This document shows positions 1-57,999 of a DNA stretch of 57,999 nt, one piece after another; the stretch's first letter is position 1; every line of letters starts with the position of its first letter. Made by a program: the position numbers and the translations under genes. This stretch comes from an uncultured Gammaproteobacteria bacterium. GTDB lineage: Bacteria > Patescibacteriota > Microgenomatia > UBA10105 > UBA927. The stretch lies in NCBI GenBank assembly GCA_964385705.1, contig CAYLQG010000002.1, positions 5,224-63,222 on the forward strand. The letters are read 5' to 3'. Below the pieces are notes generated by a model. That model worked only from the letters and a program-made list of their open reading frames with translations. It searched no databases and was not told the origin of the DNA.

Positions 1-155
1 GCCTCACGGAAACTATTATCGAGATTCCCATCGACAACCGGTACTATTTCAAACGGAACTGATAATACGGATAGCGCCTTAATGACGGATTCAATATTTT
101 CCTTAATTGTCTTTTCTTGTTTATAGACAGGAATGATAAGGCTAAACTTTTTCAT
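1..155 (-). CDS. glycosyltransferase family 2, N-terminal fragment (gene runs off the window start)
   Basis: Not in the ORF track because it is under 60 aa. Hand translation of the reverse strand from ATG at 155-153 gives MKKFSLIIPVYKQEKTIKENIESVIKALSVLSVPFEIVPVVDGNLDNSFRE. This is a canonical GT2 start (IIPVY-x-x-E, then VVDG-x-x-D-x-S). It overlaps the 3' end of the upstream flippase gene by 14 nt. Confidence 0.6.
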   Translation of the reverse strand, partial: MKKFSLIIPVYKQEKTIKENIESVIKALSVLSVPFEIVPVVDGNLDNSFRE

Positions 156-1395
156 GAGATGTTGAGACATAATACAAAAGGCTGCCTAAAGCCAATATAA
201 ACGCAATGCCAATGTTAAGAATAATTACCGTCGTAATACTAGAATGGACAAGGACGATACCCACTATCTGCAAAATTGCACAGACTATTGGTATAACCCA
301 TATTCCCGTTTTCCCAATAGCCAAACTAATCATTGAGATGATATTTCCAACCGAGAACAATGCTATGAAAATTCCGAATAGCCCTAAGAGCGCCCCGGCT
401 CCCACATATGCGTTTCCGAAAAGCAATCGTACTATTATATTTGGAAAAAGAAAATATAGCGCCGTGATTGCCGTGGAAACGAGCGCCACGCCGCCTACTG
501 CGGACATTATAAGTTTTTGTGAGACGTTTCCCTTGGCCGTCTGTTCAGACAAAACCGGAAATGTGACCAGTGTTATGGCAGATGAGGCATAATAAATAAC
601 TTTTCCTAATATGGCAAGCGCCGCATACACTCCTGCCTCTTTCGCCCCGAAAAAGTGACGCACTAATATGATATCCGTGGAAAATAATGATGTTATCCCA
701 AGGAGAGTAAGGAGCGTCGGAACGGCAAATTTAAAGGTATCCCGTTTTGTAAGATTTGTCGGCTTGCTTTTGGCATTTATAACAAACTTGAGAGGGAGAA
801 AGTATAATATATACGTCACAATGCTCGTAATGATCGCAGCCAACAAAACTCCGGAGATACCATAATGTGCAAGAGGGACACTTAAGACAACTTTGAGAAT
901 TATAGCGCCTGCTGCAAATCCACTGAACCATATAAACTGCTGATATCCCTGCAACATACTTGCAGTAGCTATTGATAGAAGTGAAAATACAAATAACAAA
1001 TATATCATAACAAAGAGCGTCGTTGAGGAGAGATGTAAGAATGACGTAATTTGCGGAGAAATTAATAACACAACAGGAAGACCCAAAAGACAGATAATTA
1101 CTGAAGCCTTTGTAACACTTACAAAGAGAGATTTTGATTGACCAGTAGACCCATGAGCTTTAAAGCCCGAAACAAATTTCACAAGAACAGTTTGGGCAAC
1201 AACGAGCGGTGTTAAAAAAATATACAAAATTGAAAACAGCGAGGAAAGTTCTCCGTATCCTGCCGGGCCCAACAACCTACCCATCAATAAGTGGTATACA
1301 TATGAACCGACGTTTCCGACCATTGAACCCGCAAAAACGATCGCGCTATCACGTGCTAATGCATGCGAGGATAATTTTTTGATAAATCCCTTCAT
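142..1395 (-). CDS. Wzx-type oligosaccharide flippase (MOP / Polysacc_synt family)
   Basis: 417-aa ORF with ATG at 1395, hydrophobic throughout (about 12 helices). The N-terminus ALARDSAIVFAGSMVGNVGSYVYHLLMGRLLGPAGYGELSSL and the mid-protein FGAKEAGVYAALAILGKV are typical of polysaccharide-biosynthesis flippases. Confidence 0.8.
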   Translation of the reverse strand: MKGFIKKLSSHALARDSAIVFAGSMVGNVGSYVYHLLMGRLLGPAGYGELSSLFSILYIFLTPLVVAQTVLVKFVSGFKAHGSTGQSKSLFVSVTKASVIICLLGLPVVLLISPQITSFLHLSSTTLFVMIYLLFVFSLLSIATASMLQGYQQFIWFSGFAAGAIILKVVLSVPLAHYGISGVLLAAIITSIVTYILYFLPLKFVINAKSKPTNLTKRDTFKFAVPTLLTLLGITSLFSTDIILVRHFFGAKEAGVYAALAILGKVIYYASSAITLVTFPVLSEQTAKGNVSQKLIMSAVGGVALVSTAITALYFLFPNIIVRLLFGNAYVGAGALLGLFGIFIALFSVGNIISMISLAIGKTGIWVIPIVCAILQIVGIVLVHSSITTVIILNIGIAFILALGSLLYYVSTSHEKV

Positions 1396-1403
1396 CGGTG
1401 TAT

Positions 1404-2090
1404 TTAATCTGTAAACCTATATTTAATAAGTGTCCAAAGTGCAACAATTCCATCCCGCCAGGTCAACTTCTTCCCCTCTTCAAACTTGCGGCCGTAATAT
1501 GATATCGGCACCTCGTAAATCTGATGTCCTTTTTTTAATACTTTCACCGTGAGCTCCGGTTCAACATCAAATCGTTTTGAATGAATGGTTACGTCCTTCA
1601 ACGCTTCCCTACGAAATGCCTTATAGCCGGTCTCCATGTCCGTTATATTTGTATTAAAGAGCAGATTCGTGACCAGTGTAACAAACTTATTTCCCTGAGC
1701 ATAGATGAACATTGTTGATAAGTGTGATCCCAAAAACCTCGAGCCATAAACGACAGTCACATGAGTGTGTTTGAATGGCTCAAGAAGTACCGGGTAATCT
1801 GTAGGGCTATACTCCAAATCTGCATCCTGAATGAGGATGATCTCCCCCGATGCCTCCCGTATGCCAATGCTAACGGCACTCCCCTTTCCCTCATTTTTAT
1901 TTTTATAAATAACTTTAATTTTCTTCTCCCACGCCTTCAAGGCGTGGCGAGTTTTATCAGTCGAACCGTCATCAATAACGATTATTTCTTTCTCCCATCC
2001 TTGAAGTCCGGCTCCAACAACACTTTTCAAAACTTCATTGATGGTATTTTCTTCATTATATACCGGGATTATTATTGAGAGCTTTTTCAT
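1404..2090 (-). CDS. GT2 glycosyltransferase, DPM/DPG-synthase-like (candidate polyprenyl-phosphate sugar synthase)
   Basis: 228 aa. Motifs: SIIIPVYNEE, IIVIDDGSTDKT, IQDADLEYSPTDY, VVYGSRF. Its ATG forms an ATGA overlap with the upstream GT4 stop (2087-2090). Confidence 0.8.
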   Translation of the reverse strand: MKKLSIIIPVYNEENTINEVLKSVVGAGLQGWEKEIIVIDDGSTDKTRHALKAWEKKIKVIYKNKNEGKGSAVSIGIREASGEIILIQDADLEYSPTDYPVLLEPFKHTHVTVVYGSRFLGSHLSTMFIYAQGNKFVTLVTNLLFNTNITDMETGYKAFRREALKDVTIHSKRFDVEPELTVKVLKKGHQIYEVPISYYGRKFEEGKKLTWRDGIVALWTLIKYRFTD

Positions 2091-3139
2091 ACAACTGCCC
2101 TTTCATAAGACGCAATTGTGCTTTCTGTGACTTTTTTCCACGTAAACTGTTTTACCCATGTCAGGGATTCCTTAACAAGTGAAGTTCGCTTGTTCTCGGG
2201 TAAATGTACCAAATTACGTATTTCATCCGCAATTTGTTGCGTATTATCAGGTTTAATTAATACGGCGGGACCTGCAATCTCATGAAGAGAAGATGCCTGA
2301 GAAGTTATCACCGGACACCCGCATGCCATCGCTTCAAGAACAGGAAAACCGAACCCTTCATAAAAGGAAGGCATGACAAGACACGTCGCGGATGAGTAGA
2401 TATCAGCAAGCTCGTTATCAGGAATAAATCCGGGCATTATCACCGCATCAGTAATATTAAGTGATCTCATAAACTTTTTGATCTTTAAAACTTCCTCAAG
2501 CTTTTCATCCTGAAATGCGCGCCCCACTAGTACGAGAGGGACACCGCTATATCCTTTGCCGCGAATCACCTGAGCATATGCCTCAAGCAGTCCCGTAACA
2601 TTCTTATTCCAATTGACATCACCTACGTAGAGAATGAATTTGGCGGGCAAACCATACTTAAGCCTGACTGTTTTAACCTCCGGCTTTGTCTTAGGATAAA
2701 ATTGACTCGATGGCGCAAGAGGTATTACGTCGATTTTAGCGATTTCAATTCCGGTAATTGTATGAATATCCTTCTTGGACGATTCAGAATCCGTCAGTAT
2801 CCGTCGGGATTTTCTAAGCAGGCTCTTCTGAATCTCCCATTTGATCGTTCCGCGTATCCCCCGAGGAAACTTATCGGGAAAAACTAATGGTATTAAGTCA
2901 TGAACGGTAATAACGACCGGTTTTGAAACAGCAAAAGGCAGGGTGAGGAAAAAAGGATCAAAGTACGGATAATGAATAAGATCCGTGTTTTCGGGAACCT
3001 TCTGGCCTTTATGGATGAACGCAAAGTGATGCAAACTACCCGATTTTATTAACCCATCCACGAGCTCTCTGGTGTAAACACCAGTGCCACGCGATTTATG
3101 TTCCGATTCCAACGGAGAAACGTCAATTGCTATATTCAT
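2087..3139 (-). CDS. GT4 glycosyltransferase (Glycos_transf_1)
   Basis: The ORF track extends to 3214. The ATG at 3139 (MNIAIDVSPLESEHKSRGTGVYT...) lies 4 nt after the upstream stop (3144) and removes a 71-nt overlap. The C-terminal SFYEGFGFPVLEAMACGCPVITS is the GT4 E-x7-E motif. Confidence 0.85.
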   Translation of the reverse strand: MNIAIDVSPLESEHKSRGTGVYTRELVDGLIKSGSLHHFAFIHKGQKVPENTDLIHYPYFDPFFLTLPFAVSKPVVITVHDLIPLVFPDKFPRGIRGTIKWEIQKSLLRKSRRILTDSESSKKDIHTITGIEIAKIDVIPLAPSSQFYPKTKPEVKTVRLKYGLPAKFILYVGDVNWNKNVTGLLEAYAQVIRGKGYSGVPLVLVGRAFQDEKLEEVLKIKKFMRSLNITDAVIMPGFIPDNELADIYSSATCLVMPSFYEGFGFPVLEAMACGCPVITSQASSLHEIAGPAVLIKPDNTQQIADEIRNLVHLPENKRTSLVKESLTWVKQFTWKKVTESTIASYERAVV

Positions 3140-3143
3140 ACGG

Positions 3144-4724
3144 TCATTTCCGCCTATATCGAAGTATACCCCAACCAAATAGAACAACCAAGCTAATAAC
3201 AGACAATATATCACCGGCTAGCCGGGCAACGGTCTCAGTAAATGTAACTCTAATTGTATGTACCCCATGCGGTACTGAAAAATGGATTACTCCGTCTCTT
3301 AAATAATGAATGGGTACTGTATGACCGTCAACCGTAGCCACCCAACCGGGGAAATAGAGTGTATTGAGGGTAATTACCCCCGAATCGCTCATGGAAACGG
3401 TAAATTGTTTATCCATATATTTCCACTTGTTTTGCCTAATTACATTGCCATTCTCAACAGTGATCGGTGATAACGGCCGCGAAACTTTCCATCCGGTCCA
3501 TATAGTTGAAAAACTATTGCCCATTGAGGAAGTACTGTCCGTAAAATTTGTCCTTGCAAGATAATATGCTTCACTTCTCGGTTGATATAATACCGGTCTC
3601 ACATAAGAACTACTCAATAGTACGGCAACTACCGCGATTACAATGCCAACCCATTGCTTCTTACTGTTACTGACCCAAAAACCTGCCGCAAATGCCGAGA
3701 CTGGGATCACGAACGATAAGAGGCGCCATGGGTATTGTATAAACTGAAGAGGCTTCACGATTACCCAAATAAACTGTGATACCGTTAACATCCCGATGAT
3801 TGAAAGTCCTAAGATTGCATAGAGATAATTCATAAGATATCGAAGACCTGCGGCTTTCGTGCGGCGAACCTGAAAAGCTGCAAGAATGAGACAAACGATT
3901 GGAGCGATGCCAATTTGAAACGATATCTTATTTCCCATGCTCCCGGTACCTGAAAATTCCGTTCCCCATGATGGAATGAGCAGTTCATAAATCTGTACAA
4001 AATGCTCACGAAAATTGACTGTGTTAAGCCCTACGACATATTTTTCTTCAAGGAGTGCGGGTAGCCAAAAATATGCGGATAATCCTAATCCTGCAAACAT
4101 AGCCCACAGCGCTTTTTTATCCCGGATGAGTGCATAACACAAAATGAAAGGCGTATACACCATCGCTAAAATATTATGGCTAAGAATAAGAAGAGCGTAG
4201 CTTACGGCGACAAGAATAAACCGTTTCTTTTCAATGCATAGAAGAACACAAAAAAGAAACGCTGTCGCAAAAATTTCCCCTATCGAGCCACGAACATACA
4301 TATCAACAAACCAATATGGGACAAAGGCTCCTACCGTTGCGCCCACTGCCGCAGGAATAAGGCCAAAGAGCGTAAATAACCATCCAAACAGAGCGGCAAC
4401 TGCAACAATATACCCAATAGCTTGTGCCATTTGGAAAGACCGTACGGCATCGTGAAGTCCGCTGCTTACGGCATCGCCGATATAATTCGGGAATGGATAA
4501 TTAAACTCAAATACCGGAACTCCATAGCCGCTATTGAGGGTCGGTGCCCATCGTGGAAATAGATAACCTTCACGGATCATTCGTGCAAATTCTACAATAC
4601 GAATGATGTGGTATTCCCCGTCGTGCGTCGGAATATAGTTTTTTCCGAATAATGGCACAACCGCAAATATAATGGAAAAAATAAACACGCAAACGGCGAT
4701 AATTGAAAGAACGTTATTTTTCAT
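3144..4724 (-). CDS. PTPS_related-family polytopic membrane protein (GT-C-like)
   Basis: The ORF track extends to 4838. The ATG at 4724 (MKNNVLSIIAV...) makes an ATGA overlap with the upstream stop at 4721. Motifs: IPTHDGEYHIIRIVEFARMIREGYLFPRWAPTLNSGYGVPVFEFNYPFPNY. C-terminal LYFPGWVATVDG...HGVHTIRVTF followed by a final TM helix. Confidence 0.7.
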   Translation of the reverse strand: MKNNVLSIIAVCVFIFSIIFAVVPLFGKNYIPTHDGEYHIIRIVEFARMIREGYLFPRWAPTLNSGYGVPVFEFNYPFPNYIGDAVSSGLHDAVRSFQMAQAIGYIVAVAALFGWLFTLFGLIPAAVGATVGAFVPYWFVDMYVRGSIGEIFATAFLFCVLLCIEKKRFILVAVSYALLILSHNILAMVYTPFILCYALIRDKKALWAMFAGLGLSAYFWLPALLEEKYVVGLNTVNFREHFVQIYELLIPSWGTEFSGTGSMGNKISFQIGIAPIVCLILAAFQVRRTKAAGLRYLMNYLYAILGLSIIGMLTVSQFIWVIVKPLQFIQYPWRLLSFVIPVSAFAAGFWVSNSKKQWVGIVIAVVAVLLSSSYVRPVLYQPRSEAYYLARTNFTDSTSSMGNSFSTIWTGWKVSRPLSPITVENGNVIRQNKWKYMDKQFTVSMSDSGVITLNTLYFPGWVATVDGHTVPIHYLRDGVIHFSVPHGVHTIRVTFTETVARLAGDILSVISLVVLFGWGILRYRRK

Positions 4725-5860
4725 GAGGATTTCCGGGTAAGTTTCCGCACTACGAAAAAGAGAAAGTAAATACCAATCGGAATCGCGGTTACCAGAAATC
4801 GCAACAGCGGGCCCGGGCCTTCGTAATAACCCATCCACATATACGGTAACGCCCGAAGCTCGAGAGCGAATGATAGAACAAACGTAAATTCAAATATGAA
4901 GGTATGACGCTTCATGGGGAGAAAGGCGGCAGTTGATACTAACCATACTGCGTACCAAGGATACAGCTCCTCACGAAGTGGTGCGGCGACGAAAAAAATA
5001 ACGAGAAAGAACCAATATGTAACCCGAAACATCTGCTCCAGCGTAAATTTTCTAAACAGGAATATTGGAGTTAACAGTATTGTCACGAATTTGATCCACC
5101 ACGAAAAGAAAAATGAAATACATCCGAGAACTTTACTTCTCGTATCTTTCCGATTCCACAACACAAGCCCCAGTAAGGCAAACACCATCATGAATATGTC
5201 ATTATGTCCCGACATTAAGGTCTCAATTAGCACGAGCGGATTAAAGGCAAAATAGAGAACATTCTTTAGAGATTTTGTAATACGATAAATGAGATACACC
5301 ATACCAAAATACGCAAGAGCATTTATAAATTTAAACGCAATAATGGTTCCCCATATATTACCAAGGCCCAGATAATGGGGAATCGCGGTTATGGCAAGCC
5401 ATACTGGCCCGTAGAGAGCCAATTTGTTTGCCGCCCGGGTAAATGCAAGATTGGGCTCATTTGGAATTTCGATAGGCATGACGATATACGGATTTTCGTG
5501 ATATGTAAAGGCGACTTTCGCAGTCGTCATGTAATTAAACAAATCATAACTCAGAGCTGGATAGGCTAAAACAAGAATTGCGGCTGCAACAATAATCGTC
5601 CCGATGAAGTTTTTTTTGGACGAAAAAAAATTAACGCCGTATCGCAGAAACATACAATAAAAAAAGAATAGAAGAAGCAATATAATTAAAAACATCATTG
5701 TAGCAACCGGTCGATTTTGATACGCAAGATGATAAAGAGGAGTATGGAAACGGACGAAGATAGGATTTTTTGATAATACCAGGTTCGGATCGATAAACCC
5801 ATAAGAAAATATCGCCAAAACGAAAAGTGTTAGAAAAAATAATACCGTTATAATTGCCAT
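4721..5860 (-). CDS. MptA/MptB-like (DUF2029/GT87-like) GT-C membrane glycosyltransferase candidate
   Basis: 379 aa, about 10 TM helices. Motifs: LSYDLFNYMTTAKVAFTYHENPYIVMP...LALYGPVWL and FNPLVLIETLMSGHNDIFMM. The pattern S-x-D-x-F/Y-x-Y...NPY...YGP matches my memory of mycobacterial polyprenol-P-mannose mannosyltransferases. Clear paralog of 45596..46753. Confidence 0.55.
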   Translation of the reverse strand: MAIITVLFFLTLFVLAIFSYGFIDPNLVLSKNPIFVRFHTPLYHLAYQNRPVATMMFLIILLLLFFFYCMFLRYGVNFFSSKKNFIGTIIVAAAILVLAYPALSYDLFNYMTTAKVAFTYHENPYIVMPIEIPNEPNLAFTRAANKLALYGPVWLAITAIPHYLGLGNIWGTIIAFKFINALAYFGMVYLIYRITKSLKNVLYFAFNPLVLIETLMSGHNDIFMMVFALLGLVLWNRKDTRSKVLGCISFFFSWWIKFVTILLTPIFLFRKFTLEQMFRVTYWFFLVIFFVAAPLREELYPWYAVWLVSTAAFLPMKRHTFIFEFTFVLSFALELRALPYMWMGYYEGPGPLLRFLVTAIPIGIYFLFFVVRKLTRKSS

Positions 5861-5862
5861 GA

Positions 5863-7821
5863 TTACGGATAACTGTAAACAATATTCGAACTATTTTCAA
5901 ATATCTTCCGAACGCCGATTCCTTTTAAGCCAGCAGGTAGCGCAAAAGGTTTATATGCATATAATATCCCGATCCGATTGGACTTAAGAATATTGTTCAC
6001 GAGTGCCGGATCAAAACTCGTTGCTATTATATCAGCAAGCCTCTGTTTCCCGGAATAATCCACCCCGTGCCTGCCTAAATAATTTTGTCCGGCTAAAAAC
6101 GTGTCATGTGACGTCAGAGCCGACACATAAGACTCATACCCGTCGATCTGAGCCTTGTTAAATACATATACTACTGTATCGGACTTTACCTTCTCACGAA
6201 CGAAATCCAATGCATGTATTTCGCTGTTTGATATAATGGCCGCGGAGTTCTGCAATTCCTTACTGAACTGCTGCATGCGGTAGAATATCCTCGGTATCGT
6301 CATGGCCCCAATGATCAGCAAGATAACTACCGCGATCACCTTGGATTGAGCACGTATCAAACGCTCTAAAATCAAAGCGTTCAGTAAGCTCAAAATAACC
6401 GACGCAGCAAGATATGAATTAAAAATATCCGCGTACGTAATTGGTTGAATAAACAATGTTCCAAACAACGTAGTACCGACAAGCGACGCAAAAAGAAAAA
6501 TGGCGACTTCAGTACCCAAAGACTTTCGGGCGATTCGCCATCCAAACCAGCCAATCGTGCGTAAGCCAAATTGACTGATATAAAAAATACCGAGCATAAT
6601 GAGATTCATTTCTAGTACACGAATATAATTATTATGCTGGAGATATATCAACCTTCGTAGTTCTAAAAAACTTAGCGAAAGATTGGGTTGTACGACAAAC
6701 ATATGCGCCATTTCAAACGGCGCAAAAACTGGTCCGCCGGCACCTGAATTTGTCGGCAGGTAGATAGCAACACTCAGGATGAGCGCAAGGATCGGAGCAA
6801 CGAGTAAAACCCAATTTCTTTTAAAAAGTGCATACAATCCGATCGCAAAAAGACCAATGAGAACCATTATCCCTGAATGGATTTTGCATCCAATGACGAC
6901 ACCAAAGGTAATCCCCGTTAACACGCTGAGTAACACACGCTTAGAACGAACTGTTTGAACGAGTAAAATAATTCCGACGACCGTGATAACGGAAGCAAAC
7001 GCCCGGGGCGGATTCTCAAGAAACATAGTCCCGTCTTCAAGAGGGTGAACGCTAAAATCGACGACATGACGGGTAATAAGCGGAATCGCATAAATAGTAT
7101 CAGATGCAAAATATTGCAAATACATGACGAGGGCTGCCCCAACCATTGATAACCCCGCCATTCTGCCTAACACAAAAAGCAATAGTCCCAGCATCATGGA
7201 CAAAAAAACGCAGATAAAGAAAAATTGAACGGTTAATAACGGCAAACCAAAAACGCGTGAAAAGTCAGCGATAAATAAGTTGGCAAGATAATGATAATTT
7301 GTAAGTAATAATCCGGCCGTACCCGGTTCATTCGGAGGCATATGGCGAATAAGCTCACCCGTAAGCCCCAGATGCCACAGGGCATCGTCAGCTATAAACG
7401 TGTGCCACCCGTCACGGAAAATAAAACCTGACGGTATTGACTGGACTGTTTGAATGACAACACCTGCAATAAACACAACAACCACCCACCAATATTTAGC
7501 AAGTTTACGCAATGATTTCTTCCACTTCGCCTTAGGAACTGAAGCATACGTAAACATGGAGATAATTGTGGAAGTTGCGAGATAAACGTAGCTCATCCAT
7601 CGAATATGGAGTAAACCGAAAAGGTACGCCTGAAGAATCCATAAAACCATGCCAAAACCGACAAAAAGGGTGATCCTATGGAAAGGTGACTGTACTTGAA
7701 TTGATGTTCGCAAAAACAATCGTCCCGGAAAATATAATCCGATTACGATGCCGAATAAAAACCATAAACCTAATAATGCACACATGAGTACACCGCTCGC
7801 TGATGAAATCGCTATACCCAT
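5863..7821 (-). CDS. large polytopic membrane protein, unassigned family (GT-C or polymerase candidate)
   Basis: 652 aa with ATG at 7821. Many hydrophobic helices plus a C-terminal soluble domain of about 130 aa. Loop motif: GWHTFIADDALWHLGLTGELIRHMPPNEPGTAG...NYHY. I cannot name a family. Confidence 0.5.
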   Translation of the reverse strand: MGIAISSASGVLMCALLGLWFLFGIVIGLYFPGRLFLRTSIQVQSPFHRITLFVGFGMVLWILQAYLFGLLHIRWMSYVYLATSTIISMFTYASVPKAKWKKSLRKLAKYWWVVVVFIAGVVIQTVQSIPSGFIFRDGWHTFIADDALWHLGLTGELIRHMPPNEPGTAGLLLTNYHYLANLFIADFSRVFGLPLLTVQFFFICVFLSMMLGLLLFVLGRMAGLSMVGAALVMYLQYFASDTIYAIPLITRHVVDFSVHPLEDGTMFLENPPRAFASVITVVGIILLVQTVRSKRVLLSVLTGITFGVVIGCKIHSGIMVLIGLFAIGLYALFKRNWVLLVAPILALILSVAIYLPTNSGAGGPVFAPFEMAHMFVVQPNLSLSFLELRRLIYLQHNNYIRVLEMNLIMLGIFYISQFGLRTIGWFGWRIARKSLGTEVAIFLFASLVGTTLFGTLFIQPITYADIFNSYLAASVILSLLNALILERLIRAQSKVIAVVILLIIGAMTIPRIFYRMQQFSKELQNSAAIISNSEIHALDFVREKVKSDTVVYVFNKAQIDGYESYVSALTSHDTFLAGQNYLGRHGVDYSGKQRLADIIATSFDPALVNNILKSNRIGILYAYKPFALPAGLKGIGVRKIFENSSNIVYSYP

Positions 7822-7824
7822 ATG

Positions 7825-8367
7825 CTAGTGCGTAATTTGCTGCCGCACACTCACGAGAATCTGCTGTGAGTTTTCCAACGCCTTATGAAGGAGCAGAGTG
7901 GTCGCCGCCGCTTTCTCTGGAGACCAAATCACCGTAGCAGGTGTTGACGACAGTAAAAAAAGGAGAACTTCATTGTGTTTATCAGCCGCCTGATGAACAA
8001 GTTGCCTTAATTGTACCGTATCGACGCCTTCTTTTGCTGCACCGTCAATATATTTCGGTAATTGCATAAATTCACCGTCTGAACGTATGAGCGCATCTGA
8101 TGCTAATAGGAATTGGTTATACTCCATAAGCGTTTTGGCCTCGACAAGATATTTGTCGGAGAGCTCTAAATGATATTTAATTTGGCCGATATTTCCCCAG
8201 TACCAAAATCGTTTTACCTTATCGACAATACGCATGACTTTATATAACTTGTTTCCGGGCATATAGGATGGGTACGGAAGTACATAATCAGCACGTACGG
8301 CCATACAATGCCCCAGAATAAAGTAAAATACCACTAATGCAGTAATCGATAATGTTTTTATATTCAT
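7825..8367 (-). CDS. secreted/anchored helical protein, DUF5667-like
   Basis: 180 aa. N-terminal signal/anchor ITALVVFYFILGHCMAVRA, then YVLPYPSYMPGNKLYKVMRIVDKVKRFWYWG...ELSDKYLVEAKTLMEYNQFLLASDAL. I associate this pattern with DUF5667 proteins of CPR bacteria. ATGA overlap with the upstream GT2 stop (8364-8367). Confidence 0.5.
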   Translation of the reverse strand: MNIKTLSITALVVFYFILGHCMAVRADYVLPYPSYMPGNKLYKVMRIVDKVKRFWYWGNIGQIKYHLELSDKYLVEAKTLMEYNQFLLASDALIRSDGEFMQLPKYIDGAAKEGVDTVQLRQLVHQAADKHNEVLLFLLSSTPATVIWSPEKAAATTLLLHKALENSQQILVSVRQQITH

Positions 8368-9122
8368 TTCATTTGTAAATATTTTTTATATGCAATCGGA
8401 TAATGAAGAGATGACCAATACGCAAATACCATACCATACCATCCGTCAATAAAACCCTTGTGCCGGATAAAAAGAGAAAAAAATGTCACAAATGGCTTAT
8501 GAACGTTATAGATAACCCACGAAAACAACGTTTTTGGAACATTTTTTGACTTTAGGTTTAATGCTGTAAGCGTTGTATAGCTGTCTGCTTTTCTCCAATA
8601 GTCTCCCGTTGTCCTGTAAGAGATATGATCCATTGGCTCTTTCAGGTAGTCAACGCGACCATTTATATCAATTTGCTCATGAACGCTCTTGCATGGGAAA
8701 CGGGCTCTACCCCTGCGAACAAGCCGTATAACATAGTCAGGGTACTGTCCCCCTTTTTTCATAACGTGTCCCCAAAAATAATTTTTACGCGGGATATAGT
8801 ACCCATTTGTGCCGGCCGGAGAATTTATTATCACATCTGTAATCTCACCTTTGAGGGCGCCTGGAATTATTTCATCCGCATCCAATTGCAGAATCCAGTC
8901 ACATGAACACGCATCGAGTGCCTTTTGTTTGTTTAAATGGAAAATAGGTGGATTATTTGTCTTAATTATTTTCGCTTTATATTGGCGGGCTATTTCCAAC
9001 GTTTTATCACTTGATCCACCGTCTACGATTATTATTTCATCGGCAATGGATTGAATTGACGATAAGCACGCATTCAAATTCTCTTCTTCGTTAAATACAG
9101 CTAAAGCCACTGATAGTGTCAT
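8364..9122 (-). CDS. GT2 glycosyltransferase (WaaE/KdtX-like subgroup)
   Basis: Motifs: LSVALAVFNEEENLNACLSSIQSIADEIIIVDGGSSDKTLEIA and LQLDADE. The ORF track starts at 9137 (MEKKRM...). The internal ATG at 9122 (MTLSVAL...) gives an ATGA overlap with the upstream stop at 9119, so I prefer it. Either start is possible. Confidence 0.8.
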   Translation of the reverse strand: MTLSVALAVFNEEENLNACLSSIQSIADEIIIVDGGSSDKTLEIARQYKAKIIKTNNPPIFHLNKQKALDACSCDWILQLDADEIIPGALKGEITDVIINSPAGTNGYYIPRKNYFWGHVMKKGGQYPDYVIRLVRRGRARFPCKSVHEQIDINGRVDYLKEPMDHISYRTTGDYWRKADSYTTLTALNLKSKNVPKTLFSWVIYNVHKPFVTFFSLFIRHKGFIDGWYGMVFAYWSSLHYPIAYKKYLQMK

Positions 9123-10780
9123 TCTTTTCTTTTCCATAATAGTCCAGAACTGCCAACAACCACGAGTACGATAAATGACGCAAGACTGATTATATCCGAA
9201 TATTTTCGCAATTGTGTGTTTCCGAATACGACCCGCACGTTATGGGCCCCCACGGGGATATGAAACGTCATGAGCCCGCGATAATTGGGATCCTGAAATT
9301 CTATCGTTGTGGGATTGCCGTCAATATAGATTTTCCAGCCAGGGAAATAAAGCGTATTTTCGACAGCCTGAACAGGAACATCTGCGGCAATCTCATATTC
9401 ATGAAGGGTGGAAGTACGCTTAAGTGGTGTAACGACAGCGCTCCCTGAAATGATATCCACGGGCTTATCAGGTACGTGTTCCATAAATCGTACCGACCAT
9501 ATAGGACTGCTTTCACCTGTATCAGTTGTCCCCGAATAAATTCCCGTATAAAACGTACTGTCTTTTATTTGATACGCTCTCGGGTGCCACATATAGAAAG
9601 TAAGAATAATCGATAGTGCGCATATAGCGGCATATAGAAAATTGCCACTTTTTTTCAAATCTGAAATTGAAGCAACCACAATACCACCGGCAACAGCGGC
9701 GGCAAATACGGAAATTGATAAAAATCTCCAGGGGAATTGAAATTTTTGCAGTAGTGTTATTTTCTGCCAGATTACTTCAGATGTTGAAGTCATAATAAAA
9801 AACGACCCTAACAGCAGAACGAGCAAACTAATAACCATTGTCCGTATGGGAGAGTCTTTCGTTTTCTTTATGAACCATATAGAAGCAAGAATACCGAGCC
9901 ATTGTATAAGTCCCAACTGTTTCGTTAATTCTTTACCTACGCCGAATGTCCAGGGAGAATATACAAACCAAGTCCACGGAACAAACCGCTGAAGCGCTTC
10001 CCCCGCCGTCACGATATCCCGAAGCGTATACTTTCCCTCAAAATAAGCGGGTATCCAGAAAAAGGCAGACAACGAAAAACCAAAGACGAGCGCAGTAGCG
10101 CATGATAATACAAATACCTCCTTTTGCTTCACTTCATAAGCCCAAAGATACACCATGTACGCTACGATAACCGGGAAAAACATGATCGCGATGGCATTAT
10201 GCGACAAAATGAGCGCCGCGAGCGAAAGTGAAGTGCCGATAGCATTCCAGAGAAGCCGATGGCTATTTTTTTCGCAGCGAGCGAGATGATACAGAAAATA
10301 AAGTACAAGGGGCGGAAAAACAAATGCGACATGTTCTCCCAGCGCGCCGCGTACGTAAAAATCTACAAAACGATACGGAGCGAATACATAAAGTAGTCCC
10401 CCTACAATGGCTGCTTTTTCCCCAAAAGGACGCCTCATCCATATATACATGGCCAAAGCACTTGCGACGAACGTGAGTCCGAACACCAGTTTCGTACTAT
10501 CGACAAATGAAAATCCGATAAAATGGAACAGGGATGCCATATACGACGGAAGTGGATAAAGAAACATGAGGATCGGATGCCCGTATCCCCAATTAAGATT
10601 CGCCGCCCACCTGGGGACAATGTTCCCTTCAGAGAGGGACTGATAGAAATTGGCAATCCGTGCCACATGGTCCTGTCCATCGTCAGTTACAGGAAGTCCA
10701 CTATGAAGTAATCCGACAAGAGGCAGACAGATTGTTAGGAAAAACAAAAGAAACAGTTGTGTTTTTTTAGTGATCTTCAC
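9119..10780 (-). CDS. PTPS_related-family polytopic membrane protein (GT-C-like)
   Basis: 553 aa with a GTG start at 10780 (no in-frame ATG nearby). Motifs: LPVTDDGQDHVARIANFYQSLSEGNIVPRWAANLNWGYGHPILMFLYPLPSY. C-terminal LYFPGWKIYIDG...GAHNVRVVF plus a terminal TM helix. Confidence 0.7.
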   Translation of the reverse strand: MKITKKTQLFLLFFLTICLPLVGLLHSGLPVTDDGQDHVARIANFYQSLSEGNIVPRWAANLNWGYGHPILMFLYPLPSYMASLFHFIGFSFVDSTKLVFGLTFVASALAMYIWMRRPFGEKAAIVGGLLYVFAPYRFVDFYVRGALGEHVAFVFPPLVLYFLYHLARCEKNSHRLLWNAIGTSLSLAALILSHNAIAIMFFPVIVAYMVYLWAYEVKQKEVFVLSCATALVFGFSLSAFFWIPAYFEGKYTLRDIVTAGEALQRFVPWTWFVYSPWTFGVGKELTKQLGLIQWLGILASIWFIKKTKDSPIRTMVISLLVLLLGSFFIMTSTSEVIWQKITLLQKFQFPWRFLSISVFAAAVAGGIVVASISDLKKSGNFLYAAICALSIILTFYMWHPRAYQIKDSTFYTGIYSGTTDTGESSPIWSVRFMEHVPDKPVDIISGSAVVTPLKRTSTLHEYEIAADVPVQAVENTLYFPGWKIYIDGNPTTIEFQDPNYRGLMTFHIPVGAHNVRVVFGNTQLRKYSDIISLASFIVLVVVGSSGLLWKRKE

Positions 10781-10783
10781 GAT

Positions 10784-12325
10784 TTAATATATGCGCTTTA
10801 TCAAAATTAATCCGTTTAAGAGTGTCTTTGTCCATAGGGTCGTCCCGCCCTCAACAACTGTTACAAGCCATCCATTTTGGCGCCACGGCTGACTCTGATC
10901 TGGTTCTATTATAAGGTATGCCAAACCGTTTTTTACGTGTGCCGGTTCATATCCGTACCTTGTTAAACCATATGTCTTAAAAAGGTAATCATAGGGCCAT
11001 GTATAAACGGACGGCATAAACACAAACACGGAAAACGGCTTGCCCCCCGCGTCCTTGTAGATCGTATCAATAACGAAACGCTTGCCCTGTATCTTATCGT
11101 AAATTCCCGTATCTTTAATATCTATCGTGTACGAAACATACTGACGGAAGATGGATCCGTAAAATACGACAAATAAGAATACGATTCCGACGATCGCACC
11201 TATTTTCGCTAACGGCCATTTTTTATAAGATCGATATAGACTAATTCCTGCTATTGTAAATAACAAAATATAACCGATTCTTGTATGAGTCAGGTAGTAG
11301 TCCCAAACGGTATTGTTAAGAAGCAAATAAGCAATCCACGTAAATGCCGACATCAAAAGTAAAAAGAAAATAATTTTTTTCAGTCTTCCGTCTTTCACCA
11401 TCCACAACCCGATCCCGGCAAATACCGTTGCTACTTCAAGCACAATGATTTGAATCTTCCACGGAATCCATCCGAATTCAAACGTAAACGTATTGTAGAA
11501 ATTATTCCAATAATCAAATATGTGCGAATGTAACCGCTTTGCTTCAAATATGGATGAAGAGCCGGATCCGCCGGCGCTCACATATGCGAATGCCGATCTT
11601 GCTGCCATAAAGTTATGCCGGACATCAAATAGGATCATGGGAAGAAATGCGAATATCGCGCCGACGATCGAATAAACATACACCCTCCAGTTCCGTACTT
11701 TAAAGACGATAGGGATAGATAACAGTATTGATACCATGAGCGGTACTGCGACTCCCAATTGTGAGTTATAGGTAAACCCTGATGTAAATACGGCAAGCGG
11801 TGCGAATAATTCAGGGTTATCCGGTATCCTGTACACAAAATATATCGCAAGAATCACGAAAAATGTAAGCGGATGGCTACTCCAGATAAACCGTGATTGG
11901 GAAATAATAAGCGGCGATACGGCGGTGAAAAACAAGAAAAGAACACTCCCGATTTTCCCGAACATCTTATATCCCGCCCAGGTGGAAAGAATAAGTGTGG
12001 CGACACCAAATAAAAACATAAAAAATTGTCCTCCGATGGGATCGCCGTGAAAGAGTAAGAATGCAAGGGCAATGAGATAAAAATAGCCTGGACCGTGAAA
12101 TATGCCGTTTATCCCTGCTACGCCCGAACCGGCTTCTGCACCGATTAATGTTAATTTATGGTTAACGACTATATTGTATGCCGCTAAATAATCCCTCCCA
12201 GTGTCGTGGCCGAACAGGTAATTACCGCTTATCATCTCAGGCGCACGAAGAAATACGCCCCACAAACACAAAAACGATATAAGCGAGATAAATAATAAAT
12301 TCTTTGTCACCGATTTCCGTTTCAT
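10784..12325 (-). CDS. polytopic membrane protein, divergent ArnT/PMT_2-like (group D)
   Basis: 513 aa. Motif: LFGHDTGRDYLAAYNIVVNHKLTLIGAEAG...FHGPGYFYLIALAFLLFHGDPIGG. It aligns by eye with 19924, 29156 and 47500. Confidence 0.6.
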   Translation of the reverse strand: MKRKSVTKNLLFISLISFLCLWGVFLRAPEMISGNYLFGHDTGRDYLAAYNIVVNHKLTLIGAEAGSGVAGINGIFHGPGYFYLIALAFLLFHGDPIGGQFFMFLFGVATLILSTWAGYKMFGKIGSVLFLFFTAVSPLIISQSRFIWSSHPLTFFVILAIYFVYRIPDNPELFAPLAVFTSGFTYNSQLGVAVPLMVSILLSIPIVFKVRNWRVYVYSIVGAIFAFLPMILFDVRHNFMAARSAFAYVSAGGSGSSSIFEAKRLHSHIFDYWNNFYNTFTFEFGWIPWKIQIIVLEVATVFAGIGLWMVKDGRLKKIIFFLLLMSAFTWIAYLLLNNTVWDYYLTHTRIGYILLFTIAGISLYRSYKKWPLAKIGAIVGIVFLFVVFYGSIFRQYVSYTIDIKDTGIYDKIQGKRFVIDTIYKDAGGKPFSVFVFMPSVYTWPYDYLFKTYGLTRYGYEPAHVKNGLAYLIIEPDQSQPWRQNGWLVTVVEGGTTLWTKTLLNGLILIKRIY

Positions 12326-12328
12326 AAG

Positions 12329-13999
12329 CTATTCCCTATCGGAAATATTAATCGCCGGCGTTCCGTCAAGATACATTATGTTCGCGTTCGTTCCATGAGC
12401 TATTTCTGCCGGCGTTCCGATATAGAGCGTCGTTCCGTTTTTTATCTCATGAAGCCAGTCAATCTTTCTGAATTCATATGTTTTAAAATGGTTGTATTTC
12501 CCGTCAGAAGTATCAGACAAAGTCCCTCCCTGTGCAAGATATTTATTCGGATCATATTTCGTGTAAAAAAGAAAGAAAATGTACGGCTCCTCCAAATCGT
12601 TTGATACGACGATCTTTTTATATTTGCTGCTATGAGCCTCCGCATAATCTATGGCCTGTTTATATCCGTACTGCCAGTATTTTGAATATTCAGTGTTCAT
12701 ATGATCAAAATACATATGGATGTAATAGGCAAACATGATAGCAATCGTAATTACTAATAAACCCAAAAACGGCGTTTTGGCCACTGGTTTATGATCTTTT
12801 ATATAGTTGTATGAAGATAGTACGCCGATTGCCGAAAATATCTGAAACGAGGGCAGAAAAACAAGCGTTCGGATCGCGTGAGGCAGTTCAGTCGTCGGAG
12901 AAGCTGCGACCGGCGCAAGTGCCAACCACCCCAGGAGAAAAATATTTGAGGGTTTTCTAGTCCTCAACAACTTATAGATTCCGATTAAAATGAACGGCAT
13001 TTCCCATAGATAAAGCAGGCCCATCCCAGGGGCGTGATGGCGCTCGGCATCGCCCGTCACAAATAACCACTCAGGGGAGAAATGTATAAGATATCCGCGG
13101 ACAATATCCTTCGCAAGTTCAATTCTCCTGTTATCGAACAATTCTCCAAGAAGATAGCGATGTGCTTTGTCGTAATTCAATTTCTGCATCGTTACGGTCA
13201 ATAATTGAGTCTGTTCGCGAAAAATGCTTGTCCCCTGCAGCCTCATGAGAGCGTCTTTATTAAGGAGAACCGGCAAAAGAGGCAGAAGGACGATAATGCC
13301 CGTGACAAACGCAGTTATAGCTGTCCGTTTATTTTTCAAGAGGTGCGACCGGAATAGAACGACTAATAATAGAACGAGGCCCGGAGCAAAAATACGCTCG
13401 CTATGATATGCGTATAATGCGAGGGCAAAGAGAATCGAGCTTAAAACCAACCCACGGCGGTAGTATATCCCCCTAAGGAAAAAATATGCCGCCCAGATGT
13501 TCAGGGTGACTCCGAGGTTCGCTTCGAATGCTACCCGGGAAAATTGTATATGCCACGGCGATATTGCCATAAACAGAGATGCGAGAATCGGTAATGCACG
13601 TGCTACATCTGCTGGGACACCTAATACTGTCGACTGTTTATCCTGCTCTCCGAGCAATACAAGAATCTCAACGAGGTAATACGTGCCGAGAACAGCGAGA
13701 ACCCCGAATATCGCTGATGGCAATCGGACGGAGAAAACAGAAAGTCCGAATGAGGCAACCGACGGAACCGTTAAATATACATAGAGCGGAGGCTTGTAAT
13801 CGTTAAACGATCTGAATGTTAAAGGTAAAAAGGATCCGTATTCGTCGCGTCCGGTTTTCAATACCGAATATGCATTATATCCGAGCGACGCTTCATCCCA
13901 GTCAGGACTAACCGGTACTGACCCGAGTTGCCAGAACCGCAAAATCGCGGCAAGAACAATTATACAAGTTAGTAAAATAACCGAATATGATCGTTTCAT
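12329..13999 (-). CDS. GT39 / PMT_2 (ArnT-like) membrane glycosyltransferase
   Basis: 556 aa. Motifs: SPDWDEASLGYNAYSVLKTGRDEYGSFLPLTFRSFNDYKPPLYVYLTVP and ISPWHIQFSRVAFEANLGV. C-terminal soluble domain contains YWQYGYKQA...PYIFFLFYTKYDPNKY. Confidence 0.8.
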   Translation of the reverse strand: MKRSYSVILLTCIIVLAAILRFWQLGSVPVSPDWDEASLGYNAYSVLKTGRDEYGSFLPLTFRSFNDYKPPLYVYLTVPSVASFGLSVFSVRLPSAIFGVLAVLGTYYLVEILVLLGEQDKQSTVLGVPADVARALPILASLFMAISPWHIQFSRVAFEANLGVTLNIWAAYFFLRGIYYRRGLVLSSILFALALYAYHSERIFAPGLVLLLVVLFRSHLLKNKRTAITAFVTGIIVLLPLLPVLLNKDALMRLQGTSIFREQTQLLTVTMQKLNYDKAHRYLLGELFDNRRIELAKDIVRGYLIHFSPEWLFVTGDAERHHAPGMGLLYLWEMPFILIGIYKLLRTRKPSNIFLLGWLALAPVAASPTTELPHAIRTLVFLPSFQIFSAIGVLSSYNYIKDHKPVAKTPFLGLLVITIAIMFAYYIHMYFDHMNTEYSKYWQYGYKQAIDYAEAHSSKYKKIVVSNDLEEPYIFFLFYTKYDPNKYLAQGGTLSDTSDGKYNHFKTYEFRKIDWLHEIKNGTTLYIGTPAEIAHGTNANIMYLDGTPAINISDRE

Positions 14000-14004
14000 A
14001 GATT

Positions 14005-15666
14005 TTATTTTGTAAATATCGTAAGCTCCGGCATACCATTTAACAGATAAATAGTTCCTTTTATTTTTACTCCGTTCGGCACTTCATTGGAAGGAAAAAT
14101 GTAAAGCGATGATGCGTCAAGACTTGTTGGTAACGTTGACGTAAAGACATATTTATCAAATCCATCGACATGATAGAATCCGGCGGCATCAAAATACGAG
14201 GTATTGTGTTTTTGAAACGTGTTTGGGTCGTATTTTGTGTAAAATAACGTATACATGTATGCCCTGCCGATTGATTCGCTTAAGTAAATCTTTTTGTAGT
14301 CGTTTTTAATGGGGCCCACGAAACTCAATGCCTGTTTATATCCGTACTGCCATTCTCCGGAATACAACTTTGGATAATGGACGTAATAATTGTGCAGGTA
14401 ATAGGAAACGCAGATTAAATAGAATATACCGAGCAACAGACCATATATAGTTTTTGATTTTTGTCGTACGAACATATTATAGAGCGCGACAATTCCTATG
14501 GCGATAAATATATGCCATGTCGGTAATGAGTTAAGAATACGGAGTGCATGAGGGGTCTCACGTGCCGTTGCCGCAGGGATGATCGCTGTAACGAGCCAGA
14601 ATAAAAGAAGTAACATCTCAGTACGAAAATACGCGAAGCAGAAATATAATCCGAGGATGAGGAACGGCAAATCGATAATATAGAGTTGCCCGACATCCTG
14701 TGTCGAAAATTTCGGATTACCGTCTCCTTTAATAAACAGGAAGTCCGCAGTAAAGTGATCAAAATAATGGATTAAAAAACTCCGCGCATATCCGATACGC
14801 CGGTTATCAAAAATTTCCGAAACAATTGAATGATGATCGGATGCAATCCTATTGTTGGCAGTCTGAACGACGCTCGAATCTGTAAAAATATTAACTTCAT
14901 CAAACCGAAGTCTCGCGTCTTTTGAAACCAGATGCGGCAAGATCGGCAACATTGTCATGAGCGCTATGATTACCCCCAAGGCAAAATTCCTTTTCTGAAG
15001 CACTATATGCTTCCAGCAATATACCAATAATCCTAGCCCCATTAATGGTACAAAATATCGGGTGCTATTAAATGTATATATGCCGGCAACGAAAGGCAGC
15101 CACGCGATGCTCCAACGCCATGGATGAGTTCGTGACGACAGGATTAACCAAACACCGAATACGACAAAAAACAACGCGATATTCGCTTCAAATCCGGCGC
15201 GCGATAAATTAATATGCCATGGTGACACGGCCAATAACAATGAAGAAACAATGGCAACATGTCTTGCGTCGATGTGGATTGAGTTCCGGCGCTTTTTATC
15301 ATCGAAAGGTCTTCTGCCCAATAGTTCAAGAACGAGAAAATATGTCATGAGCACGGTTAATGTTCCAAATAGCACAGACGGAAGCCGCACGGCGAATTCG
15401 TTTAGTCCGAATATAGCAACACCCGGCACGGTAAGATAAATTGCAAGTGGAGGCTTATAATCGCCGTACGATACAAACGCATCATGAGGGAGAAATTTTC
15501 CGTGTTCATCCCGGCCGGTTTTCAATATACTGTATGCATTGTACCCTATTGATACTTCATCCCAGGATAATGCGGGAGGATTGTCCCACATATGATAAAA
15601 CCGAAGACCGAATGCAATTCCAACTACTAAAAATAGAGCCGTCGTCAATGACCAGAATTGCCTCAT
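14005..15666 (-). CDS. GT39 / PMT_2 (ArnT-like) membrane glycosyltransferase, tandem paralog
   Basis: 553 aa. Motifs: LSWDEVSIGYNAYSILKTGRDEHGKFLP...YGDYKPPLAIYLTVP, VSPWHINLSRAGFEANIAL and EWQYGYKQA...YMYTLFYTKYDPNTF. Confidence 0.8.
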   Translation of the reverse strand: MRQFWSLTTALFLVVGIAFGLRFYHMWDNPPALSWDEVSIGYNAYSILKTGRDEHGKFLPHDAFVSYGDYKPPLAIYLTVPGVAIFGLNEFAVRLPSVLFGTLTVLMTYFLVLELLGRRPFDDKKRRNSIHIDARHVAIVSSLLLAVSPWHINLSRAGFEANIALFFVVFGVWLILSSRTHPWRWSIAWLPFVAGIYTFNSTRYFVPLMGLGLLVYCWKHIVLQKRNFALGVIIALMTMLPILPHLVSKDARLRFDEVNIFTDSSVVQTANNRIASDHHSIVSEIFDNRRIGYARSFLIHYFDHFTADFLFIKGDGNPKFSTQDVGQLYIIDLPFLILGLYFCFAYFRTEMLLLLFWLVTAIIPAATARETPHALRILNSLPTWHIFIAIGIVALYNMFVRQKSKTIYGLLLGIFYLICVSYYLHNYYVHYPKLYSGEWQYGYKQALSFVGPIKNDYKKIYLSESIGRAYMYTLFYTKYDPNTFQKHNTSYFDAAGFYHVDGFDKYVFTSTLPTSLDASSLYIFPSNEVPNGVKIKGTIYLLNGMPELTIFTK

Positions 15667-15738
15667 ATCATTAAGCTGTTTGAATTATATCTGTCATATA
15701 GTATTATATCGTAAAGATATAAAACGAACTAATATATA
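15667..15738. promoter_or_regulatory. divergent promoter region between the minus block (15666 down) and the plus block (15739 up)
   Basis: 72-nt AT-rich spacer between divergent start codons. Plus strand: TTGAAT (15680-15685), 16-nt spacer, TATTAT (15702-15707). Minus strand: two perfect TATAAT hexamers (reverse complement of 15684-15689 and of 15703-15708). No experimental support. Confidence 0.4.
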
Positions 15739-17469
15739 ATGAAAAATGGCATTGTCGGATTATTTCTATTGTCCACTGTTTTAGCGGTCTGTATATTATC
15801 CCCTTATTCCCTCAAATTGCAAAATACACTGCCAAATGCCGTAGATCCCTTATTTTACGCCTGGAATCTTTCCCACAATGCAGATAATTGGTTTAAAGGA
15901 TTTGATGCTCTTGTAAATACGAATATTTTCTATCCTTTAACGAACACCCTTGCATATTCTGACACGCTCTGGGGGCAGAGTCTTTTTATTAATCCGATTA
16001 TTTGGATCTCCCACAATCCCGTTCTTGCCGAAAATATCGCAATATTTATGACATTTCCGTTATCCGCACTATCAATGTTTCTTTTGTCTATGTATTTCAC
16101 GGATAACGTTGCTGCATCATTTTGCGCCGGACTATTTTTCGCTTTTTCGTATCCACGGCTGGCACAAATAGGTCATCTTCCGACAATAAGCAGCGAATGG
16201 CTGCCGCTTTATCTTTTATATGTATTCAAATTTTTGCGGGACGGAAGAGCAAGGGATTTTATTCTTATTTGCATATGGTATCTGCTCTCCATCACATCAA
16301 GTATATATTTTGGCGTGTTTCTTATCCCTGTCACAGCTGTGATTCTTGCAGTGGATTTTACAAGAAGAGTGGTGAACCATTCGCTAGGGGAATATAAAAC
16401 CAGATTCATTACATTGCTACCCATTCTTATCCCGTTTGTAATCCTGATGGGAATAGTGTTATTTCCCTATATTCGACTTAAAATTGAGAATCCTGAGATC
16501 AAAAGAAGTATTGATGATTTAACGCATTTACGCGCTTCTCCCGCCGACTATATAAGCGTCCTTCCGACAAGTTTACTGACATTTACTCATATAAACCAAA
16601 ATGTAAATGAACATGTGCTTTTCCCCACAATCACAGTGACACTTCTCGCTCTCTCAGGCATGTATTATATGGCAAAAAAAAACAGATTTGCCGTCTGGAC
16701 ATTTCTCACTATTGGTTTGATATCGTTTATTCTGTCATTGGGCAACGAATATTCATTTTCCATAGGGTCGTTCTCATCCGGTACTATAAAACTCCCTTAC
16801 TATTATCTCTATATGTATGTGCCGGTTTTTCAGATCGTGCGGGTTCCGGCCAGATTTGGTATATTTGTCGTTCTCTCACTCAGTTTACTAGCTGCCTTGG
16901 GAATAAAATCGATACTCGAGAGCACAAAGCAGAAATGGATCATCGTTCTCGTGCTTTGCTTATTTCTGACAGAGGTTTGGCAATCACACATGCCATATGT
17001 TTCCATCCCTCTTGGCGGATCAATCCCCAAGGTATATCAATGGATAGCACGTGAACCTGAGAGGATGATTCTGGCTGAAGTACCGGTATCATTGTTCTAT
17101 CATGGCATCAGCATGGAGGAACAATTATATAAACCATACGGATCGCTCCGACAGCCGGACACGTATGAGCTTGAGACATATAGGGTGTATTATTCCGCTT
17201 ATCACAAAAAACGGATGATCAATGGCTATAGCGGATTTCTTCCTGATAGCTATAATAAACTGGCGGAAAATCTTGAAAGTTTTCCTGCGGATAACACAAT
17301 ACGTACTCTTCGTGATATCGGTGTCACGGATGTTGTGGTTCACTTGTGGCAGTATGACGACAAGAAAAAAACTGATATCATAAGCCTGCTTAACGCGTCA
17401 TCACATTTATCTCTGGTCTACACAGACGGACAAGATAGGGTTTATGCCATTCAAAAAAAAGGCTATTAG
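15739..17469 (+). CDS. polytopic membrane protein, unassigned GT-C-like family
   Basis: 576 aa. First loop: LPNAVDPLFYAWNLSHNADNW...NIFYPLTNTLAYSDTLWGQSL. About 12 TM helices. C-terminal soluble domain: NGYSGFLPDSYNKLAENLESFPADNTIRTLRDIGVTDVVVH. Confidence 0.5.
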   Translation: MKNGIVGLFLLSTVLAVCILSPYSLKLQNTLPNAVDPLFYAWNLSHNADNWFKGFDALVNTNIFYPLTNTLAYSDTLWGQSLFINPIIWISHNPVLAENIAIFMTFPLSALSMFLLSMYFTDNVAASFCAGLFFAFSYPRLAQIGHLPTISSEWLPLYLLYVFKFLRDGRARDFILICIWYLLSITSSIYFGVFLIPVTAVILAVDFTRRVVNHSLGEYKTRFITLLPILIPFVILMGIVLFPYIRLKIENPEIKRSIDDLTHLRASPADYISVLPTSLLTFTHINQNVNEHVLFPTITVTLLALSGMYYMAKKNRFAVWTFLTIGLISFILSLGNEYSFSIGSFSSGTIKLPYYYLYMYVPVFQIVRVPARFGIFVVLSLSLLAALGIKSILESTKQKWIIVLVLCLFLTEVWQSHMPYVSIPLGGSIPKVYQWIAREPERMILAEVPVSLFYHGISMEEQLYKPYGSLRQPDTYELETYRVYYSAYHKKRMINGYSGFLPDSYNKLAENLESFPADNTIRTLRDIGVTDVVVHLWQYDDKKKTDIISLLNASSHLSLVYTDGQDRVYAIQKKGY

Positions 17470-17472
17470 TAT

Positions 17473-19875
17473 ATGAAGCGGTTTATTCACAGTATTTATG
17501 CTCCCATATTGATACTAATCGCCGTAGTCTGTGTGTTTTTTTGGCCGGTTTTTGTAAAGGGCTACACGCCCTTTCCGGGAGACCTTCTCTTAACGCAATA
17601 TTCGCCGTGGCGCCATTCATCATACGGCGGATATGTCGCAGGAGCAATTCCGAGCAAAGATCAATATTTTGACGTCATCCGCGAATTATATCCATGGAAA
17701 ACACAGGTCGTGAGTGAGCTTAAAGCCGGAAAAATACCTCTGTGGAATCCCTATAACTTTTCTGGCGCGCCCCTCCTCGCGAATTATCAGTCCCAGGTAT
17801 TTTACCCACTCTCCGTTATTTATTTCATTGTTCCCCAAATTTCCGCGTGGACAATGATGGTCGTCAGTCAACCAATACTCGGATCCATTTTTATGTTCTT
17901 ATTCGCCTCTGAAATCGGACTCGCGACCGGTGCTGCGATCCTTGCCGCACTGTTGTTTAATTTTTCCAGTTTTGCGAGCGTTTGGATGGAATTTACAACC
18001 GTATGGCACACAATCCTATGGCTCCCGCTCTTTTTGTTTCTTGTCGAACGTGCCGTCAAACAAAAAAGGCTGTTATTTTGGCAGCAGATACTTTTTATGT
18101 TTGCATTATTTTCATCAATTACGGGAGGGCACCCTCAGGATTTCATTAATACGTTTATCATTTTTATTATCTACACAATATTCCGAGTAATGACCGCAAA
18201 GGGTTGGCCTATCAAAGAAAAAATCAACCTTCTACTAAACCCTTTATCCATCGTTATCCTAATTCCGTTCTGTCTTGCAGCCCCGCAACTACTTCCCACT
18301 ATAGAATTATTCCGTAACTCGGCCCGTGTCTCTCACGACTATATTTTTATCATTAACAACTTAATCGTACAGCTCTGGCAACTGCCTCTTCTGGTTGTTG
18401 CAGACTTCTTCGGTAATCCGACCACAAAATCAAATATATTCGGTGACTACATATTAAAAACATTATCCATCGGTGTATCCGGCTTCTATTTTGCCGCCGT
18501 TTCTCTCTTTTCCTCGGTCAAATCGTGGCATAAAACATTCTTTTTAAATACGGCAATTATTATCCTCTTGCTGACAGTCCGAAGCCCGATAAGTGAATTG
18601 TTTTATCATTTCCCGATACCTATTCTCTCAACGGGCACCCCTACACGAATCCTATTCGTACTCATGCTGTCCCTTTCGATACTGGCCGGTTTCGGATTCG
18701 ATGAAGCGCTGAAGCTTAAAAAAATCCCCTTCAGGGCTCTCTCGCTCGTCTGGTTCATTATCGTCCTTTTATGGATTTTCGTATTTAAGCATCCGATGAT
18801 TACCGGCACTTTGCTGACTCCGGCCGCAATCGGAACCATGAAGCGGTCAATGATCCTTGCAACTGGGATGCTTGGTATAATCAGCCTTGTCACGTGCGCA
18901 TCACTATATAGAAAGAAAATCCTGTATATCGCCGTGATCATCTGCATCGGCGAGCTTTTTTACAGTTTTACTAAATTTAACCCGGAAGTCCCGAAACTTT
19001 TCGCCTACCCCGAGAATAACTTGGTTTCCTTCCTTAAGACTCATACCGGTATCAATCGTTTTTGGGGCTATGGGACTGCTCAGATTGAGGCTAATTTTGC
19101 CACCCAGGTAGACCTGTTCTCACCTGACGGCACAGACCCCCTTAACCTCGCATGGTATAACCAATTAATACAGGCAAGCACAGATGGTAAGGTCGCCACA
19201 TCATTTAATAGGACGACGCGGTCGGACGCACAGCTTTTACCGGGATACGGGGAGGACAACCTGCCGGAGAACAAATTCCGACTCAAGCTTCTGGATGTAA
19301 TGGGAGTAAAGTATATATTGGACAGGGCTGAAAATCCCCAAAATAGTAACACGTTCCCCAGTGTGAGATACAAGGAAGTATGGCATCAGAATGACTGGAT
19401 CGTGTATGAAAATTTATTTGCTGCTCCGCGCTACTTTACTACTAGCGATGTACGGCCATATACCGATGATAAAGATTTTCAAAATAAGTTTTTTGCGGAC
19501 AGCTTTAACCCGAATAAAACGGTTCTTGTTGCTGCCTATGATTACAAATCAATACCAAAGTTAACTCAAAACCCCTCCCGGGTAACGTTACTATCATATG
19601 CTCCTCAAAATATAGAATTTCAGGTTACGACTGATTCCACGCAGTTTTTATATATCAGTGATACGTATGATTATGGTTGGAAAGCAGAGGTAAACAATAA
19701 GCCTGCACGTGTTTATAAAGCAAATTATGCGTTCCGCGGAGTCATGGTGCCCAAGGGAGTTTCCAAAGTTTCATTCACCTATCAGCCGCAATCCTTTTCA
19801 ACCGGGGTTGCGGTAAGTGCGATAACGGCATTTATATTGATACTGTATTTAACTTATCTAAAGCGTAAAAAATAA
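17473..19875 (+). CDS. YfhO-family membrane glycosyltransferase (GT-C)
   Basis: 800 aa. Motif: FPGDLLLTQYSPWRH...FDVIRELYPWKTQVVSELKAGKIPLWNPYNFSGAPLLANYQSQVFYPL. C-terminal YDYGWKAEVNNKPARVYKANYAFRGVMVPKGVSKVSFTY plus a terminal TM helix. Confidence 0.75.
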   Translation: MKRFIHSIYAPILILIAVVCVFFWPVFVKGYTPFPGDLLLTQYSPWRHSSYGGYVAGAIPSKDQYFDVIRELYPWKTQVVSELKAGKIPLWNPYNFSGAPLLANYQSQVFYPLSVIYFIVPQISAWTMMVVSQPILGSIFMFLFASEIGLATGAAILAALLFNFSSFASVWMEFTTVWHTILWLPLFLFLVERAVKQKRLLFWQQILFMFALFSSITGGHPQDFINTFIIFIIYTIFRVMTAKGWPIKEKINLLLNPLSIVILIPFCLAAPQLLPTIELFRNSARVSHDYIFIINNLIVQLWQLPLLVVADFFGNPTTKSNIFGDYILKTLSIGVSGFYFAAVSLFSSVKSWHKTFFLNTAIIILLLTVRSPISELFYHFPIPILSTGTPTRILFVLMLSLSILAGFGFDEALKLKKIPFRALSLVWFIIVLLWIFVFKHPMITGTLLTPAAIGTMKRSMILATGMLGIISLVTCASLYRKKILYIAVIICIGELFYSFTKFNPEVPKLFAYPENNLVSFLKTHTGINRFWGYGTAQIEANFATQVDLFSPDGTDPLNLAWYNQLIQASTDGKVATSFNRTTRSDAQLLPGYGEDNLPENKFRLKLLDVMGVKYILDRAENPQNSNTFPSVRYKEVWHQNDWIVYENLFAAPRYFTTSDVRPYTDDKDFQNKFFADSFNPNKTVLVAAYDYKSIPKLTQNPSRVTLLSYAPQNIEFQVTTDSTQFLYISDTYDYGWKAEVNNKPARVYKANYAFRGVMVPKGVSKVSFTYQPQSFSTGVAVSAITAFILILYLTYLKRKK

Positions 19876-19923
19876 AATAGCTGCATTTGTTAAGAGGAAA
19901 CCTGCGTCTCGCACGGGTACATT

Positions 19924-21465
19924 ATGAAAAATCGTTCAAAAGACGGGTGGATCCAAAGATATTGGTATCGTGCATGCGCCGGGCTTATTATTGTTATCGC
20001 CTTTTTCCTCCGGTTTTATAACTATACAAGTCGGTTTGCCTTTGCCGGCGACCAGGCGAGGGACGCTTTAGTGGCACGGGAGGCACTCAGACATCTCACC
20101 CTTCCACTGCTCGGGCCGTTTTCATCTGCCGGGAATTTCACTACCGGTTTTATATGGTACACGTGGTTAACACTCTCTACGGCGATATTCCCCAAGAGCA
20201 TATTAACCCCTTGGATCGTCCTCTCATTGACCTACGTGGGGATCGTAGCAGTCATGATGGTGATCGGCCATAAATTGTTCGGGAAAACATTTAGTCTTAT
20301 TGTCGGTTTGTATACCGCCGTTGCTCCAGCGCAGATAATTCAGAGTCTCAATATAACCAACCCATCGCTCGTTGCGGTATTCTCAGCTCTCGCGTTATTG
20401 TTTGTGGTTAATTATCTGGACAATGGCGGTTATGGCAGTATGTTCTTACTTGCAAGCTCAATAAGTCTCGCTATAAGCGCCCATTTTCAGGCGTTATATT
20501 TAGTCATCCTGGTGCCTTTCGTCCTTGTCGTTCGCAAAGCCGATTTTAAGGCTTATGTAATCGCGTTGGTAGGACTATTATGGCCATTCATCCCCTACGT
20601 TCTCGTTGATTCCCGTATCGGATATTACAATCTGCGCGGAATTGTTGACTATGCGCTTTACGGTCAAAATAAAATTTATGTTCCGAATCGCTGGCTGACA
20701 TATGCTTTCAAATTTGTGCCGGATTTGTGGAGCCAGATTATCGGAGGAACCACAATTATCGGATTTATCATTATCCTACTTACCGGAATAACAATACTTG
20801 TAACGGCCACACGGAGAATCATTACGAAATCATTCTTTGTAATAAGCACATGTACGCTCTTCATAATGATTATGCTCCGGTACTATAAAGGGGAACGCTA
20901 TTTCGGGTATTTTGTGTTTCTGCATCCGTTTATTCTTATCCTCACGGCATGGGTAAGTTACGAATGTTTAAAATTGAATAAATTGTTGGGAATACTTCTT
21001 ATAGCCATAATTGTCGGCGGAAGTATGTATGTAAATTACGGTAATATTGTAAACGCCGTAAATTACACGTACGATCAAACAAGATACTGGACAAATGTGC
21101 TGACAAAAAAATATCCAGATAAAAAATTCGATGTCTATTCAGTCGGTAATCAACCGAACTTTAAGGGGATTTCACTTGTATTGTATCTGGATTCGGCAGA
21201 TAAAATTGACGATAAAGGATATAAAATCGGTTTCGGAGGGACGCCAAAAGGCGAGGCCAGACATTACACGCTCTTAAAAGAAAATACGAATACCTATGAT
21301 ATTTGGGATCTCAACAGCAGCCCATCGGCAAAATTGCGGAAAGTCGGATGGCGTAATATTAATCCGAGTTATATTTATCAATCAACGACCGCGTGGTATA
21401 CAAAAATACATAATGGCAAAGGGTTTAAGCAGGTAATCGACCTTATTCTCTCAAAGTTTAAATAA
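19924..21465 (+). CDS. polytopic membrane protein, divergent ArnT/PMT_2-like (group D)
   Basis: 513 aa. Motif: FAFAGDQARDALVAREALRHLTLPLLGPFSSAGNFTTGFIWYTW. Same architecture as 10784 and 47500. Confidence 0.6.
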   Translation: MKNRSKDGWIQRYWYRACAGLIIVIAFFLRFYNYTSRFAFAGDQARDALVAREALRHLTLPLLGPFSSAGNFTTGFIWYTWLTLSTAIFPKSILTPWIVLSLTYVGIVAVMMVIGHKLFGKTFSLIVGLYTAVAPAQIIQSLNITNPSLVAVFSALALLFVVNYLDNGGYGSMFLLASSISLAISAHFQALYLVILVPFVLVVRKADFKAYVIALVGLLWPFIPYVLVDSRIGYYNLRGIVDYALYGQNKIYVPNRWLTYAFKFVPDLWSQIIGGTTIIGFIIILLTGITILVTATRRIITKSFFVISTCTLFIMIMLRYYKGERYFGYFVFLHPFILILTAWVSYECLKLNKLLGILLIAIIVGGSMYVNYGNIVNAVNYTYDQTRYWTNVLTKKYPDKKFDVYSVGNQPNFKGISLVLYLDSADKIDDKGYKIGFGGTPKGEARHYTLLKENTNTYDIWDLNSSPSAKLRKVGWRNINPSYIYQSTTAWYTKIHNGKGFKQVIDLILSKFK

Positions 21466-21466
21466 T

Positions 21467-23194
21467 ATGACCGCACAATGGCGCTTCCTGAAAGAGTATA
21501 AAGTACTTATTATTATTATCCTTCTCTCGTCCCTACTACGATTTGTCGGACTCGATAAGATTCCAACGGCAATCACCGGAGACGAACTTCTTTACGCGGT
21601 AACCGCAAAAGCCGTATATTTAACCGGGCACGATATATCAGGTAAATGGAACCCTTTATCAATTTTCGTCTTTCAATATCCTCCGGGTGAACACCAGGCG
21701 GAGCTTCCGTATTTTATTCACCTGGCATTCAGCGGTCCTTTCCCCTTTTCGTTATTTATGGCGAAACTCCCGTTCGCGTTATTAAGCATGGGAATCGTAA
21801 TCCTTATATATAAAATTGCCGGATATTTATTTGACAAAGAAACGGCGGAAGTTGCGGGATTAATAGCCGCAATAAATCCATGGCTTATCGTGATGGGCAG
21901 AACCGCATATGAGTCGACTCCTTCAACGTTTTTCTATCTTTTGTCTTTATATCTGTTACTAAAATTACGATCATGGAACGTTCTATGGAGCCTAATCCCC
22001 CTCCTCTTGGCCTTCTATTCCTATATAGGAACGAAGCTGATCTTTATTCCGTTTACACTTATTGCTTTATTTTTGACGTATGAAATAAATGCCCATCGAT
22101 TTAAAAAAATATATATAACGGAGTTTGCCATATGCTTGTGTTTTGTGATCGGTTACCTCTTACTTCTCTTTACATCGTCAGGAACTTCACGGATTTCGGA
22201 ACTCGTTTTTCCGAACTCGCTAATAATAAAAAATCTCGTAGATGCGACAAGGACGGCGACAGTCCAGACTCCTTTTCTTTCGCTTTTCGTTAATAAATAT
22301 ACGGTATATATTCAACTCCTAATGGAAAAACTGATGAGGATATTTTCTCCCTCGTATTTATTTATTGAGGGCGATCAGTTTTTCTTACCCGTTAAACAGA
22401 GTTTTTTCTATGCAATTGACTTCATATTTATTATTCTCGGATCTTTATATTTGTTTGCACAACGGAAAAAAACACTACTCGCACTAGCATCTTTTATTCT
22501 AATAGGCACTTTTCCTCACATATTTCACGAGACGCAGGGAGATTTCTCAGGACATCTCGCATTAATGTTCCCATTCCTTATTCTATTAATTGCTGTCGGA
22601 ATCTCGGAGATCATCAGTAGCATGCCAAAAATGTATCGGGCAGCAACAGCGATAACGATCATTCTTCTGTATTGTTTCAGTCTTCTAGGCTTCAGTGTCG
22701 CCTATTTTTACCAATACCCGCTTGTCGGAGCCGGCGACTTTCATATGCGCGTCTTGTCCCGTTATTTAAGCTTAAACCGATCGACGGCTAAACAAATAAC
22801 GGTTTACACGACGACGAGCAGCGATCTTCTAAAGAAATACATTTTTTACACGAATAGCATGAATAAGCAAACTATGCCGGAATTGAGACGTATTTATTTA
22901 CATGAGAGCAATACTGAATTTCAAAATATCCGATTCGTATCCTGTGATAACACGATAAAATCAAACAACAACGATAATCTGTTTATTTATGACGTTAAAT
23001 GCGGAATGAATATAGCTTCACCTCATATTCAAATTTCACGACTCACTGACGCCGGAGGGATTTATGAAATCTACAATGACACACTCTGTTCCAAATACGG
23101 GCTAAATCATTATCCAATGGGTGTGAAAACATCTGATTTTAGCGTTGAGAACCTGTCAACGACGCGTTTTTGCAAAATATATTTCAATAATTAA
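21467..23194 (+). CDS. PMT_2 / ArnT-like membrane glycosyltransferase (divergent)
   Basis: 575 aa. Motifs: IPTAITGDELLYAVTAKAVYLTGHDISGKW and INPWLIVMGRTAYESTPSTFFYLL. The second parallels ISPWHIQFSRVAFEAN of the GT39 paralogs. Confidence 0.65.
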   Translation: MTAQWRFLKEYKVLIIIILLSSLLRFVGLDKIPTAITGDELLYAVTAKAVYLTGHDISGKWNPLSIFVFQYPPGEHQAELPYFIHLAFSGPFPFSLFMAKLPFALLSMGIVILIYKIAGYLFDKETAEVAGLIAAINPWLIVMGRTAYESTPSTFFYLLSLYLLLKLRSWNVLWSLIPLLLAFYSYIGTKLIFIPFTLIALFLTYEINAHRFKKIYITEFAICLCFVIGYLLLLFTSSGTSRISELVFPNSLIIKNLVDATRTATVQTPFLSLFVNKYTVYIQLLMEKLMRIFSPSYLFIEGDQFFLPVKQSFFYAIDFIFIILGSLYLFAQRKKTLLALASFILIGTFPHIFHETQGDFSGHLALMFPFLILLIAVGISEIISSMPKMYRAATAITIILLYCFSLLGFSVAYFYQYPLVGAGDFHMRVLSRYLSLNRSTAKQITVYTTTSSDLLKKYIFYTNSMNKQTMPELRRIYLHESNTEFQNIRFVSCDNTIKSNNNDNLFIYDVKCGMNIASPHIQISRLTDAGGIYEIYNDTLCSKYGLNHYPMGVKTSDFSVENLSTTRFCKIYFNN

Positions 23195-23215
23195 CGAAGA
23201 AGAAAAGTCACCACG

Positions 23216-24883
23216 CTAATTTAAATGAGGAAGATTACCCGCTTCATTCCATTTCGTTTTGGATACGGCACCGCTGATGACATATGCGCTTTCGCCGGTC
23301 GGATACGAAATGGTAACAAGTGGTATGGCGCCGGGAAGAACTTCCGAAGGAGTTCCGATATATAATGCATGCGGATCCAGAGGAACGCCCGTTTTCATAA
23401 ATGTGTGAAATTCATATTTATCAAACGCATTTCGTTCCTCATCAAACTTTCCGGATTTTGTCCCCCCAAATGAGAGGTATTTAGCAGGATCATAACGTAA
23501 ATAATAAAGAAAGAACATATAAGGTTCATCCAGCGTTGTCGACACTATGACTTTATCAAACCTACCCTGCATCAGACGGACATCTGAAACGACCTGTTCA
23601 TGACCGTACTGCCATTCCTGAGCGTCATCGATGGGCGCGTGGACGTAATATTGGTGTAGATAATAATAAAAATTTGCAGCAATAATAACCAGACATACGC
23701 CGAGGATAAGCTTTCCAAAACTCTTGTTTTCTGCTACGAATCGCAAATACAAATCCCAAAGCCCTATTGCAACAAATATTTGAAGCGTAGGGAGAAATAC
23801 CAGAGTTCTCACCGGCTGAGGAAGCATTTGAGTCGGTGCGGCAGCAATTGGAGCAAACAAGAACCACAATAGAACAACCCATTTCTCCTTGCCTTTTTTG
23901 TTCGCCACCATGTGAATGCCATACAGAAGGAACGGGAGTTCCCAAATATAAAGAAGACCGACTCCTGGTACATGATATTTTCCCTGGGCTATTTCTGAAA
24001 AAAAGAAATTCGGGTTATAGTGATCTAAGTATCCCTTTATAAAGATTGATGAGTTCACGAGCCGCTGATTGTGAAGTATGTTTGAAAACGGAATACCTTC
24101 GCGAATGTCTGTGAGTCTCCACAAAGCATTTCGCTGTGTTAAAGCAGGATCATCAAGAGCGCTCACACCCTTAGCACGTACGAGCCCGGTTGATGAAAGT
24201 GACAATACGAGAAGCGGCAGAGAGATGAGGAATAAAAGCAATAATCCGACGCCTATACGGACCTTTTGCTTCAGCAATGATTGATAATAAAGAATTAAGA
24301 AACTTAAAACTATCAGAGGGACAAATACCCGTGAACTGTGATATGACCATACAGATATCGCAAGCGACACGAACCCCCATATATACATTTTGGGACGCTC
24401 CCTGCCGTTTAATAGCAATGTCATTCCAAGTACGATGAAAAATACGGCGATATTTGCTTCATATGCTGATCGGGAAAATTGTAGATGCCACGGGGAAATT
24501 GCAAGAAGAAAACTTGCGATAAGGGCATTATTTGTATCACCAAACAGTGCGACGACTAAAAAATATGTTGCCGCTACTGTTAGGGTGCCCAATAATGCTG
24601 AAAGGAGTCTGACGCTAAAATTACTTAAACCCAATACGGCAACACTGGGGACGGTCAAATAGATATATACCGGGAGTTTATAGTCATCAAACGATTGAAA
24701 TAAAAGCGGAAACTTTTGCGCATATTCATCCCTGCCGGTTTTTAAAATCGAATACGCATTGTAACCAATCGCCGCTTCGTCTGAATTCATGCTCGCGGGA
24801 TTTTCTCCTAATTGATAAAACCGCAGAAATCCTGCGAATATAATAATAATTATTAATACAACCCACGTTTTAGTAAATTTCAT
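23216..24883 (-). CDS. GT39 / PMT_2 (ArnT-like) membrane glycosyltransferase
   Basis: 555 aa. Motifs: SMNSDEAAIGYNAYSILKTGRDEYAQKFPLLFQSFDDYKLPVYIYLTVP, ISPWHLQFSRSAYEANIAV and EWQYGHEQV...PYMFFLYYLRYDPAKY. Confidence 0.8.
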   Translation of the reverse strand: MKFTKTWVVLIIIIIFAGFLRFYQLGENPASMNSDEAAIGYNAYSILKTGRDEYAQKFPLLFQSFDDYKLPVYIYLTVPSVAVLGLSNFSVRLLSALLGTLTVAATYFLVVALFGDTNNALIASFLLAISPWHLQFSRSAYEANIAVFFIVLGMTLLLNGRERPKMYIWGFVSLAISVWSYHSSRVFVPLIVLSFLILYYQSLLKQKVRIGVGLLLLFLISLPLLVLSLSSTGLVRAKGVSALDDPALTQRNALWRLTDIREGIPFSNILHNQRLVNSSIFIKGYLDHYNPNFFFSEIAQGKYHVPGVGLLYIWELPFLLYGIHMVANKKGKEKWVVLLWFLFAPIAAAPTQMLPQPVRTLVFLPTLQIFVAIGLWDLYLRFVAENKSFGKLILGVCLVIIAANFYYYLHQYYVHAPIDDAQEWQYGHEQVVSDVRLMQGRFDKVIVSTTLDEPYMFFLYYLRYDPAKYLSFGGTKSGKFDEERNAFDKYEFHTFMKTGVPLDPHALYIGTPSEVLPGAIPLVTISYPTGESAYVISGAVSKTKWNEAGNLPHLN

Positions 24884-24920
24884 GAAAGTCCAATAAAATT
24901 AATAACATTCGCTTTCTTAA

Positions 24921-26582
24921 TTATTTAACCGGTGTTGTATTTATAAATTGATTATTGGATACAAGAATAAACGCAAGAGAACCATCTTCCCGGTATATCT
25001 TCCTCTGTTTGAACACTGTGGGAATATCGCATGTACCATTATCGACATATAAAATGCGTCCTGTTTTAGGAAGTCTTGCATCTCCATTAATTGACGGACA
25101 GATTTCAGGTACAAAAATAAACTTACCGAAACCGCCAAAATCAGGGTCTTTTGGAGATCCTTCTTTTTGATATGTCGAAGGGTCATATTGCATAAAGAAA
25201 AGAACATGCGGATACATGCCTCCTGCGGTTTTCGATATAATAACATGATCATAGTTGTTGTATTCTTTTTTAACTGCTAAAACCATTTCCTTAAACCCAT
25301 TAAACCTATATATCGTCACATGTACAGCTGCGTGGACAAAATACTGATGGAGAAAAAAGACAAAATTATATGCTATTACAATGCTCAGGAATATGGTAGC
25401 AATTAGTTTTTTACTTTTGGGGATAAAATATAGAACTTTAAAGAATCCGTACGCCGCAAGAATCTCAAACATTGGAAACATAACCATGACACGCTGAACA
25501 TTAGGTATATCATCAGTTGTTATTGCCGCCACGAGAGGAGCTACAAATAGCCAAAGTATAGGCAGCTTTAATAAGAGGTCATCCTGAGTCAATAGATAGA
25601 CAAAGCCGATTACGATAAAAGGCAATTCAAATAGATTGAGCATTCCAATACTCGGAACGTTATACCAAAGAGGTTTCCCCCCCTTTAAGAACAGGAAACT
25701 TCCGGTAAAATAGTCAAAATAATTAGATATGTATGTGTAAGAATAATTGATAATCTTATTGTGGAAAAATCTTGCAATATCTGGCGACACTCCCTTCACA
25801 CCGTCCTCTCTAAATTGTTCTTCCATAACAAGCCTAGTCTCCGGCGAACCAAAAACACTTACCTGACTAAATCGGGCCGTCCCTCCTTTAATTACAAAAA
25901 CCAACAGAAATGATACAAACGATAAGACGATAAAACATACAATTGAGGTCACAATAATTTTTTTTGGATATATACTTGCCTTCTTTATTAATACTGCAAA
26001 GATGCAAAGTATAAGCAGTGGAACGAAAACACGGGGTGTATGATAGAACTGAAAGCTTAGAATAAGTGAAATAAATCCGGGTATTAAGAATCTGGTATTT
26101 TTATTTCGAAGACTATAAAAAATGCATGTAAACCCGGCGATTATAAAAAATAGCGCAACAATAGCTTCAGCGCTCGCACGGGAAGAAACCACATGCCATG
26201 GGGAAATAGCAATCAAAAAACTACTGAATAATGCTAATTTTCTGTCTTTAAATAATGCAAAAACAAAAAAATAAAAGACTATAACAGTAAGCGTTCCAAA
26301 GACAGCTCCGGGCAACCTGGTGGCGAATTCGTTTAGGCCGAAAATAGCAATCGGAATTATTGTGAGATAGTGATAGCCCGAAGGGCGATTATCTCCAAAC
26401 ATATCAATATATAAGGGGAACCTATGACCATGTTCATCTTTACCCGTTTTAAGCATGGAATACCCGTTATATCCGAGAGATGCTTCGTCTATGTGGAACC
26501 CAACCGGGTAACGACCTAACTGGTATATTCGAAGAAATCCAGCTCCCAAGACAATTAATAATAACAAAATATAATACTTCAT
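24921..26582 (-). CDS. GT39 / PMT_2 (ArnT-like) membrane glycosyltransferase, tandem paralog
   Basis: Motifs: FHIDEASLGYNGYSMLKTGKDEHGHRFPLYIDMFGDNRPSGYHYL, ISPWHVVSSRASAEAIVAL and VLFFMQYDPSTY. The ORF-track start at 26600 is a GTG overlapping the upstream stop (GTGA). I prefer the ATG at 26582 (MKYYILLLLIV...), but either is possible. Confidence 0.75.
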   Translation of the reverse strand: MKYYILLLLIVLGAGFLRIYQLGRYPVGFHIDEASLGYNGYSMLKTGKDEHGHRFPLYIDMFGDNRPSGYHYLTIIPIAIFGLNEFATRLPGAVFGTLTVIVFYFFVFALFKDRKLALFSSFLIAISPWHVVSSRASAEAIVALFFIIAGFTCIFYSLRNKNTRFLIPGFISLILSFQFYHTPRVFVPLLILCIFAVLIKKASIYPKKIIVTSIVCFIVLSFVSFLLVFVIKGGTARFSQVSVFGSPETRLVMEEQFREDGVKGVSPDIARFFHNKIINYSYTYISNYFDYFTGSFLFLKGGKPLWYNVPSIGMLNLFELPFIVIGFVYLLTQDDLLLKLPILWLFVAPLVAAITTDDIPNVQRVMVMFPMFEILAAYGFFKVLYFIPKSKKLIATIFLSIVIAYNFVFFLHQYFVHAAVHVTIYRFNGFKEMVLAVKKEYNNYDHVIISKTAGGMYPHVLFFMQYDPSTYQKEGSPKDPDFGGFGKFIFVPEICPSINGDARLPKTGRILYVDNGTCDIPTVFKQRKIYREDGSLAFILVSNNQFINTTPVK

Positions 26583-26596
26583 GGTGGCTGCGGTTA

Positions 26597-28129
26597 TCAC
26601 TTTTTTAAATTATACACATTTACCAGAGAAACGCCATCAACGGTTACGGAATATACCGGTTTTTTTGTGGCCACTACTTTTGCTATAAATGGATCTTGTA
26701 TAAACAACCCCTGTCGCATAAGAACGACTGCATATTTACAAACATCCCGACCCGCCTGGAACACAACCCCTGGTTCTATCTGACCCATCGCCTGATAATA
26801 ATAAAACACTGACGTTGTTGGACTAACACACATCATATCGTTTTTATGATCGTTCATCCATGGTAAAACTCCTAAGTACCCATTCCCCCAAAATTCAGTT
26901 TCAAATCCGTATCGCGATGCGCCTGAAATACCTCCTACGAGCTCATTGTAATAGGCTGATTCCCAGGGATGAATGCGGATAACCGATTGATAAACTGTTG
27001 CAATCCAAAGGAGCACAATAATAGTTAGTCCGATAATGCGCATGCGCCGACCGATTGATTTGATAATGACAGCCATCCCCCTCCCTGCTACGAGGCAGGC
27101 GAATGGAAACGCAGCTAAAAAAAGACGCACCCAATCATATCTATAGACAAAAGGAGCTGAGAAAAATATGATTGGAAAAAGAGCATTAGCAAGCATCAAT
27201 CTATCCCATATCCGACCCTTCACTACTGCGTAAATTCCGCCGATGAAAAAGAATATAAGTACGAATAGTGGTGTAGTCGTGAGAAACATGAGGGGCGTAT
27301 ACCACCAACCGACCCGCTTATATGTTTGTCCCAGTACAAAAACCGGTACGCTATCATGCGTAAGTTGCAAACGAAAATACTCAGCCAAATGATTGAATGG
27401 CATCCTCCAAAGCCACGGCCAGCCAACAACGTATATTACGATTGCCACACCAATTAAATATATGAGTTTTTTAAGTGCTTCAATCCGTTCTTTTGTTTTA
27501 TGCTTACGATTAAATAGCTTGCGAAAATACCATAGCCAATAGAGACCGATGGGACCTAAGAATAAATACCCGTGTAACTTCGTTAGCAGGGCTAATCCCC
27601 CGGTGATCGCAGAAACTGTCAACCATTTATAGCTCTTCATTCCTTTGGCAGCGGCTGCTACTGCGATAAACCACATAGCGGCTATTGCATAGTCCATAGT
27701 CACGAGTGGTGTTAAAAACAATACATGCGGCAGTAGCGAATACATGAACGGGACCAATATTCCGATACTATATCCGAACTGACCAATGGCAATGTACGTA
27801 AAGGCCAAAATAAACGGGAAAACAAATAATAAGGATGAAATGCGATAACCCCGCGTATTATCTATCACGTGCAGACGGGTAGTCAGTAATTCGTGTGTAA
27901 GACCGGCAACGAGTTTGCGAAACGGCGGATGGACATCATCAATCGTTACTCCGAAAAATTTATCAACATTGGTCATTCTGGGTTTCATAAACCAGGCGAC
28001 GTATTTATCTCCGTTTGCAAAATGGATCGGTTCATCCCACGTTATACCGAAATCGTTGAGGAGAACAAATATAAGAAACGAGATTATAGAAGCGACAATA
28101 AGGGAAGTTATAAACCGTTTTCGATCCAT
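26597..28129 (-). CDS. PMT_2 / ArnT-like membrane glycosyltransferase (divergent)
   Basis: The ORF track extends to 28207 and would overlap the upstream GT2. The ATG at 28129 (MDRKRFITSLIVAS...) lies 10 nt after that gene's stop. Motif: FGITWDEPIHFANGDKYVAWF...DDVHPPFRKLVAG. Confidence 0.65.
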   Translation of the reverse strand: MDRKRFITSLIVASIISFLIFVLLNDFGITWDEPIHFANGDKYVAWFMKPRMTNVDKFFGVTIDDVHPPFRKLVAGLTHELLTTRLHVIDNTRGYRISSLLFVFPFILAFTYIAIGQFGYSIGILVPFMYSLLPHVLFLTPLVTMDYAIAAMWFIAVAAAAKGMKSYKWLTVSAITGGLALLTKLHGYLFLGPIGLYWLWYFRKLFNRKHKTKERIEALKKLIYLIGVAIVIYVVGWPWLWRMPFNHLAEYFRLQLTHDSVPVFVLGQTYKRVGWWYTPLMFLTTTPLFVLIFFFIGGIYAVVKGRIWDRLMLANALFPIIFFSAPFVYRYDWVRLFLAAFPFACLVAGRGMAVIIKSIGRRMRIIGLTIIVLLWIATVYQSVIRIHPWESAYYNELVGGISGASRYGFETEFWGNGYLGVLPWMNDHKNDMMCVSPTTSVFYYYQAMGQIEPGVVFQAGRDVCKYAVVLMRQGLFIQDPFIAKVVATKKPVYSVTVDGVSLVNVYNLKK

Positions 28130-28139
28130 ATCGTTGGAA

Positions 28140-29078
28140 TTATTCCTGCAACTCGAGATCAGCATCCCGTTTGTGGAACAATGGAAGAATTGTATATCGG
28201 TGAGCAATAATACCGAACATCCTTAGAACCGCCAATATATATCCCTCAAACATAAGTGCATCGCCCCGGATTAGTGCCTGAACTAGACGAATCGGCGTCC
28301 ATAACGCGTGGACAAACAGGATGCCGGGATCTGTGACGTTTTTCCAAATAAATACAAACTGGTTTCTATATGCGATACGTTTAACCGCCTCCGGCGTAAA
28401 TTCACGCTTAATTTTCCCCTCTTCATGATAATGATGTACAATGCTTTTTGCTTCAAACAGCGTTTTCCAACCGGATTTTCGCGCCCGATACGACAAATCG
28501 ATATCTTCCCAATAAAACGGGTTATATAATGTATCCATTCCGCCGAGGCGATCCCACATTATTTTACGAAATGCCCCGCTGCCCCCTGACACCCATGCTG
28601 TATCCGCTTTATCAATTTCCCCTCTCTGGTGAATGTAGAAACCCCGCTCCCATTTAGCAATTCCCCTGCCGCGAAGCACCTCACGCCCGTTTTCTAAACT
28701 CTTTTCAAGGCATCCGACGGCAAACACATCAGGGTCAGAAAAATGAGATATGAGAGGCTTAAGATACCCCATCTCAGGCTCTACGTCCGTATTAAGAAGA
28801 ATAATAACGTCTCCGCTAGCTCTTGCTACTCCCGAGTTGACGTTTGCGCCAAACCCTTCCCGTTTTGATCGCTCAACGACTTTTACAGTGTGGAAATTTT
28901 TTTTAATATAAGCGACGGATCCGTCGGAAGACATATCGTCTGCAATAATTATCTCTGCATCCGGCGAAGCATTGATAACATTCTGTAAATGCTTCTCCAT
29001 AAGATATACCCCATTCCAATTGGGTATGACGATTGATATTTTAACTTCACGCTTCTTCTGTGGCGGGTGGATACTCAT
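28140..29078 (-). CDS. GT2 glycosyltransferase (WbbL/rhamnosyltransferase-like subgroup)
   Basis: 312 aa. Motifs: ISIVIPNWNGVYLMEKHLQNV...IIIADDMSSDGS, LLNTDVEP and YWEDIDLSYRARKSGW. Confidence 0.8.
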   Translation of the reverse strand: MSIHPPQKKREVKISIVIPNWNGVYLMEKHLQNVINASPDAEIIIADDMSSDGSVAYIKKNFHTVKVVERSKREGFGANVNSGVARASGDVIILLNTDVEPEMGYLKPLISHFSDPDVFAVGCLEKSLENGREVLRGRGIAKWERGFYIHQRGEIDKADTAWVSGGSGAFRKIMWDRLGGMDTLYNPFYWEDIDLSYRARKSGWKTLFEAKSIVHHYHEEGKIKREFTPEAVKRIAYRNQFVFIWKNVTDPGILFVHALWTPIRLVQALIRGDALMFEGYILAVLRMFGIIAHRYTILPLFHKRDADLELQE

Positions 29079-29155
29079 ATATTTCTTTTGTTCTTACCTC
29101 ATGCTATTATCGCATGTAATCACTAGTAAAATAAAGCCATACCGGAAAGACTGAC
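29079..29155. promoter_or_regulatory. divergent intergenic region (promoters presumed)
   Basis: 77-nt spacer between divergent starts at 29078 (-) and 29156 (+). It contains the palindrome CATGC-TATTATC-GCATG (29100-29116) and several -10-like hexamers. No convincing -35/-10 pair. Confidence 0.3.
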
Positions 29156-30433
29156 ATGACGAAACTATTAAAGAATAAATATTTTGTACTTTTGGCAATT
29201 CTATTGATCGCACACATTTTTTTCACCTTTTATAATTTAGAAAAATGGGCATCGTTTAATTGGGATCAGGTTGATAATGCATGGGCTTCATTACGAATAC
29301 TCCTGGCACATAAATATCCGCTCATCGGTATGGTCGCTAAAAATAACAGCGGAATGTATATCGGACCACTTTACTATTATCTCATTGCATTGGTCTATTC
29401 CCTTACCCATCTTGATCCGATTGCATCTCCGATCCTCGCAGGGATAACGAGAATTTTCAGCTTCATTGTAATCGTTATCTATGTGAAGCGTCTATTCAAC
29501 GGGAAAATCGCTCTCATGTCCGCCTATATATACACATTATCGGCATATTTGATCCACTGGGAACGGTCGCAATGGCCCGTAAATTTCATCGCACCATTGT
29601 CTCTTATGATTTTGTATTATTTATTTCAGGTTTCCCAAAATAAGCCTAAGTACTTTATTCACCTTGCCGCTTTGATAGGATTATCGTTCAACCTTCATTT
29701 CACGGCGGTCTTCTATCCGATCATTTTGCTTTTCGCTTTACCGGTTATCCCCTTTCATAAAACGACGTGGAAATACATTGCCGCAGCAGTTGGTATTGGA
29801 ATACTATTCTTCGTTCCACAAATTATATATTACATTCAGAAAACGAACGGACTTCACGCATATTCATCATATTTTCAATCATATTACCATGGCTTTCATG
29901 CGAGAAGAATGTTGCAGCTCGAACATGATGCATTCATAAAATTCCAATCAATTTTAGAAGTATCTTACCCCTTTATAAAAGACTTTGTGATCGTTCTTGT
30001 GCCGATATTTATATTTATTCATTACCGTTCAAAGCAATACGTTTACGCAAAGCAATTATCATATTTTATCGCATTATGGTTTTTCATCCCGTGGATCGTA
30101 TTCACGACATATAGCGGGGAACTGACTGACTATTACTTTTCAACAACTTTATATATAGCCATCGTTATTTTGGCATATCTGAGCGTCTGGACCTGGGATC
30201 GGAAAAATTTACTTTTTCGAATCGCCGTTAGCGCAATCTGGGTGTATTACGGATTTGCGAACATCAGAGCCTTTGCTAACACGAATCCGGGAAATTTAGC
30301 CAGTGATAGAATAATCGCACAAAACGCGGTTGAAAAAGGAAAATATATCGGATTTACGGATGGCGACCCGCAGTCATATCTATATTTCTACTACATTTAT
30401 ATCCGCACCAAACAGCAGCCGTATAAACTTTAG
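29156..30433 (+). CDS. polytopic membrane protein, group D (short form)
   Basis: 425 aa. Motif: FNWDQVDNAWASLRILLAHKYPLIGMVAKNNSGMYIGPLYYYLIALVYSLTHLDPIASP. It aligns with LGDEGRDVLVVMHMIVNHKFTLLGP...GPIYYYFMLPFLWASHLDPVGP of 47500. About 90-110 aa shorter than its paralogs. Confidence 0.55.
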   Translation: MTKLLKNKYFVLLAILLIAHIFFTFYNLEKWASFNWDQVDNAWASLRILLAHKYPLIGMVAKNNSGMYIGPLYYYLIALVYSLTHLDPIASPILAGITRIFSFIVIVIYVKRLFNGKIALMSAYIYTLSAYLIHWERSQWPVNFIAPLSLMILYYLFQVSQNKPKYFIHLAALIGLSFNLHFTAVFYPIILLFALPVIPFHKTTWKYIAAAVGIGILFFVPQIIYYIQKTNGLHAYSSYFQSYYHGFHARRMLQLEHDAFIKFQSILEVSYPFIKDFVIVLVPIFIFIHYRSKQYVYAKQLSYFIALWFFIPWIVFTTYSGELTDYYFSTTLYIAIVILAYLSVWTWDRKNLLFRIAVSAIWVYYGFANIRAFANTNPGNLASDRIIAQNAVEKGKYIGFTDGDPQSYLYFYYIYIRTKQQPYKL

Positions 30434-32691
30434 TCATATTCAATGACTACGCTATGCCGCCCGGCGGGAACTTGAATGCCCATGAAGATATAATTCGTAC
30501 GGTATATCGGGGTACTCATTCCGTCAACTGTTGCTCTCCATCCGGCGTCAAATATATTACCAATCACTAACAATCGTTTTTGCTCCACAGCTGCGTCAAC
30601 GACAATTTTATTATTATCATAGGCCCGTATAAATACAAACTCGTCCAACGTCAAAGGCGTATCCAATACGTCCACTGGATACTCAACGACGGCAGAGTAT
30701 CTGAGATCAAATTCAGGGCTATACAATTGATTCATAATATCCTGTTTATTCGTCTTATACACAACTCGTTCGACCAAATACGCTCTCGGCATGACACGGG
30801 TATCTTCATATACTGACAGAGGACCCTCCTCAAACACTTTATGAAAATCCGGCTCGGGAAGTTCGTTATAAGATAATATAAAACGAATACCAAGCAAGGA
30901 AAAAAGAGGTGAATGTGTGTTTTTAGGCACAATGATCCGATTAAACCCGAAGGGAGGATTAATATTAGGCACTCCCCTCTCCATCGCGGCTATAAACTCT
31001 TCATAACGTGAAGAGTAGAGCGGATCGTATCCGTTTATAGATTCAATACCGTAAAACTCATTAACGTTAGGAGGAAATATTTTGTCGTCGGTTGTCATGA
31101 TACGAAAGGGTTTCGACTGTTTCTCCAGGAATGAAATCGTTTTCGTCGTCGGGAAAAAATATGAGGTGTTTGTGAATGGTGTAAATTTCCATCCAAATCG
31201 CAAAAGGTCAATAACAGTCATTAGAATGATGAGTACTGTCAACAATATTGAAGCATATTTTCTCCTGTTGAAACATATAAAAGTAAGTATAAATATGAGC
31301 GCTGATCCGACAATCATTATCGCGGGCATGACAAGGTTCCGTTTTACAATAATGACCTTATCAAGAGGAATGTTGAATAGTTTCGGAGCAATAACGCTGA
31401 GTCCTAAAATACCCATAAGAACGAACATGACGGAAAAACACAAGAGAACGTGTTTTTTCTTTACCGGTTTTGCAATGTTTGATAATCCGTAAGCCGCAAG
31501 AATTGAAAGACAATAGTCTACAATAACTAAAAGTCTGGTTGGTTGTAGAGATGAAATTAACGGAATTCGCAGTTGATATGGTAAAAATGATATCGGCGAC
31601 GCAACAGCAAAAAGTAACCCAACTACAAGCATGACGACCCAGAAAATAGTTTCTGATCCTATCCCGATGAAAGCCATTAATAAGCCGGAAACTCCTATAT
31701 AACCGACCATTTCTCCATAGTTCCACGTCCCCCAATAATTAAGTGTTGCAGGATTCCCAAAATAATCCGGCGCTAAGAATTGAGCAAGGTGGTGAAAAGG
31801 AATAAAGAATCCATCCGTTTTCCAGGCTGAGGCGTCAAACAGCCTGCTTGTCTGCGGCAACCATTCTATAATATGGAGCAGTTGCGGCGCGGTAAGAATA
31901 TAGATTACGCAAAATCCGATGAGATATAAATATATATTCTTCAATGAAAACGCACGCCGATAGAACCATAACATATAGAACAGAGAGAACATAAGGCTGT
32001 ATATGAATATCTGGATGTGTCCTGCGAAAAACGAACATACGATCGATAATCCCGCTATAATAACCCAAAGTACCTTACGCTTCTCATCTTTTTCAAATAT
32101 TCTATCGATCGCAAGGAGCGTGAGAGGTGTCCAGAGCCATGTCGAAATCATCGTTCCCCACGTCAACCATGCAATGGAAAATCCGGAAAAAGAAAAACAA
32201 ATAGCGCCGAAAAATGCCGGTCCGTAATGTAATTTTTTATGACGCAGGAATATATATAAAAAAATACCGGATAATAAAGGCTGACTTATGATGAGTAGTG
32301 TCCATGCGATAAAAAAAGGAAACATCAGAAAAAATATATTGAGAGGATACAAGGCTCCGCTTTGAATATTAGCGAAGAGCGGCGTGCCTGAAAATGAATA
32401 CGGATTCCATAACCCAACCTTCCCCCGCCGCAATGAGTCAATAATAGTTTTCCGCCAAGGAATCTGCTGGCGGATAGGATCTGTAATAAGAAAATTTTTA
32501 AACGGAATACCGTTTGGATATTGATTCGCGTAGGACTCCCGATACGGTGAATATAAACCAACAAGAGTATCTGTAGGAACGGGGATTTTCCCAAAAATTA
32601 ATGTTTGATAAAAAAATAATCCAACGAGAATTGTATAGAGACAAATGAAAATCCAATCCCAATAACGTTCTCCGCGCAATAATAATCTCAT
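30430..32691 (-). CDS. YfhO-family membrane glycosyltransferase (GT-C), lacking the terminal TM helix
   Basis: 753 aa. Motif: VPTDTLVGLYSPYRE...TDPIRQQIPWRKTIIDSLRRGKVGLWNPYSFSGTPLFANIQSGALYPLN. It ends at FDAGWRATVDGMSTPIYRTNYIFMGIQVPAGRHSVVIEYD-stop. Confidence 0.75.
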   Translation of the reverse strand: MRLLLRGERYWDWIFICLYTILVGLFFYQTLIFGKIPVPTDTLVGLYSPYRESYANQYPNGIPFKNFLITDPIRQQIPWRKTIIDSLRRGKVGLWNPYSFSGTPLFANIQSGALYPLNIFFLMFPFFIAWTLLIISQPLLSGIFLYIFLRHKKLHYGPAFFGAICFSFSGFSIAWLTWGTMISTWLWTPLTLLAIDRIFEKDEKRKVLWVIIAGLSIVCSFFAGHIQIFIYSLMFSLFYMLWFYRRAFSLKNIYLYLIGFCVIYILTAPQLLHIIEWLPQTSRLFDASAWKTDGFFIPFHHLAQFLAPDYFGNPATLNYWGTWNYGEMVGYIGVSGLLMAFIGIGSETIFWVVMLVVGLLFAVASPISFLPYQLRIPLISSLQPTRLLVIVDYCLSILAAYGLSNIAKPVKKKHVLLCFSVMFVLMGILGLSVIAPKLFNIPLDKVIIVKRNLVMPAIMIVGSALIFILTFICFNRRKYASILLTVLIILMTVIDLLRFGWKFTPFTNTSYFFPTTKTISFLEKQSKPFRIMTTDDKIFPPNVNEFYGIESINGYDPLYSSRYEEFIAAMERGVPNINPPFGFNRIIVPKNTHSPLFSLLGIRFILSYNELPEPDFHKVFEEGPLSVYEDTRVMPRAYLVERVVYKTNKQDIMNQLYSPEFDLRYSAVVEYPVDVLDTPLTLDEFVFIRAYDNNKIVVDAAVEQKRLLVIGNIFDAGWRATVDGMSTPIYRTNYIFMGIQVPAGRHSVVIEYD

Positions 32692-32696
32692 ATATA

Positions 32697-33752
32697 TTAA
32701 TGTGGCCTGTTTATATCTGACAATAGTGCATCAAATGCATTATCGAACCGTTCAGTTGAATATCTCTTCGCATCTTTAAGCGCCTCTTTACTCAATGAAT
32801 CCCGTAGATCTATATTGAGAATAACCCGTTTGGTTTCATTACACAATTCTTCTGTCGTACTCCATAATAATCCGTTTTTGTTGTGAACAATTATTTCAGA
32901 CTGTCCTCCCCCGTCAAATACGATGGGCACCGCCCCCGCCGCCATGGCTTCAACGGTCGTTATACCGAAATGTTCCATATGTTCCGGTTTTATTTCGCCG
33001 TAGCCGGCTGCATGCCAATAGACGGAGGCGGCACCATACAAATTACGGAGTTTTTCATATGAAGAATTAGGATAAAATTCAACAGGCAATCCCTTGGCCT
33101 TCAGTTTGAGTGACTTGAAATAGTCGCTATCATTGGGCATTAATCCTCCGGCAATGATCAGTTTCCACCCTTTTAACGACTGATTCTTATATAATATCCG
33201 GAATGCTTCGATGAGAACATCATACTTCTTAGCGGTGTAATGCCCGCTAAATCTTCCGACAGACAGTATCGTTTTTGACTTTCTGCCTAGATGTATAGCG
33301 CTTGTGTCGACCGGCGGATAAATGACCGATCTTGGAATAGTGAGATGACTGTCAAGGTGTTTTTTCGTAAATTCTGAATTACACACGATCCTCTGATACC
33401 GTAACATCTTCCAAAAAGGGATGGATATATGAGCAAAAGGTACCTGAAAATGCAGGATATTATATTTAGCGGCCGATGAGGCGATGCTACCGTCGCTAAG
33501 AAAAAACATAAGATCGTATGATCTTGTCGTCATAAGTTTCTGAATAATATTCCCAGACTGAAATACATTGGGAACGGCACTTACATCATGAAGATCAAGG
33601 TTAAATCTCGTCTGAGCTTTGGACAGAATTTGATCATCGTTCCAGAATATATCAACATGATGAGCCTTAGACCAGTGCGCGGCCAGCGTAAATACATAGC
33701 GCTCCCCGCCTCCTAAGGAATCCAGATACGGACTGTATATGCCGATCCTCAT
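32697..33752 (-). CDS. GT4 glycosyltransferase (Glycos_transf_1)
   Basis: 351 aa. Motif: MRIGIYSPYLDSLGGGERYV...EHFGITTVEAMAAGAVPIVFDGGG (E-x7-E). ATGA overlap with the upstream stop (33749-33752). Confidence 0.85.
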   Translation of the reverse strand: MRIGIYSPYLDSLGGGERYVFTLAAHWSKAHHVDIFWNDDQILSKAQTRFNLDLHDVSAVPNVFQSGNIIQKLMTTRSYDLMFFLSDGSIASSAAKYNILHFQVPFAHISIPFWKMLRYQRIVCNSEFTKKHLDSHLTIPRSVIYPPVDTSAIHLGRKSKTILSVGRFSGHYTAKKYDVLIEAFRILYKNQSLKGWKLIIAGGLMPNDSDYFKSLKLKAKGLPVEFYPNSSYEKLRNLYGAASVYWHAAGYGEIKPEHMEHFGITTVEAMAAGAVPIVFDGGGQSEIIVHNKNGLLWSTTEELCNETKRVILNIDLRDSLSKEALKDAKRYSTERFDNAFDALLSDINRPH

Positions 33753-36058
33753 ACAATAGTTATAAACAATACTCCTAAAACGATGATGACTAGACCTATC
33801 GCTGCAAAAATAAATCCTATATGAAGACTTCGCGGGGAGTAGAAAAACTGGATAATATGGTTACCCTTTGGGAGAGAAGCTGCACGAAAATCGTAGTCAG
33901 CACGATACAGCGGAGCGGGCTTTCCGTCAATCGAAACATGCCACCCCTCATCATAAACGTCCGATAAAAAAAGAAGTTTCGGAACTGCCGATGATGTTTT
34001 AATAATCACGCGATTAGGCTCATATGACAGAATATCTGTTGACCCAGACCCTTTTTCTGGATCAAATGGCGGCTTTTTCTCCAAAACTAGTGTTTCTCTT
34101 AGGTCGAAATTCTTGTTGAATAGTGTCTTTATGATGGATTGGTCGTCCTTTTCGATAGTATATGATGAGGCTAAAAAAGCACGGGGATACGCCTTCTCAT
34201 ATTCCAGTATTTCATACTCATTATCCCGATAAATTTGTCTCATTGATGAATCTGACAGATATTCCCAATACGGAAATGCCCAAACGTTCCTTCCGTCACT
34301 TAGCCGGTCATAAATATACCGTACACCCAATAATTGCAGAATTTCCGATTTGTATTTTCCGTGCTTATCAAATAAGACAACCGATCTGGTTCCCTGGGAA
34401 ATTTGGCCGTTTGAGGATGCGTTTATTAACTCCGCATACCGGCCCTGATAGAGAGCATCGTATCCTTCAATGAGAGGCAAACGGAACATACCTCCGACTT
34501 CATTTCCGATATTTCCCATTACCCTGTCATTTCCCACTTTCGACTGAAGAAAGGTTAGTGACTTTTCCGGTGGGTAAATAAACTGACGCGGGTCAAACGG
34601 CATCCACTTTGAGGCATACCGATACGAATCAAAAAGAACGAGACCAACAATACAAGTCACCGCAACTGCACGGATATATTTCCGTCTCATCGACCCGATA
34701 AGCATGAGTGCAATTGTCACGATAGAAAATAATGTCGGCAGAACTAAATTTCTTTTCGCGATTGCCAATTTATCAATCTGCATTGGTTTCCCGAACAATA
34801 CAATAATCCACAGTATTGTAATAATAGTAAAAAGTACTGCTAAAAAAATTGCCGGCGCGCGCTTATTAGAACGCCAATATTCTGTAAGGTCATCAAATCC
34901 GTAGGAAGCGAGTACTGCCAAAGAAAAACTGACTAATACGATAATTCTTGACGCTGCGCTTGTTGAGATAGCCGGTATTTTCAGCCAAAATAAAAGATCG
35001 TTGAACGGCGTCGGATAGGCCAATACTATCGAAAGAAGTCCGAGGGTAATAAAAAATTTCTTGTCCGCCTTAATATTCCTAACAATCCCGTATAGCGCCA
35101 ATACGAGGGGCGCGATACCGATATATGAGGACCACTCGGCATAATGACCGAACCAATCGTTTCTCGTCACCGGGTTACCGAAAAAATCCGGTGCAAAAAC
35201 CGTAATCAAATATCGCCAGGGGATAACTTCCACTTTTACGAAGCTTGCGCTACGGGTGGACGCTTTGTATGCGTCAAAAGTCAAAAGTAACTGAGGTGCC
35301 GCAAGAAGCAATCCGCAGCCGCTATAAAGAAGAAGCACAATTCCTTCGTTCCATCGACGGGTTTGTAACGATTTATACATGATATAGAGAACGACCGTGA
35401 CGATTACATAGATACTGATCTGGAAATGACCGGAAACGAATGATAGTGCGACACTCACGGGAAGAACGATACGGGTAAAACGTGATTTCTTTATGAAGTC
35501 AGAGGCGACAGCCCAAAGTGACCATGGAAGAAAAGCTATAGCGTACGCCAGAGTACCGTACGCCATCCATGTCGTCATAAACCCGCAGAACATAAATCCC
35601 ACGGCTCCGATGAGCGCTCCTGTTTTTGACCGTGAAAGTCTCCGGATAAACAGATACATGCCGATGCCGGCAACGAGAGGTTGCAAAAGGATAAGGACGC
35701 TCCATGCGTCAACAAACGGAAGAATGAAAAACAATAGATTCATCGGAGAAAATACTGCAGACTGGTAATTGGCCGCAAGAGGTGTCCCTGAGAAACTGTA
35801 CGGATTCCATAGAGGTATAGCTCCGCTCTTCCATGTATCAATGGTGAGTTTTTTCCACGGAAATATCTGTGTTATCACATCCGGCATGGCGTTATTCTTA
35901 ACCGGCATTCCGTTTGTAGCATTCCATGGGGCAAAAAATGATACGAGATAGGTAGAGGAAAACGGAATTAATCCCCGGACGAAATATGGCGAGGAAAATG
36001 CAAACCAAATAAGAATAATAACGAGGATTGCCCAAAATCGTTGAACGATCTGTTTCAT
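33749..36058 (-). CDS. YfhO-family membrane glycosyltransferase (GT-C)
   Basis: The ORF track starts at 36085. The ATG at 36058 (MKQIVQRFWAIL...) gives an ATGA overlap with the upstream stop at 36055. Motif: PDVITQIFPWKKLTIDTWKSGAIPLWNPYSFSGTPLAANYQSAVFSPMN. C-terminal YDEGWHVSIDGKPAPLYRADYDFRAASLPKGNHIIQFFY plus a terminal TM helix. Confidence 0.75.
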   Translation of the reverse strand: MKQIVQRFWAILVIILIWFAFSSPYFVRGLIPFSSTYLVSFFAPWNATNGMPVKNNAMPDVITQIFPWKKLTIDTWKSGAIPLWNPYSFSGTPLAANYQSAVFSPMNLLFFILPFVDAWSVLILLQPLVAGIGMYLFIRRLSRSKTGALIGAVGFMFCGFMTTWMAYGTLAYAIAFLPWSLWAVASDFIKKSRFTRIVLPVSVALSFVSGHFQISIYVIVTVVLYIMYKSLQTRRWNEGIVLLLYSGCGLLLAAPQLLLTFDAYKASTRSASFVKVEVIPWRYLITVFAPDFFGNPVTRNDWFGHYAEWSSYIGIAPLVLALYGIVRNIKADKKFFITLGLLSIVLAYPTPFNDLLFWLKIPAISTSAASRIIVLVSFSLAVLASYGFDDLTEYWRSNKRAPAIFLAVLFTIITILWIIVLFGKPMQIDKLAIAKRNLVLPTLFSIVTIALMLIGSMRRKYIRAVAVTCIVGLVLFDSYRYASKWMPFDPRQFIYPPEKSLTFLQSKVGNDRVMGNIGNEVGGMFRLPLIEGYDALYQGRYAELINASSNGQISQGTRSVVLFDKHGKYKSEILQLLGVRYIYDRLSDGRNVWAFPYWEYLSDSSMRQIYRDNEYEILEYEKAYPRAFLASSYTIEKDDQSIIKTLFNKNFDLRETLVLEKKPPFDPEKGSGSTDILSYEPNRVIIKTSSAVPKLLFLSDVYDEGWHVSIDGKPAPLYRADYDFRAASLPKGNHIIQFFYSPRSLHIGFIFAAIGLVIIVLGVLFITIV

Positions 36059-36810
36059 GATTTCCCTTTGTTTTGCAGTTCCCACAGTTTCGCGTACGTG
36101 ATAAACATACTGAACGCCTGATACGTGCTCTCAATGAAACCAACGGTACCCGCCTTCCAGCCTCCCTGTTTGACAAAAGAATCAAAAAAAGCGGTCATCA
36201 TGACGCGGATAAGGCGCCACCACGAAATCATTGGGTGACGGTCGTCAAAACGTAGCTTCGCTTCCGAATCCGACCATTCGTTTGTTTTATCAACCATCTC
36301 CTCAAGTGTTCTGTGCGTTGTATGGATAAAATAATTATGAAGCGTTGAAACAGACCCCTTAATGACTGCGTGCTCATGCAAAATACCCTCCCAACGGATC
36401 AATGAATCCTTCTGCATCAACCGAACCATACCATCTTTAGTCGGCCACAACGACCCGAGATAATAATTCTGCCGGGGAATAAAATACGCGCTTGCGGCGT
36501 GTGCATCGGTAATTTTGTTCGTAATTTCTTCATGAAGCGTTGGTGGAACCAATTCATCTGCATCTACATAAAGAAGCCATACGCCACGGGCAGTGTTCGC
36601 CCCGTCATTACGAAGCGAAGAAAAATCATTATTGCAGGCATTTATGACCGTTGCCCCTAATTTTTCTGCTATTGCGGCTGTTTCATCCGTTGAACCGTTA
36701 TCCACGACGATGCACTCATCTGCCCATGAAAGGCTTTGTAAGCATCGTTCTAATCGTTTTGCCTCATTTTTGGCAATAATAATCGCACTAAGAAATATTC
36801 TTCTTTTCAT
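36055..36810 (-). CDS. GT2 glycosyltransferase (WaaE/KdtX-like subgroup)
   Basis: The ORF-track start at 36822 is a TTG. The first ATG is at 36810 (MKRRIFLSAIIIAKNEAKRLERCLQSLSWADECIVVDNGSTDETAAIA). The YVDADE motif is present. It overlaps the upstream gene's 3' end by 23 nt. Confidence 0.8.
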   Translation of the reverse strand: MKRRIFLSAIIIAKNEAKRLERCLQSLSWADECIVVDNGSTDETAAIAEKLGATVINACNNDFSSLRNDGANTARGVWLLYVDADELVPPTLHEEITNKITDAHAASAYFIPRQNYYLGSLWPTKDGMVRLMQKDSLIRWEGILHEHAVIKGSVSTLHNYFIHTTHRTLEEMVDKTNEWSDSEAKLRFDDRHPMISWWRLIRVMMTAFFDSFVKQGGWKAGTVGFIESTYQAFSMFITYAKLWELQNKGKS

Positions 36811-37720
36811 ATTGTTTTCCAAATTTTCCGGTCAGAGCATCAAGAACGGCTTTCTTTCTTAAAGGCGCCTTTCCGAATATAAATCGGGCTCCCTCCCGTA
36901 GAAGAGCCACTTTTGTCCTCAGGGGAGCATATCTGAGACCAAACAACAATCTATTTCGGGTAAAATAATACTCATGCAAAGGGTTTCCGGGCCGCCCGGA
37001 TGAACCTGCATTAACATGCCAGACGATGGATGTGGGTGCGTACAATGTCTTATAACCGGCTTTTTGAATTCTGAGACTCCAATCCAAATCCTCTAAATAA
37101 AGATAATACGCATCATCAAGTATGCCGACTTTTCGAACAACTTCACTGCGGACGATAAACGAACAGCCGGTGATAAATGGCGTCTCAACCGGCCGATCAT
37201 ACTGACCATGATCAACTTCATCAACTCCACGGTGCGACGCATACATATTATCCCAATCGACAAGCCCGCCTGCGTACCAAAACACCCTTCCCCGCTCGTC
37301 TTTGGTATATCGGTCGTTATGATACTCGCGGCCTGGTGCAAAGTAAATTTTACTGCCACAGGCACCTACTTTCGGGTCATCGAAAACGTCCAAAAAAGAT
37401 AAAACGTTTTTATCCACTATGGTATCGTTATTCAAAAGCCACACGAAGTCCGCATTGTGTGCTAAGGCATACTGTATACCGACGTTATTTCCGCCGGTAA
37501 AGCCTAAATTCGAACCGGTCGGGATTATGTGAATCCACGGAAATCTTGATTGAAAATACACCACGGAATCATCAGACGATCCATTATCAACGACGAGAAC
37601 ATGCATTTCATTGCCGTGACGCGTCACGCGTCGAAGAGAATTTAGACAGGCCTCTGTGTCTTTTTTTCCGTTCCAATTAACAATGACGATGTATATGCAT
37701 AAACCGGTTGTTGGTTTCAT
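36788..37720 (-). CDS. GT2 glycosyltransferase (WbbL/rhamnosyltransferase-like subgroup)
   Basis: 310 aa. Motifs: IVIVNWNGKKDTEACLNSLRRV...VLVVDNGSSDDS, LLNNDT and YLEDLDWSLRIQKAGY. ATGA overlap with the upstream stop (37717-37720). Confidence 0.8.
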   Translation of the reverse strand: MKPTTGLCIYIVIVNWNGKKDTEACLNSLRRVTRHGNEMHVLVVDNGSSDDSVVYFQSRFPWIHIIPTGSNLGFTGGNNVGIQYALAHNADFVWLLNNDTIVDKNVLSFLDVFDDPKVGACGSKIYFAPGREYHNDRYTKDERGRVFWYAGGLVDWDNMYASHRGVDEVDHGQYDRPVETPFITGCSFIVRSEVVRKVGILDDAYYLYLEDLDWSLRIQKAGYKTLYAPTSIVWHVNAGSSGRPGNPLHEYYFTRNRLLFGLRYAPLRTKVALLREGARFIFGKAPLRKKAVLDALTGKFGKQYEKKNIS

Positions 37721-38628
37721 GAGTGGAGTCTGAGAAATTTTCTCTTGAGTTTTCCCGTTGTTCTAATAAATGTGTTTTTTGACTCACCTATCATCATCGT
37801 CAAAATCCAATATCTCGCTTCATTTCCTCTCTTATGAAGTTCTGTTTCAATAGCTTTTGGTGTTATATCGCGATCAGGAAAACCCTGCATTTCCCAATAT
37901 TTTGCAAAAACCGCAAAAGAATAAAAGGCCTGGAACAAAGCAAGAACCAATCCATGAAGTCCGTCTTTAAAACCGAGTTCTGCGAAATAAATTTTCAGGA
38001 AATCGGATAACGGAAACCGGATTGCATCATACCAGACGAATTGATGATTCATTTCTTTCAGTGTCAACGCCTCGCTCGTCGATGCCCGGTCGATTTTCGT
38101 GAGATATTGGTGAACTGATTCATAATTATGATGAATATACGGCAGGGTTAGTTCGCCCACCTGGCCGTCAACAGCTATGTATTCATGGATGTGAATGCAG
38201 GGAAACCTGCCCATGGTTCTTCGGAACAGTCTGACCTGTTTATCCGGCCACCACAATCCATGTGCGATCCACTTGCCGAACGAGTAATTCTTGCGTTTAA
38301 TCCAGAATCCATTCTCCTTCGGATTACTCCTCACCACTGATTGAATTTCCCGGGCAAGATCGGACGGAATCTCTTCATCCGCATCCAGGTTAAGAATCCA
38401 GTCGCTTTTTGCTTTCGTAAATCCGTAATTTTTATTAATGTTAAGCATCAATTCATTCGGACGGATAAATACGGAATGGGTAAATTTGCGGGCTATCTCT
38501 GAAGTTTTATCAGATGAGGTGTTATCAATAACAACTATTTCATCAGCGAAAGATACCGAAGATAAGCATCTTGAGAGCGTTTTTTCTTCATTAAATGCCG
38601 ATACGACAACCGAAATAGTTTGTTTCAT
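37717..38628 (-). CDS. GT2 glycosyltransferase (WaaE/KdtX-like subgroup)
   Basis: 303 aa. Motifs: ISVVVSAFNEEKTLSRCLSSVSFADEIVVIDNTSSDKTSEIA and NLDADEEIP. Paralog of 8364 and 36055. Confidence 0.8.
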   Translation of the reverse strand: MKQTISVVVSAFNEEKTLSRCLSSVSFADEIVVIDNTSSDKTSEIARKFTHSVFIRPNELMLNINKNYGFTKAKSDWILNLDADEEIPSDLAREIQSVVRSNPKENGFWIKRKNYSFGKWIAHGLWWPDKQVRLFRRTMGRFPCIHIHEYIAVDGQVGELTLPYIHHNYESVHQYLTKIDRASTSEALTLKEMNHQFVWYDAIRFPLSDFLKIYFAELGFKDGLHGLVLALFQAFYSFAVFAKYWEMQGFPDRDITPKAIETELHKRGNEARYWILTMMIGESKNTFIRTTGKLKRKFLRLHS

Positions 38629-38631
38629 ACA

Positions 38632-40077
38632 CTACCGCGATATATGGATAATATCGAGAATCCGCTCTTTCTGTTTCACCCAAACTACACCTCCGTACAG
38701 TATAACACCCAATACCGCGACGATGAGCAACCTCGGTATATTATATGGCATGCTGCCACGGGCCACGAAGTACAATGCACCCTGCAATAGGCCTGCAAAT
38801 ATTGGCCATTTGATATATTCAACGAATGAGAATGCGGCAAAACGCTGGGTGATCTTAACCACAATGCCGATTGCAAACGATTGAATGAGGAGACCGACTG
38901 CAAATCCGTTAAAACCGATAAAATGAATAAGAGATATTGTTAAAATCCATGTCGCGACTGTCCAAAAAATCATGAGCATCATCGTAATTTTAATTTGCCC
39001 GACGGCATTAAGCGCATTGGTAAGCGGAGTCGAAAGCCCTGCTATTATCGCTGAGACGACGAAGATGAAAAATGAAACAAGCGCAGGTTCCCATTTCCCA
39101 TATTTTGGTATTAGGGAGACTGCAGGTTGAACGAAAAATAGTAAACCTACAGAAATCGGGATTATGCTTGTTGCGAGACCGAAAAGTGTTTTCTCAATGG
39201 CTCTTCCTAGCATCTCCTTTGAATGCTGAAGCCGGGAAAACGCCGGGAATGTCACTTGTATGACGCTGTCCATGATGAGACGAAGCGGGACTTCCGCCCA
39301 TTTTTTCGCCCATCCGATATATCCGACCTGGGCAAACGGAAGTATTTTCCCCAAAAATACGGTCATAAGATCATCTTTAAGAAGAGCAAGAAATGAATTC
39401 ATTTGGAATGGGATACCGAATTTCAATAGTTTTTTCGCGACTGGTTTTGAGATACCAAACTGAATCCGCCACGGAGAAATAATATAAATAACAATTAATC
39501 CTACCACTGCTCTCACGCACACCGCCCACGTAAAACTTGTCACACCAAAACCTTTCCACGCCATGATAACGGCGACAAGGTAAAATCCCACCGTCTCCAC
39601 TATTTGCGGAATGACTAATTTTTTAAATTCCAGATTACGTTCAAGAAGTATAGACGGAATGGTTTTAAGCGAAGAGATGAAAAAAGATACAACCAGAGCC
39701 CGTAAGAGCATAACTCCCGCAGCATCTAATTTATAGAAAGCCGCAACCAACGGTGCAATTGCGAACGTAATAACGCTTATCGGAAATACGAGTAGCTGCT
39801 GGATGGTGAATGTTGTGGACAGATCCTGAGGAGTGAGAGGTTCTTTTTTCTGAATAAGGGCGGCGGCCAGGCCGATATCAGCAAAATATTGTAAAAAATT
39901 AATGATTGCGGAAACCACATAAAAAATACCGAATATTGTGGGCGTCAGAAAAATAGTTAACAGGAGAGTCGCGCCAAACGCAATCACCTGCACTAAAAAC
40001 GTTTGAGACGTCAGAGCCACGATGCCTGACAACGATTTCTTTTTGATGATCGCGATATCAATTTCTTCCATAATCAT
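38632..40077 (-). CDS. Wzx-type oligosaccharide flippase (MOP family)
   Basis: 481 aa, about 12-14 TM helices. Motif: LSGIVALTSQTFLVQVIAFGATLLLTIFLTPTIFGIFYVVSAIINFLQYFADIGLAAALIQKKE. Its start overlaps the upstream GT2 3' end by 20 nt (14 nt if the ATG at 40071 is used). Confidence 0.8.
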   Translation of the reverse strand: MIMEEIDIAIIKKKSLSGIVALTSQTFLVQVIAFGATLLLTIFLTPTIFGIFYVVSAIINFLQYFADIGLAAALIQKKEPLTPQDLSTTFTIQQLLVFPISVITFAIAPLVAAFYKLDAAGVMLLRALVVSFFISSLKTIPSILLERNLEFKKLVIPQIVETVGFYLVAVIMAWKGFGVTSFTWAVCVRAVVGLIVIYIISPWRIQFGISKPVAKKLLKFGIPFQMNSFLALLKDDLMTVFLGKILPFAQVGYIGWAKKWAEVPLRLIMDSVIQVTFPAFSRLQHSKEMLGRAIEKTLFGLATSIIPISVGLLFFVQPAVSLIPKYGKWEPALVSFFIFVVSAIIAGLSTPLTNALNAVGQIKITMMLMIFWTVATWILTISLIHFIGFNGFAVGLLIQSFAIGIVVKITQRFAAFSFVEYIKWPIFAGLLQGALYFVARGSMPYNIPRLLIVAVLGVILYGGVVWVKQKERILDIIHISR

Positions 40078-40807
40078 GCATTATTCTCTTCCACGGCCTT
40101 GTGACGAATAACCGCCATAAACCTTCAAGATCTCCCTGAGCAGTCTTGACAACTCTCACTGTTGACCCGGGATTATCTATCCACGTCACTCCCTCTTCAT
40201 AGATACGAAATCCCAATTTTTCCGAAAGAATCAACAGCTCTGTATCAAAAAACCATGCATTATCCTCCGTATACGGTAAAATCTTTTTCGCACAACGATC
40301 GGTAACAGCCTTAAAACCGCATTGAGCGTCACTGAATTTCACCCAAAAAAACAGTTTAATGAGAGATATATAGACCTTTGATGTCAGCGTACGAAGCCAG
40401 TTTCTGCCGTACACGCGGGAAGCTTTCGCATTACGGGTTCCGATGGCGAGGTCGTATCCCCGAAGCAGCGAACGCACCAGTGACGGAAAATGCTTGAGAT
40501 CTGTCGAAAGGTCGACATCCATATAACAATGGATATCGGCGGTAGTATGAAGCCACGCGTATTTTACCGCGCGACCGCGACCTTTTTGTGACAGATGGAG
40601 CGCATGGACCTGGCGGAATCGCTTTGATAATACTTTTGCAATGGCAAGTGTGTGATCCGTCGACGCATTATCGGCAATGGTTATCGACCATTCAAAATCC
40701 ACCAAATATGATTGAAGATAGCGGATAAGCGTCTCCACATGATCAGCTAATTCAACTTCTTCGTTGAATACAGGTATGACGATATCAAGTTTTGGTTTTT
40801 TTCCCAT
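40058..40807 (-). CDS. GT2, dolichyl/polyprenyl-phosphate glucosyltransferase-like (DPG-synthase-like)
   Basis: 249 aa. Motif: LDIVIPVFNEEVELADHVETL...ITIADNASTDHT...YMDVDLSTDLKHFPSLV...LAIGTR. It overlaps the upstream GT-C gene by 23 nt. Confidence 0.8.
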   Translation of the reverse strand: MGKKPKLDIVIPVFNEEVELADHVETLIRYLQSYLVDFEWSITIADNASTDHTLAIAKVLSKRFRQVHALHLSQKGRGRAVKYAWLHTTADIHCYMDVDLSTDLKHFPSLVRSLLRGYDLAIGTRNAKASRVYGRNWLRTLTSKVYISLIKLFFWVKFSDAQCGFKAVTDRCAKKILPYTEDNAWFFDTELLILSEKLGFRIYEEGVTWIDNPGSTVRVVKTAQGDLEGLWRLFVTRPWKRIMHDYGRN

Positions 40808-42461
40808 ACAAGAGAATTCCTCCGGCTAACACGAGTGAAATAACACTCAACGCGTTTCCGACGATGCGGACGGGAGTATTGGTAAGACTTGCTTCAAAAG
40901 TCGATTTACCCTTCGATAGTATCACGCGAGGCACACCATGAACAATGGCAGGGTGGATGAGGGCGCCGTTCATCCTATAAATCCATCCCGGGAATGCAGC
41001 CTTTTGAAAGAGGATTTGCTGGTCAATCTTGCTTTCTAGAACAGCTTTATAATACGTATCCAAATCGACAACACCACTGAGTGTAAGATCCTGGCTGCCG
41101 GTTATCGGCGTTGAAACTATTTCTGATACATTTATTGGCTTTTTAATCCCTTGCGGCAAATATTCATCGGATATCTTGGATATGCGGAAACGGAGCTCAT
41201 CCATTGTCTCAAAAGCCCTTGAATCCCGTGCGTAAAGATATTGCGGCACGAATAATTTTGCATTCATAAATAGACAAACACCAACGACGAAGATTGCAAG
41301 CGGGATCCTGTATATTTTCTCCGGTATCATAGCAATTAGAAAGCTTGCGGATATACCCATTGCAAACATGGCAAATGTCAGAAGACGCCACGGATATTGA
41401 ATAAACGATACGAACGGCACAAACAGCCAAATTTGTTTGGATATATCGATCATCCCGGCAACGGAAAGTATGAAAAGAAATACACCTATAGCCGCAACCG
41501 CAGTTATAATGGAATTTTTTTTATTTTTGAGAGAAACAATCCACATGATGGCTACCGCAACGGTCACAATAAGCTGGAGCTTACCGAGTTTGAATGACAT
41601 GCCGTCTATGCATCCGGGTGCTGAACCTGCATACCCCCACGGCGAATCCCACAATTGGAGTGGGCATACGAAGTGATCAAAAAAATTCGTCGAAGCGTGT
41701 GAAATCATTGACGACACAGACGTCGAGCCCATTTCAACAAATGCGGGTAGCCAAAAAAATGCACTGAGTCCTAAACCCAAAAGAACGGTCAGAATAAAAT
41801 TTTTCACAAGATCCGCATCAAAAGTTCTTCGAATTGCAGCGACGATTGAGTATAAAATAATACCTCCGATTACAATACCCGTCGTTAAAAATCCCAGAAT
41901 TGTGTGTGAGACGATCACACAGGATAATCCGACTCCTCCGACAACAATACCTATGGATGATTTTTTTTTGGCGATAAGAGAAAATCCCCAAAGTATAAGC
42001 GGAGCGAACGCTATTGACCAATATTCCCCCACAGCCCCTCTCACATAAACCTGGACTGCGTGATACGGCGCGTACGAGAAAAATAATGTCCCGACTATAG
42101 CTCCTATGGTGCCAAAAACGTAATCCGCAAAAAGATAAAAAAATACCACAGCAAGAAGGACGCCGAGAATAAACATCGTTTTTGTCGCAACAACGCTGTC
42201 TATTCCAAACGCATACAACGTTCCTCCAAAATAATACGGAAGCGGCGCATAAAAATTGTATAACGGATATCCGTACCCATACCCGAGGTCGGAGACCCAT
42301 CGTACGGGAAACTGCCCCTCCCGTAGGGCCTTTCCCATCACAACAACGCGGGCGACCTGGGTATCATCATGCATCGGAAAATATCCGGGTCCAACCATCG
42401 GCTTAACAAGAAACCAGGACAATAGTAATACGATAATGAATCCTGCTAACGTAAACTTCAT
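40785..42461 (-). CDS. PTPS_related-family polytopic membrane protein (GT-C-like)
   Basis: 558 aa. Motif: YFPMHDDTQVARVVVMGKALREGQFPVRWVSDLGYGYGYPLYNFYAPLPYY. C-terminal AFPGWIYRMNG... plus a terminal TM helix. ATGA overlap with the upstream stop (42458-42461). Confidence 0.7.
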   Translation of the reverse strand: MKFTLAGFIIVLLLSWFLVKPMVGPGYFPMHDDTQVARVVVMGKALREGQFPVRWVSDLGYGYGYPLYNFYAPLPYYFGGTLYAFGIDSVVATKTMFILGVLLAVVFFYLFADYVFGTIGAIVGTLFFSYAPYHAVQVYVRGAVGEYWSIAFAPLILWGFSLIAKKKSSIGIVVGGVGLSCVIVSHTILGFLTTGIVIGGIILYSIVAAIRRTFDADLVKNFILTVLLGLGLSAFFWLPAFVEMGSTSVSSMISHASTNFFDHFVCPLQLWDSPWGYAGSAPGCIDGMSFKLGKLQLIVTVAVAIMWIVSLKNKKNSIITAVAAIGVFLFILSVAGMIDISKQIWLFVPFVSFIQYPWRLLTFAMFAMGISASFLIAMIPEKIYRIPLAIFVVGVCLFMNAKLFVPQYLYARDSRAFETMDELRFRISKISDEYLPQGIKKPINVSEIVSTPITGSQDLTLSGVVDLDTYYKAVLESKIDQQILFQKAAFPGWIYRMNGALIHPAIVHGVPRVILSKGKSTFEASLTNTPVRIVGNALSVISLVLAGGILLYGKKTKT

Positions 42462-44020
42462 GCCGTTTTTTTTACCTTCCTAAGGGTCTTCTGAACGTTC
42501 TTTTTCTTACGTTTCACATATATCGTCACCGCGATTACAAAAAGGACACTGACGACGAGTGAGCACATATCCGCAATAAATCTCGATATCGTCTCACGAA
42601 AGCTCGCAATGACCCGGTGCTGCCCCTGGGGAACGTCAACACGGATGACTCCGAAATCATTTTTATAATCAATGGTCGCAAGCTCACCGTCAACAGTCAC
42701 CCCCCAACCGGGGTAATACATCATGTTTATTTGAAGAACGCTATTTTCCTTCGCGTCAACGACAACATCCATATACTGAGTGGTAAGCGAATTTTCATGA
42801 ATAGTACCCGACCCTTTTAGTATCTCCATTCTCGTTTCAGCGCGGTTGATAGGCGGAGTTGAAACCCATTTCGGCATATATTCATTCTGAACGGTCGTCG
42901 TTGCCTCGTTAGACGTATAGAAGGATTCCGGTTGATATTCATACTGAATGCCCCGGTAAATGCTATTAAGATGTATCGTCCAAAGCAGTATAAACGCGAC
43001 GCCAATTGGTATGACATATTTTTTCTGAGAATCAATGAATAATGCGGTTAACCAGGCTGTCGTGAATAATGAAACGGATAAAAGTCGGAATGGAAATTGA
43101 AATAATGTACTAAGAGCCCTGCTGTGCCATATAAACGAAGTAACTGACGTAGCCATAAGCATGCATACGATTCCTGTCAATAACATATAGAACAACAATT
43201 GATGCTTTATTCGACCAAATAACATAATGCCGGAGACGACAATACCGCTTATTCCGAGGAGCCAATAGTTGGTGTATTGAATAAAGTAATCAAGCGGATT
43301 AGATACGATTGAGCGTGCAAATACTATGTATTTTTGTTCATACAGGGCAGGCATCCAGAAAAACGAAGCCATTCCGACGCCGAATATGAGCCATACTATC
43401 TGTTTACGCATTAACTTCCGAATCATGAGGTACCCGAAAAAGAAGAGTAAGCACAAAAGTGCGAGCGAATTATGCGCCAGGATAAGAAGTGCAACGGCGA
43501 GAGACAACAGCCACGGATGACCTGCTTCAATGCTGTAAAGACCCATGCCGGCGGCACTAAAAGCCAAAAGTTCACCAACAGATCCCCTGGTATAAATATC
43601 AAAAAGCAAATAAGGACCGGACATAAATGAAAGCGCCCCAAACACACTCGCCGTTGTCTTAAAAAACCTCTTAAGCCACAAATAAACCCATATACCACCC
43701 GATAAGAGTGATACGCCCAGGATAATTTTCACGGCCGAAACGAACGTAAAACCAAGGACGTGAATAACAGAACCGATATAAAGAAATCCCGGATATAAAA
43801 AGTTAGAGACGGGATAGCCGTAACTATGATTCAACCGTCCTAAAAACCGTACGGGAAACTGCCCTTCGCGGAAACTCTGATAAAATGCGCTTAACCGTAT
43901 TATCATCCAACCGCCGTCATCCGTAACGATAAAACCGCGATGGAATAGCGGGACGAGAAGCAGTATTCCGACAATGCCGATGACGATAACCGGAACGAGT
44001 TTTTTGAACGTAAGACTCAT
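42458..44020 (-). CDS. PTPS_related-family polytopic membrane protein (GT-C-like), tandem paralog
   Basis: The ORF-track start at 44026 is a TTG. The first ATG is at 44020 (MSLTFKKLVPV...). Motif: FIVTDDGGWMIIRLSAFYQSFREGQFPVRFLGRLNHSYGYPVSNFLYPGFLY. C-terminal MYYPGWGVTVDG...GQHRVIASF plus a TM helix. Confidence 0.7.
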   Translation of the reverse strand: MSLTFKKLVPVIVIGIVGILLLVPLFHRGFIVTDDGGWMIIRLSAFYQSFREGQFPVRFLGRLNHSYGYPVSNFLYPGFLYIGSVIHVLGFTFVSAVKIILGVSLLSGGIWVYLWLKRFFKTTASVFGALSFMSGPYLLFDIYTRGSVGELLAFSAAGMGLYSIEAGHPWLLSLAVALLILAHNSLALLCLLFFFGYLMIRKLMRKQIVWLIFGVGMASFFWMPALYEQKYIVFARSIVSNPLDYFIQYTNYWLLGISGIVVSGIMLFGRIKHQLLFYMLLTGIVCMLMATSVTSFIWHSRALSTLFQFPFRLLSVSLFTTAWLTALFIDSQKKYVIPIGVAFILLWTIHLNSIYRGIQYEYQPESFYTSNEATTTVQNEYMPKWVSTPPINRAETRMEILKGSGTIHENSLTTQYMDVVVDAKENSVLQINMMYYPGWGVTVDGELATIDYKNDFGVIRVDVPQGQHRVIASFRETISRFIADMCSLVVSVLFVIAVTIYVKRKKKNVQKTLRKVKKTA

Positions 44021-44038
44021 AAGCAACAGGCAGTCCGT

Positions 44039-45550
44039 TTATTTTTTCACTGGCGCAGGATTTATCTGATATAGTCTCATCTTTGTTGCCGCATTGTTAC
44101 CCTTTTGATATGCGGAAATGAATACCATGGGCCAATCCGGTATTGTCTGAACCTGATTAAACACCATATAGGTCGGATAGGTAGCAGCATCTTTTGTAAT
44201 TGCATCCGGGATCAATTGGGGAACGGGCCAAAGTCCTTTTATCGTCACGTTATGATTATCAAGCTGATACATTTCAAATGCGTACGGAAGTAGACCGAAT
44301 GTTCCGTCAGTATACACAACTATTTTTGAATTTTTTGCGTGCGCCGTAATAAATGCGTTAATTTCTCTAACCCCCCAGCCGGCCGGCCAATCATTGAGGA
44401 GCTGTCCGCTGTCCGCACGCGGTATCGCGGCATCGACAGGATTCGTTACGATATAATAATCAGTCACAACGCTCTGAAATAAAATAATGAGACAGAGCAC
44501 CAATAATGTGGCCTTATGCGGCATCCTCTTCTCTAATTCCGTAAAGCCGATGGATACGAGCACGAGAAGCGGCATAGCCATAAATAAGATAAATCTGGGG
44601 TATAGGACACGGCCGAACAACGCAAGGGCAACCAATGGCGCCACACACCAACCATATAATAGTATTTTTTCCCTCGGTAATTTCCTAATAAACAGAAGCG
44701 GAATAAATGACGAAATAAAAACTGGCCAGGAAAGATAATGGATTAACCAGTCCAAGAGCCCGTGCATATTGCCTCCGAAAAAATCAAACGGATGAGAGAG
44801 CCACTCTTTGAATGAATAAACAAACACTTCGTCTTTTGCCTGAACCATGTTAAAGAGCGGCGAAAGACGGAGAACGCTGTACATCATCCCGGAGATGAAA
44901 GCAGCTACCAATGCCAATCCGATCCACGACAGCAATCGGGAGATAATTTTTTTCTTCTTCCAATCAAATAAGATAAGCGTTCCTGGGAGCATGTACAAAC
45001 TTAAAAATCCTGAAGATTTATTGAGCATCCCCATCCCGAGCGTCATACCTAAAATGAGCGCGACATCGAGCCTCAGGTATCGTACGAGAAGAATCGAGAT
45101 GTATAGGTTCCAGATAGAAAATGCAGCAACGAGCGAATCATAGAGCGCAAGACGGTCATACATGAGCGTAAACGGGCATACGAGGTAGATAAAACTTGCC
45201 AAAAAACTCACCTTCCTGCTCCGGGTAAGTTCAAAACTCAAAAACCATATACCCACCATACTCAACAATCCTGCACCGACAGAAACCAACCGTCCTGCCG
45301 TCAAAGGGTCTTTAATAAACCGCAAAACAACCATCATAATCCATGTAAACATCGGCTGTTTGCCATCAACAAGCGATATAAATCGCCAGCTTGCATCCCT
45401 GCTTCCTATCTGTGACCATCGGATATAAATAGCCTCGTCAGTAAATATCGGAAGGAGCGTCAGATGGTAAATACGCGTCACAACATACGCCCCCACCAGA
45501 AGAAGTGCGAGGATACCGCTGATAACCCAAGTTCTTTGCCTCATCCCCAT
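44039..45550 (-). CDS. ArnT / PMT_2-like membrane glycosyltransferase
   Basis: The ORF-track start at 45556 is a TTG. ATGs are at 45550 and 45544 (MGMRQRTWVISG...). Motif: LPIFTDEAIYIRWSQIGSRDASWRF...DGKQPMFTWIMM. About 11-12 TM helices plus a C-terminal soluble domain. Confidence 0.65.
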   Translation of the reverse strand: MGMRQRTWVISGILALLLVGAYVVTRIYHLTLLPIFTDEAIYIRWSQIGSRDASWRFISLVDGKQPMFTWIMMVVLRFIKDPLTAGRLVSVGAGLLSMVGIWFLSFELTRSRKVSFLASFIYLVCPFTLMYDRLALYDSLVAAFSIWNLYISILLVRYLRLDVALILGMTLGMGMLNKSSGFLSLYMLPGTLILFDWKKKKIISRLLSWIGLALVAAFISGMMYSVLRLSPLFNMVQAKDEVFVYSFKEWLSHPFDFFGGNMHGLLDWLIHYLSWPVFISSFIPLLFIRKLPREKILLYGWCVAPLVALALFGRVLYPRFILFMAMPLLVLVSIGFTELEKRMPHKATLLVLCLIILFQSVVTDYYIVTNPVDAAIPRADSGQLLNDWPAGWGVREINAFITAHAKNSKIVVYTDGTFGLLPYAFEMYQLDNHNVTIKGLWPVPQLIPDAITKDAATYPTYMVFNQVQTIPDWPMVFISAYQKGNNAATKMRLYQINPAPVKK

Positions 45551-45595
45551 ATTCAAATTATACCTGAAATGAAGAATTCAGATCAAATTGGCAGT

Positions 45596-46753
45596 CTAAA
45601 ACAGAGGCTTATGACGGATTATCCGCTCTGCCGCATAGAAAATAACAGACAACCCGAGGGGGATAAGAGTCACCCAGAGCTCAATAGTCGGTACGGGTTT
45701 ATTCCAGTCGCCATAATAGAAATAAGGAGCGTAGCGCAGAAGTAGCCCTAAGGAAATTCCGAACGCTACAATGAGGCTCGCTTCATTGTCCGGTAACAAT
45801 GCGACATACGGCATAATCCATATGAGATACCATGCAAGTATATCGCGTTCCAGTAACACAAGGATTAGTCCTATGCACATTGCAATGAGCGCGAAAAGTC
45901 GCTTATATCCAAAGACGATGACCGGATAAAGAAATAACGTCATCAGCTTCGCCCCAACGGACAACGCAAGGAATAGATATGCGAGCGTCCGTTTTCTTGT
46001 GATATAAAAAAACAAAGACATCATTGCAAACGCCATCATCTCGATATCATTATGTGCGCTTACCAGCGTTTCAAATATAACGAGCGGATTGAGTGCGAAA
46101 ATTGCAACTCCGAGGTCTCTTTTGTCCGCATCAAGAATGTCTAATATTTTTGCAATAAACCATATCGTCAAAAGATAGAACCCTAAAGCCAGTAGTTTAA
46201 AATTCTCGAGAATGAGAAGGAAATATCCAAACCCGAGTATATACGCCGGAAGACTCATAAAAATCCACAGCGGTGTATATGCGCTCGGAAGATGTGTCCA
46301 GCGCATAAATGAAAGCCATGGTTCGACACCGGTAAACTGCAGTGGGATAACAAGATACGGATTCTGGTGATATATAAGTACTGTTTTTGCCGTAAACATG
46401 TAATTATAAATGTCATAGGAAAAAGCCGGATAAGAAAAGACGGTCAACACCGAAAGCAGGATAATAATCGTCCACAATTGCTTCGTTGAGATGAGTCTCC
46501 GTTTTACGGCGATAAGCGAAACAGCGTAAAGCACAAAAAAACCTATTAATACAACAACAAACCATTCTGTAGCAAGAGGGCGTTCGTAAAACCCGATGTG
46601 TTGAAAGAATTTTTCAATCGTCTGGAAAATGCTGACCTGGCTGAGTGTCAGACTAAGGTCGACCTGCGTGTACGAAAAGAAAAACAAGCCGATACTTACG
46701 AGGCCGTAGAATCCGGTAAGAAGTAAAAAAAATAACTTAGATCGTACTACCAT
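45596..46753 (-). CDS. MptA/MptB-like (DUF2029/GT87-like) GT-C membrane glycosyltransferase candidate
   Basis: 385 aa. Motifs: FSYDIYNYMFTAKTVLIYHQNPYLVIP...PSAYTPLWI and LNPLVIFETLVSAHNDIEMM. Paralog of 4721..5860. Confidence 0.55.
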   Translation of the reverse strand: MVVRSKLFFLLLTGFYGLVSIGLFFFSYTQVDLSLTLSQVSIFQTIEKFFQHIGFYERPLATEWFVVVLIGFFVLYAVSLIAVKRRLISTKQLWTIIILLSVLTVFSYPAFSYDIYNYMFTAKTVLIYHQNPYLVIPLQFTGVEPWLSFMRWTHLPSAYTPLWIFMSLPAYILGFGYFLLILENFKLLALGFYLLTIWFIAKILDILDADKRDLGVAIFALNPLVIFETLVSAHNDIEMMAFAMMSLFFYITRKRTLAYLFLALSVGAKLMTLFLYPVIVFGYKRLFALIAMCIGLILVLLERDILAWYLIWIMPYVALLPDNEASLIVAFGISLGLLLRYAPYFYYGDWNKPVPTIELWVTLIPLGLSVIFYAAERIIRHKPLF

Positions 46754-46756
46754 ACC

Positions 46757-47500
46757 TCAGGTATAATACCCCTTCCACGCATTTAATCGGATTCTCATGA
46801 TATCAAAAAGACCCTGAATGGAGTCTGTAACAGGATTTACGCGGCGTGTTTCCACATAATGCCACTCGACCGGCACTTCCCTAATCTTATATCCTCTCTT
46901 CTTGGCAAGATATATGACCTCTATATCAAATCCGGCCGTCACCATAGAGCCCGCAACTTCATGTTTCTTTCCGTATAACCGCAAACTATGGAAAATATCT
47001 TTCGCTGCCTCACGCTTGAACGCCTTAAACCCGCACTGTGTATCAATAATGCCTTTGAGGCCCAATATCGCGCCCCGGAGCATCATGAAACCACGGGCCA
47101 TCAGGAGCCGGAGAACCGGTGCTCCCTCACGTTTCGAGCTTCGTGAACCGATAACTACATCATATCCATGGTCAAAAAAAGGCAATATCTTCTCAACTTC
47201 ACAAATGGGTGTAGCTTGGTCCAAATCCGTAAAAAGCACGATATCGCCTTTTGCTGCCAACATGCCGGTTATTACGGTACTGGCCTTTCCCATGTGGTGA
47301 TTATGAATGACGCGGAAATTCCTGTTTACGCGGGAAAAATCATCAAGAAGTTTTGATGATCCGTCTATAGACCCATCGTCAACGAGGATGACTTCCCACG
47401 CATACGACTGATGTTCGAGATACAAAGACACCTTATCAAGCGATCCCAACCTGATATTCTTTTCCTCGTTATACGCGGGAATGACAACGGATAACAACAT
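46757..47500 (-). CDS. GT2, dolichyl/polyprenyl-phosphate glucosyltransferase-like (DPG-synthase-like)
   Basis: 247 aa. Motif: LLSVVIPAYNEEKNI...VILVDDGSIDGS...FTDLDQATPICE...VVIGSR. Its start overlaps the upstream stop by 1 nt (TAATG at 47498-47502). Confidence 0.8.
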   Translation of the reverse strand: MLLSVVIPAYNEEKNIRLGSLDKVSLYLEHQSYAWEVILVDDGSIDGSSKLLDDFSRVNRNFRVIHNHHMGKASTVITGMLAAKGDIVLFTDLDQATPICEVEKILPFFDHGYDVVIGSRSSKREGAPVLRLLMARGFMMLRGAILGLKGIIDTQCGFKAFKREAAKDIFHSLRLYGKKHEVAGSMVTAGFDIEVIYLAKKRGYKIREVPVEWHYVETRRVNPVTDSIQGLFDIMRIRLNAWKGYYT

Positions 47501-49116
47501 TATGTTCCTTTAGGCCCCTTATAGTGGATAAGCTTATAAATTTTAACGAACGGAACATCCCAGGAGCCCGCTATATCAGCTCTGCCAAACCCCGCTACTT
47601 CCCATAATGAATCTCCAAGCGGTTGGCAGCCGGTCGTCTCACAGATAACAATCAACTGATCCGTAACTGTCTTCCGATCAGGGTCCACACCTGTGGGCTC
47701 TATCGTGACAGGAGCCCTTCCCCAAATTTCAAAGAAATACCGGTATGCATGATCAGAGTTTCCATCGGTGATTAAGGCAAAATTGAAGGGTTTACCATCC
47801 GTTTTTTCAAGAGCAACCCGCACAATTCTCTGGATTTGTGATATCTGGTTATTCGGCGGGAATATAAAGGGTCTTCCCTGCCAATTAAAAATAAGGAGCG
47901 ACATCCATAAAGCCACAACGAGGATTTTACCGATGGTTCCGTTCCAAAGTTTTGACAAGGTAAATCCCAAAAAGAGAAACGGGAGCCAAAATACAATCCC
48001 GAAGTAATAATCATAAATCGCTTTCCGGTACAGCCCGAAAAGCAGTGTCACGGTGAAAAACCATATAACCAAAAGGAGAACAGCGTCAAACGAATAACCC
48101 GGGGAATTTGTTACCTGATCGATTGCATGAAGCCAGCTTTTTGTGAACTTCGCACGGATTTTTTTAAAAGACAATCCGACAATGGAAAGGAATAATAGTG
48201 TGGAAACGTATATAGTGGCTTTCGTGATAATCATAATCGCAGGGACATACCAATGCGGATAGCTGCTCCACACGGACTCCTCAGGAATGCGGTAAAGAAG
48301 TCTGCCGAAGATCCGGAAAACAACATCGCTGACTGTCGGGAAATAATGAGACCACAAAAAACCGGTATCCTTCCCCGCCAGCATAAATTGAATAATTGAT
48401 CTCGTATTCGGAAAGCCGTGTCTCACCTCAAATGCGAAAAATGGTGAAATACCGATCATAAATCCGCCTGCGGTTTTGAGAGCTGACTCAAATAAACGTA
48501 TTAATCTGGCATGCAGGAGGTACCAAATCGCGACAACGACAAAGAGAAACAGAAACAGGTAATGTAACTGAATGCCGATCCCCAAAATAATACCGATGAT
48601 AAACGCGTCGAACCGCCCGGGCTTTACAACAAGTCTCCAGAGAAAATATGCAAGGGAAAGTGAAAAAAACGGAACGATATTCGGATTCCATGATGAGCGG
48701 GAATATGCAATAACAAGCGGTGATAAAGCATATGCGCTTGCTGCAATAAGACCAGTTAATCGATTAAAAAAATCGCTCCCGACCTTATATACAAGAAAAA
48801 TAGTCGCAATTCCGAACAATGCGACCATAACAGCGGGCCCGACAGGATCAAGATGAGAAGCCCATAAAAAGGGCAACATAAAATAATAATAAATTGGTCC
48901 GAGAAAAAATCCTCCGACAGACGCTGTAGGACCTAAAAGAGTGAACTTATGATTCACTATCATGTGCATGACGACAAGTACATCCCGCCCCTCGTCGCCC
49001 AAAAAGGTCATATAATTCCGGATCATATAGAGCCGTAAATATGCGCCAAGAAGAATGATGAGAAACAAGAGAATTTCCGACCAATATCGTAATAGGAATG
49101 ATTTAATCTGTTTCAT
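47500..49116 (-). CDS. polytopic membrane protein, divergent ArnT/PMT_2-like (group D)
   Basis: The ORF-track start at 49131 is a TTG. The first ATG is at 49116 (MKQIKSFLLRYW...). Motif: FLGDEGRDVLVVMHMIVNHKFTLLGPTASVGGFFLGPIYYYFMLPFLWASHLDPVGP. Confidence 0.6.
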   Translation of the reverse strand: MKQIKSFLLRYWSEILLFLIILLGAYLRLYMIRNYMTFLGDEGRDVLVVMHMIVNHKFTLLGPTASVGGFFLGPIYYYFMLPFLWASHLDPVGPAVMVALFGIATIFLVYKVGSDFFNRLTGLIAASAYALSPLVIAYSRSSWNPNIVPFFSLSLAYFLWRLVVKPGRFDAFIIGIILGIGIQLHYLFLFLFVVVAIWYLLHARLIRLFESALKTAGGFMIGISPFFAFEVRHGFPNTRSIIQFMLAGKDTGFLWSHYFPTVSDVVFRIFGRLLYRIPEESVWSSYPHWYVPAIMIITKATIYVSTLLFLSIVGLSFKKIRAKFTKSWLHAIDQVTNSPGYSFDAVLLLVIWFFTVTLLFGLYRKAIYDYYFGIVFWLPFLFLGFTLSKLWNGTIGKILVVALWMSLLIFNWQGRPFIFPPNNQISQIQRIVRVALEKTDGKPFNFALITDGNSDHAYRYFFEIWGRAPVTIEPTGVDPDRKTVTDQLIVICETTGCQPLGDSLWEVAGFGRADIAGSWDVPFVKIYKLIHYKGPKGT

Positions 49117-49131
49117 AATGCAGTAGGACAA

Positions 49132-50250
49132 CTACTTTTTCCAGATTACTTTTGAGTACATAAAATAATTCCAAACCAGAAGAAGCGCAGTACCCCCGAG
49201 GAAGTAAATAAAATAGTGCTGATCTCCGTAGAGTCGGACGCCAAGTGCAATTATCCCCGTCTGGATGACAATAACACCGAATGCGGAAGTACCGTAAAAC
49301 TGCAGGAGTTTCAGAAGATATTGGCGGAAACCGGAAATTTTTTTGTGACCGAATGTCCATAAATTATTGAGATTATAGTTAGAAAAGATTGCGACTGCGG
49401 CCCCGATAAGATTTGCAACTGATGCCGTAAGATGAACCCAATTATGAAATATCATCAAAAGTACTGCGTTGATCCCGAAACCGATACCCCCGACAACAAG
49501 AAATTTGGAAAAAGATCCTGCAAAAATTTCCTGCATGCGGGACTCAAAAATATACAGAAAAATATTTTTGATATACTCTGCCGGGGCGATTTTCGAGTGA
49601 CCGTAAAGCCGGTCCGTAAAATGAAAGGGAACCTCTAAAATCTTGGCACCGTGGTGGATGGCTTTATGTAAAAACGCTATTTGGAAAACGTAGCCGCTGT
49701 ATTTCGACAGCTCAGAATGTATCTCGACATAAAACTTTTTCGTGTATGCCCGGAATCCGCCCGTCCAATCGTTGACTCGAACATGACCCAATCCGAACCG
49801 GACAATAGAATTTCCCAAAACGCTGTATATTTTCCGGTGCATTCCCCAATTTTCCGGAATTGAACCGCCCTTAATATATCTGCTGCCGACGACAAAGTCA
49901 TATCCGTTATCGAGCGCCCGCAAAAAGTCCGGTGCGATCTTCGGATCATGCGACAAATCCGCGTCCATCTGCAATACCGCATCTGCACCCATATGTTCAA
50001 ACGCATAGGTCATTCCGCGAAGTATTGCTTTCCCCAAACCTTCTTTTTTACCGCTTATTATTTCAACGTTCTTATGAGTTTTTTTATACGTTACGACAGT
50101 GTCATAAGTTCCGTCAGGCGACGTGTCATCCACAACAAGATAGGAAATAGTGTGATTGTTAATCACCTTAAATGCAGAAGCTAATTGAGTGAGAAGCGTC
50201 GCGATATTTTCTCGCTCGTTATACGTGGGAACGACAACGACAACCTTCAT
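49132..50250 (-). CDS. polyprenyl-phosphate sugar synthase (DPM1-like GT2) fused to a C-terminal GtrA-like membrane domain
   Basis: The ORF-track start at 50277 is a TTG. The first ATG is at 50250 (MKVVVVVPTYNERENIATL...VVDDTSPDGT...QMDADLSHDP...VVGSRY). The C-terminal ~130 aa (FSKFLVVGGIGFGINAVLLMIFHNWVHL...FSNYNLNNLWTF...) form 4 hydrophobic helices typical of GtrA. Confidence 0.8.
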   Translation of the reverse strand: MKVVVVVPTYNERENIATLLTQLASAFKVINNHTISYLVVDDTSPDGTYDTVVTYKKTHKNVEIISGKKEGLGKAILRGMTYAFEHMGADAVLQMDADLSHDPKIAPDFLRALDNGYDFVVGSRYIKGGSIPENWGMHRKIYSVLGNSIVRFGLGHVRVNDWTGGFRAYTKKFYVEIHSELSKYSGYVFQIAFLHKAIHHGAKILEVPFHFTDRLYGHSKIAPAEYIKNIFLYIFESRMQEIFAGSFSKFLVVGGIGFGINAVLLMIFHNWVHLTASVANLIGAAVAIFSNYNLNNLWTFGHKKISGFRQYLLKLLQFYGTSAFGVIVIQTGIIALGVRLYGDQHYFIYFLGGTALLLVWNYFMYSKVIWKK

Positions 50251-50258
50251 AAATGATG

Positions 50259-51218
50259 CTAAACCCGTTCTCGCCAATAGTTCAGGAGGTCTTCCATTGT
50301 CTTTTTAAAGGAAATCTCAGCTTTCCAACCTGTTTTTGCGACAAATTTAGTGTTATCCCCGAGCAATACCGGAACATCCGACGGGCGCATGCGTGCCGGA
50401 TCCTGTTTAATTTCGACTTTTGTCTTTGACATGGAAAGCAATAAATTCAACATGTCTCCGATCTTAATAGTGGAACCGGTACAGATATTGTAAACGTCCC
50501 CGGGATCGCATTTTTCGACTGCCATAAGATAGGCGCGTACCATATCCCGCACATCGGTGTAATCGCGGCTTGCCTCAAGGTTACCAACATGAATGATAGG
50601 GTCCTGTTTTCCCTTTTCAATAAGCGCTATCTGTTTGGCGAAATTCGACTCAGCAAACGTATCTCCTCGGCGGGGTCCGGTATGGTTAAACCCGCGGGTC
50701 CTGACAACCCGTACTTTATACGATTGATAATACTGATAACCCAAATAGTCCATGGCCAGTTTCGAAACGGCATAGGGGCTTAGCGGTCGGAGCGGATTGG
50801 TTTCTTTAATCGGTATCTCGTTTTCGTGGACCAATCCGTATTCCTCTGATGAACAGGCAATCTGGATGACGGGATCAACGCCGGCCATGCGCACCGCTTC
50901 AAAAAGGTTCGCCGAGCCTACGATGTTCACCTCAAGTGTTACAGAAGGCGACACCCATGAGGTCGGTACAAACGACTGCGCTGCTAAATGGAATATGTAC
51001 ATCGGCTTAATCCGTGATATTGTGGCATAGAGACTATGTGTGTCGAGTAAATCCGCATCCTCAAGGTGCAATTTATTTATAATCGACTCAATATGGTCGG
51101 TTTTACTTCTTGCACGGAGTAATCCATAGACTTCATACCCACGGGACAAGAGTAACTCAGCCAAATGGCTTCCGACAAATCCTGCAATCCCGGTAATAAA
51201 TGCTTTTTTTGCTGCCAT
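50259..51218 (-). CDS. extended SDR of the GDP-mannose 4,6-dehydratase / GDP-4-keto-6-deoxymannose reductase (Gmd/Rmd) family
   Basis: 319 aa. Motifs: AFITGIAGFVGSHLAELLLSRGYEVYGL, SPYAVSKLA (Y-x3-K), RGFNHTGPRRG and QDPARMRPSDVP...TGWKAEISF. Confidence 0.7.
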   Translation of the reverse strand: MAAKKAFITGIAGFVGSHLAELLLSRGYEVYGLLRARSKTDHIESIINKLHLEDADLLDTHSLYATISRIKPMYIFHLAAQSFVPTSWVSPSVTLEVNIVGSANLFEAVRMAGVDPVIQIACSSEEYGLVHENEIPIKETNPLRPLSPYAVSKLAMDYLGYQYYQSYKVRVVRTRGFNHTGPRRGDTFAESNFAKQIALIEKGKQDPIIHVGNLEASRDYTDVRDMVRAYLMAVEKCDPGDVYNICTGSTIKIGDMLNLLLSMSKTKVEIKQDPARMRPSDVPVLLGDNTKFVAKTGWKAEISFKKTMEDLLNYWRERV

Positions 51219-51222
51219 ACGT

Positions 51223-51229
51223 CCTCCTT
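51223..51229 (-). promoter_or_regulatory. Shine-Dalgarno site for the Gmd/Rmd-like gene
   Basis: The reverse complement reads AAGGAGG, followed by a 4-nt spacer (ACGT) and the ATG at 51218. It is the strongest SD I found in the window and lies in the 60-nt gap after ugd. Confidence 0.6.
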
Positions 51230-51278
51230 AAAATATGTGATATCCCTCGCCTTCACTCGGGATGACTCCAAAACGTCG

Positions 51279-52577
51279 TCACATTCTCCCTACACCATAA
51301 TACATGAATCCAAGCTGTTTTACACGTGTAGGCTCATAAATATTTCGCCCATCAAACAGCACGAGGGATTTAAGACCTCTTGCAAGTTTAACAAGATCTA
51401 ACTGTTGGAACTCATTCCATTCCGTTAGAACGACAATGCCGTCTGACCCGTTAGCCGCCTCATACGGATTTTTTGCAAAACTTACGTCCTTTGGCAGTAA
51501 CGGCTTTGCGTTATCCATCGCGACAGGATCGTACGCAACAATTCTGGCACCGTGTTTTACAAGCTCGTTAATGATATTGATAGAAGGCGCCTCGCGCATA
51601 TCATCGGTATTGGGTTTAAATGAAAGTCCGAGAACAGCGAGCGTCTTCTTATGGAGATCATTATTGTAATGCCGTAAAATTTTATCCACAAAATGTTTGC
51701 CTGCCTGTTTATTTATCTCATCTACCGCTTTCAAAAGCGCAAAATTATATCCATGCTCGTCCGATATCGCGATCAGCGCTTTCACATCCTTCGGGAAACA
51801 ACTGCCGCCATATCCGACACCCGGATAAAGAAATCCGCGTCCAATTCTACGATCAAGTCCTACTCCTTCTAACACCTTTTCAACATCAGCGCCGACTTTT
51901 TCCGCCAAAAATCCGACAGCGTTAGCAAATGATATTTTCGTCGAAAGAAGAGAATTACTTGCATATTTAATAAGTTCGGCAGTCTCGACGTTACATAAAA
52001 GCTTTTTGCCGTCAATGGATTTATGAAGTTCAAGGAGAAGTTCGCGGGCCCGATCCGATGTTGTCCCAATAATCACGCGATCAGGATGGAGCGTATCCTC
52101 AATAGCAGTCCCTTCTCTCAAAAACTCAGGGACTGATGCAATAGCGAATGTTGCGCCTTCGGGTTTGTGTTTCGTGAGCACTTGTGAGACCTTTTGATTT
52201 GTACCTGGAGGAACCGTACTTTTCGTAACGACAACTTTATACCCAACTAATGCCTTCCCCACACTTTCAGCTGCCGCGAAAACGCTTGTTAAATCCGCTT
52301 CTCCTGTTGGCTTCGGTGGAGTTCCGACGCAAATAAAAATTATTGAGGAAGGAGCCACCGCCTGTTTATAGTCGAGAGTAAAAATAAGTCGCCCTGCATC
52401 AACATTCCGCTTTACTAATTCCGACAATCCCGGTTCATAGAACGGTGCAATGCCCTTTTTGAGTTTATCAATCTTTTCCTTCGTACGACCGACCACCCAA
52501 ACCGTATTGCCCAAATCGGCAAAAACGGCTGCAGTCACTAGCCCTACATATCCGTGTCCTACAAATGTTACTGTCAT
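51279..52577 (-). CDS. ugd: UDP-glucose 6-dehydrogenase
   Basis: 432 aa. Motifs: VTFVGHGYVGLVTAAVFADLGNTVWVV, FICVGTPPKPTGEADL and GVGYGGSCFPKDVKAL (catalytic Cys motif). C-terminal UDPG_MGDP_dh domain. Confidence 0.85.
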   Translation of the reverse strand: MTVTFVGHGYVGLVTAAVFADLGNTVWVVGRTKEKIDKLKKGIAPFYEPGLSELVKRNVDAGRLIFTLDYKQAVAPSSIIFICVGTPPKPTGEADLTSVFAAAESVGKALVGYKVVVTKSTVPPGTNQKVSQVLTKHKPEGATFAIASVPEFLREGTAIEDTLHPDRVIIGTTSDRARELLLELHKSIDGKKLLCNVETAELIKYASNSLLSTKISFANAVGFLAEKVGADVEKVLEGVGLDRRIGRGFLYPGVGYGGSCFPKDVKALIAISDEHGYNFALLKAVDEINKQAGKHFVDKILRHYNNDLHKKTLAVLGLSFKPNTDDMREAPSINIINELVKHGARIVAYDPVAMDNAKPLLPKDVSFAKNPYEAANGSDGIVVLTEWNEFQQLDLVKLARGLKSLVLFDGRNIYEPTRVKQLGFMYYGVGRM

Positions 52578-52592
52578 ATTTGATGTTTAAGA

Positions 52593-52618
52593 AAAATAGC
52601 GGACGCCACGCGCGTCCC
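52593..52618 (-). terminator. candidate intrinsic terminator after rmlD
   Basis: The minus strand reads GGACGC-GCGTG-GCGTCC (6-bp GC stem at 52601-52606 / 52612-52617, 5-nt loop) followed by GCTATTTTTC. It lies in the 70-nt gap between the rmlD stop (52648) and the ugd start (52577). The U-tract is short and offset by 4 nt. Confidence 0.45.
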
Positions 52619-52647
52619 ACTCATCTATATTACCATATTTTGTGCTG

Positions 52648-53535
52648 TCATTCTTCCTGACGTTTTATCTCCTTAATGCCATCCTTGAATGTACGCATTA
52701 AGACGCCAAGAGATGCGATCTTATCATTTTTTAAAGCTGCGTATTGCGGCGTTGGAGCCCGGTCTCGGAACATTTCGGCAAACGGTATCGATTTCACGAG
52801 TGCTGTATCACAACCGAATTCCTTTGCAAGGGTTGTTGCCGCGTCAAACGGAGACAAGGGACCGCTTCCGACAATATGATACATGCCGTGCGCATTGTGG
52901 ATGATAAGCGCATCGACAGCATACGCAATATCATCAATAAACGTCGGTACGAATAATTGGTCTTTTGGAGCCGTAATTCCCTGCCCTGATTGCAGACGTT
53001 CAAGCATTTTATGGACAAAATCTTTTTTTCCCGGTTGCAAAGATTGACCCGTAGGATGAGCACGGTACGGATTTGAAATTCTAATAACCAGTCCTTGAGA
53101 TCCAAGTCCAAGGATGCGTATAGCTCCATCAAATTTGGTTATCGCATACCACCCGAGAGGGTGTGGAGGGTCGTCTTCGGAGTATTCTGATTTTTTTCCG
53201 TCAAAGGCGTAATCAGTGTCTATATAGAGAACTTTTTTTGAATGTTTTATCGCATTATCAATAATTGATTGCGTTGCGGCGACGTTTATCTTCCACGCAA
53301 TACTCTTTTCCCCAAGTGCTCGCTCCTTTTCGGCTCCCTGCACATCGGTATAGGCGGCAAAATGAAAAACCCATGGAGCGTCCGACTTGTCGAAAAAATC
53401 TTTTACACTTTTCGCGTCAGTAATGTCGACACCGGTCTCAAGGCTTAAATTTTCAAATGAATAACGGGAGGTCAAAAGTTCAACTACGCGAGATCCTACT
53501 AGTCCGGATAACCCTGTCCCCAACACTTTGATCAT
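52648..53535 (-). CDS. rmlD: dTDP-4-dehydrorhamnose reductase
   Basis: 295 aa. Motifs: MIKVLGTGLSGLVGSRV and YIDTDYAFDGKKSEYSEDDPPHPLGWYAITKFDG (RmlD-type STDYVFDG...Y-x3-K). Last gene of the rml block. ATGA overlap with the rmlB stop (53532-53535). Confidence 0.7.
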   Translation of the reverse strand: MIKVLGTGLSGLVGSRVVELLTSRYSFENLSLETGVDITDAKSVKDFFDKSDAPWVFHFAAYTDVQGAEKERALGEKSIAWKINVAATQSIIDNAIKHSKKVLYIDTDYAFDGKKSEYSEDDPPHPLGWYAITKFDGAIRILGLGSQGLVIRISNPYRAHPTGQSLQPGKKDFVHKMLERLQSGQGITAPKDQLFVPTFIDDIAYAVDALIIHNAHGMYHIVGSGPLSPFDAATTLAKEFGCDTALVKSIPFAEMFRDRAPTPQYAALKNDKIASLGVLMRTFKDGIKEIKRQEE

Positions 53536-54548
53536 ACGCCGCCTCCATACTGTTTTTTGTAATACTGTTGATATGCACCGGTCTTAACCCGCCGCCACCA
53601 CGACTCATGTTCTTTATACCAGTCTATTGTTTTGAGGAGCCACTCGTCAAAATCATGAAGAGGTGCCCAGGCAAGCTCATCATGAATTTTCGTCCAGTCC
53701 ATTGCATATCTTCGGTCGTGACCGGGCCGGTCTTTCACAAATTCTATACACGACTCATCCTTGCCCATTTTTGCGAGTATTTGCTTTATGACTTCCAGAT
53801 TATTAATATCACGCGTTACACCCCCTACGCAATACGTCTCTCCGATACGCCCTCTCGTAATAACGGCATCGATCGCCCGGCAGTGATCCTCTACATAAAG
53901 CCAATCTCGTACGTTTTTACCATCTCCGTACACCGGCACTTTTTTTCCCTCAATAATGTTCGTTATAGCAAGCGGAATAAACTTTTCAGGAAAGTGATAC
54001 GGTCCGAAATTATTTGAACAATTCGTGATACTTATAGGCAGTCCGTAGGTGTGATAATACGCTCGAACTAAATGATCGGAAGCAGCTTTACTTGCTGAAT
54101 AGGGACTTCTGGGGTCATAATTTGTTCGTTCACTAAATTTACTCGAATTATCGAGTTTAAGTGATCCGAAAACCTCATCAGTCGATACATGATGGAACCG
54201 GGGAACCTTATGAGTGAGTGCGGCATCCAAAAGGATTTGCGTTCCGAGGACATTCGTCCTCACGAAAGGAGTAGGATCATGGATGGATCGGTCAACGTGG
54301 CTTTCAGCAGCAAAATGTACGACGACATCCACCCCGTTCATCGCCCGGTTAACTACATCAGCGTCGCAGATATCCCCATGTATAAACGTATACCGTGGAT
54401 TTTTTTCCACATCAACAAGGTTTTCCAAATTCCCGGCATACGTTAAAGCGTCAAGATTAACGACCTGATCTCCCTCATGTGTACGCATCCAGTAGAGGAT
54501 GAAGTTAGAGCCGATAAACCCTGCGCCGCCGGTGACGAGTAATTTCAT
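53532..54548 (-). CDS. rmlB: dTDP-glucose 4,6-dehydratase
   Basis: 338 aa. Motifs: MKLLVTGGAGFIGSNFILYW, HFAAESHVDRSI, HVSTDEVFG, SPYSASKAASDHLV and RPGHDRRYAMD. Confidence 0.9.
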   Translation of the reverse strand: MKLLVTGGAGFIGSNFILYWMRTHEGDQVVNLDALTYAGNLENLVDVEKNPRYTFIHGDICDADVVNRAMNGVDVVVHFAAESHVDRSIHDPTPFVRTNVLGTQILLDAALTHKVPRFHHVSTDEVFGSLKLDNSSKFSERTNYDPRSPYSASKAASDHLVRAYYHTYGLPISITNCSNNFGPYHFPEKFIPLAITNIIEGKKVPVYGDGKNVRDWLYVEDHCRAIDAVITRGRIGETYCVGGVTRDINNLEVIKQILAKMGKDESCIEFVKDRPGHDRRYAMDWTKIHDELAWAPLHDFDEWLLKTIDWYKEHESWWRRVKTGAYQQYYKKQYGGGV

Positions 54549-54554
54549 AGAGGA

Positions 54555-55031
54555 TTATGTAATCTTCTTGTTTGTGATAGGTAAGCCTTTAACCCAATCA
54601 TATCCGATGTCGGGATCATTATACGGAATGCGTCCTTCCTCTGCCAGTGAATAAACTCCGCTTGTCACATAGACAAGATCAGCCGGACCCTGTAACACTT
54701 TGAGCCCGTGCGCAACGCCGGCTGGGATCTTTAAGACGATATTCTGCTTACCCGGTTCGCCTAAAATAAACTCATTTAACTCTTTGTACGTTTTTGAGGA
54801 CTTTCTTACGTCATAAACAGCAGCCCTTACGACTCCTGAAGCGACATACCACCAATCTATCTGGGTTTTATGAAGATGCCACGCCTTCACGACGCCTTTT
54901 ACCATGAATGAATGCGACATCTGTGCAAATCCTTCTCTAAAGAAGTCGTCTGTAAACCGTATTACTTCCTCAAAATATCCGCGCTCATCAGGATGCCTGA
55001 CCAATTCCTTTATTTTCACCCCGTCAATCAC
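54555..55031 (-). CDS. rmlC: dTDP-4-dehydrorhamnose 3,5-epimerase-like cupin (short form)
   Basis: 158 aa with a GTG start overlapping the rmlA stop (GTGA at 55028-55031). Motif: HPDERGYFEE...KAWHLHKTQIDWWYVASGVVRAAVYDVRKSSKTYKE...IPAGVAHG. It sits between rmlA and rmlB. Confidence 0.7.
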   Translation of the reverse strand: MIDGVKIKELVRHPDERGYFEEVIRFTDDFFREGFAQMSHSFMVKGVVKAWHLHKTQIDWWYVASGVVRAAVYDVRKSSKTYKELNEFILGEPGKQNIVLKIPAGVAHGLKVLQGPADLVYVTSGVYSLAEEGRIPYNDPDIGYDWVKGLPITNKKIT

Positions 55032-55765
55032 AGTTTCTTCTCCTCAACTAATTGAGCAACGTTATTATTCGCTTTGAGTAATTCGTCAAATGAGGTTCCT
55101 GCGTCAATCCACCAATCAATAATCTGACAGTGGAGACTGCCGTCCTTTAAATAAAAATTATTTAGATCAGTCACTTCAAGCTCTCCGCGAAGGGATGGTT
55201 TCAAGCTTTCGATAAAAGAAAATACCCGATTGTCATACATATATATTCCCGTCTGGGCGATATCCGATTTAGGATGGATGGGCTTCTCTTCCAAAGAAAG
55301 AACCTTCCCCTCTTTATCAACTTCTATGACACCGTATTGTTTTGATTCCGTATCAAGATGTATCCCGAAAATCATCGCGCCCTTCTCTAGTTCAGTCATC
55401 TTTTTTACGGAAGGACGGAGATCAAAATTGAAGATATTATCTCCTAAAATGACTAATATCGGTTCGTTTCCAGCAAATTCTTTTGCAAGAGCAATCGCCT
55501 GAGCGATACCGCCTTTTGGATTCTTTTGTATTGCGTAGTAGAGCTTTAAGTCAAATTCCTCACCGGCGCCCAGAAGATTTGCGAAATGCCCCGCATGGTC
55601 AGGCGCTGTCGATAAAAGAACTTCCTCGACTCCGGCGCGATGCATCGCTTCAAGCGGATAATAAATCATCGGCTTGTTGTAAATGGGTAGTAGATGTTTA
55701 TTTGTGACTCGTGTCAACGGCTGAAGTCTGGTGGCCATGCCGCCGGCTAATATAACGCCTTTCAT
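55028..55765 (-). CDS. rmlA: glucose-1-phosphate thymidylyltransferase (short form)
   Basis: 245 aa. Motifs: MKGVILAGGMATRLQPLTRVTNKHLLPIYNKPMIYYPLEAM and LGDNIF. First gene of the rml block. Confidence 0.75.
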   Translation of the reverse strand: MKGVILAGGMATRLQPLTRVTNKHLLPIYNKPMIYYPLEAMHRAGVEEVLLSTAPDHAGHFANLLGAGEEFDLKLYYAIQKNPKGGIAQAIALAKEFAGNEPILVILGDNIFNFDLRPSVKKMTELEKGAMIFGIHLDTESKQYGVIEVDKEGKVLSLEEKPIHPKSDIAQTGIYMYDNRVFSFIESLKPSLRGELEVTDLNNFYLKDGSLHCQIIDWWIDAGTSFDELLKANNNVAQLVEEKKL

Positions 55766-55778
55766 AAGTTGTTAGGGC

Positions 55779-56030
55779 TTAATGCTTGAGTACTGTTGCC
55801 AGTAAGACAATGGCAATAGCCCCTATGAGGACATATTCTACCACAATTTTCTGATGTAAGTCGCGGTCCATCGCGTGATGTATAAATCCCCAAAGTACGT
55901 AGGCCACTGAAGTGACGACGCCAATCACAAACTGAGCGTCTGAGTTAGGTGCAGCATAATAAAACGCGCCCACACCTCCGGCTAATATCAGAAAAAGAAC
56001 AACGTAGTGCATTATGTGGGCATTTTTCAT
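55779..56030 (-). CDS. small membrane protein (83 aa, about 3 TM helices), unknown function
   Basis: The ORF track extends to 56144 inside the upstream gene. The ATG at 56030 (MKNAHIMHYVVLFLILAGGVGAFYYAAP...) forms an ATGA overlap with the upstream stop at 56027. Confidence 0.5.
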   Translation of the reverse strand: MKNAHIMHYVVLFLILAGGVGAFYYAAPNSDAQFVIGVVTSVAYVLWGFIHHAMDRDLHQKIVVEYVLIGAIAIVLLATVLKH

Positions 56031-56965
56031 AACAATGACCCTCTCGCCGTGATTCCCGCCAAAATAACGATTGCACTCAAAAATAAGAAATGCGCAATAT
56101 TGTGGCCAGCAACCCGAACAATTTTCCGACGCGAAACCACCCACGCATCAATCGCAAGTACACCTAGGAGCACTCCGGCAAATACGAATACGATATAACG
56201 GGTTAATGTCGGGATATTAATTGCCGGCGTTCGCGTAACTCCCGAAAATTCACTTCCGAGACTTTGCTGTGCCGAAGCGAGAGCTGCGGGTGCCTGAGTC
56301 GGCAACGCTTCTGCCACCTGCGGAGCCTGTTGTGTTGACACTGCCTGATCTATTACAACAGGCGCCTTGGTAGGTGCCGGAGCTTCCGCTAATGAATCAA
56401 CCGATGTGCCGAACATCTGCACAACGAGCGTTGTATCCTCGCCGTTCAATTTTCCATTGACTACGGCAAAACCGATATCTTTGTAATTCGGCTTCACGAT
56501 ATTCGCTCTATGGCTTGGCGACGCCATCCATGCGTCAACGACTGCCTGGCTTGTCGAAAAATTCTTTGCAAGATTTTCTCCGGCTAACACATAGCGGTAG
56601 CCCGCCCCCGAGATAAAATCCCAAGGTGTTTGGCCCGCCGGACTGTTATGCGCCCAATAATCCTTGGCAAACATATCCTGGGCTTTATTGGCCGCTGCGA
56701 CGGATAACTCGCTATTTAAAGTTAGAGGAGACAGGCCTGCGGCGGCTCTCTGAGCGTTCGTACCATCTAATAATTGTTGTACGTGAATATCAGTGGCGTA
56801 ACCTAACACATCGGGCATCTGCCGATGAACAAACCCGAGGCCGTAATTAAAGATGGCAAACGCAAGCACGTACACAAGGAGAGTGTTTATATGAAGTGCC
56901 TTTGACCGGTGATTATTGGTATGATGCGGTACGAAAAAATGGTAAAGAGTCATCCCGAATGACAT
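56027..56965 (-). CDS. CAP/SCP-domain protein with membrane anchors
   Basis: 312 aa. N-terminal TM helix, then a CAP domain (NAQRAAAGLSPLTLNSELSVAAANKAQDM...YWAHNSP...GENLAKNFSTSQAVVDAWMASPSHRANIV...YKDIGFAVV). An Ala/Pro/Gln-rich linker follows, then 2 C-terminal TM helices. Confidence 0.75.
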   Translation of the reverse strand: MSFGMTLYHFFVPHHTNNHRSKALHINTLLVYVLAFAIFNYGLGFVHRQMPDVLGYATDIHVQQLLDGTNAQRAAAGLSPLTLNSELSVAAANKAQDMFAKDYWAHNSPAGQTPWDFISGAGYRYVLAGENLAKNFSTSQAVVDAWMASPSHRANIVKPNYKDIGFAVVNGKLNGEDTTLVVQMFGTSVDSLAEAPAPTKAPVVIDQAVSTQQAPQVAEALPTQAPAALASAQQSLGSEFSGVTRTPAINIPTLTRYIVFVFAGVLLGVLAIDAWVVSRRKIVRVAGHNIAHFLFLSAIVILAGITARGSLL

Positions 56966-57075
56966 ATATATCCATAATACGCAGATTTGTGCGGATTTAC
57001 CATACCCCTGTTATCAGGCCGTCAACGCACACTTCGCACGCATATATTTCGTATGATGAACGACTGCTATCCGGA

Positions 57076-57672
57076 TTATTCGGACGGCGTTTCAGTCGTC
57101 GTATCAGTGCCTAAAACAACCACGATATCGGTCTCTTTATTGCCCGAAGTCTGGGTAATCGAGAGTGATCCTGACATCGTGCCCTTTGTCACACCGGACG
57201 TCGTCGTTCCGCTCGTACTGAACGTCGAACTCGTTTTCCAGCCGCTTGATGAAAGTGCGTTTTTATAATACGCGTCCACTTTATCAAAGCTGTCCGCCGT
57301 TGTTAGTGTTACCCAAAATCCATTTGACTTACCCTGCTGGGCTCCTGATAACGAACTCGTTACCTTCGAACCGGGATAAATCGGGAAGTCTTTCGGAAAC
57401 GAGTCAGGTATCTGCCCTGATCCGATGTCCATTTTTGCCCCGGTTTTCTGATCTGTGAGAGTCATTTTTCCATTTTGGAGATCCTGAAGATTGGTTTTAA
57501 CTCCGGTTCGGCTCTCAATTGCTGATTGCAATAATCCCGTACCGATGCGTTTTGCAAAAAAATGCATAACTATGGAACTTGCAATCCCTAAAATAACAAG
57601 AAGAGCTAAACAACCGATTCCTATAAACACTAATGGGTTTGTCCCTTTCTTAACTGGTTTAGTTTCTGCCAT
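57076..57672 (-). CDS. single-pass membrane-anchored protein with Ser/Thr-rich ectodomain, unknown function
   Basis: 198 aa. ATG at 57672 preceded by AAAGGAG (reverse complement of 57677-57683). TM helix: LVFIGIGCLALLVILGIASSIV. C-terminal part: SSSGWKTSSTFSTSGTTTSGVTKGTMSGSLSITQTSG...GTDTTTETPSE. Confidence 0.6.
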   Translation of the reverse strand: MAETKPVKKGTNPLVFIGIGCLALLVILGIASSIVMHFFAKRIGTGLLQSAIESRTGVKTNLQDLQNGKMTLTDQKTGAKMDIGSGQIPDSFPKDFPIYPGSKVTSSLSGAQQGKSNGFWVTLTTADSFDKVDAYYKNALSSSGWKTSSTFSTSGTTTSGVTKGTMSGSLSITQTSGNKETDIVVVLGTDTTTETPSE

Positions 57673-57783
57673 ATGACTCCTTTACCCGAATCCGTCTACA
57701 GAAATCATCCTTGATTTCGTAAAAGTGACTGTAAGTGGATCGTGTATGTTAAATAACAATCAGTACTTTGGTAATTGTAAACA

Positions 57784-57999
57784 TTAATAGACCGGTGTTG
57801 CAAGTCCCTTATCGTCGTTGACCGATACCTGGAGAAGAAACCCTAATGCATTTGCTATTGAAACCCCCACACGTAAGCCCGTAAATGACCCCGGTCCGGT
57901 CGCGACGGTGATCGCGGTGATGTCCTTGAGAGACATATTCCTTTCTGTAAGAAGTTCCTCAATAAGCGGTAAGACGGTTTGGGATTTCATCACCTTGGA
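57784..57999 (-). CDS. tsaB: TsaB (YeaZ)-like t6A biosynthesis protein, partial (N-terminus outside the window)
   Basis: The reading frame is open to the window end. Motif: SQTVLPLIEELLTERNMSLKDITAITVATGPGSFTGLRVGVSIANALGF, the TsaB signature. The stop is at 57784, only about 25 codons after the motif. Confidence 0.65.
   Translation of the reverse strand, partial: SKVMKSQTVLPLIEELLTERNMSLKDITAITVATGPGSFTGLRVGVSIANALGFLLQVSVNDDKGLATPVY

Follow-up and report, generated by a model that had tools for sequence, protein, structure and literature searches.

What does a bacterium build with 22 large membrane proteins encoded in one gap-free block of genes, and do these proteins work together or separately? 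The window, i.e., the whole stretch of DNA analysed (57,999 nt), contains such a block of 42 genes between positions 142 and 55765. Its packing is operon-like, with a median gap of 1 nt between genes and overlaps at 19 of 41 junctions, and the 22 membrane-protein genes cover 37,125 nt (37.1 kb), or 67% of it. With a threshold of ≥150 aa, 44 ORFs tile the whole window, one nested ORF (41818–42300) being left out. The closest named homologs of the locus proteins are from Candidatus Gottesmanbacteria (Microgenomates, CPR/Patescibacteria); the host is a tiny-genome, groundwater-type bacterium of this group, in keeping with the CPR host guessed in an earlier note on this DNA. As the best explanation, held with moderate confidence, we propose that the window covers the greater part of a conserved locus for assembling a cell-envelope glycan, operating as a single assembly line.

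Twenty-two multi-pass membrane proteins

All 22 of the large multi-helix membrane proteins described in the earlier note were found (379–800 aa, each with 6–14 TM segments predicted from hydropathy). All-vs-all BLASTP and profile comparison also recovered the six groups it had drawn, A–F, with a correction to group A. Of the seven genes placed there, four form a core (12329, 14005, 23216, and 24921; 31–39% identity by BLASTP) that 21467 joins at 23–30% identity. The other two stand apart: 26597 has no BLAST paralog and 44039 a weak BLAST link, and both connect to the other proteins through profiles (hhalign). By BLASTP, group B comprises 3144, 9119, 40785, and 42458; group C, 17473, 30430, and 33749; group D, 10784, 19924, 29156, and 47500; and group E, 4721 and 45596, leaving 5863 (F1) and 15739 (F2) as orphans. 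The low identity between paralogs within the locus (only 23–39%, BLASTP) marks them as old and probably specialised. The genes are as follows.

3144–4838, minus strand: GT-C-like, group B (PTPS_related/YfhO-related), 28–30% identical to 9119, 42458, and 40785; C-terminus matches the YfhO C-terminus (Pfam); true start probably ~38 codons downstream of the called start
4721–5860, minus: group E, MptA_B_family-like, 379 aa, 32% identical to 45596
5863–7821, minus: group F1, predicted GT-C with OST-like architecture (AF2 and Foldseek), 640–652 aa
9119–10780, minus: GT-C-like, group B (PTPS_related), Pfam PTPS_related 47.7 bits, above cutoff
10784–12325, minus: GT-C-like, group D (PMT_2-related), weak PMT_2 match and BLAST group D
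12329–13999, minus: GT-C, group A (ArnT/PMT-like), 38–39% identical to 23216 and 14005
14005–15666, minus: GT-C, group A (ArnT/PMT-like), Pfam PMT 28.8 bits, above cutoff
15739–17469, plus: group F2, 576 aa, GT-C by remote homology (hhalign)
17473–19875, plus: GT-C, group C (YfhO), 800 aa, Pfam YfhO 56 bits
19924–21465, plus: GT-C-like, group D, BLAST links to 47500 and 10784
21467–23194, plus: GT-C, group A2 (PMT_2), Pfam PMT_2 26.5 bits
23216–24883, minus: GT-C, group A (ArnT/PMT-like), Pfam PMT 36.9 and PMT_2 34.6 bits
24921–26600, minus: GT-C, group A, Pfam PMT 31.2 and PMT_2 28.3 bits
26597–28207, minus: GT-C-like, singleton A3, weak Pfam PMT match (18 bits)
29156–30433, plus: GT-C-like, group D (PMT_2), 425 aa, Pfam PMT_2 43.9 bits
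30430–32691, minus: GT-C, group C (YfhO), Pfam YfhO 78 bits
33749–36085, minus: GT-C, group C (YfhO), Pfam YfhO 67.7 bits
40785–42461 and 42458–44026, minus: two GT-C-like genes, group B by BLAST
44039–45556, minus: GT-C, singleton A4 (PMT_2), Pfam PMT_2 42 bits
45596–46753, minus: group E (GT87/MptA_B-like), Pfam GT87 25.2 bits against a cutoff of 25
47500–49131, minus: GT-C-like, group D (PMT_2), Pfam PMT_2 38.5 bits

Sugar nucleotides, lipid-linked donors, and flippases

The remaining genes of the block encode mostly soluble enzymes and flippases.

142–1395, minus: Wzx-like MOP flippase, 417 aa, 11 predicted TM segments, Pfam Polysacc_synt 26.7 bits, just under cutoff; an ortholog matches PF01943 and PF13440
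1404–2090, minus: GT2, polyprenyl-phosphate sugar synthase-like, 228 aa, soluble, Glycos_transf_2 E = 2e-37; best NCBIfam matches AglJ (128 bits), dolichyl-P hexose transferase, PgfS, and ArnC, all under equivalog cutoffs
2087–3214, minus: GT4 (GT-B fold), cytoplasmic, Glycos_transf_1 E = 4e-33 plus Glyco_transf_4; start probably over-extended, because the ortholog has 351 aa
7825–8367, minus: small single-TM protein, DUF5667-like (Pfam DUF5667 23 bits, under cutoff); a conserved core member that keeps its position in Gottesman- and Roizmanbacteria loci
8364–9137, minus: GT2, 257 aa, Glycos_transf_2 E = 1e-16; adjoins a group B gene in relatives too
28140–29078, minus: GT2 with a C-terminal TM segment (274–292), Glycos_transf_2 E = 1e-22
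32697–33752, minus: GT4, Glycos_transf_1 E = 2e-26; flanked on both sides by YfhO genes in every close relative
36055–36822, 36788–37720, and 37717–38628, minus: three consecutive GT2 (Glycos_transf_2, Glyco_tranf_2_3); 36788 weakly matches a rhamnosyltransferase-like NCBIfam model
38632–40077, minus: Wzx-type MOP flippase, 481 aa, 11 TM segments, Polysacc_synt_3 E = 8.5e-53
40058–40807, minus: GT2, polyprenyl-phosphate sugar synthase-like (NCBIfam PgfS, ArnC, AglJ, PpgS)
46757–47500, minus: GT2, polyprenyl-phosphate sugar synthase-like (NCBIfam PgfS, 78 bits; ArnC; dolichyl-P hexose transferase)
49132–50277, minus: polyprenyl-phosphate hexose synthase of the DPMS type, with its GT2 catalytic domain joined to a GtrA/DPMS TM domain (Pfam Glycos_transf_2 and GtrA_DPMS_TM); matches P. 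furiosus DPMS (5mlz, E = 4.8e-41) over its full length, with ArnC and GtrB next
50259–51218, minus: SDR, Rmd-like (GDP-4-keto-6-deoxy-D-mannose reductase-like); closest solved homolog 2pk3, a GDP-6-deoxy-D-lyxo-4-hexulose reductase (E = 1e-79); score under the gmd equivalog cutoff
51279–52577, minus: UDP-glucose/GDP-mannose dehydrogenase family (Ugd-like), all three Pfam domains matching (E = 1e-60, 4e-35, and 1e-33); identical protein with the same neighbors on an independent ENA contig
52648–53535, minus: RmlD, RmlD_sub_bind E = 5e-49
53532–54548, minus: RmlB, GDP_Man_Dehyd/Epimerase E = 1e-82
54555–55031, minus: RmlC, dTDP_sugar_isom E = 1e-25
55028–55765, minus: RmlA, NTP_transferase E = 2e-56

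Eleven soluble glycosyltransferases are complete (nine GT2 and two GT4), against 12 counted earlier; a possible twelfth is represented by a fragment of just 10 codons at the edge of the window. The GT2s comprise one full-length DPMS-type enzyme, three polyprenyl-phosphate sugar synthase-like proteins, and five others. The two Wzx flippases claimed are both present, that at 142 with weak and that at 38632 with strong matches. The sugar-nucleotide block likewise held up: domain and homolog matches show RmlABCD and Ugd-like and Rmd-like enzymes, predicted to supply dTDP-L-rhamnose (RmlABCD) and a UDP-hexuronic acid (Ugd) and to catalyse a step in GDP-6-deoxyhexose formation (Rmd-like).

A Pfam search of the window found no priming phosphoglycosyltransferase, Wzy polymerase, chain-length regulator, O-antigen-type ligase, or LCP ligase. 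With no priming enzyme, polymerase, or ligase in the window, the route through a polyprenyl-PP-linked intermediate is incomplete here. The full-length DPMS homolog and the three similar donor GT2s strengthen the earlier reading of the locus as a putative multi-step, extracytoplasmic glycan-building system dependent on lipid-linked sugars.

One assembly line or separate modules

The gene order over ~0–36 kb recurs in at least five independent assemblies, with proteins 44–81% identical (GCA_040960175.1, GCA_040960375.1, GCA_030679255.1, ENA contig_63774, and Logan contigs). At ~1.4 kb, 49–54.5 kb, and 57 kb, identical proteins recur beside the same neighbors on short independent contigs; direct independent confirmation covers these regions and ~0–36 kb, with the 36–49 kb stretch outside. 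The search for syntenic loci suggested earlier found the order in independent Gottesmanbacteria assemblies, with orthologs 53–81% identical, and a core of ~11 genes, A-A-D-B-GT2-DUF5667-E-B-GT4-GT2-Wzx, kept in Roizman- and Levybacteria. In a survey of 80 loci from six Microgenomates lineages, with counts taken from loci of ~20–22 kb, those near full length have 5–13 GT-C-like genes per 21-kb neighborhood. A dense GT-C locus is therefore a lineage-wide Microgenomates feature, not unique to this genome. Levybacteria have four group D genes in tandem and five D-type genes in a 21-kb locus, and Roizmanbacteria have four group A genes in tandem. A conserved core order, combined with tandem expansions that differ by lineage, suggests a shared backbone that is elaborated in different ways. 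F1, 29156, and 19924 are present here, while relatives carry a methyltransferase or a further F1 copy. Such variation in gene content among close relatives also fits independent decorating modules, against a single assembly line.

We consider it somewhat probable, from gene content, that the paralogs jointly extend and branch one complex surface glycoconjugate on the outer face. In this scheme, (i) GT2 and GT4 enzymes at the cytoplasmic face would build a short polyprenyl-diphosphate-linked oligosaccharide, which Wzx would flip; (ii) in parallel, DPMS-like GT2s would load single sugars onto polyprenyl phosphate, and the resulting polyprenyl-P-sugars would then be flipped, a task that may fall to the fused GtrA-like domain; (iii) on the outer face, each GT-C paralog would add one sugar, in one linkage, from polyprenyl-P-sugars; and (iv) F1, the OST-like enzyme, may act on a larger unit, transferring or ligating it. 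The product would be a polysaccharide, lipoglycan, or glycoprotein glycan.

A second reading, to which we give tentative credence, is that the locus consists largely of independent decorating or protein-glycosylating modules, each a GT-C with a nearby GT2, that would add single sugars to S-layer proteins, pilins, or teichoic-acid-like or peptidoglycan-linked polymers. Each pair is thereby likened to Gtr or CsbB-GtcA-YfhO three-component systems, or to Pmt/Ppm1, and paralog expansion would amount to surface diversification, e.g., for phage or predator evasion or host recognition. GT2 genes do adjoin GT-C genes (8364/9119, 40058/40785, 46757/47500, 28140/26597, and 36055/33749), and known roles of the YfhO and PMT families include single-sugar decoration and protein O-mannosylation (PMC5836110, PMC8035078, PMC5882110). 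The differing tandem expansions, the gain or loss of single GT-C genes among close relatives, and a window without a long-polymer polymerase or ligase point the same way. However, the ~11-gene core order is kept across deeply diverged lineages, which speaks for one integrated pathway over a set of interchangeable modules. Moreover, the two Wzx flippases and seven non-DPMS-like cytoplasmic glycosyltransferases imply an additional intermediate at the oligosaccharide level. Only one GtrA-like domain is present for four putative polyprenyl-P-sugar synthases, which counts against both readings.

GT-C membership, assembly soundness, and known systems

The assembly-line reading presupposes that the membrane proteins are glycosyltransferases. 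Pfam gave the family labels claimed earlier (PMT/PMT_2, PTPS_related, YfhO, and GT87), with above-cutoff GT-C matches in 15 of 22 proteins, that of 45596 to GT87 being marginal. Counting Pfam PMT/PMT_2, PTPS_related, and YfhO matches, the ArnT profile match, profile links between groups, and the AF2 model of 5863, GT-C membership has at least one line of support for 20 of 22. The group A profile matches the ArnT structure 5ezm (E = 3e-5), and an hhalign network joins nine of ten subgroups (A, A2, A3, A4, B, C, D, F1, and F2), linking D to A (98.8%), A2 to A (100%), A3 to A4 (93.8%), B to C (99.5%), and F2 to C (97.1%), B (93.5%), and F1 (91.8%). Our own Pfam scan of 15739 (F2) gave no match; its orthologs carry precomputed PF19830 (DUF6311).

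No Pfam family was found in 35 homologs of 5863 (F1). The best 25 PDB matches of its AF2 model (pLDDT 91, pTM 0.92) in Foldseek are all GT-C, in the order STT3/PglB/AglB (E = 4e-8 to 5e-6), DPY19, AftA, and ArnT, and its C-terminal domain matches that of AglB; matches to transporters in the PDB have E > 0.2 and probability < 0.15. As modelled, this orphan, suspected earlier to be a GT-C, is an unannotated GT-C with OST-like architecture. The MptA/B-like label for group E was partly borne out: homologs carry precomputed PF26314 (MptA_B_family) and the GT87 match is marginal, but the AF2 model of 4721 (pLDDT 89) has no significant PDB fold match.

Acidic residues in the first loop had been noted by eye. 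Of the motifs quoted, WDE, SDE, IDE, GDE, TDE, HDGE, TDDG, HDD, GHD, and GDQ are present, their columns are 88–100% acidic among homologs from other genomes, and alignments show an Asp or Asp-Glu after TM1 conserved in every group. In groups A and A2, the conserved pairs are D35-E36 (12329), D36-E37 (14005), D39-E40 (21467), and D38-E39 (24921); the 23216 family has invariant D35, E36, D52, E53, D66, D67, and K69. A4 (44039) has conserved D40-E41, and A3 (26597) has D58-E59 in loop 1. In group B, D73 of 3144 (first loop) is conserved, D34 of 9119 is invariant, and D32 and D37 are conserved in the pair 40785–42461 and 42458–44026. D67 of 17473 (group C) is conserved; in group D, D41 of 10784 (in GxDxxRD) and D43 of 19924 are invariant, and D37 of 29156 and D46 of 47500 are conserved. 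Group E 4721 has conserved D24, D106, E213, and H219-N220-D221. In F2, D75 is invariant in an eight-sequence alignment, with a second site, D36, at 88%. In F1, the conserved site comes after extra N-terminal helices, and DD at 145–146 is invariant.

It is very unlikely that most of the 22 are transporters, polymerases, or structural membrane proteins with over-annotated GT-C labels. Many of their Pfam scores lie near or under cutoff, sequence searches found no solved relatives for groups B, C, D, E, and F2, and the group E model lacks a significant PDB match. Against this stand the above-cutoff matches in 15 proteins, the ArnT match of group A, the exclusive GT-C matches of 5863, the sole orphan modelled, an Asp, invariant in all groups, at the canonical position in loop 1, and a locus shared with DPMS-type donor synthases. 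Profile and fold searches returned GT-C families, not transporters, and support placing the 22 proteins in GT-C families, group E by its Pfam family matches. For groups A–D and F, a non-glycosyltransferase role is already largely refuted.

Scarcely credible is an assembly artefact, i.e., a chimeric join or collapsed or duplicated repeats from several organisms: although the contig is metagenome-derived, GC content is even across the window (0.38–0.45), the independent assemblies and short contigs reproduce the order and neighbors, and such low paralog identity (23–39%) makes repeat-induced misassembly implausible.

Our literature search found no paper on such dense GT-C clustering. Versions of the cluster throughout the lineage would point to a large, undescribed cell-surface sugar-building machinery, and the assembly line proposed for it parallels the building of LM/LAM and arabinogalactan in mycobacteria.

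Gene content and conservation of the glycan block

We classify the locus as a predicted polyprenyl-phosphate-sugar-dependent system for extracytoplasmic glycan assembly that is unusual in its scale and in the families it comprises and belongs to a lineage with minimal genomes. At least one family in it, that of the orphan membrane protein F1 (g5863), is without existing annotation. The glycan block (142–55765) consists of genes arranged end to end, with a median gap of 1 nt and overlaps at 19 of 41 junctions. Across the window, an ORF listing gave 44 ORFs that reach 150 aa and are not nested in another. Almost all are on the minus strand, with plus-strand islands at 15739–23194 and 29156–30433. 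GC content of the window is even (0.38–0.45), and scans of the window found no tRNA, no Rfam family and no meaningful tandem repeat. The 22 membrane genes named in the earlier note, cited here by their low coordinates, all encode multi-pass proteins according to the ORF listing and hydropathy. These proteins are 379–800 aa long, with 6–14 TM segments each by crude hydropathy prediction, and g5863 and g4721 were each modeled by AF2 as a helical bundle. The 22 genes sum to 37,125 nt, i.e., 67% of the block.

Four minus-strand genes have mechanical GTG/TTG starts that are probably ~12–40 codons too long relative to their orthologs:

2087–3214 (−), GT4 glycosyltransferase
3144–4838 (−), group B membrane protein
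5863–7821 (−), orphan membrane protein F1
26597–28207 (−), membrane protein A3, a singleton

The over-extended starts produce apparent overlaps with the upstream gene at 3144/4721 (118 nt), 26597/28140 (68 nt) and 2087/3144 (71 nt). A nested ORF at 41818–42300 is spurious. The right flank (56027–57993) lies outside the glycan block:

56027–56965, CAP-domain protein with a TM segment at the N- and C-terminus and an Ala/Pro/Gln/Thr-rich linker
57076–57672, 198-aa membrane-anchored Thr/Ser-rich protein (precomputed PF27226 AF_1845)
57784–57993, TsaB-like fragment

That the Ser/Thr-rich surface proteins of this flank might be targets of glycosylation is pure speculation.

Among the soluble enzymes, g49132 aligned over its full length (9–379 to 22–372 of 374) with the dolichol-phosphate mannose synthase of Pyrococcus furiosus (5mlz, E 4.8e-41). 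Its next matches are ArnC and GtrB, and it carries Pfam GT2 and GtrA_DPMS_TM domains. The best matches of g1404, g40058 and g46757 are AglJ, haloarchaeal dolichyl-P hexose transferase, PgfS, ArnC and PpgS, with NCBIfam matches that all fall below the equivalog cutoffs. That g49132 and these three GT2s share a locus with the GT-C-like genes would indirectly fit the use of lipid-phosphate-linked sugars as donors. The general cytoplasmic glycosyltransferases are five GT2 (8364, 28140, 36055, 36788 and 37717) and two GT4 enzymes (2087 and 32697). Eleven of the 12 soluble glycosyltransferases counted previously are complete; a 12th would be a fragment of 10 codons at the edge of the window. Both proposed Wzx flippases held up, g38632 with a strong match (Polysacc_synt_3, E 8.5e-53) and g142 with a weaker one and a clearly positive ortholog. 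So did the sugar-nucleotide genes at the right end of the block, i.e., RmlA, RmlC, RmlB, RmlD, a UDP-glucose/GDP-mannose dehydrogenase (Ugd) and an Rmd-like SDR. Pfam and NCBIfam searches of the window ORFs revealed no priming phosphoglycosyltransferase, Wzy, chain-length regulator, ligase or LCP protein; an initiating phosphoglycosyltransferase, Wzy and a chain-length regulator could be encoded elsewhere in the genome.

Two genes of the block deserve separate description:

50259–51218 (−), SDR adjoining Ugd
7825–8367 (−), 180-aa protein with one TM segment and a weak match to DUF5667

The closest solved homolog of the SDR is Rmd, a GDP-6-deoxy-D-lyxo-4-hexulose reductase (2pk3, E 1e-79); UDP-xylose synthase, considered because of the adjacency to Ugd, was rejected on this ground. 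Neither GDP-mannose 4,6-dehydratase nor GDP-mannose pyrophosphorylase is encoded in the window. The DUF5667-like protein has an ortholog at 9455–9997 of the related locus L092, and others in L040, L052 and L071. In Gottesman- and Roizmanbacteria it holds a fixed core position, with a GT2 gene on one side and an MptA_B-like gene on the other.

A scan of a genome collection with the profile of membrane-protein group A found >537 relatives, and the best 80 of these loci belong to Gottesman-, Curtiss-, Woese-, Levy-, Chisholm- and Roizmanbacteria. In near-full-length neighborhoods (~20–22 kb), 5–13 of 12–18 ORFs are homologous to GT-C-like genes of the window, GT-C denoting membrane glycosyltransferases. 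The core order A-A-D-B-GT2-DUF5667-E-B(-GT4-GT2-Wzx), in which single letters denote membrane-protein groups, is found in Gottesman- and Roizmanbacteria, and Levybacteria have part of it. Tandem expansions differ by lineage (L059, L071 and L027): a Levybacterium has four consecutive D-type genes and five in its locus, a Roizmanbacterium has four consecutive A-type genes, and a Curtissbacterium locus has seven A-type genes. Many clearly Microgenomates-like loci (L007, L009, L012 and many more) carry TPA_asm titles of the type “uncultured Gammaproteobacteria/Pseudomonadales bacterium”, and two SMAG records with such loci are labeled Limnocylindrales and Acidiferrales. All these titles are probably placeholders or wrong. 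Complete Gottesmanbacteria chromosomes among the matches measure 995 and 1,088 kb, so that a 56-kb locus amounts to ~5% of such a genome; the block would be a similar ~5% of its host genome if the host is close to 1 Mb.

Single genes set close relatives apart from the window. F1 is absent or placed elsewhere, and an F1-like 683-aa gene stands in place of g19924. A SAM-dependent methyltransferase (L002, 7356–8219; L005/L006, 9118–9993) replaces the plus-strand group D gene at 29156–30433, which hints at methylated sugars in some strains. In the related genome L091/L092, the locus goes on (15714–21140) past the Wzx gene that ends the window, so the window's locus is probably truncated at its left edge. 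Taken together, the additional genes resemble an acetamido-sugar pathway; they encode a GT2, a GT4, an aminotransferase of the DegT type, a hexapeptide acetyltransferase and a GFO/IDH/MocA oxidoreductase.

What was observed directly is the set of gene families, the clustering of the genes, the conservation of the Asp and the presence of genes for donor synthases and sugar nucleotides; from this we infer how the system might work. Cytoplasmic GT2 and GT4 enzymes would build a polyprenyl-PP-linked oligosaccharide to be flipped by Wzx, and the DPMS-like GT2s would supply polyprenyl-P-monosaccharides. The GT-C paralogs would work on the outer face, where they would add single sugars stepwise and so extend and branch a surface glycoconjugate; transfer of a larger unit may be the task of F1. 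It is quite possible, though short of likely, that Microgenomates with ~1-Mb genomes devote roughly 4–6% of their DNA to a conserved assembly line that makes a complex surface glycoconjugate, an independently evolved functional counterpart of mycobacterial LAM/arabinogalactan assembly with >20 extracytoplasmic GT-Cs from at least seven families. The main rival, which we regard as conceivable but rather doubtful, is that the genes are largely independent Gtr/YfhO/Pmt-like decorating modules that serve several acceptors. The adjacency of GT2 and GT-C genes, the variable gene content between relatives and the lack of a polymerase in the window are consistent with such modules, but the deeply conserved core gene order, the single GtrA-like domain and the presence of Wzx with a multi-GT cytoplasmic set argue against them.

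The membrane proteins as predicted GT-C glycosyltransferases

The previously proposed grouping of the 22 proteins was reproduced by all-vs-all BLASTP, except that 26597 has no BLAST link and 44039 is marginal to group A.

Groups of the 22 membrane proteins: members; identity in all-vs-all BLASTP; acidic residues of loop 1
A (core); 12329, 14005, 23216, 24921; 31–39%; D35-E36, also D52-E53, D66/D67
A2; 21467; 23–30%; D39-E40
A3; 26597; no link; D58-E59
A4; 44039; marginal to A; D40-E41
B; 3144, 9119, 40785, 42458; 23–30%; D32-D37, D73 in g3144
C; 17473, 30430, 33749; 28–31%; D67-D71
D; 10784, 19924, 29156, 47500; 23–30%; D37-D46, motif G-D-x-G-R-D
E; 4721, 45596; 32%; D24 and D32
F1; 5863; no paralog in window; see text
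F2; 15739; no paralog in window; D36 and D75

Profiles built from the window proteins and their homologs in related loci were compared with hhalign, and all joined in one network save group E, whose best link is to D (53%). The hhalign probabilities are 100% for A–A2, 98.8% for A–D, 98.4% for A–A4, 99.5% for B–C, 97% for B–D, 95.6% for A4–B, 97.1% for C–F2 (over 425 columns), 93.5% for B–F2, 91.8% for F1–F2 and 93.8% for A3–A4.

Homology to established GT-C families, in sequence or in fold, was found for 20 of the 22 proteins through Pfam, the ArnT structure 5ezm, the hhalign network and a fold search with g5863, in keeping with the earlier note's assignment; the remaining two form group E. 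Pfam PMT/PMT_2 matches are at or above the cutoff for 14005, 21467, 23216, 24921, 29156, 44039 and 47500, and weaker for 10784 and 26597. PTPS_related matches 9119 and, weakly, 40785, and YfhO matches 17473, 30430, 33749 and the C-terminus only of g3144. The group A profile (32 orthologs) matches the ArnT crystal structure 5ezm at E 3.4e-5, with the invariant K69-x-P71 aligned to the KPP of ArnT. When the profiles of B, C, D, E, F1 and F2 were run against the sequences of the PDB, only noise came back, i.e., no solved relatives by sequence. Orthologs of F2 (15739–17469, +), e.g., L002 17933–19651, carry a precomputed PF19830 DUF6311 label; in conflict with it, our own Pfam scan of nine F2 members found nothing at E < 0.01.

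The first-loop acidic motifs quoted in the earlier note are literally present, and their positions are conserved. In alignments that took in homologs from other genomes, 21 of the 22 proteins have a column between predicted TM1 and TM2 that is 88–100% Asp/Glu; the 22nd, g5863, has a later DD. The column lies 5–40 residues past TM1 (53 in g15739), and the position in g3144 is D73 because its ORF start is over-extended. By analogy with the established GT-C structures of ArnT, PMT and PglB, these acidic residues would be catalytic.

F1 has 38 homologs by word-based search, all labeled “hypothetical” and none with a Pfam domain. A full HMM search of a 1.84-billion-protein library yielded 1750 representative clusters with E < 1e-3, 702 of them with E < 1e-30, with members all ~640–680 aa long. 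The best 25 matches of its AF2 model (pLDDT 91, pTM 0.92) in a Foldseek search against the PDB are all GT-C enzymes: STT3/PglB/AglB at E 4e-8 to 5e-6, with modest global TM-scores of 0.42–0.46, followed by DPY19, AftA (TM 0.51/0.54), ArnT and AftD. Transporters matched only at E > 0.2 and probability < 0.15. The model has the overall fold of an oligosaccharyltransferase (OST), i.e., a GT-C_A core followed by a C-terminal globular domain, the latter matching that of AglB (AglB-S2 3vu0, TMt 0.54). F1 thus resembles STT3/PglB/AglB in its whole-length structural match and GT-C_A core, and Wzx flippases are encoded in its locus. Unlike OSTs, it has extra N-terminal helices, about four, ahead of an invariant DD at 145–146, and a partly conserved xWD in place of WWDYG: an alignment of 35 homologs shows no WWDYG/WWDxG after the last TM, only “lv.N.g.wD....Yvs”, in which the W is not conserved. 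Its conserved motifs are DDAxWH, FPPxEPG, NYHY and PLEDGTMFLENPPRAF. F1 has no sequence-level match to any OST. A true PglB/AglB-type OST was rejected for want of a conserved WWDYG-type motif, and we therefore describe F1 as a GT-C with OST-like architecture rather than a demonstrated OST.

Group E is probably, though as yet unconfirmed, GT-C. Its homologs carry the precomputed label PF26314 (MptA_B_family), a model absent from the Pfam copy used for our own scans, in which g45596 matched GT87 at 25.2 bits (cutoff 25) and three of 36 group members matched GT87 at E < 0.01. NCBIfam gave no match for the group. The AF2 model of g4721 (pLDDT 89, pTM 0.90) had no significant match in a fold search of the PDB (ArnT at E 2.2, probability 0.35–0.44), and for this reason we do not claim a GT-C fold for group E from our own data.

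A large “dark” bacterial GT-C family described as YfhO-like, “component 27”, is uncharacterized, transmembrane and ~650 aa long, with an STT3/PglB-like structure and links to proteins annotated “glycosyltransferase family 39” (Durairaj et al. 2023, PMC10584680). Groups C, B, F1 or F2 may overlap with it, which we offer as a lead only. A function other than glycosyl transfer is highly improbable for most of the membrane proteins, and largely excluded for groups A–D and F.

Origin, assembly support and significance

The source contig measures 63,222 nt. The best named homologs of three different window proteins come from Candidatus Gottesmanbacteria or Microgenomates. The gene order is repeated in GCA_040960175.1 and GCA_040960375.1 (g23216 ortholog, 70% identity), in GCA_030679255.1 (63% identity) and in Logan contigs, and that of the window's left third in ENA contig_63774 (311 kb; 53–81% identity). 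Identical proteins with identical neighbors occur on short independent contigs near 1.4 kb, 49–54.5 kb and 57 kb, and independent assemblies confirm all of the window but 36–49 kb. Misassembly at repeats is unlikely because the paralogs are only 23–39% identical. Given the syntenic loci in related, independent assemblies, a chimeric join, a possibility raised in the earlier note, is very unlikely, and an assembly artefact of any kind is largely excluded, its probability being close to negligible.

CPR/Patescibacteria have minimal genomes, in which many core biosynthetic pathways are missing. Yet this lineage keeps a 56-kb block that is two-thirds GT-C, with related dense clusters in six candidate phyla of Microgenomates, which implies strong selection for an elaborate surface glycan. 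Such a glycan likely influences the integrity of the envelope, the recognition of hosts or partners and the susceptibility to phages. Were the conserved assembly line borne out, the envelope of these ultrasmall bacteria, and probably their attachment to hosts, would depend centrally on its product, and one of the families in the line would be F1, previously unannotated, OST-like and comprising ~1750 sequence clusters. The locus further offers a wealth of uncharacterized GT-C families, including F1 (no Pfam model), F2, the PTPS_related-like B, and D, useful for structural and enzymological work and as targets for glycan chemistry in Microgenomates enrichments. Literature searches, which mostly did not extend to subscription-journal papers, so that absence is not proof, found no description of a GT-C expansion or such a locus type in CPR/Microgenomates, and nothing pertinent on PF26314 or on CPR with GT-C.

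Comparison with known systems

Of the components of a Wzx/Wzy-dependent pathway, the window has Wzx (g38632) and, by Pfam and NCBIfam, no initiating phosphoglycosyltransferase, Wzy or chain-length regulator. The locus resembles ArnC/ArnT, Ppm1/Pmt and the Streptococcus mutans Pgf system in the match of the group A profile to ArnT, the Pfam PMT/PMT_2 matches and the similarity of its GT2s to ArnC and PgfS, and the loop-1 Asp-Glu pair of group A recalls the DE motif of PMT. Unlike in lipid A modification, there are no ArnA/B/D genes, and lipid A itself is absent from a monoderm-type CPR bacterium. In their C-terminal domains and remaining sequence, the group A proteins are far from characterized ArnT or Pmt, and NCBIfam yielded no equivalog for them.

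Three-component systems include GtrA/GtrB/GtrX of enterobacterial phages and CsbB-GtcA-YfhO, which glycosylates LTA/WTA in Firmicutes. As in these systems, a GT2 polyprenyl-P-sugar synthase (g49132, with similar best matches for g1404, g40058 and g46757), a GtrA-type domain and GT-Cs occur together, and group C belongs to the YfhO family. There is no free-standing GtrA/GtcA-like ORF in the locus, where coding density of ~100% leaves no room for one; the GtrA_DPMS_TM domain of the g49132 fusion is the only element of this kind. Whereas three-component systems have one GT-C each, 22 GT-C-like genes are found here with four candidate synthases, along with Wzx flippases and many other cytoplasmic glycosyltransferases. 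The three-component scheme fits individual steps of the locus but breaks down over the lack of a free GtrA and over the 22 GT-Cs where one would be expected.

By analogy, the closest functional counterpart would be mycobacterial LM/LAM/AG assembly. In mycobacteria and corynebacteria, LM/LAM and arabinogalactan are built by Ppm1, PimE, MptA/B/C, EmbA/B/C and AftA–D. Those genes are scattered, whereas the genes of the present locus form one 56-kb operon-like block in a host with a presumed ~1-Mb genome and no mycolic-acid envelope. No window ORF matches Emb/Aft (Arabinose_trans) or a UbiA-type DPPR synthase in Pfam or NCBIfam, so that the locus differs in lacking Emb/Aft sequence matches and the decaprenyl-phosphoarabinose (DPA) pathway. 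It is instead dominated by PMT_2/ArnT-like, PTPS_related and YfhO families, and the implied sugars are rhamnose, a uronic acid and a 6-deoxyhexose. What the two have in common is the use of many different GT-Cs, which, as the genes suggest here, would act in series on the outer face with polyprenyl-monophosphate sugars made by GT2s. A synthase of the DPMS/Ppm1 type is also common to both, as group E would be if its putative MptA_B_family/GT87-like character is right, and the F1 model resembles AftA.
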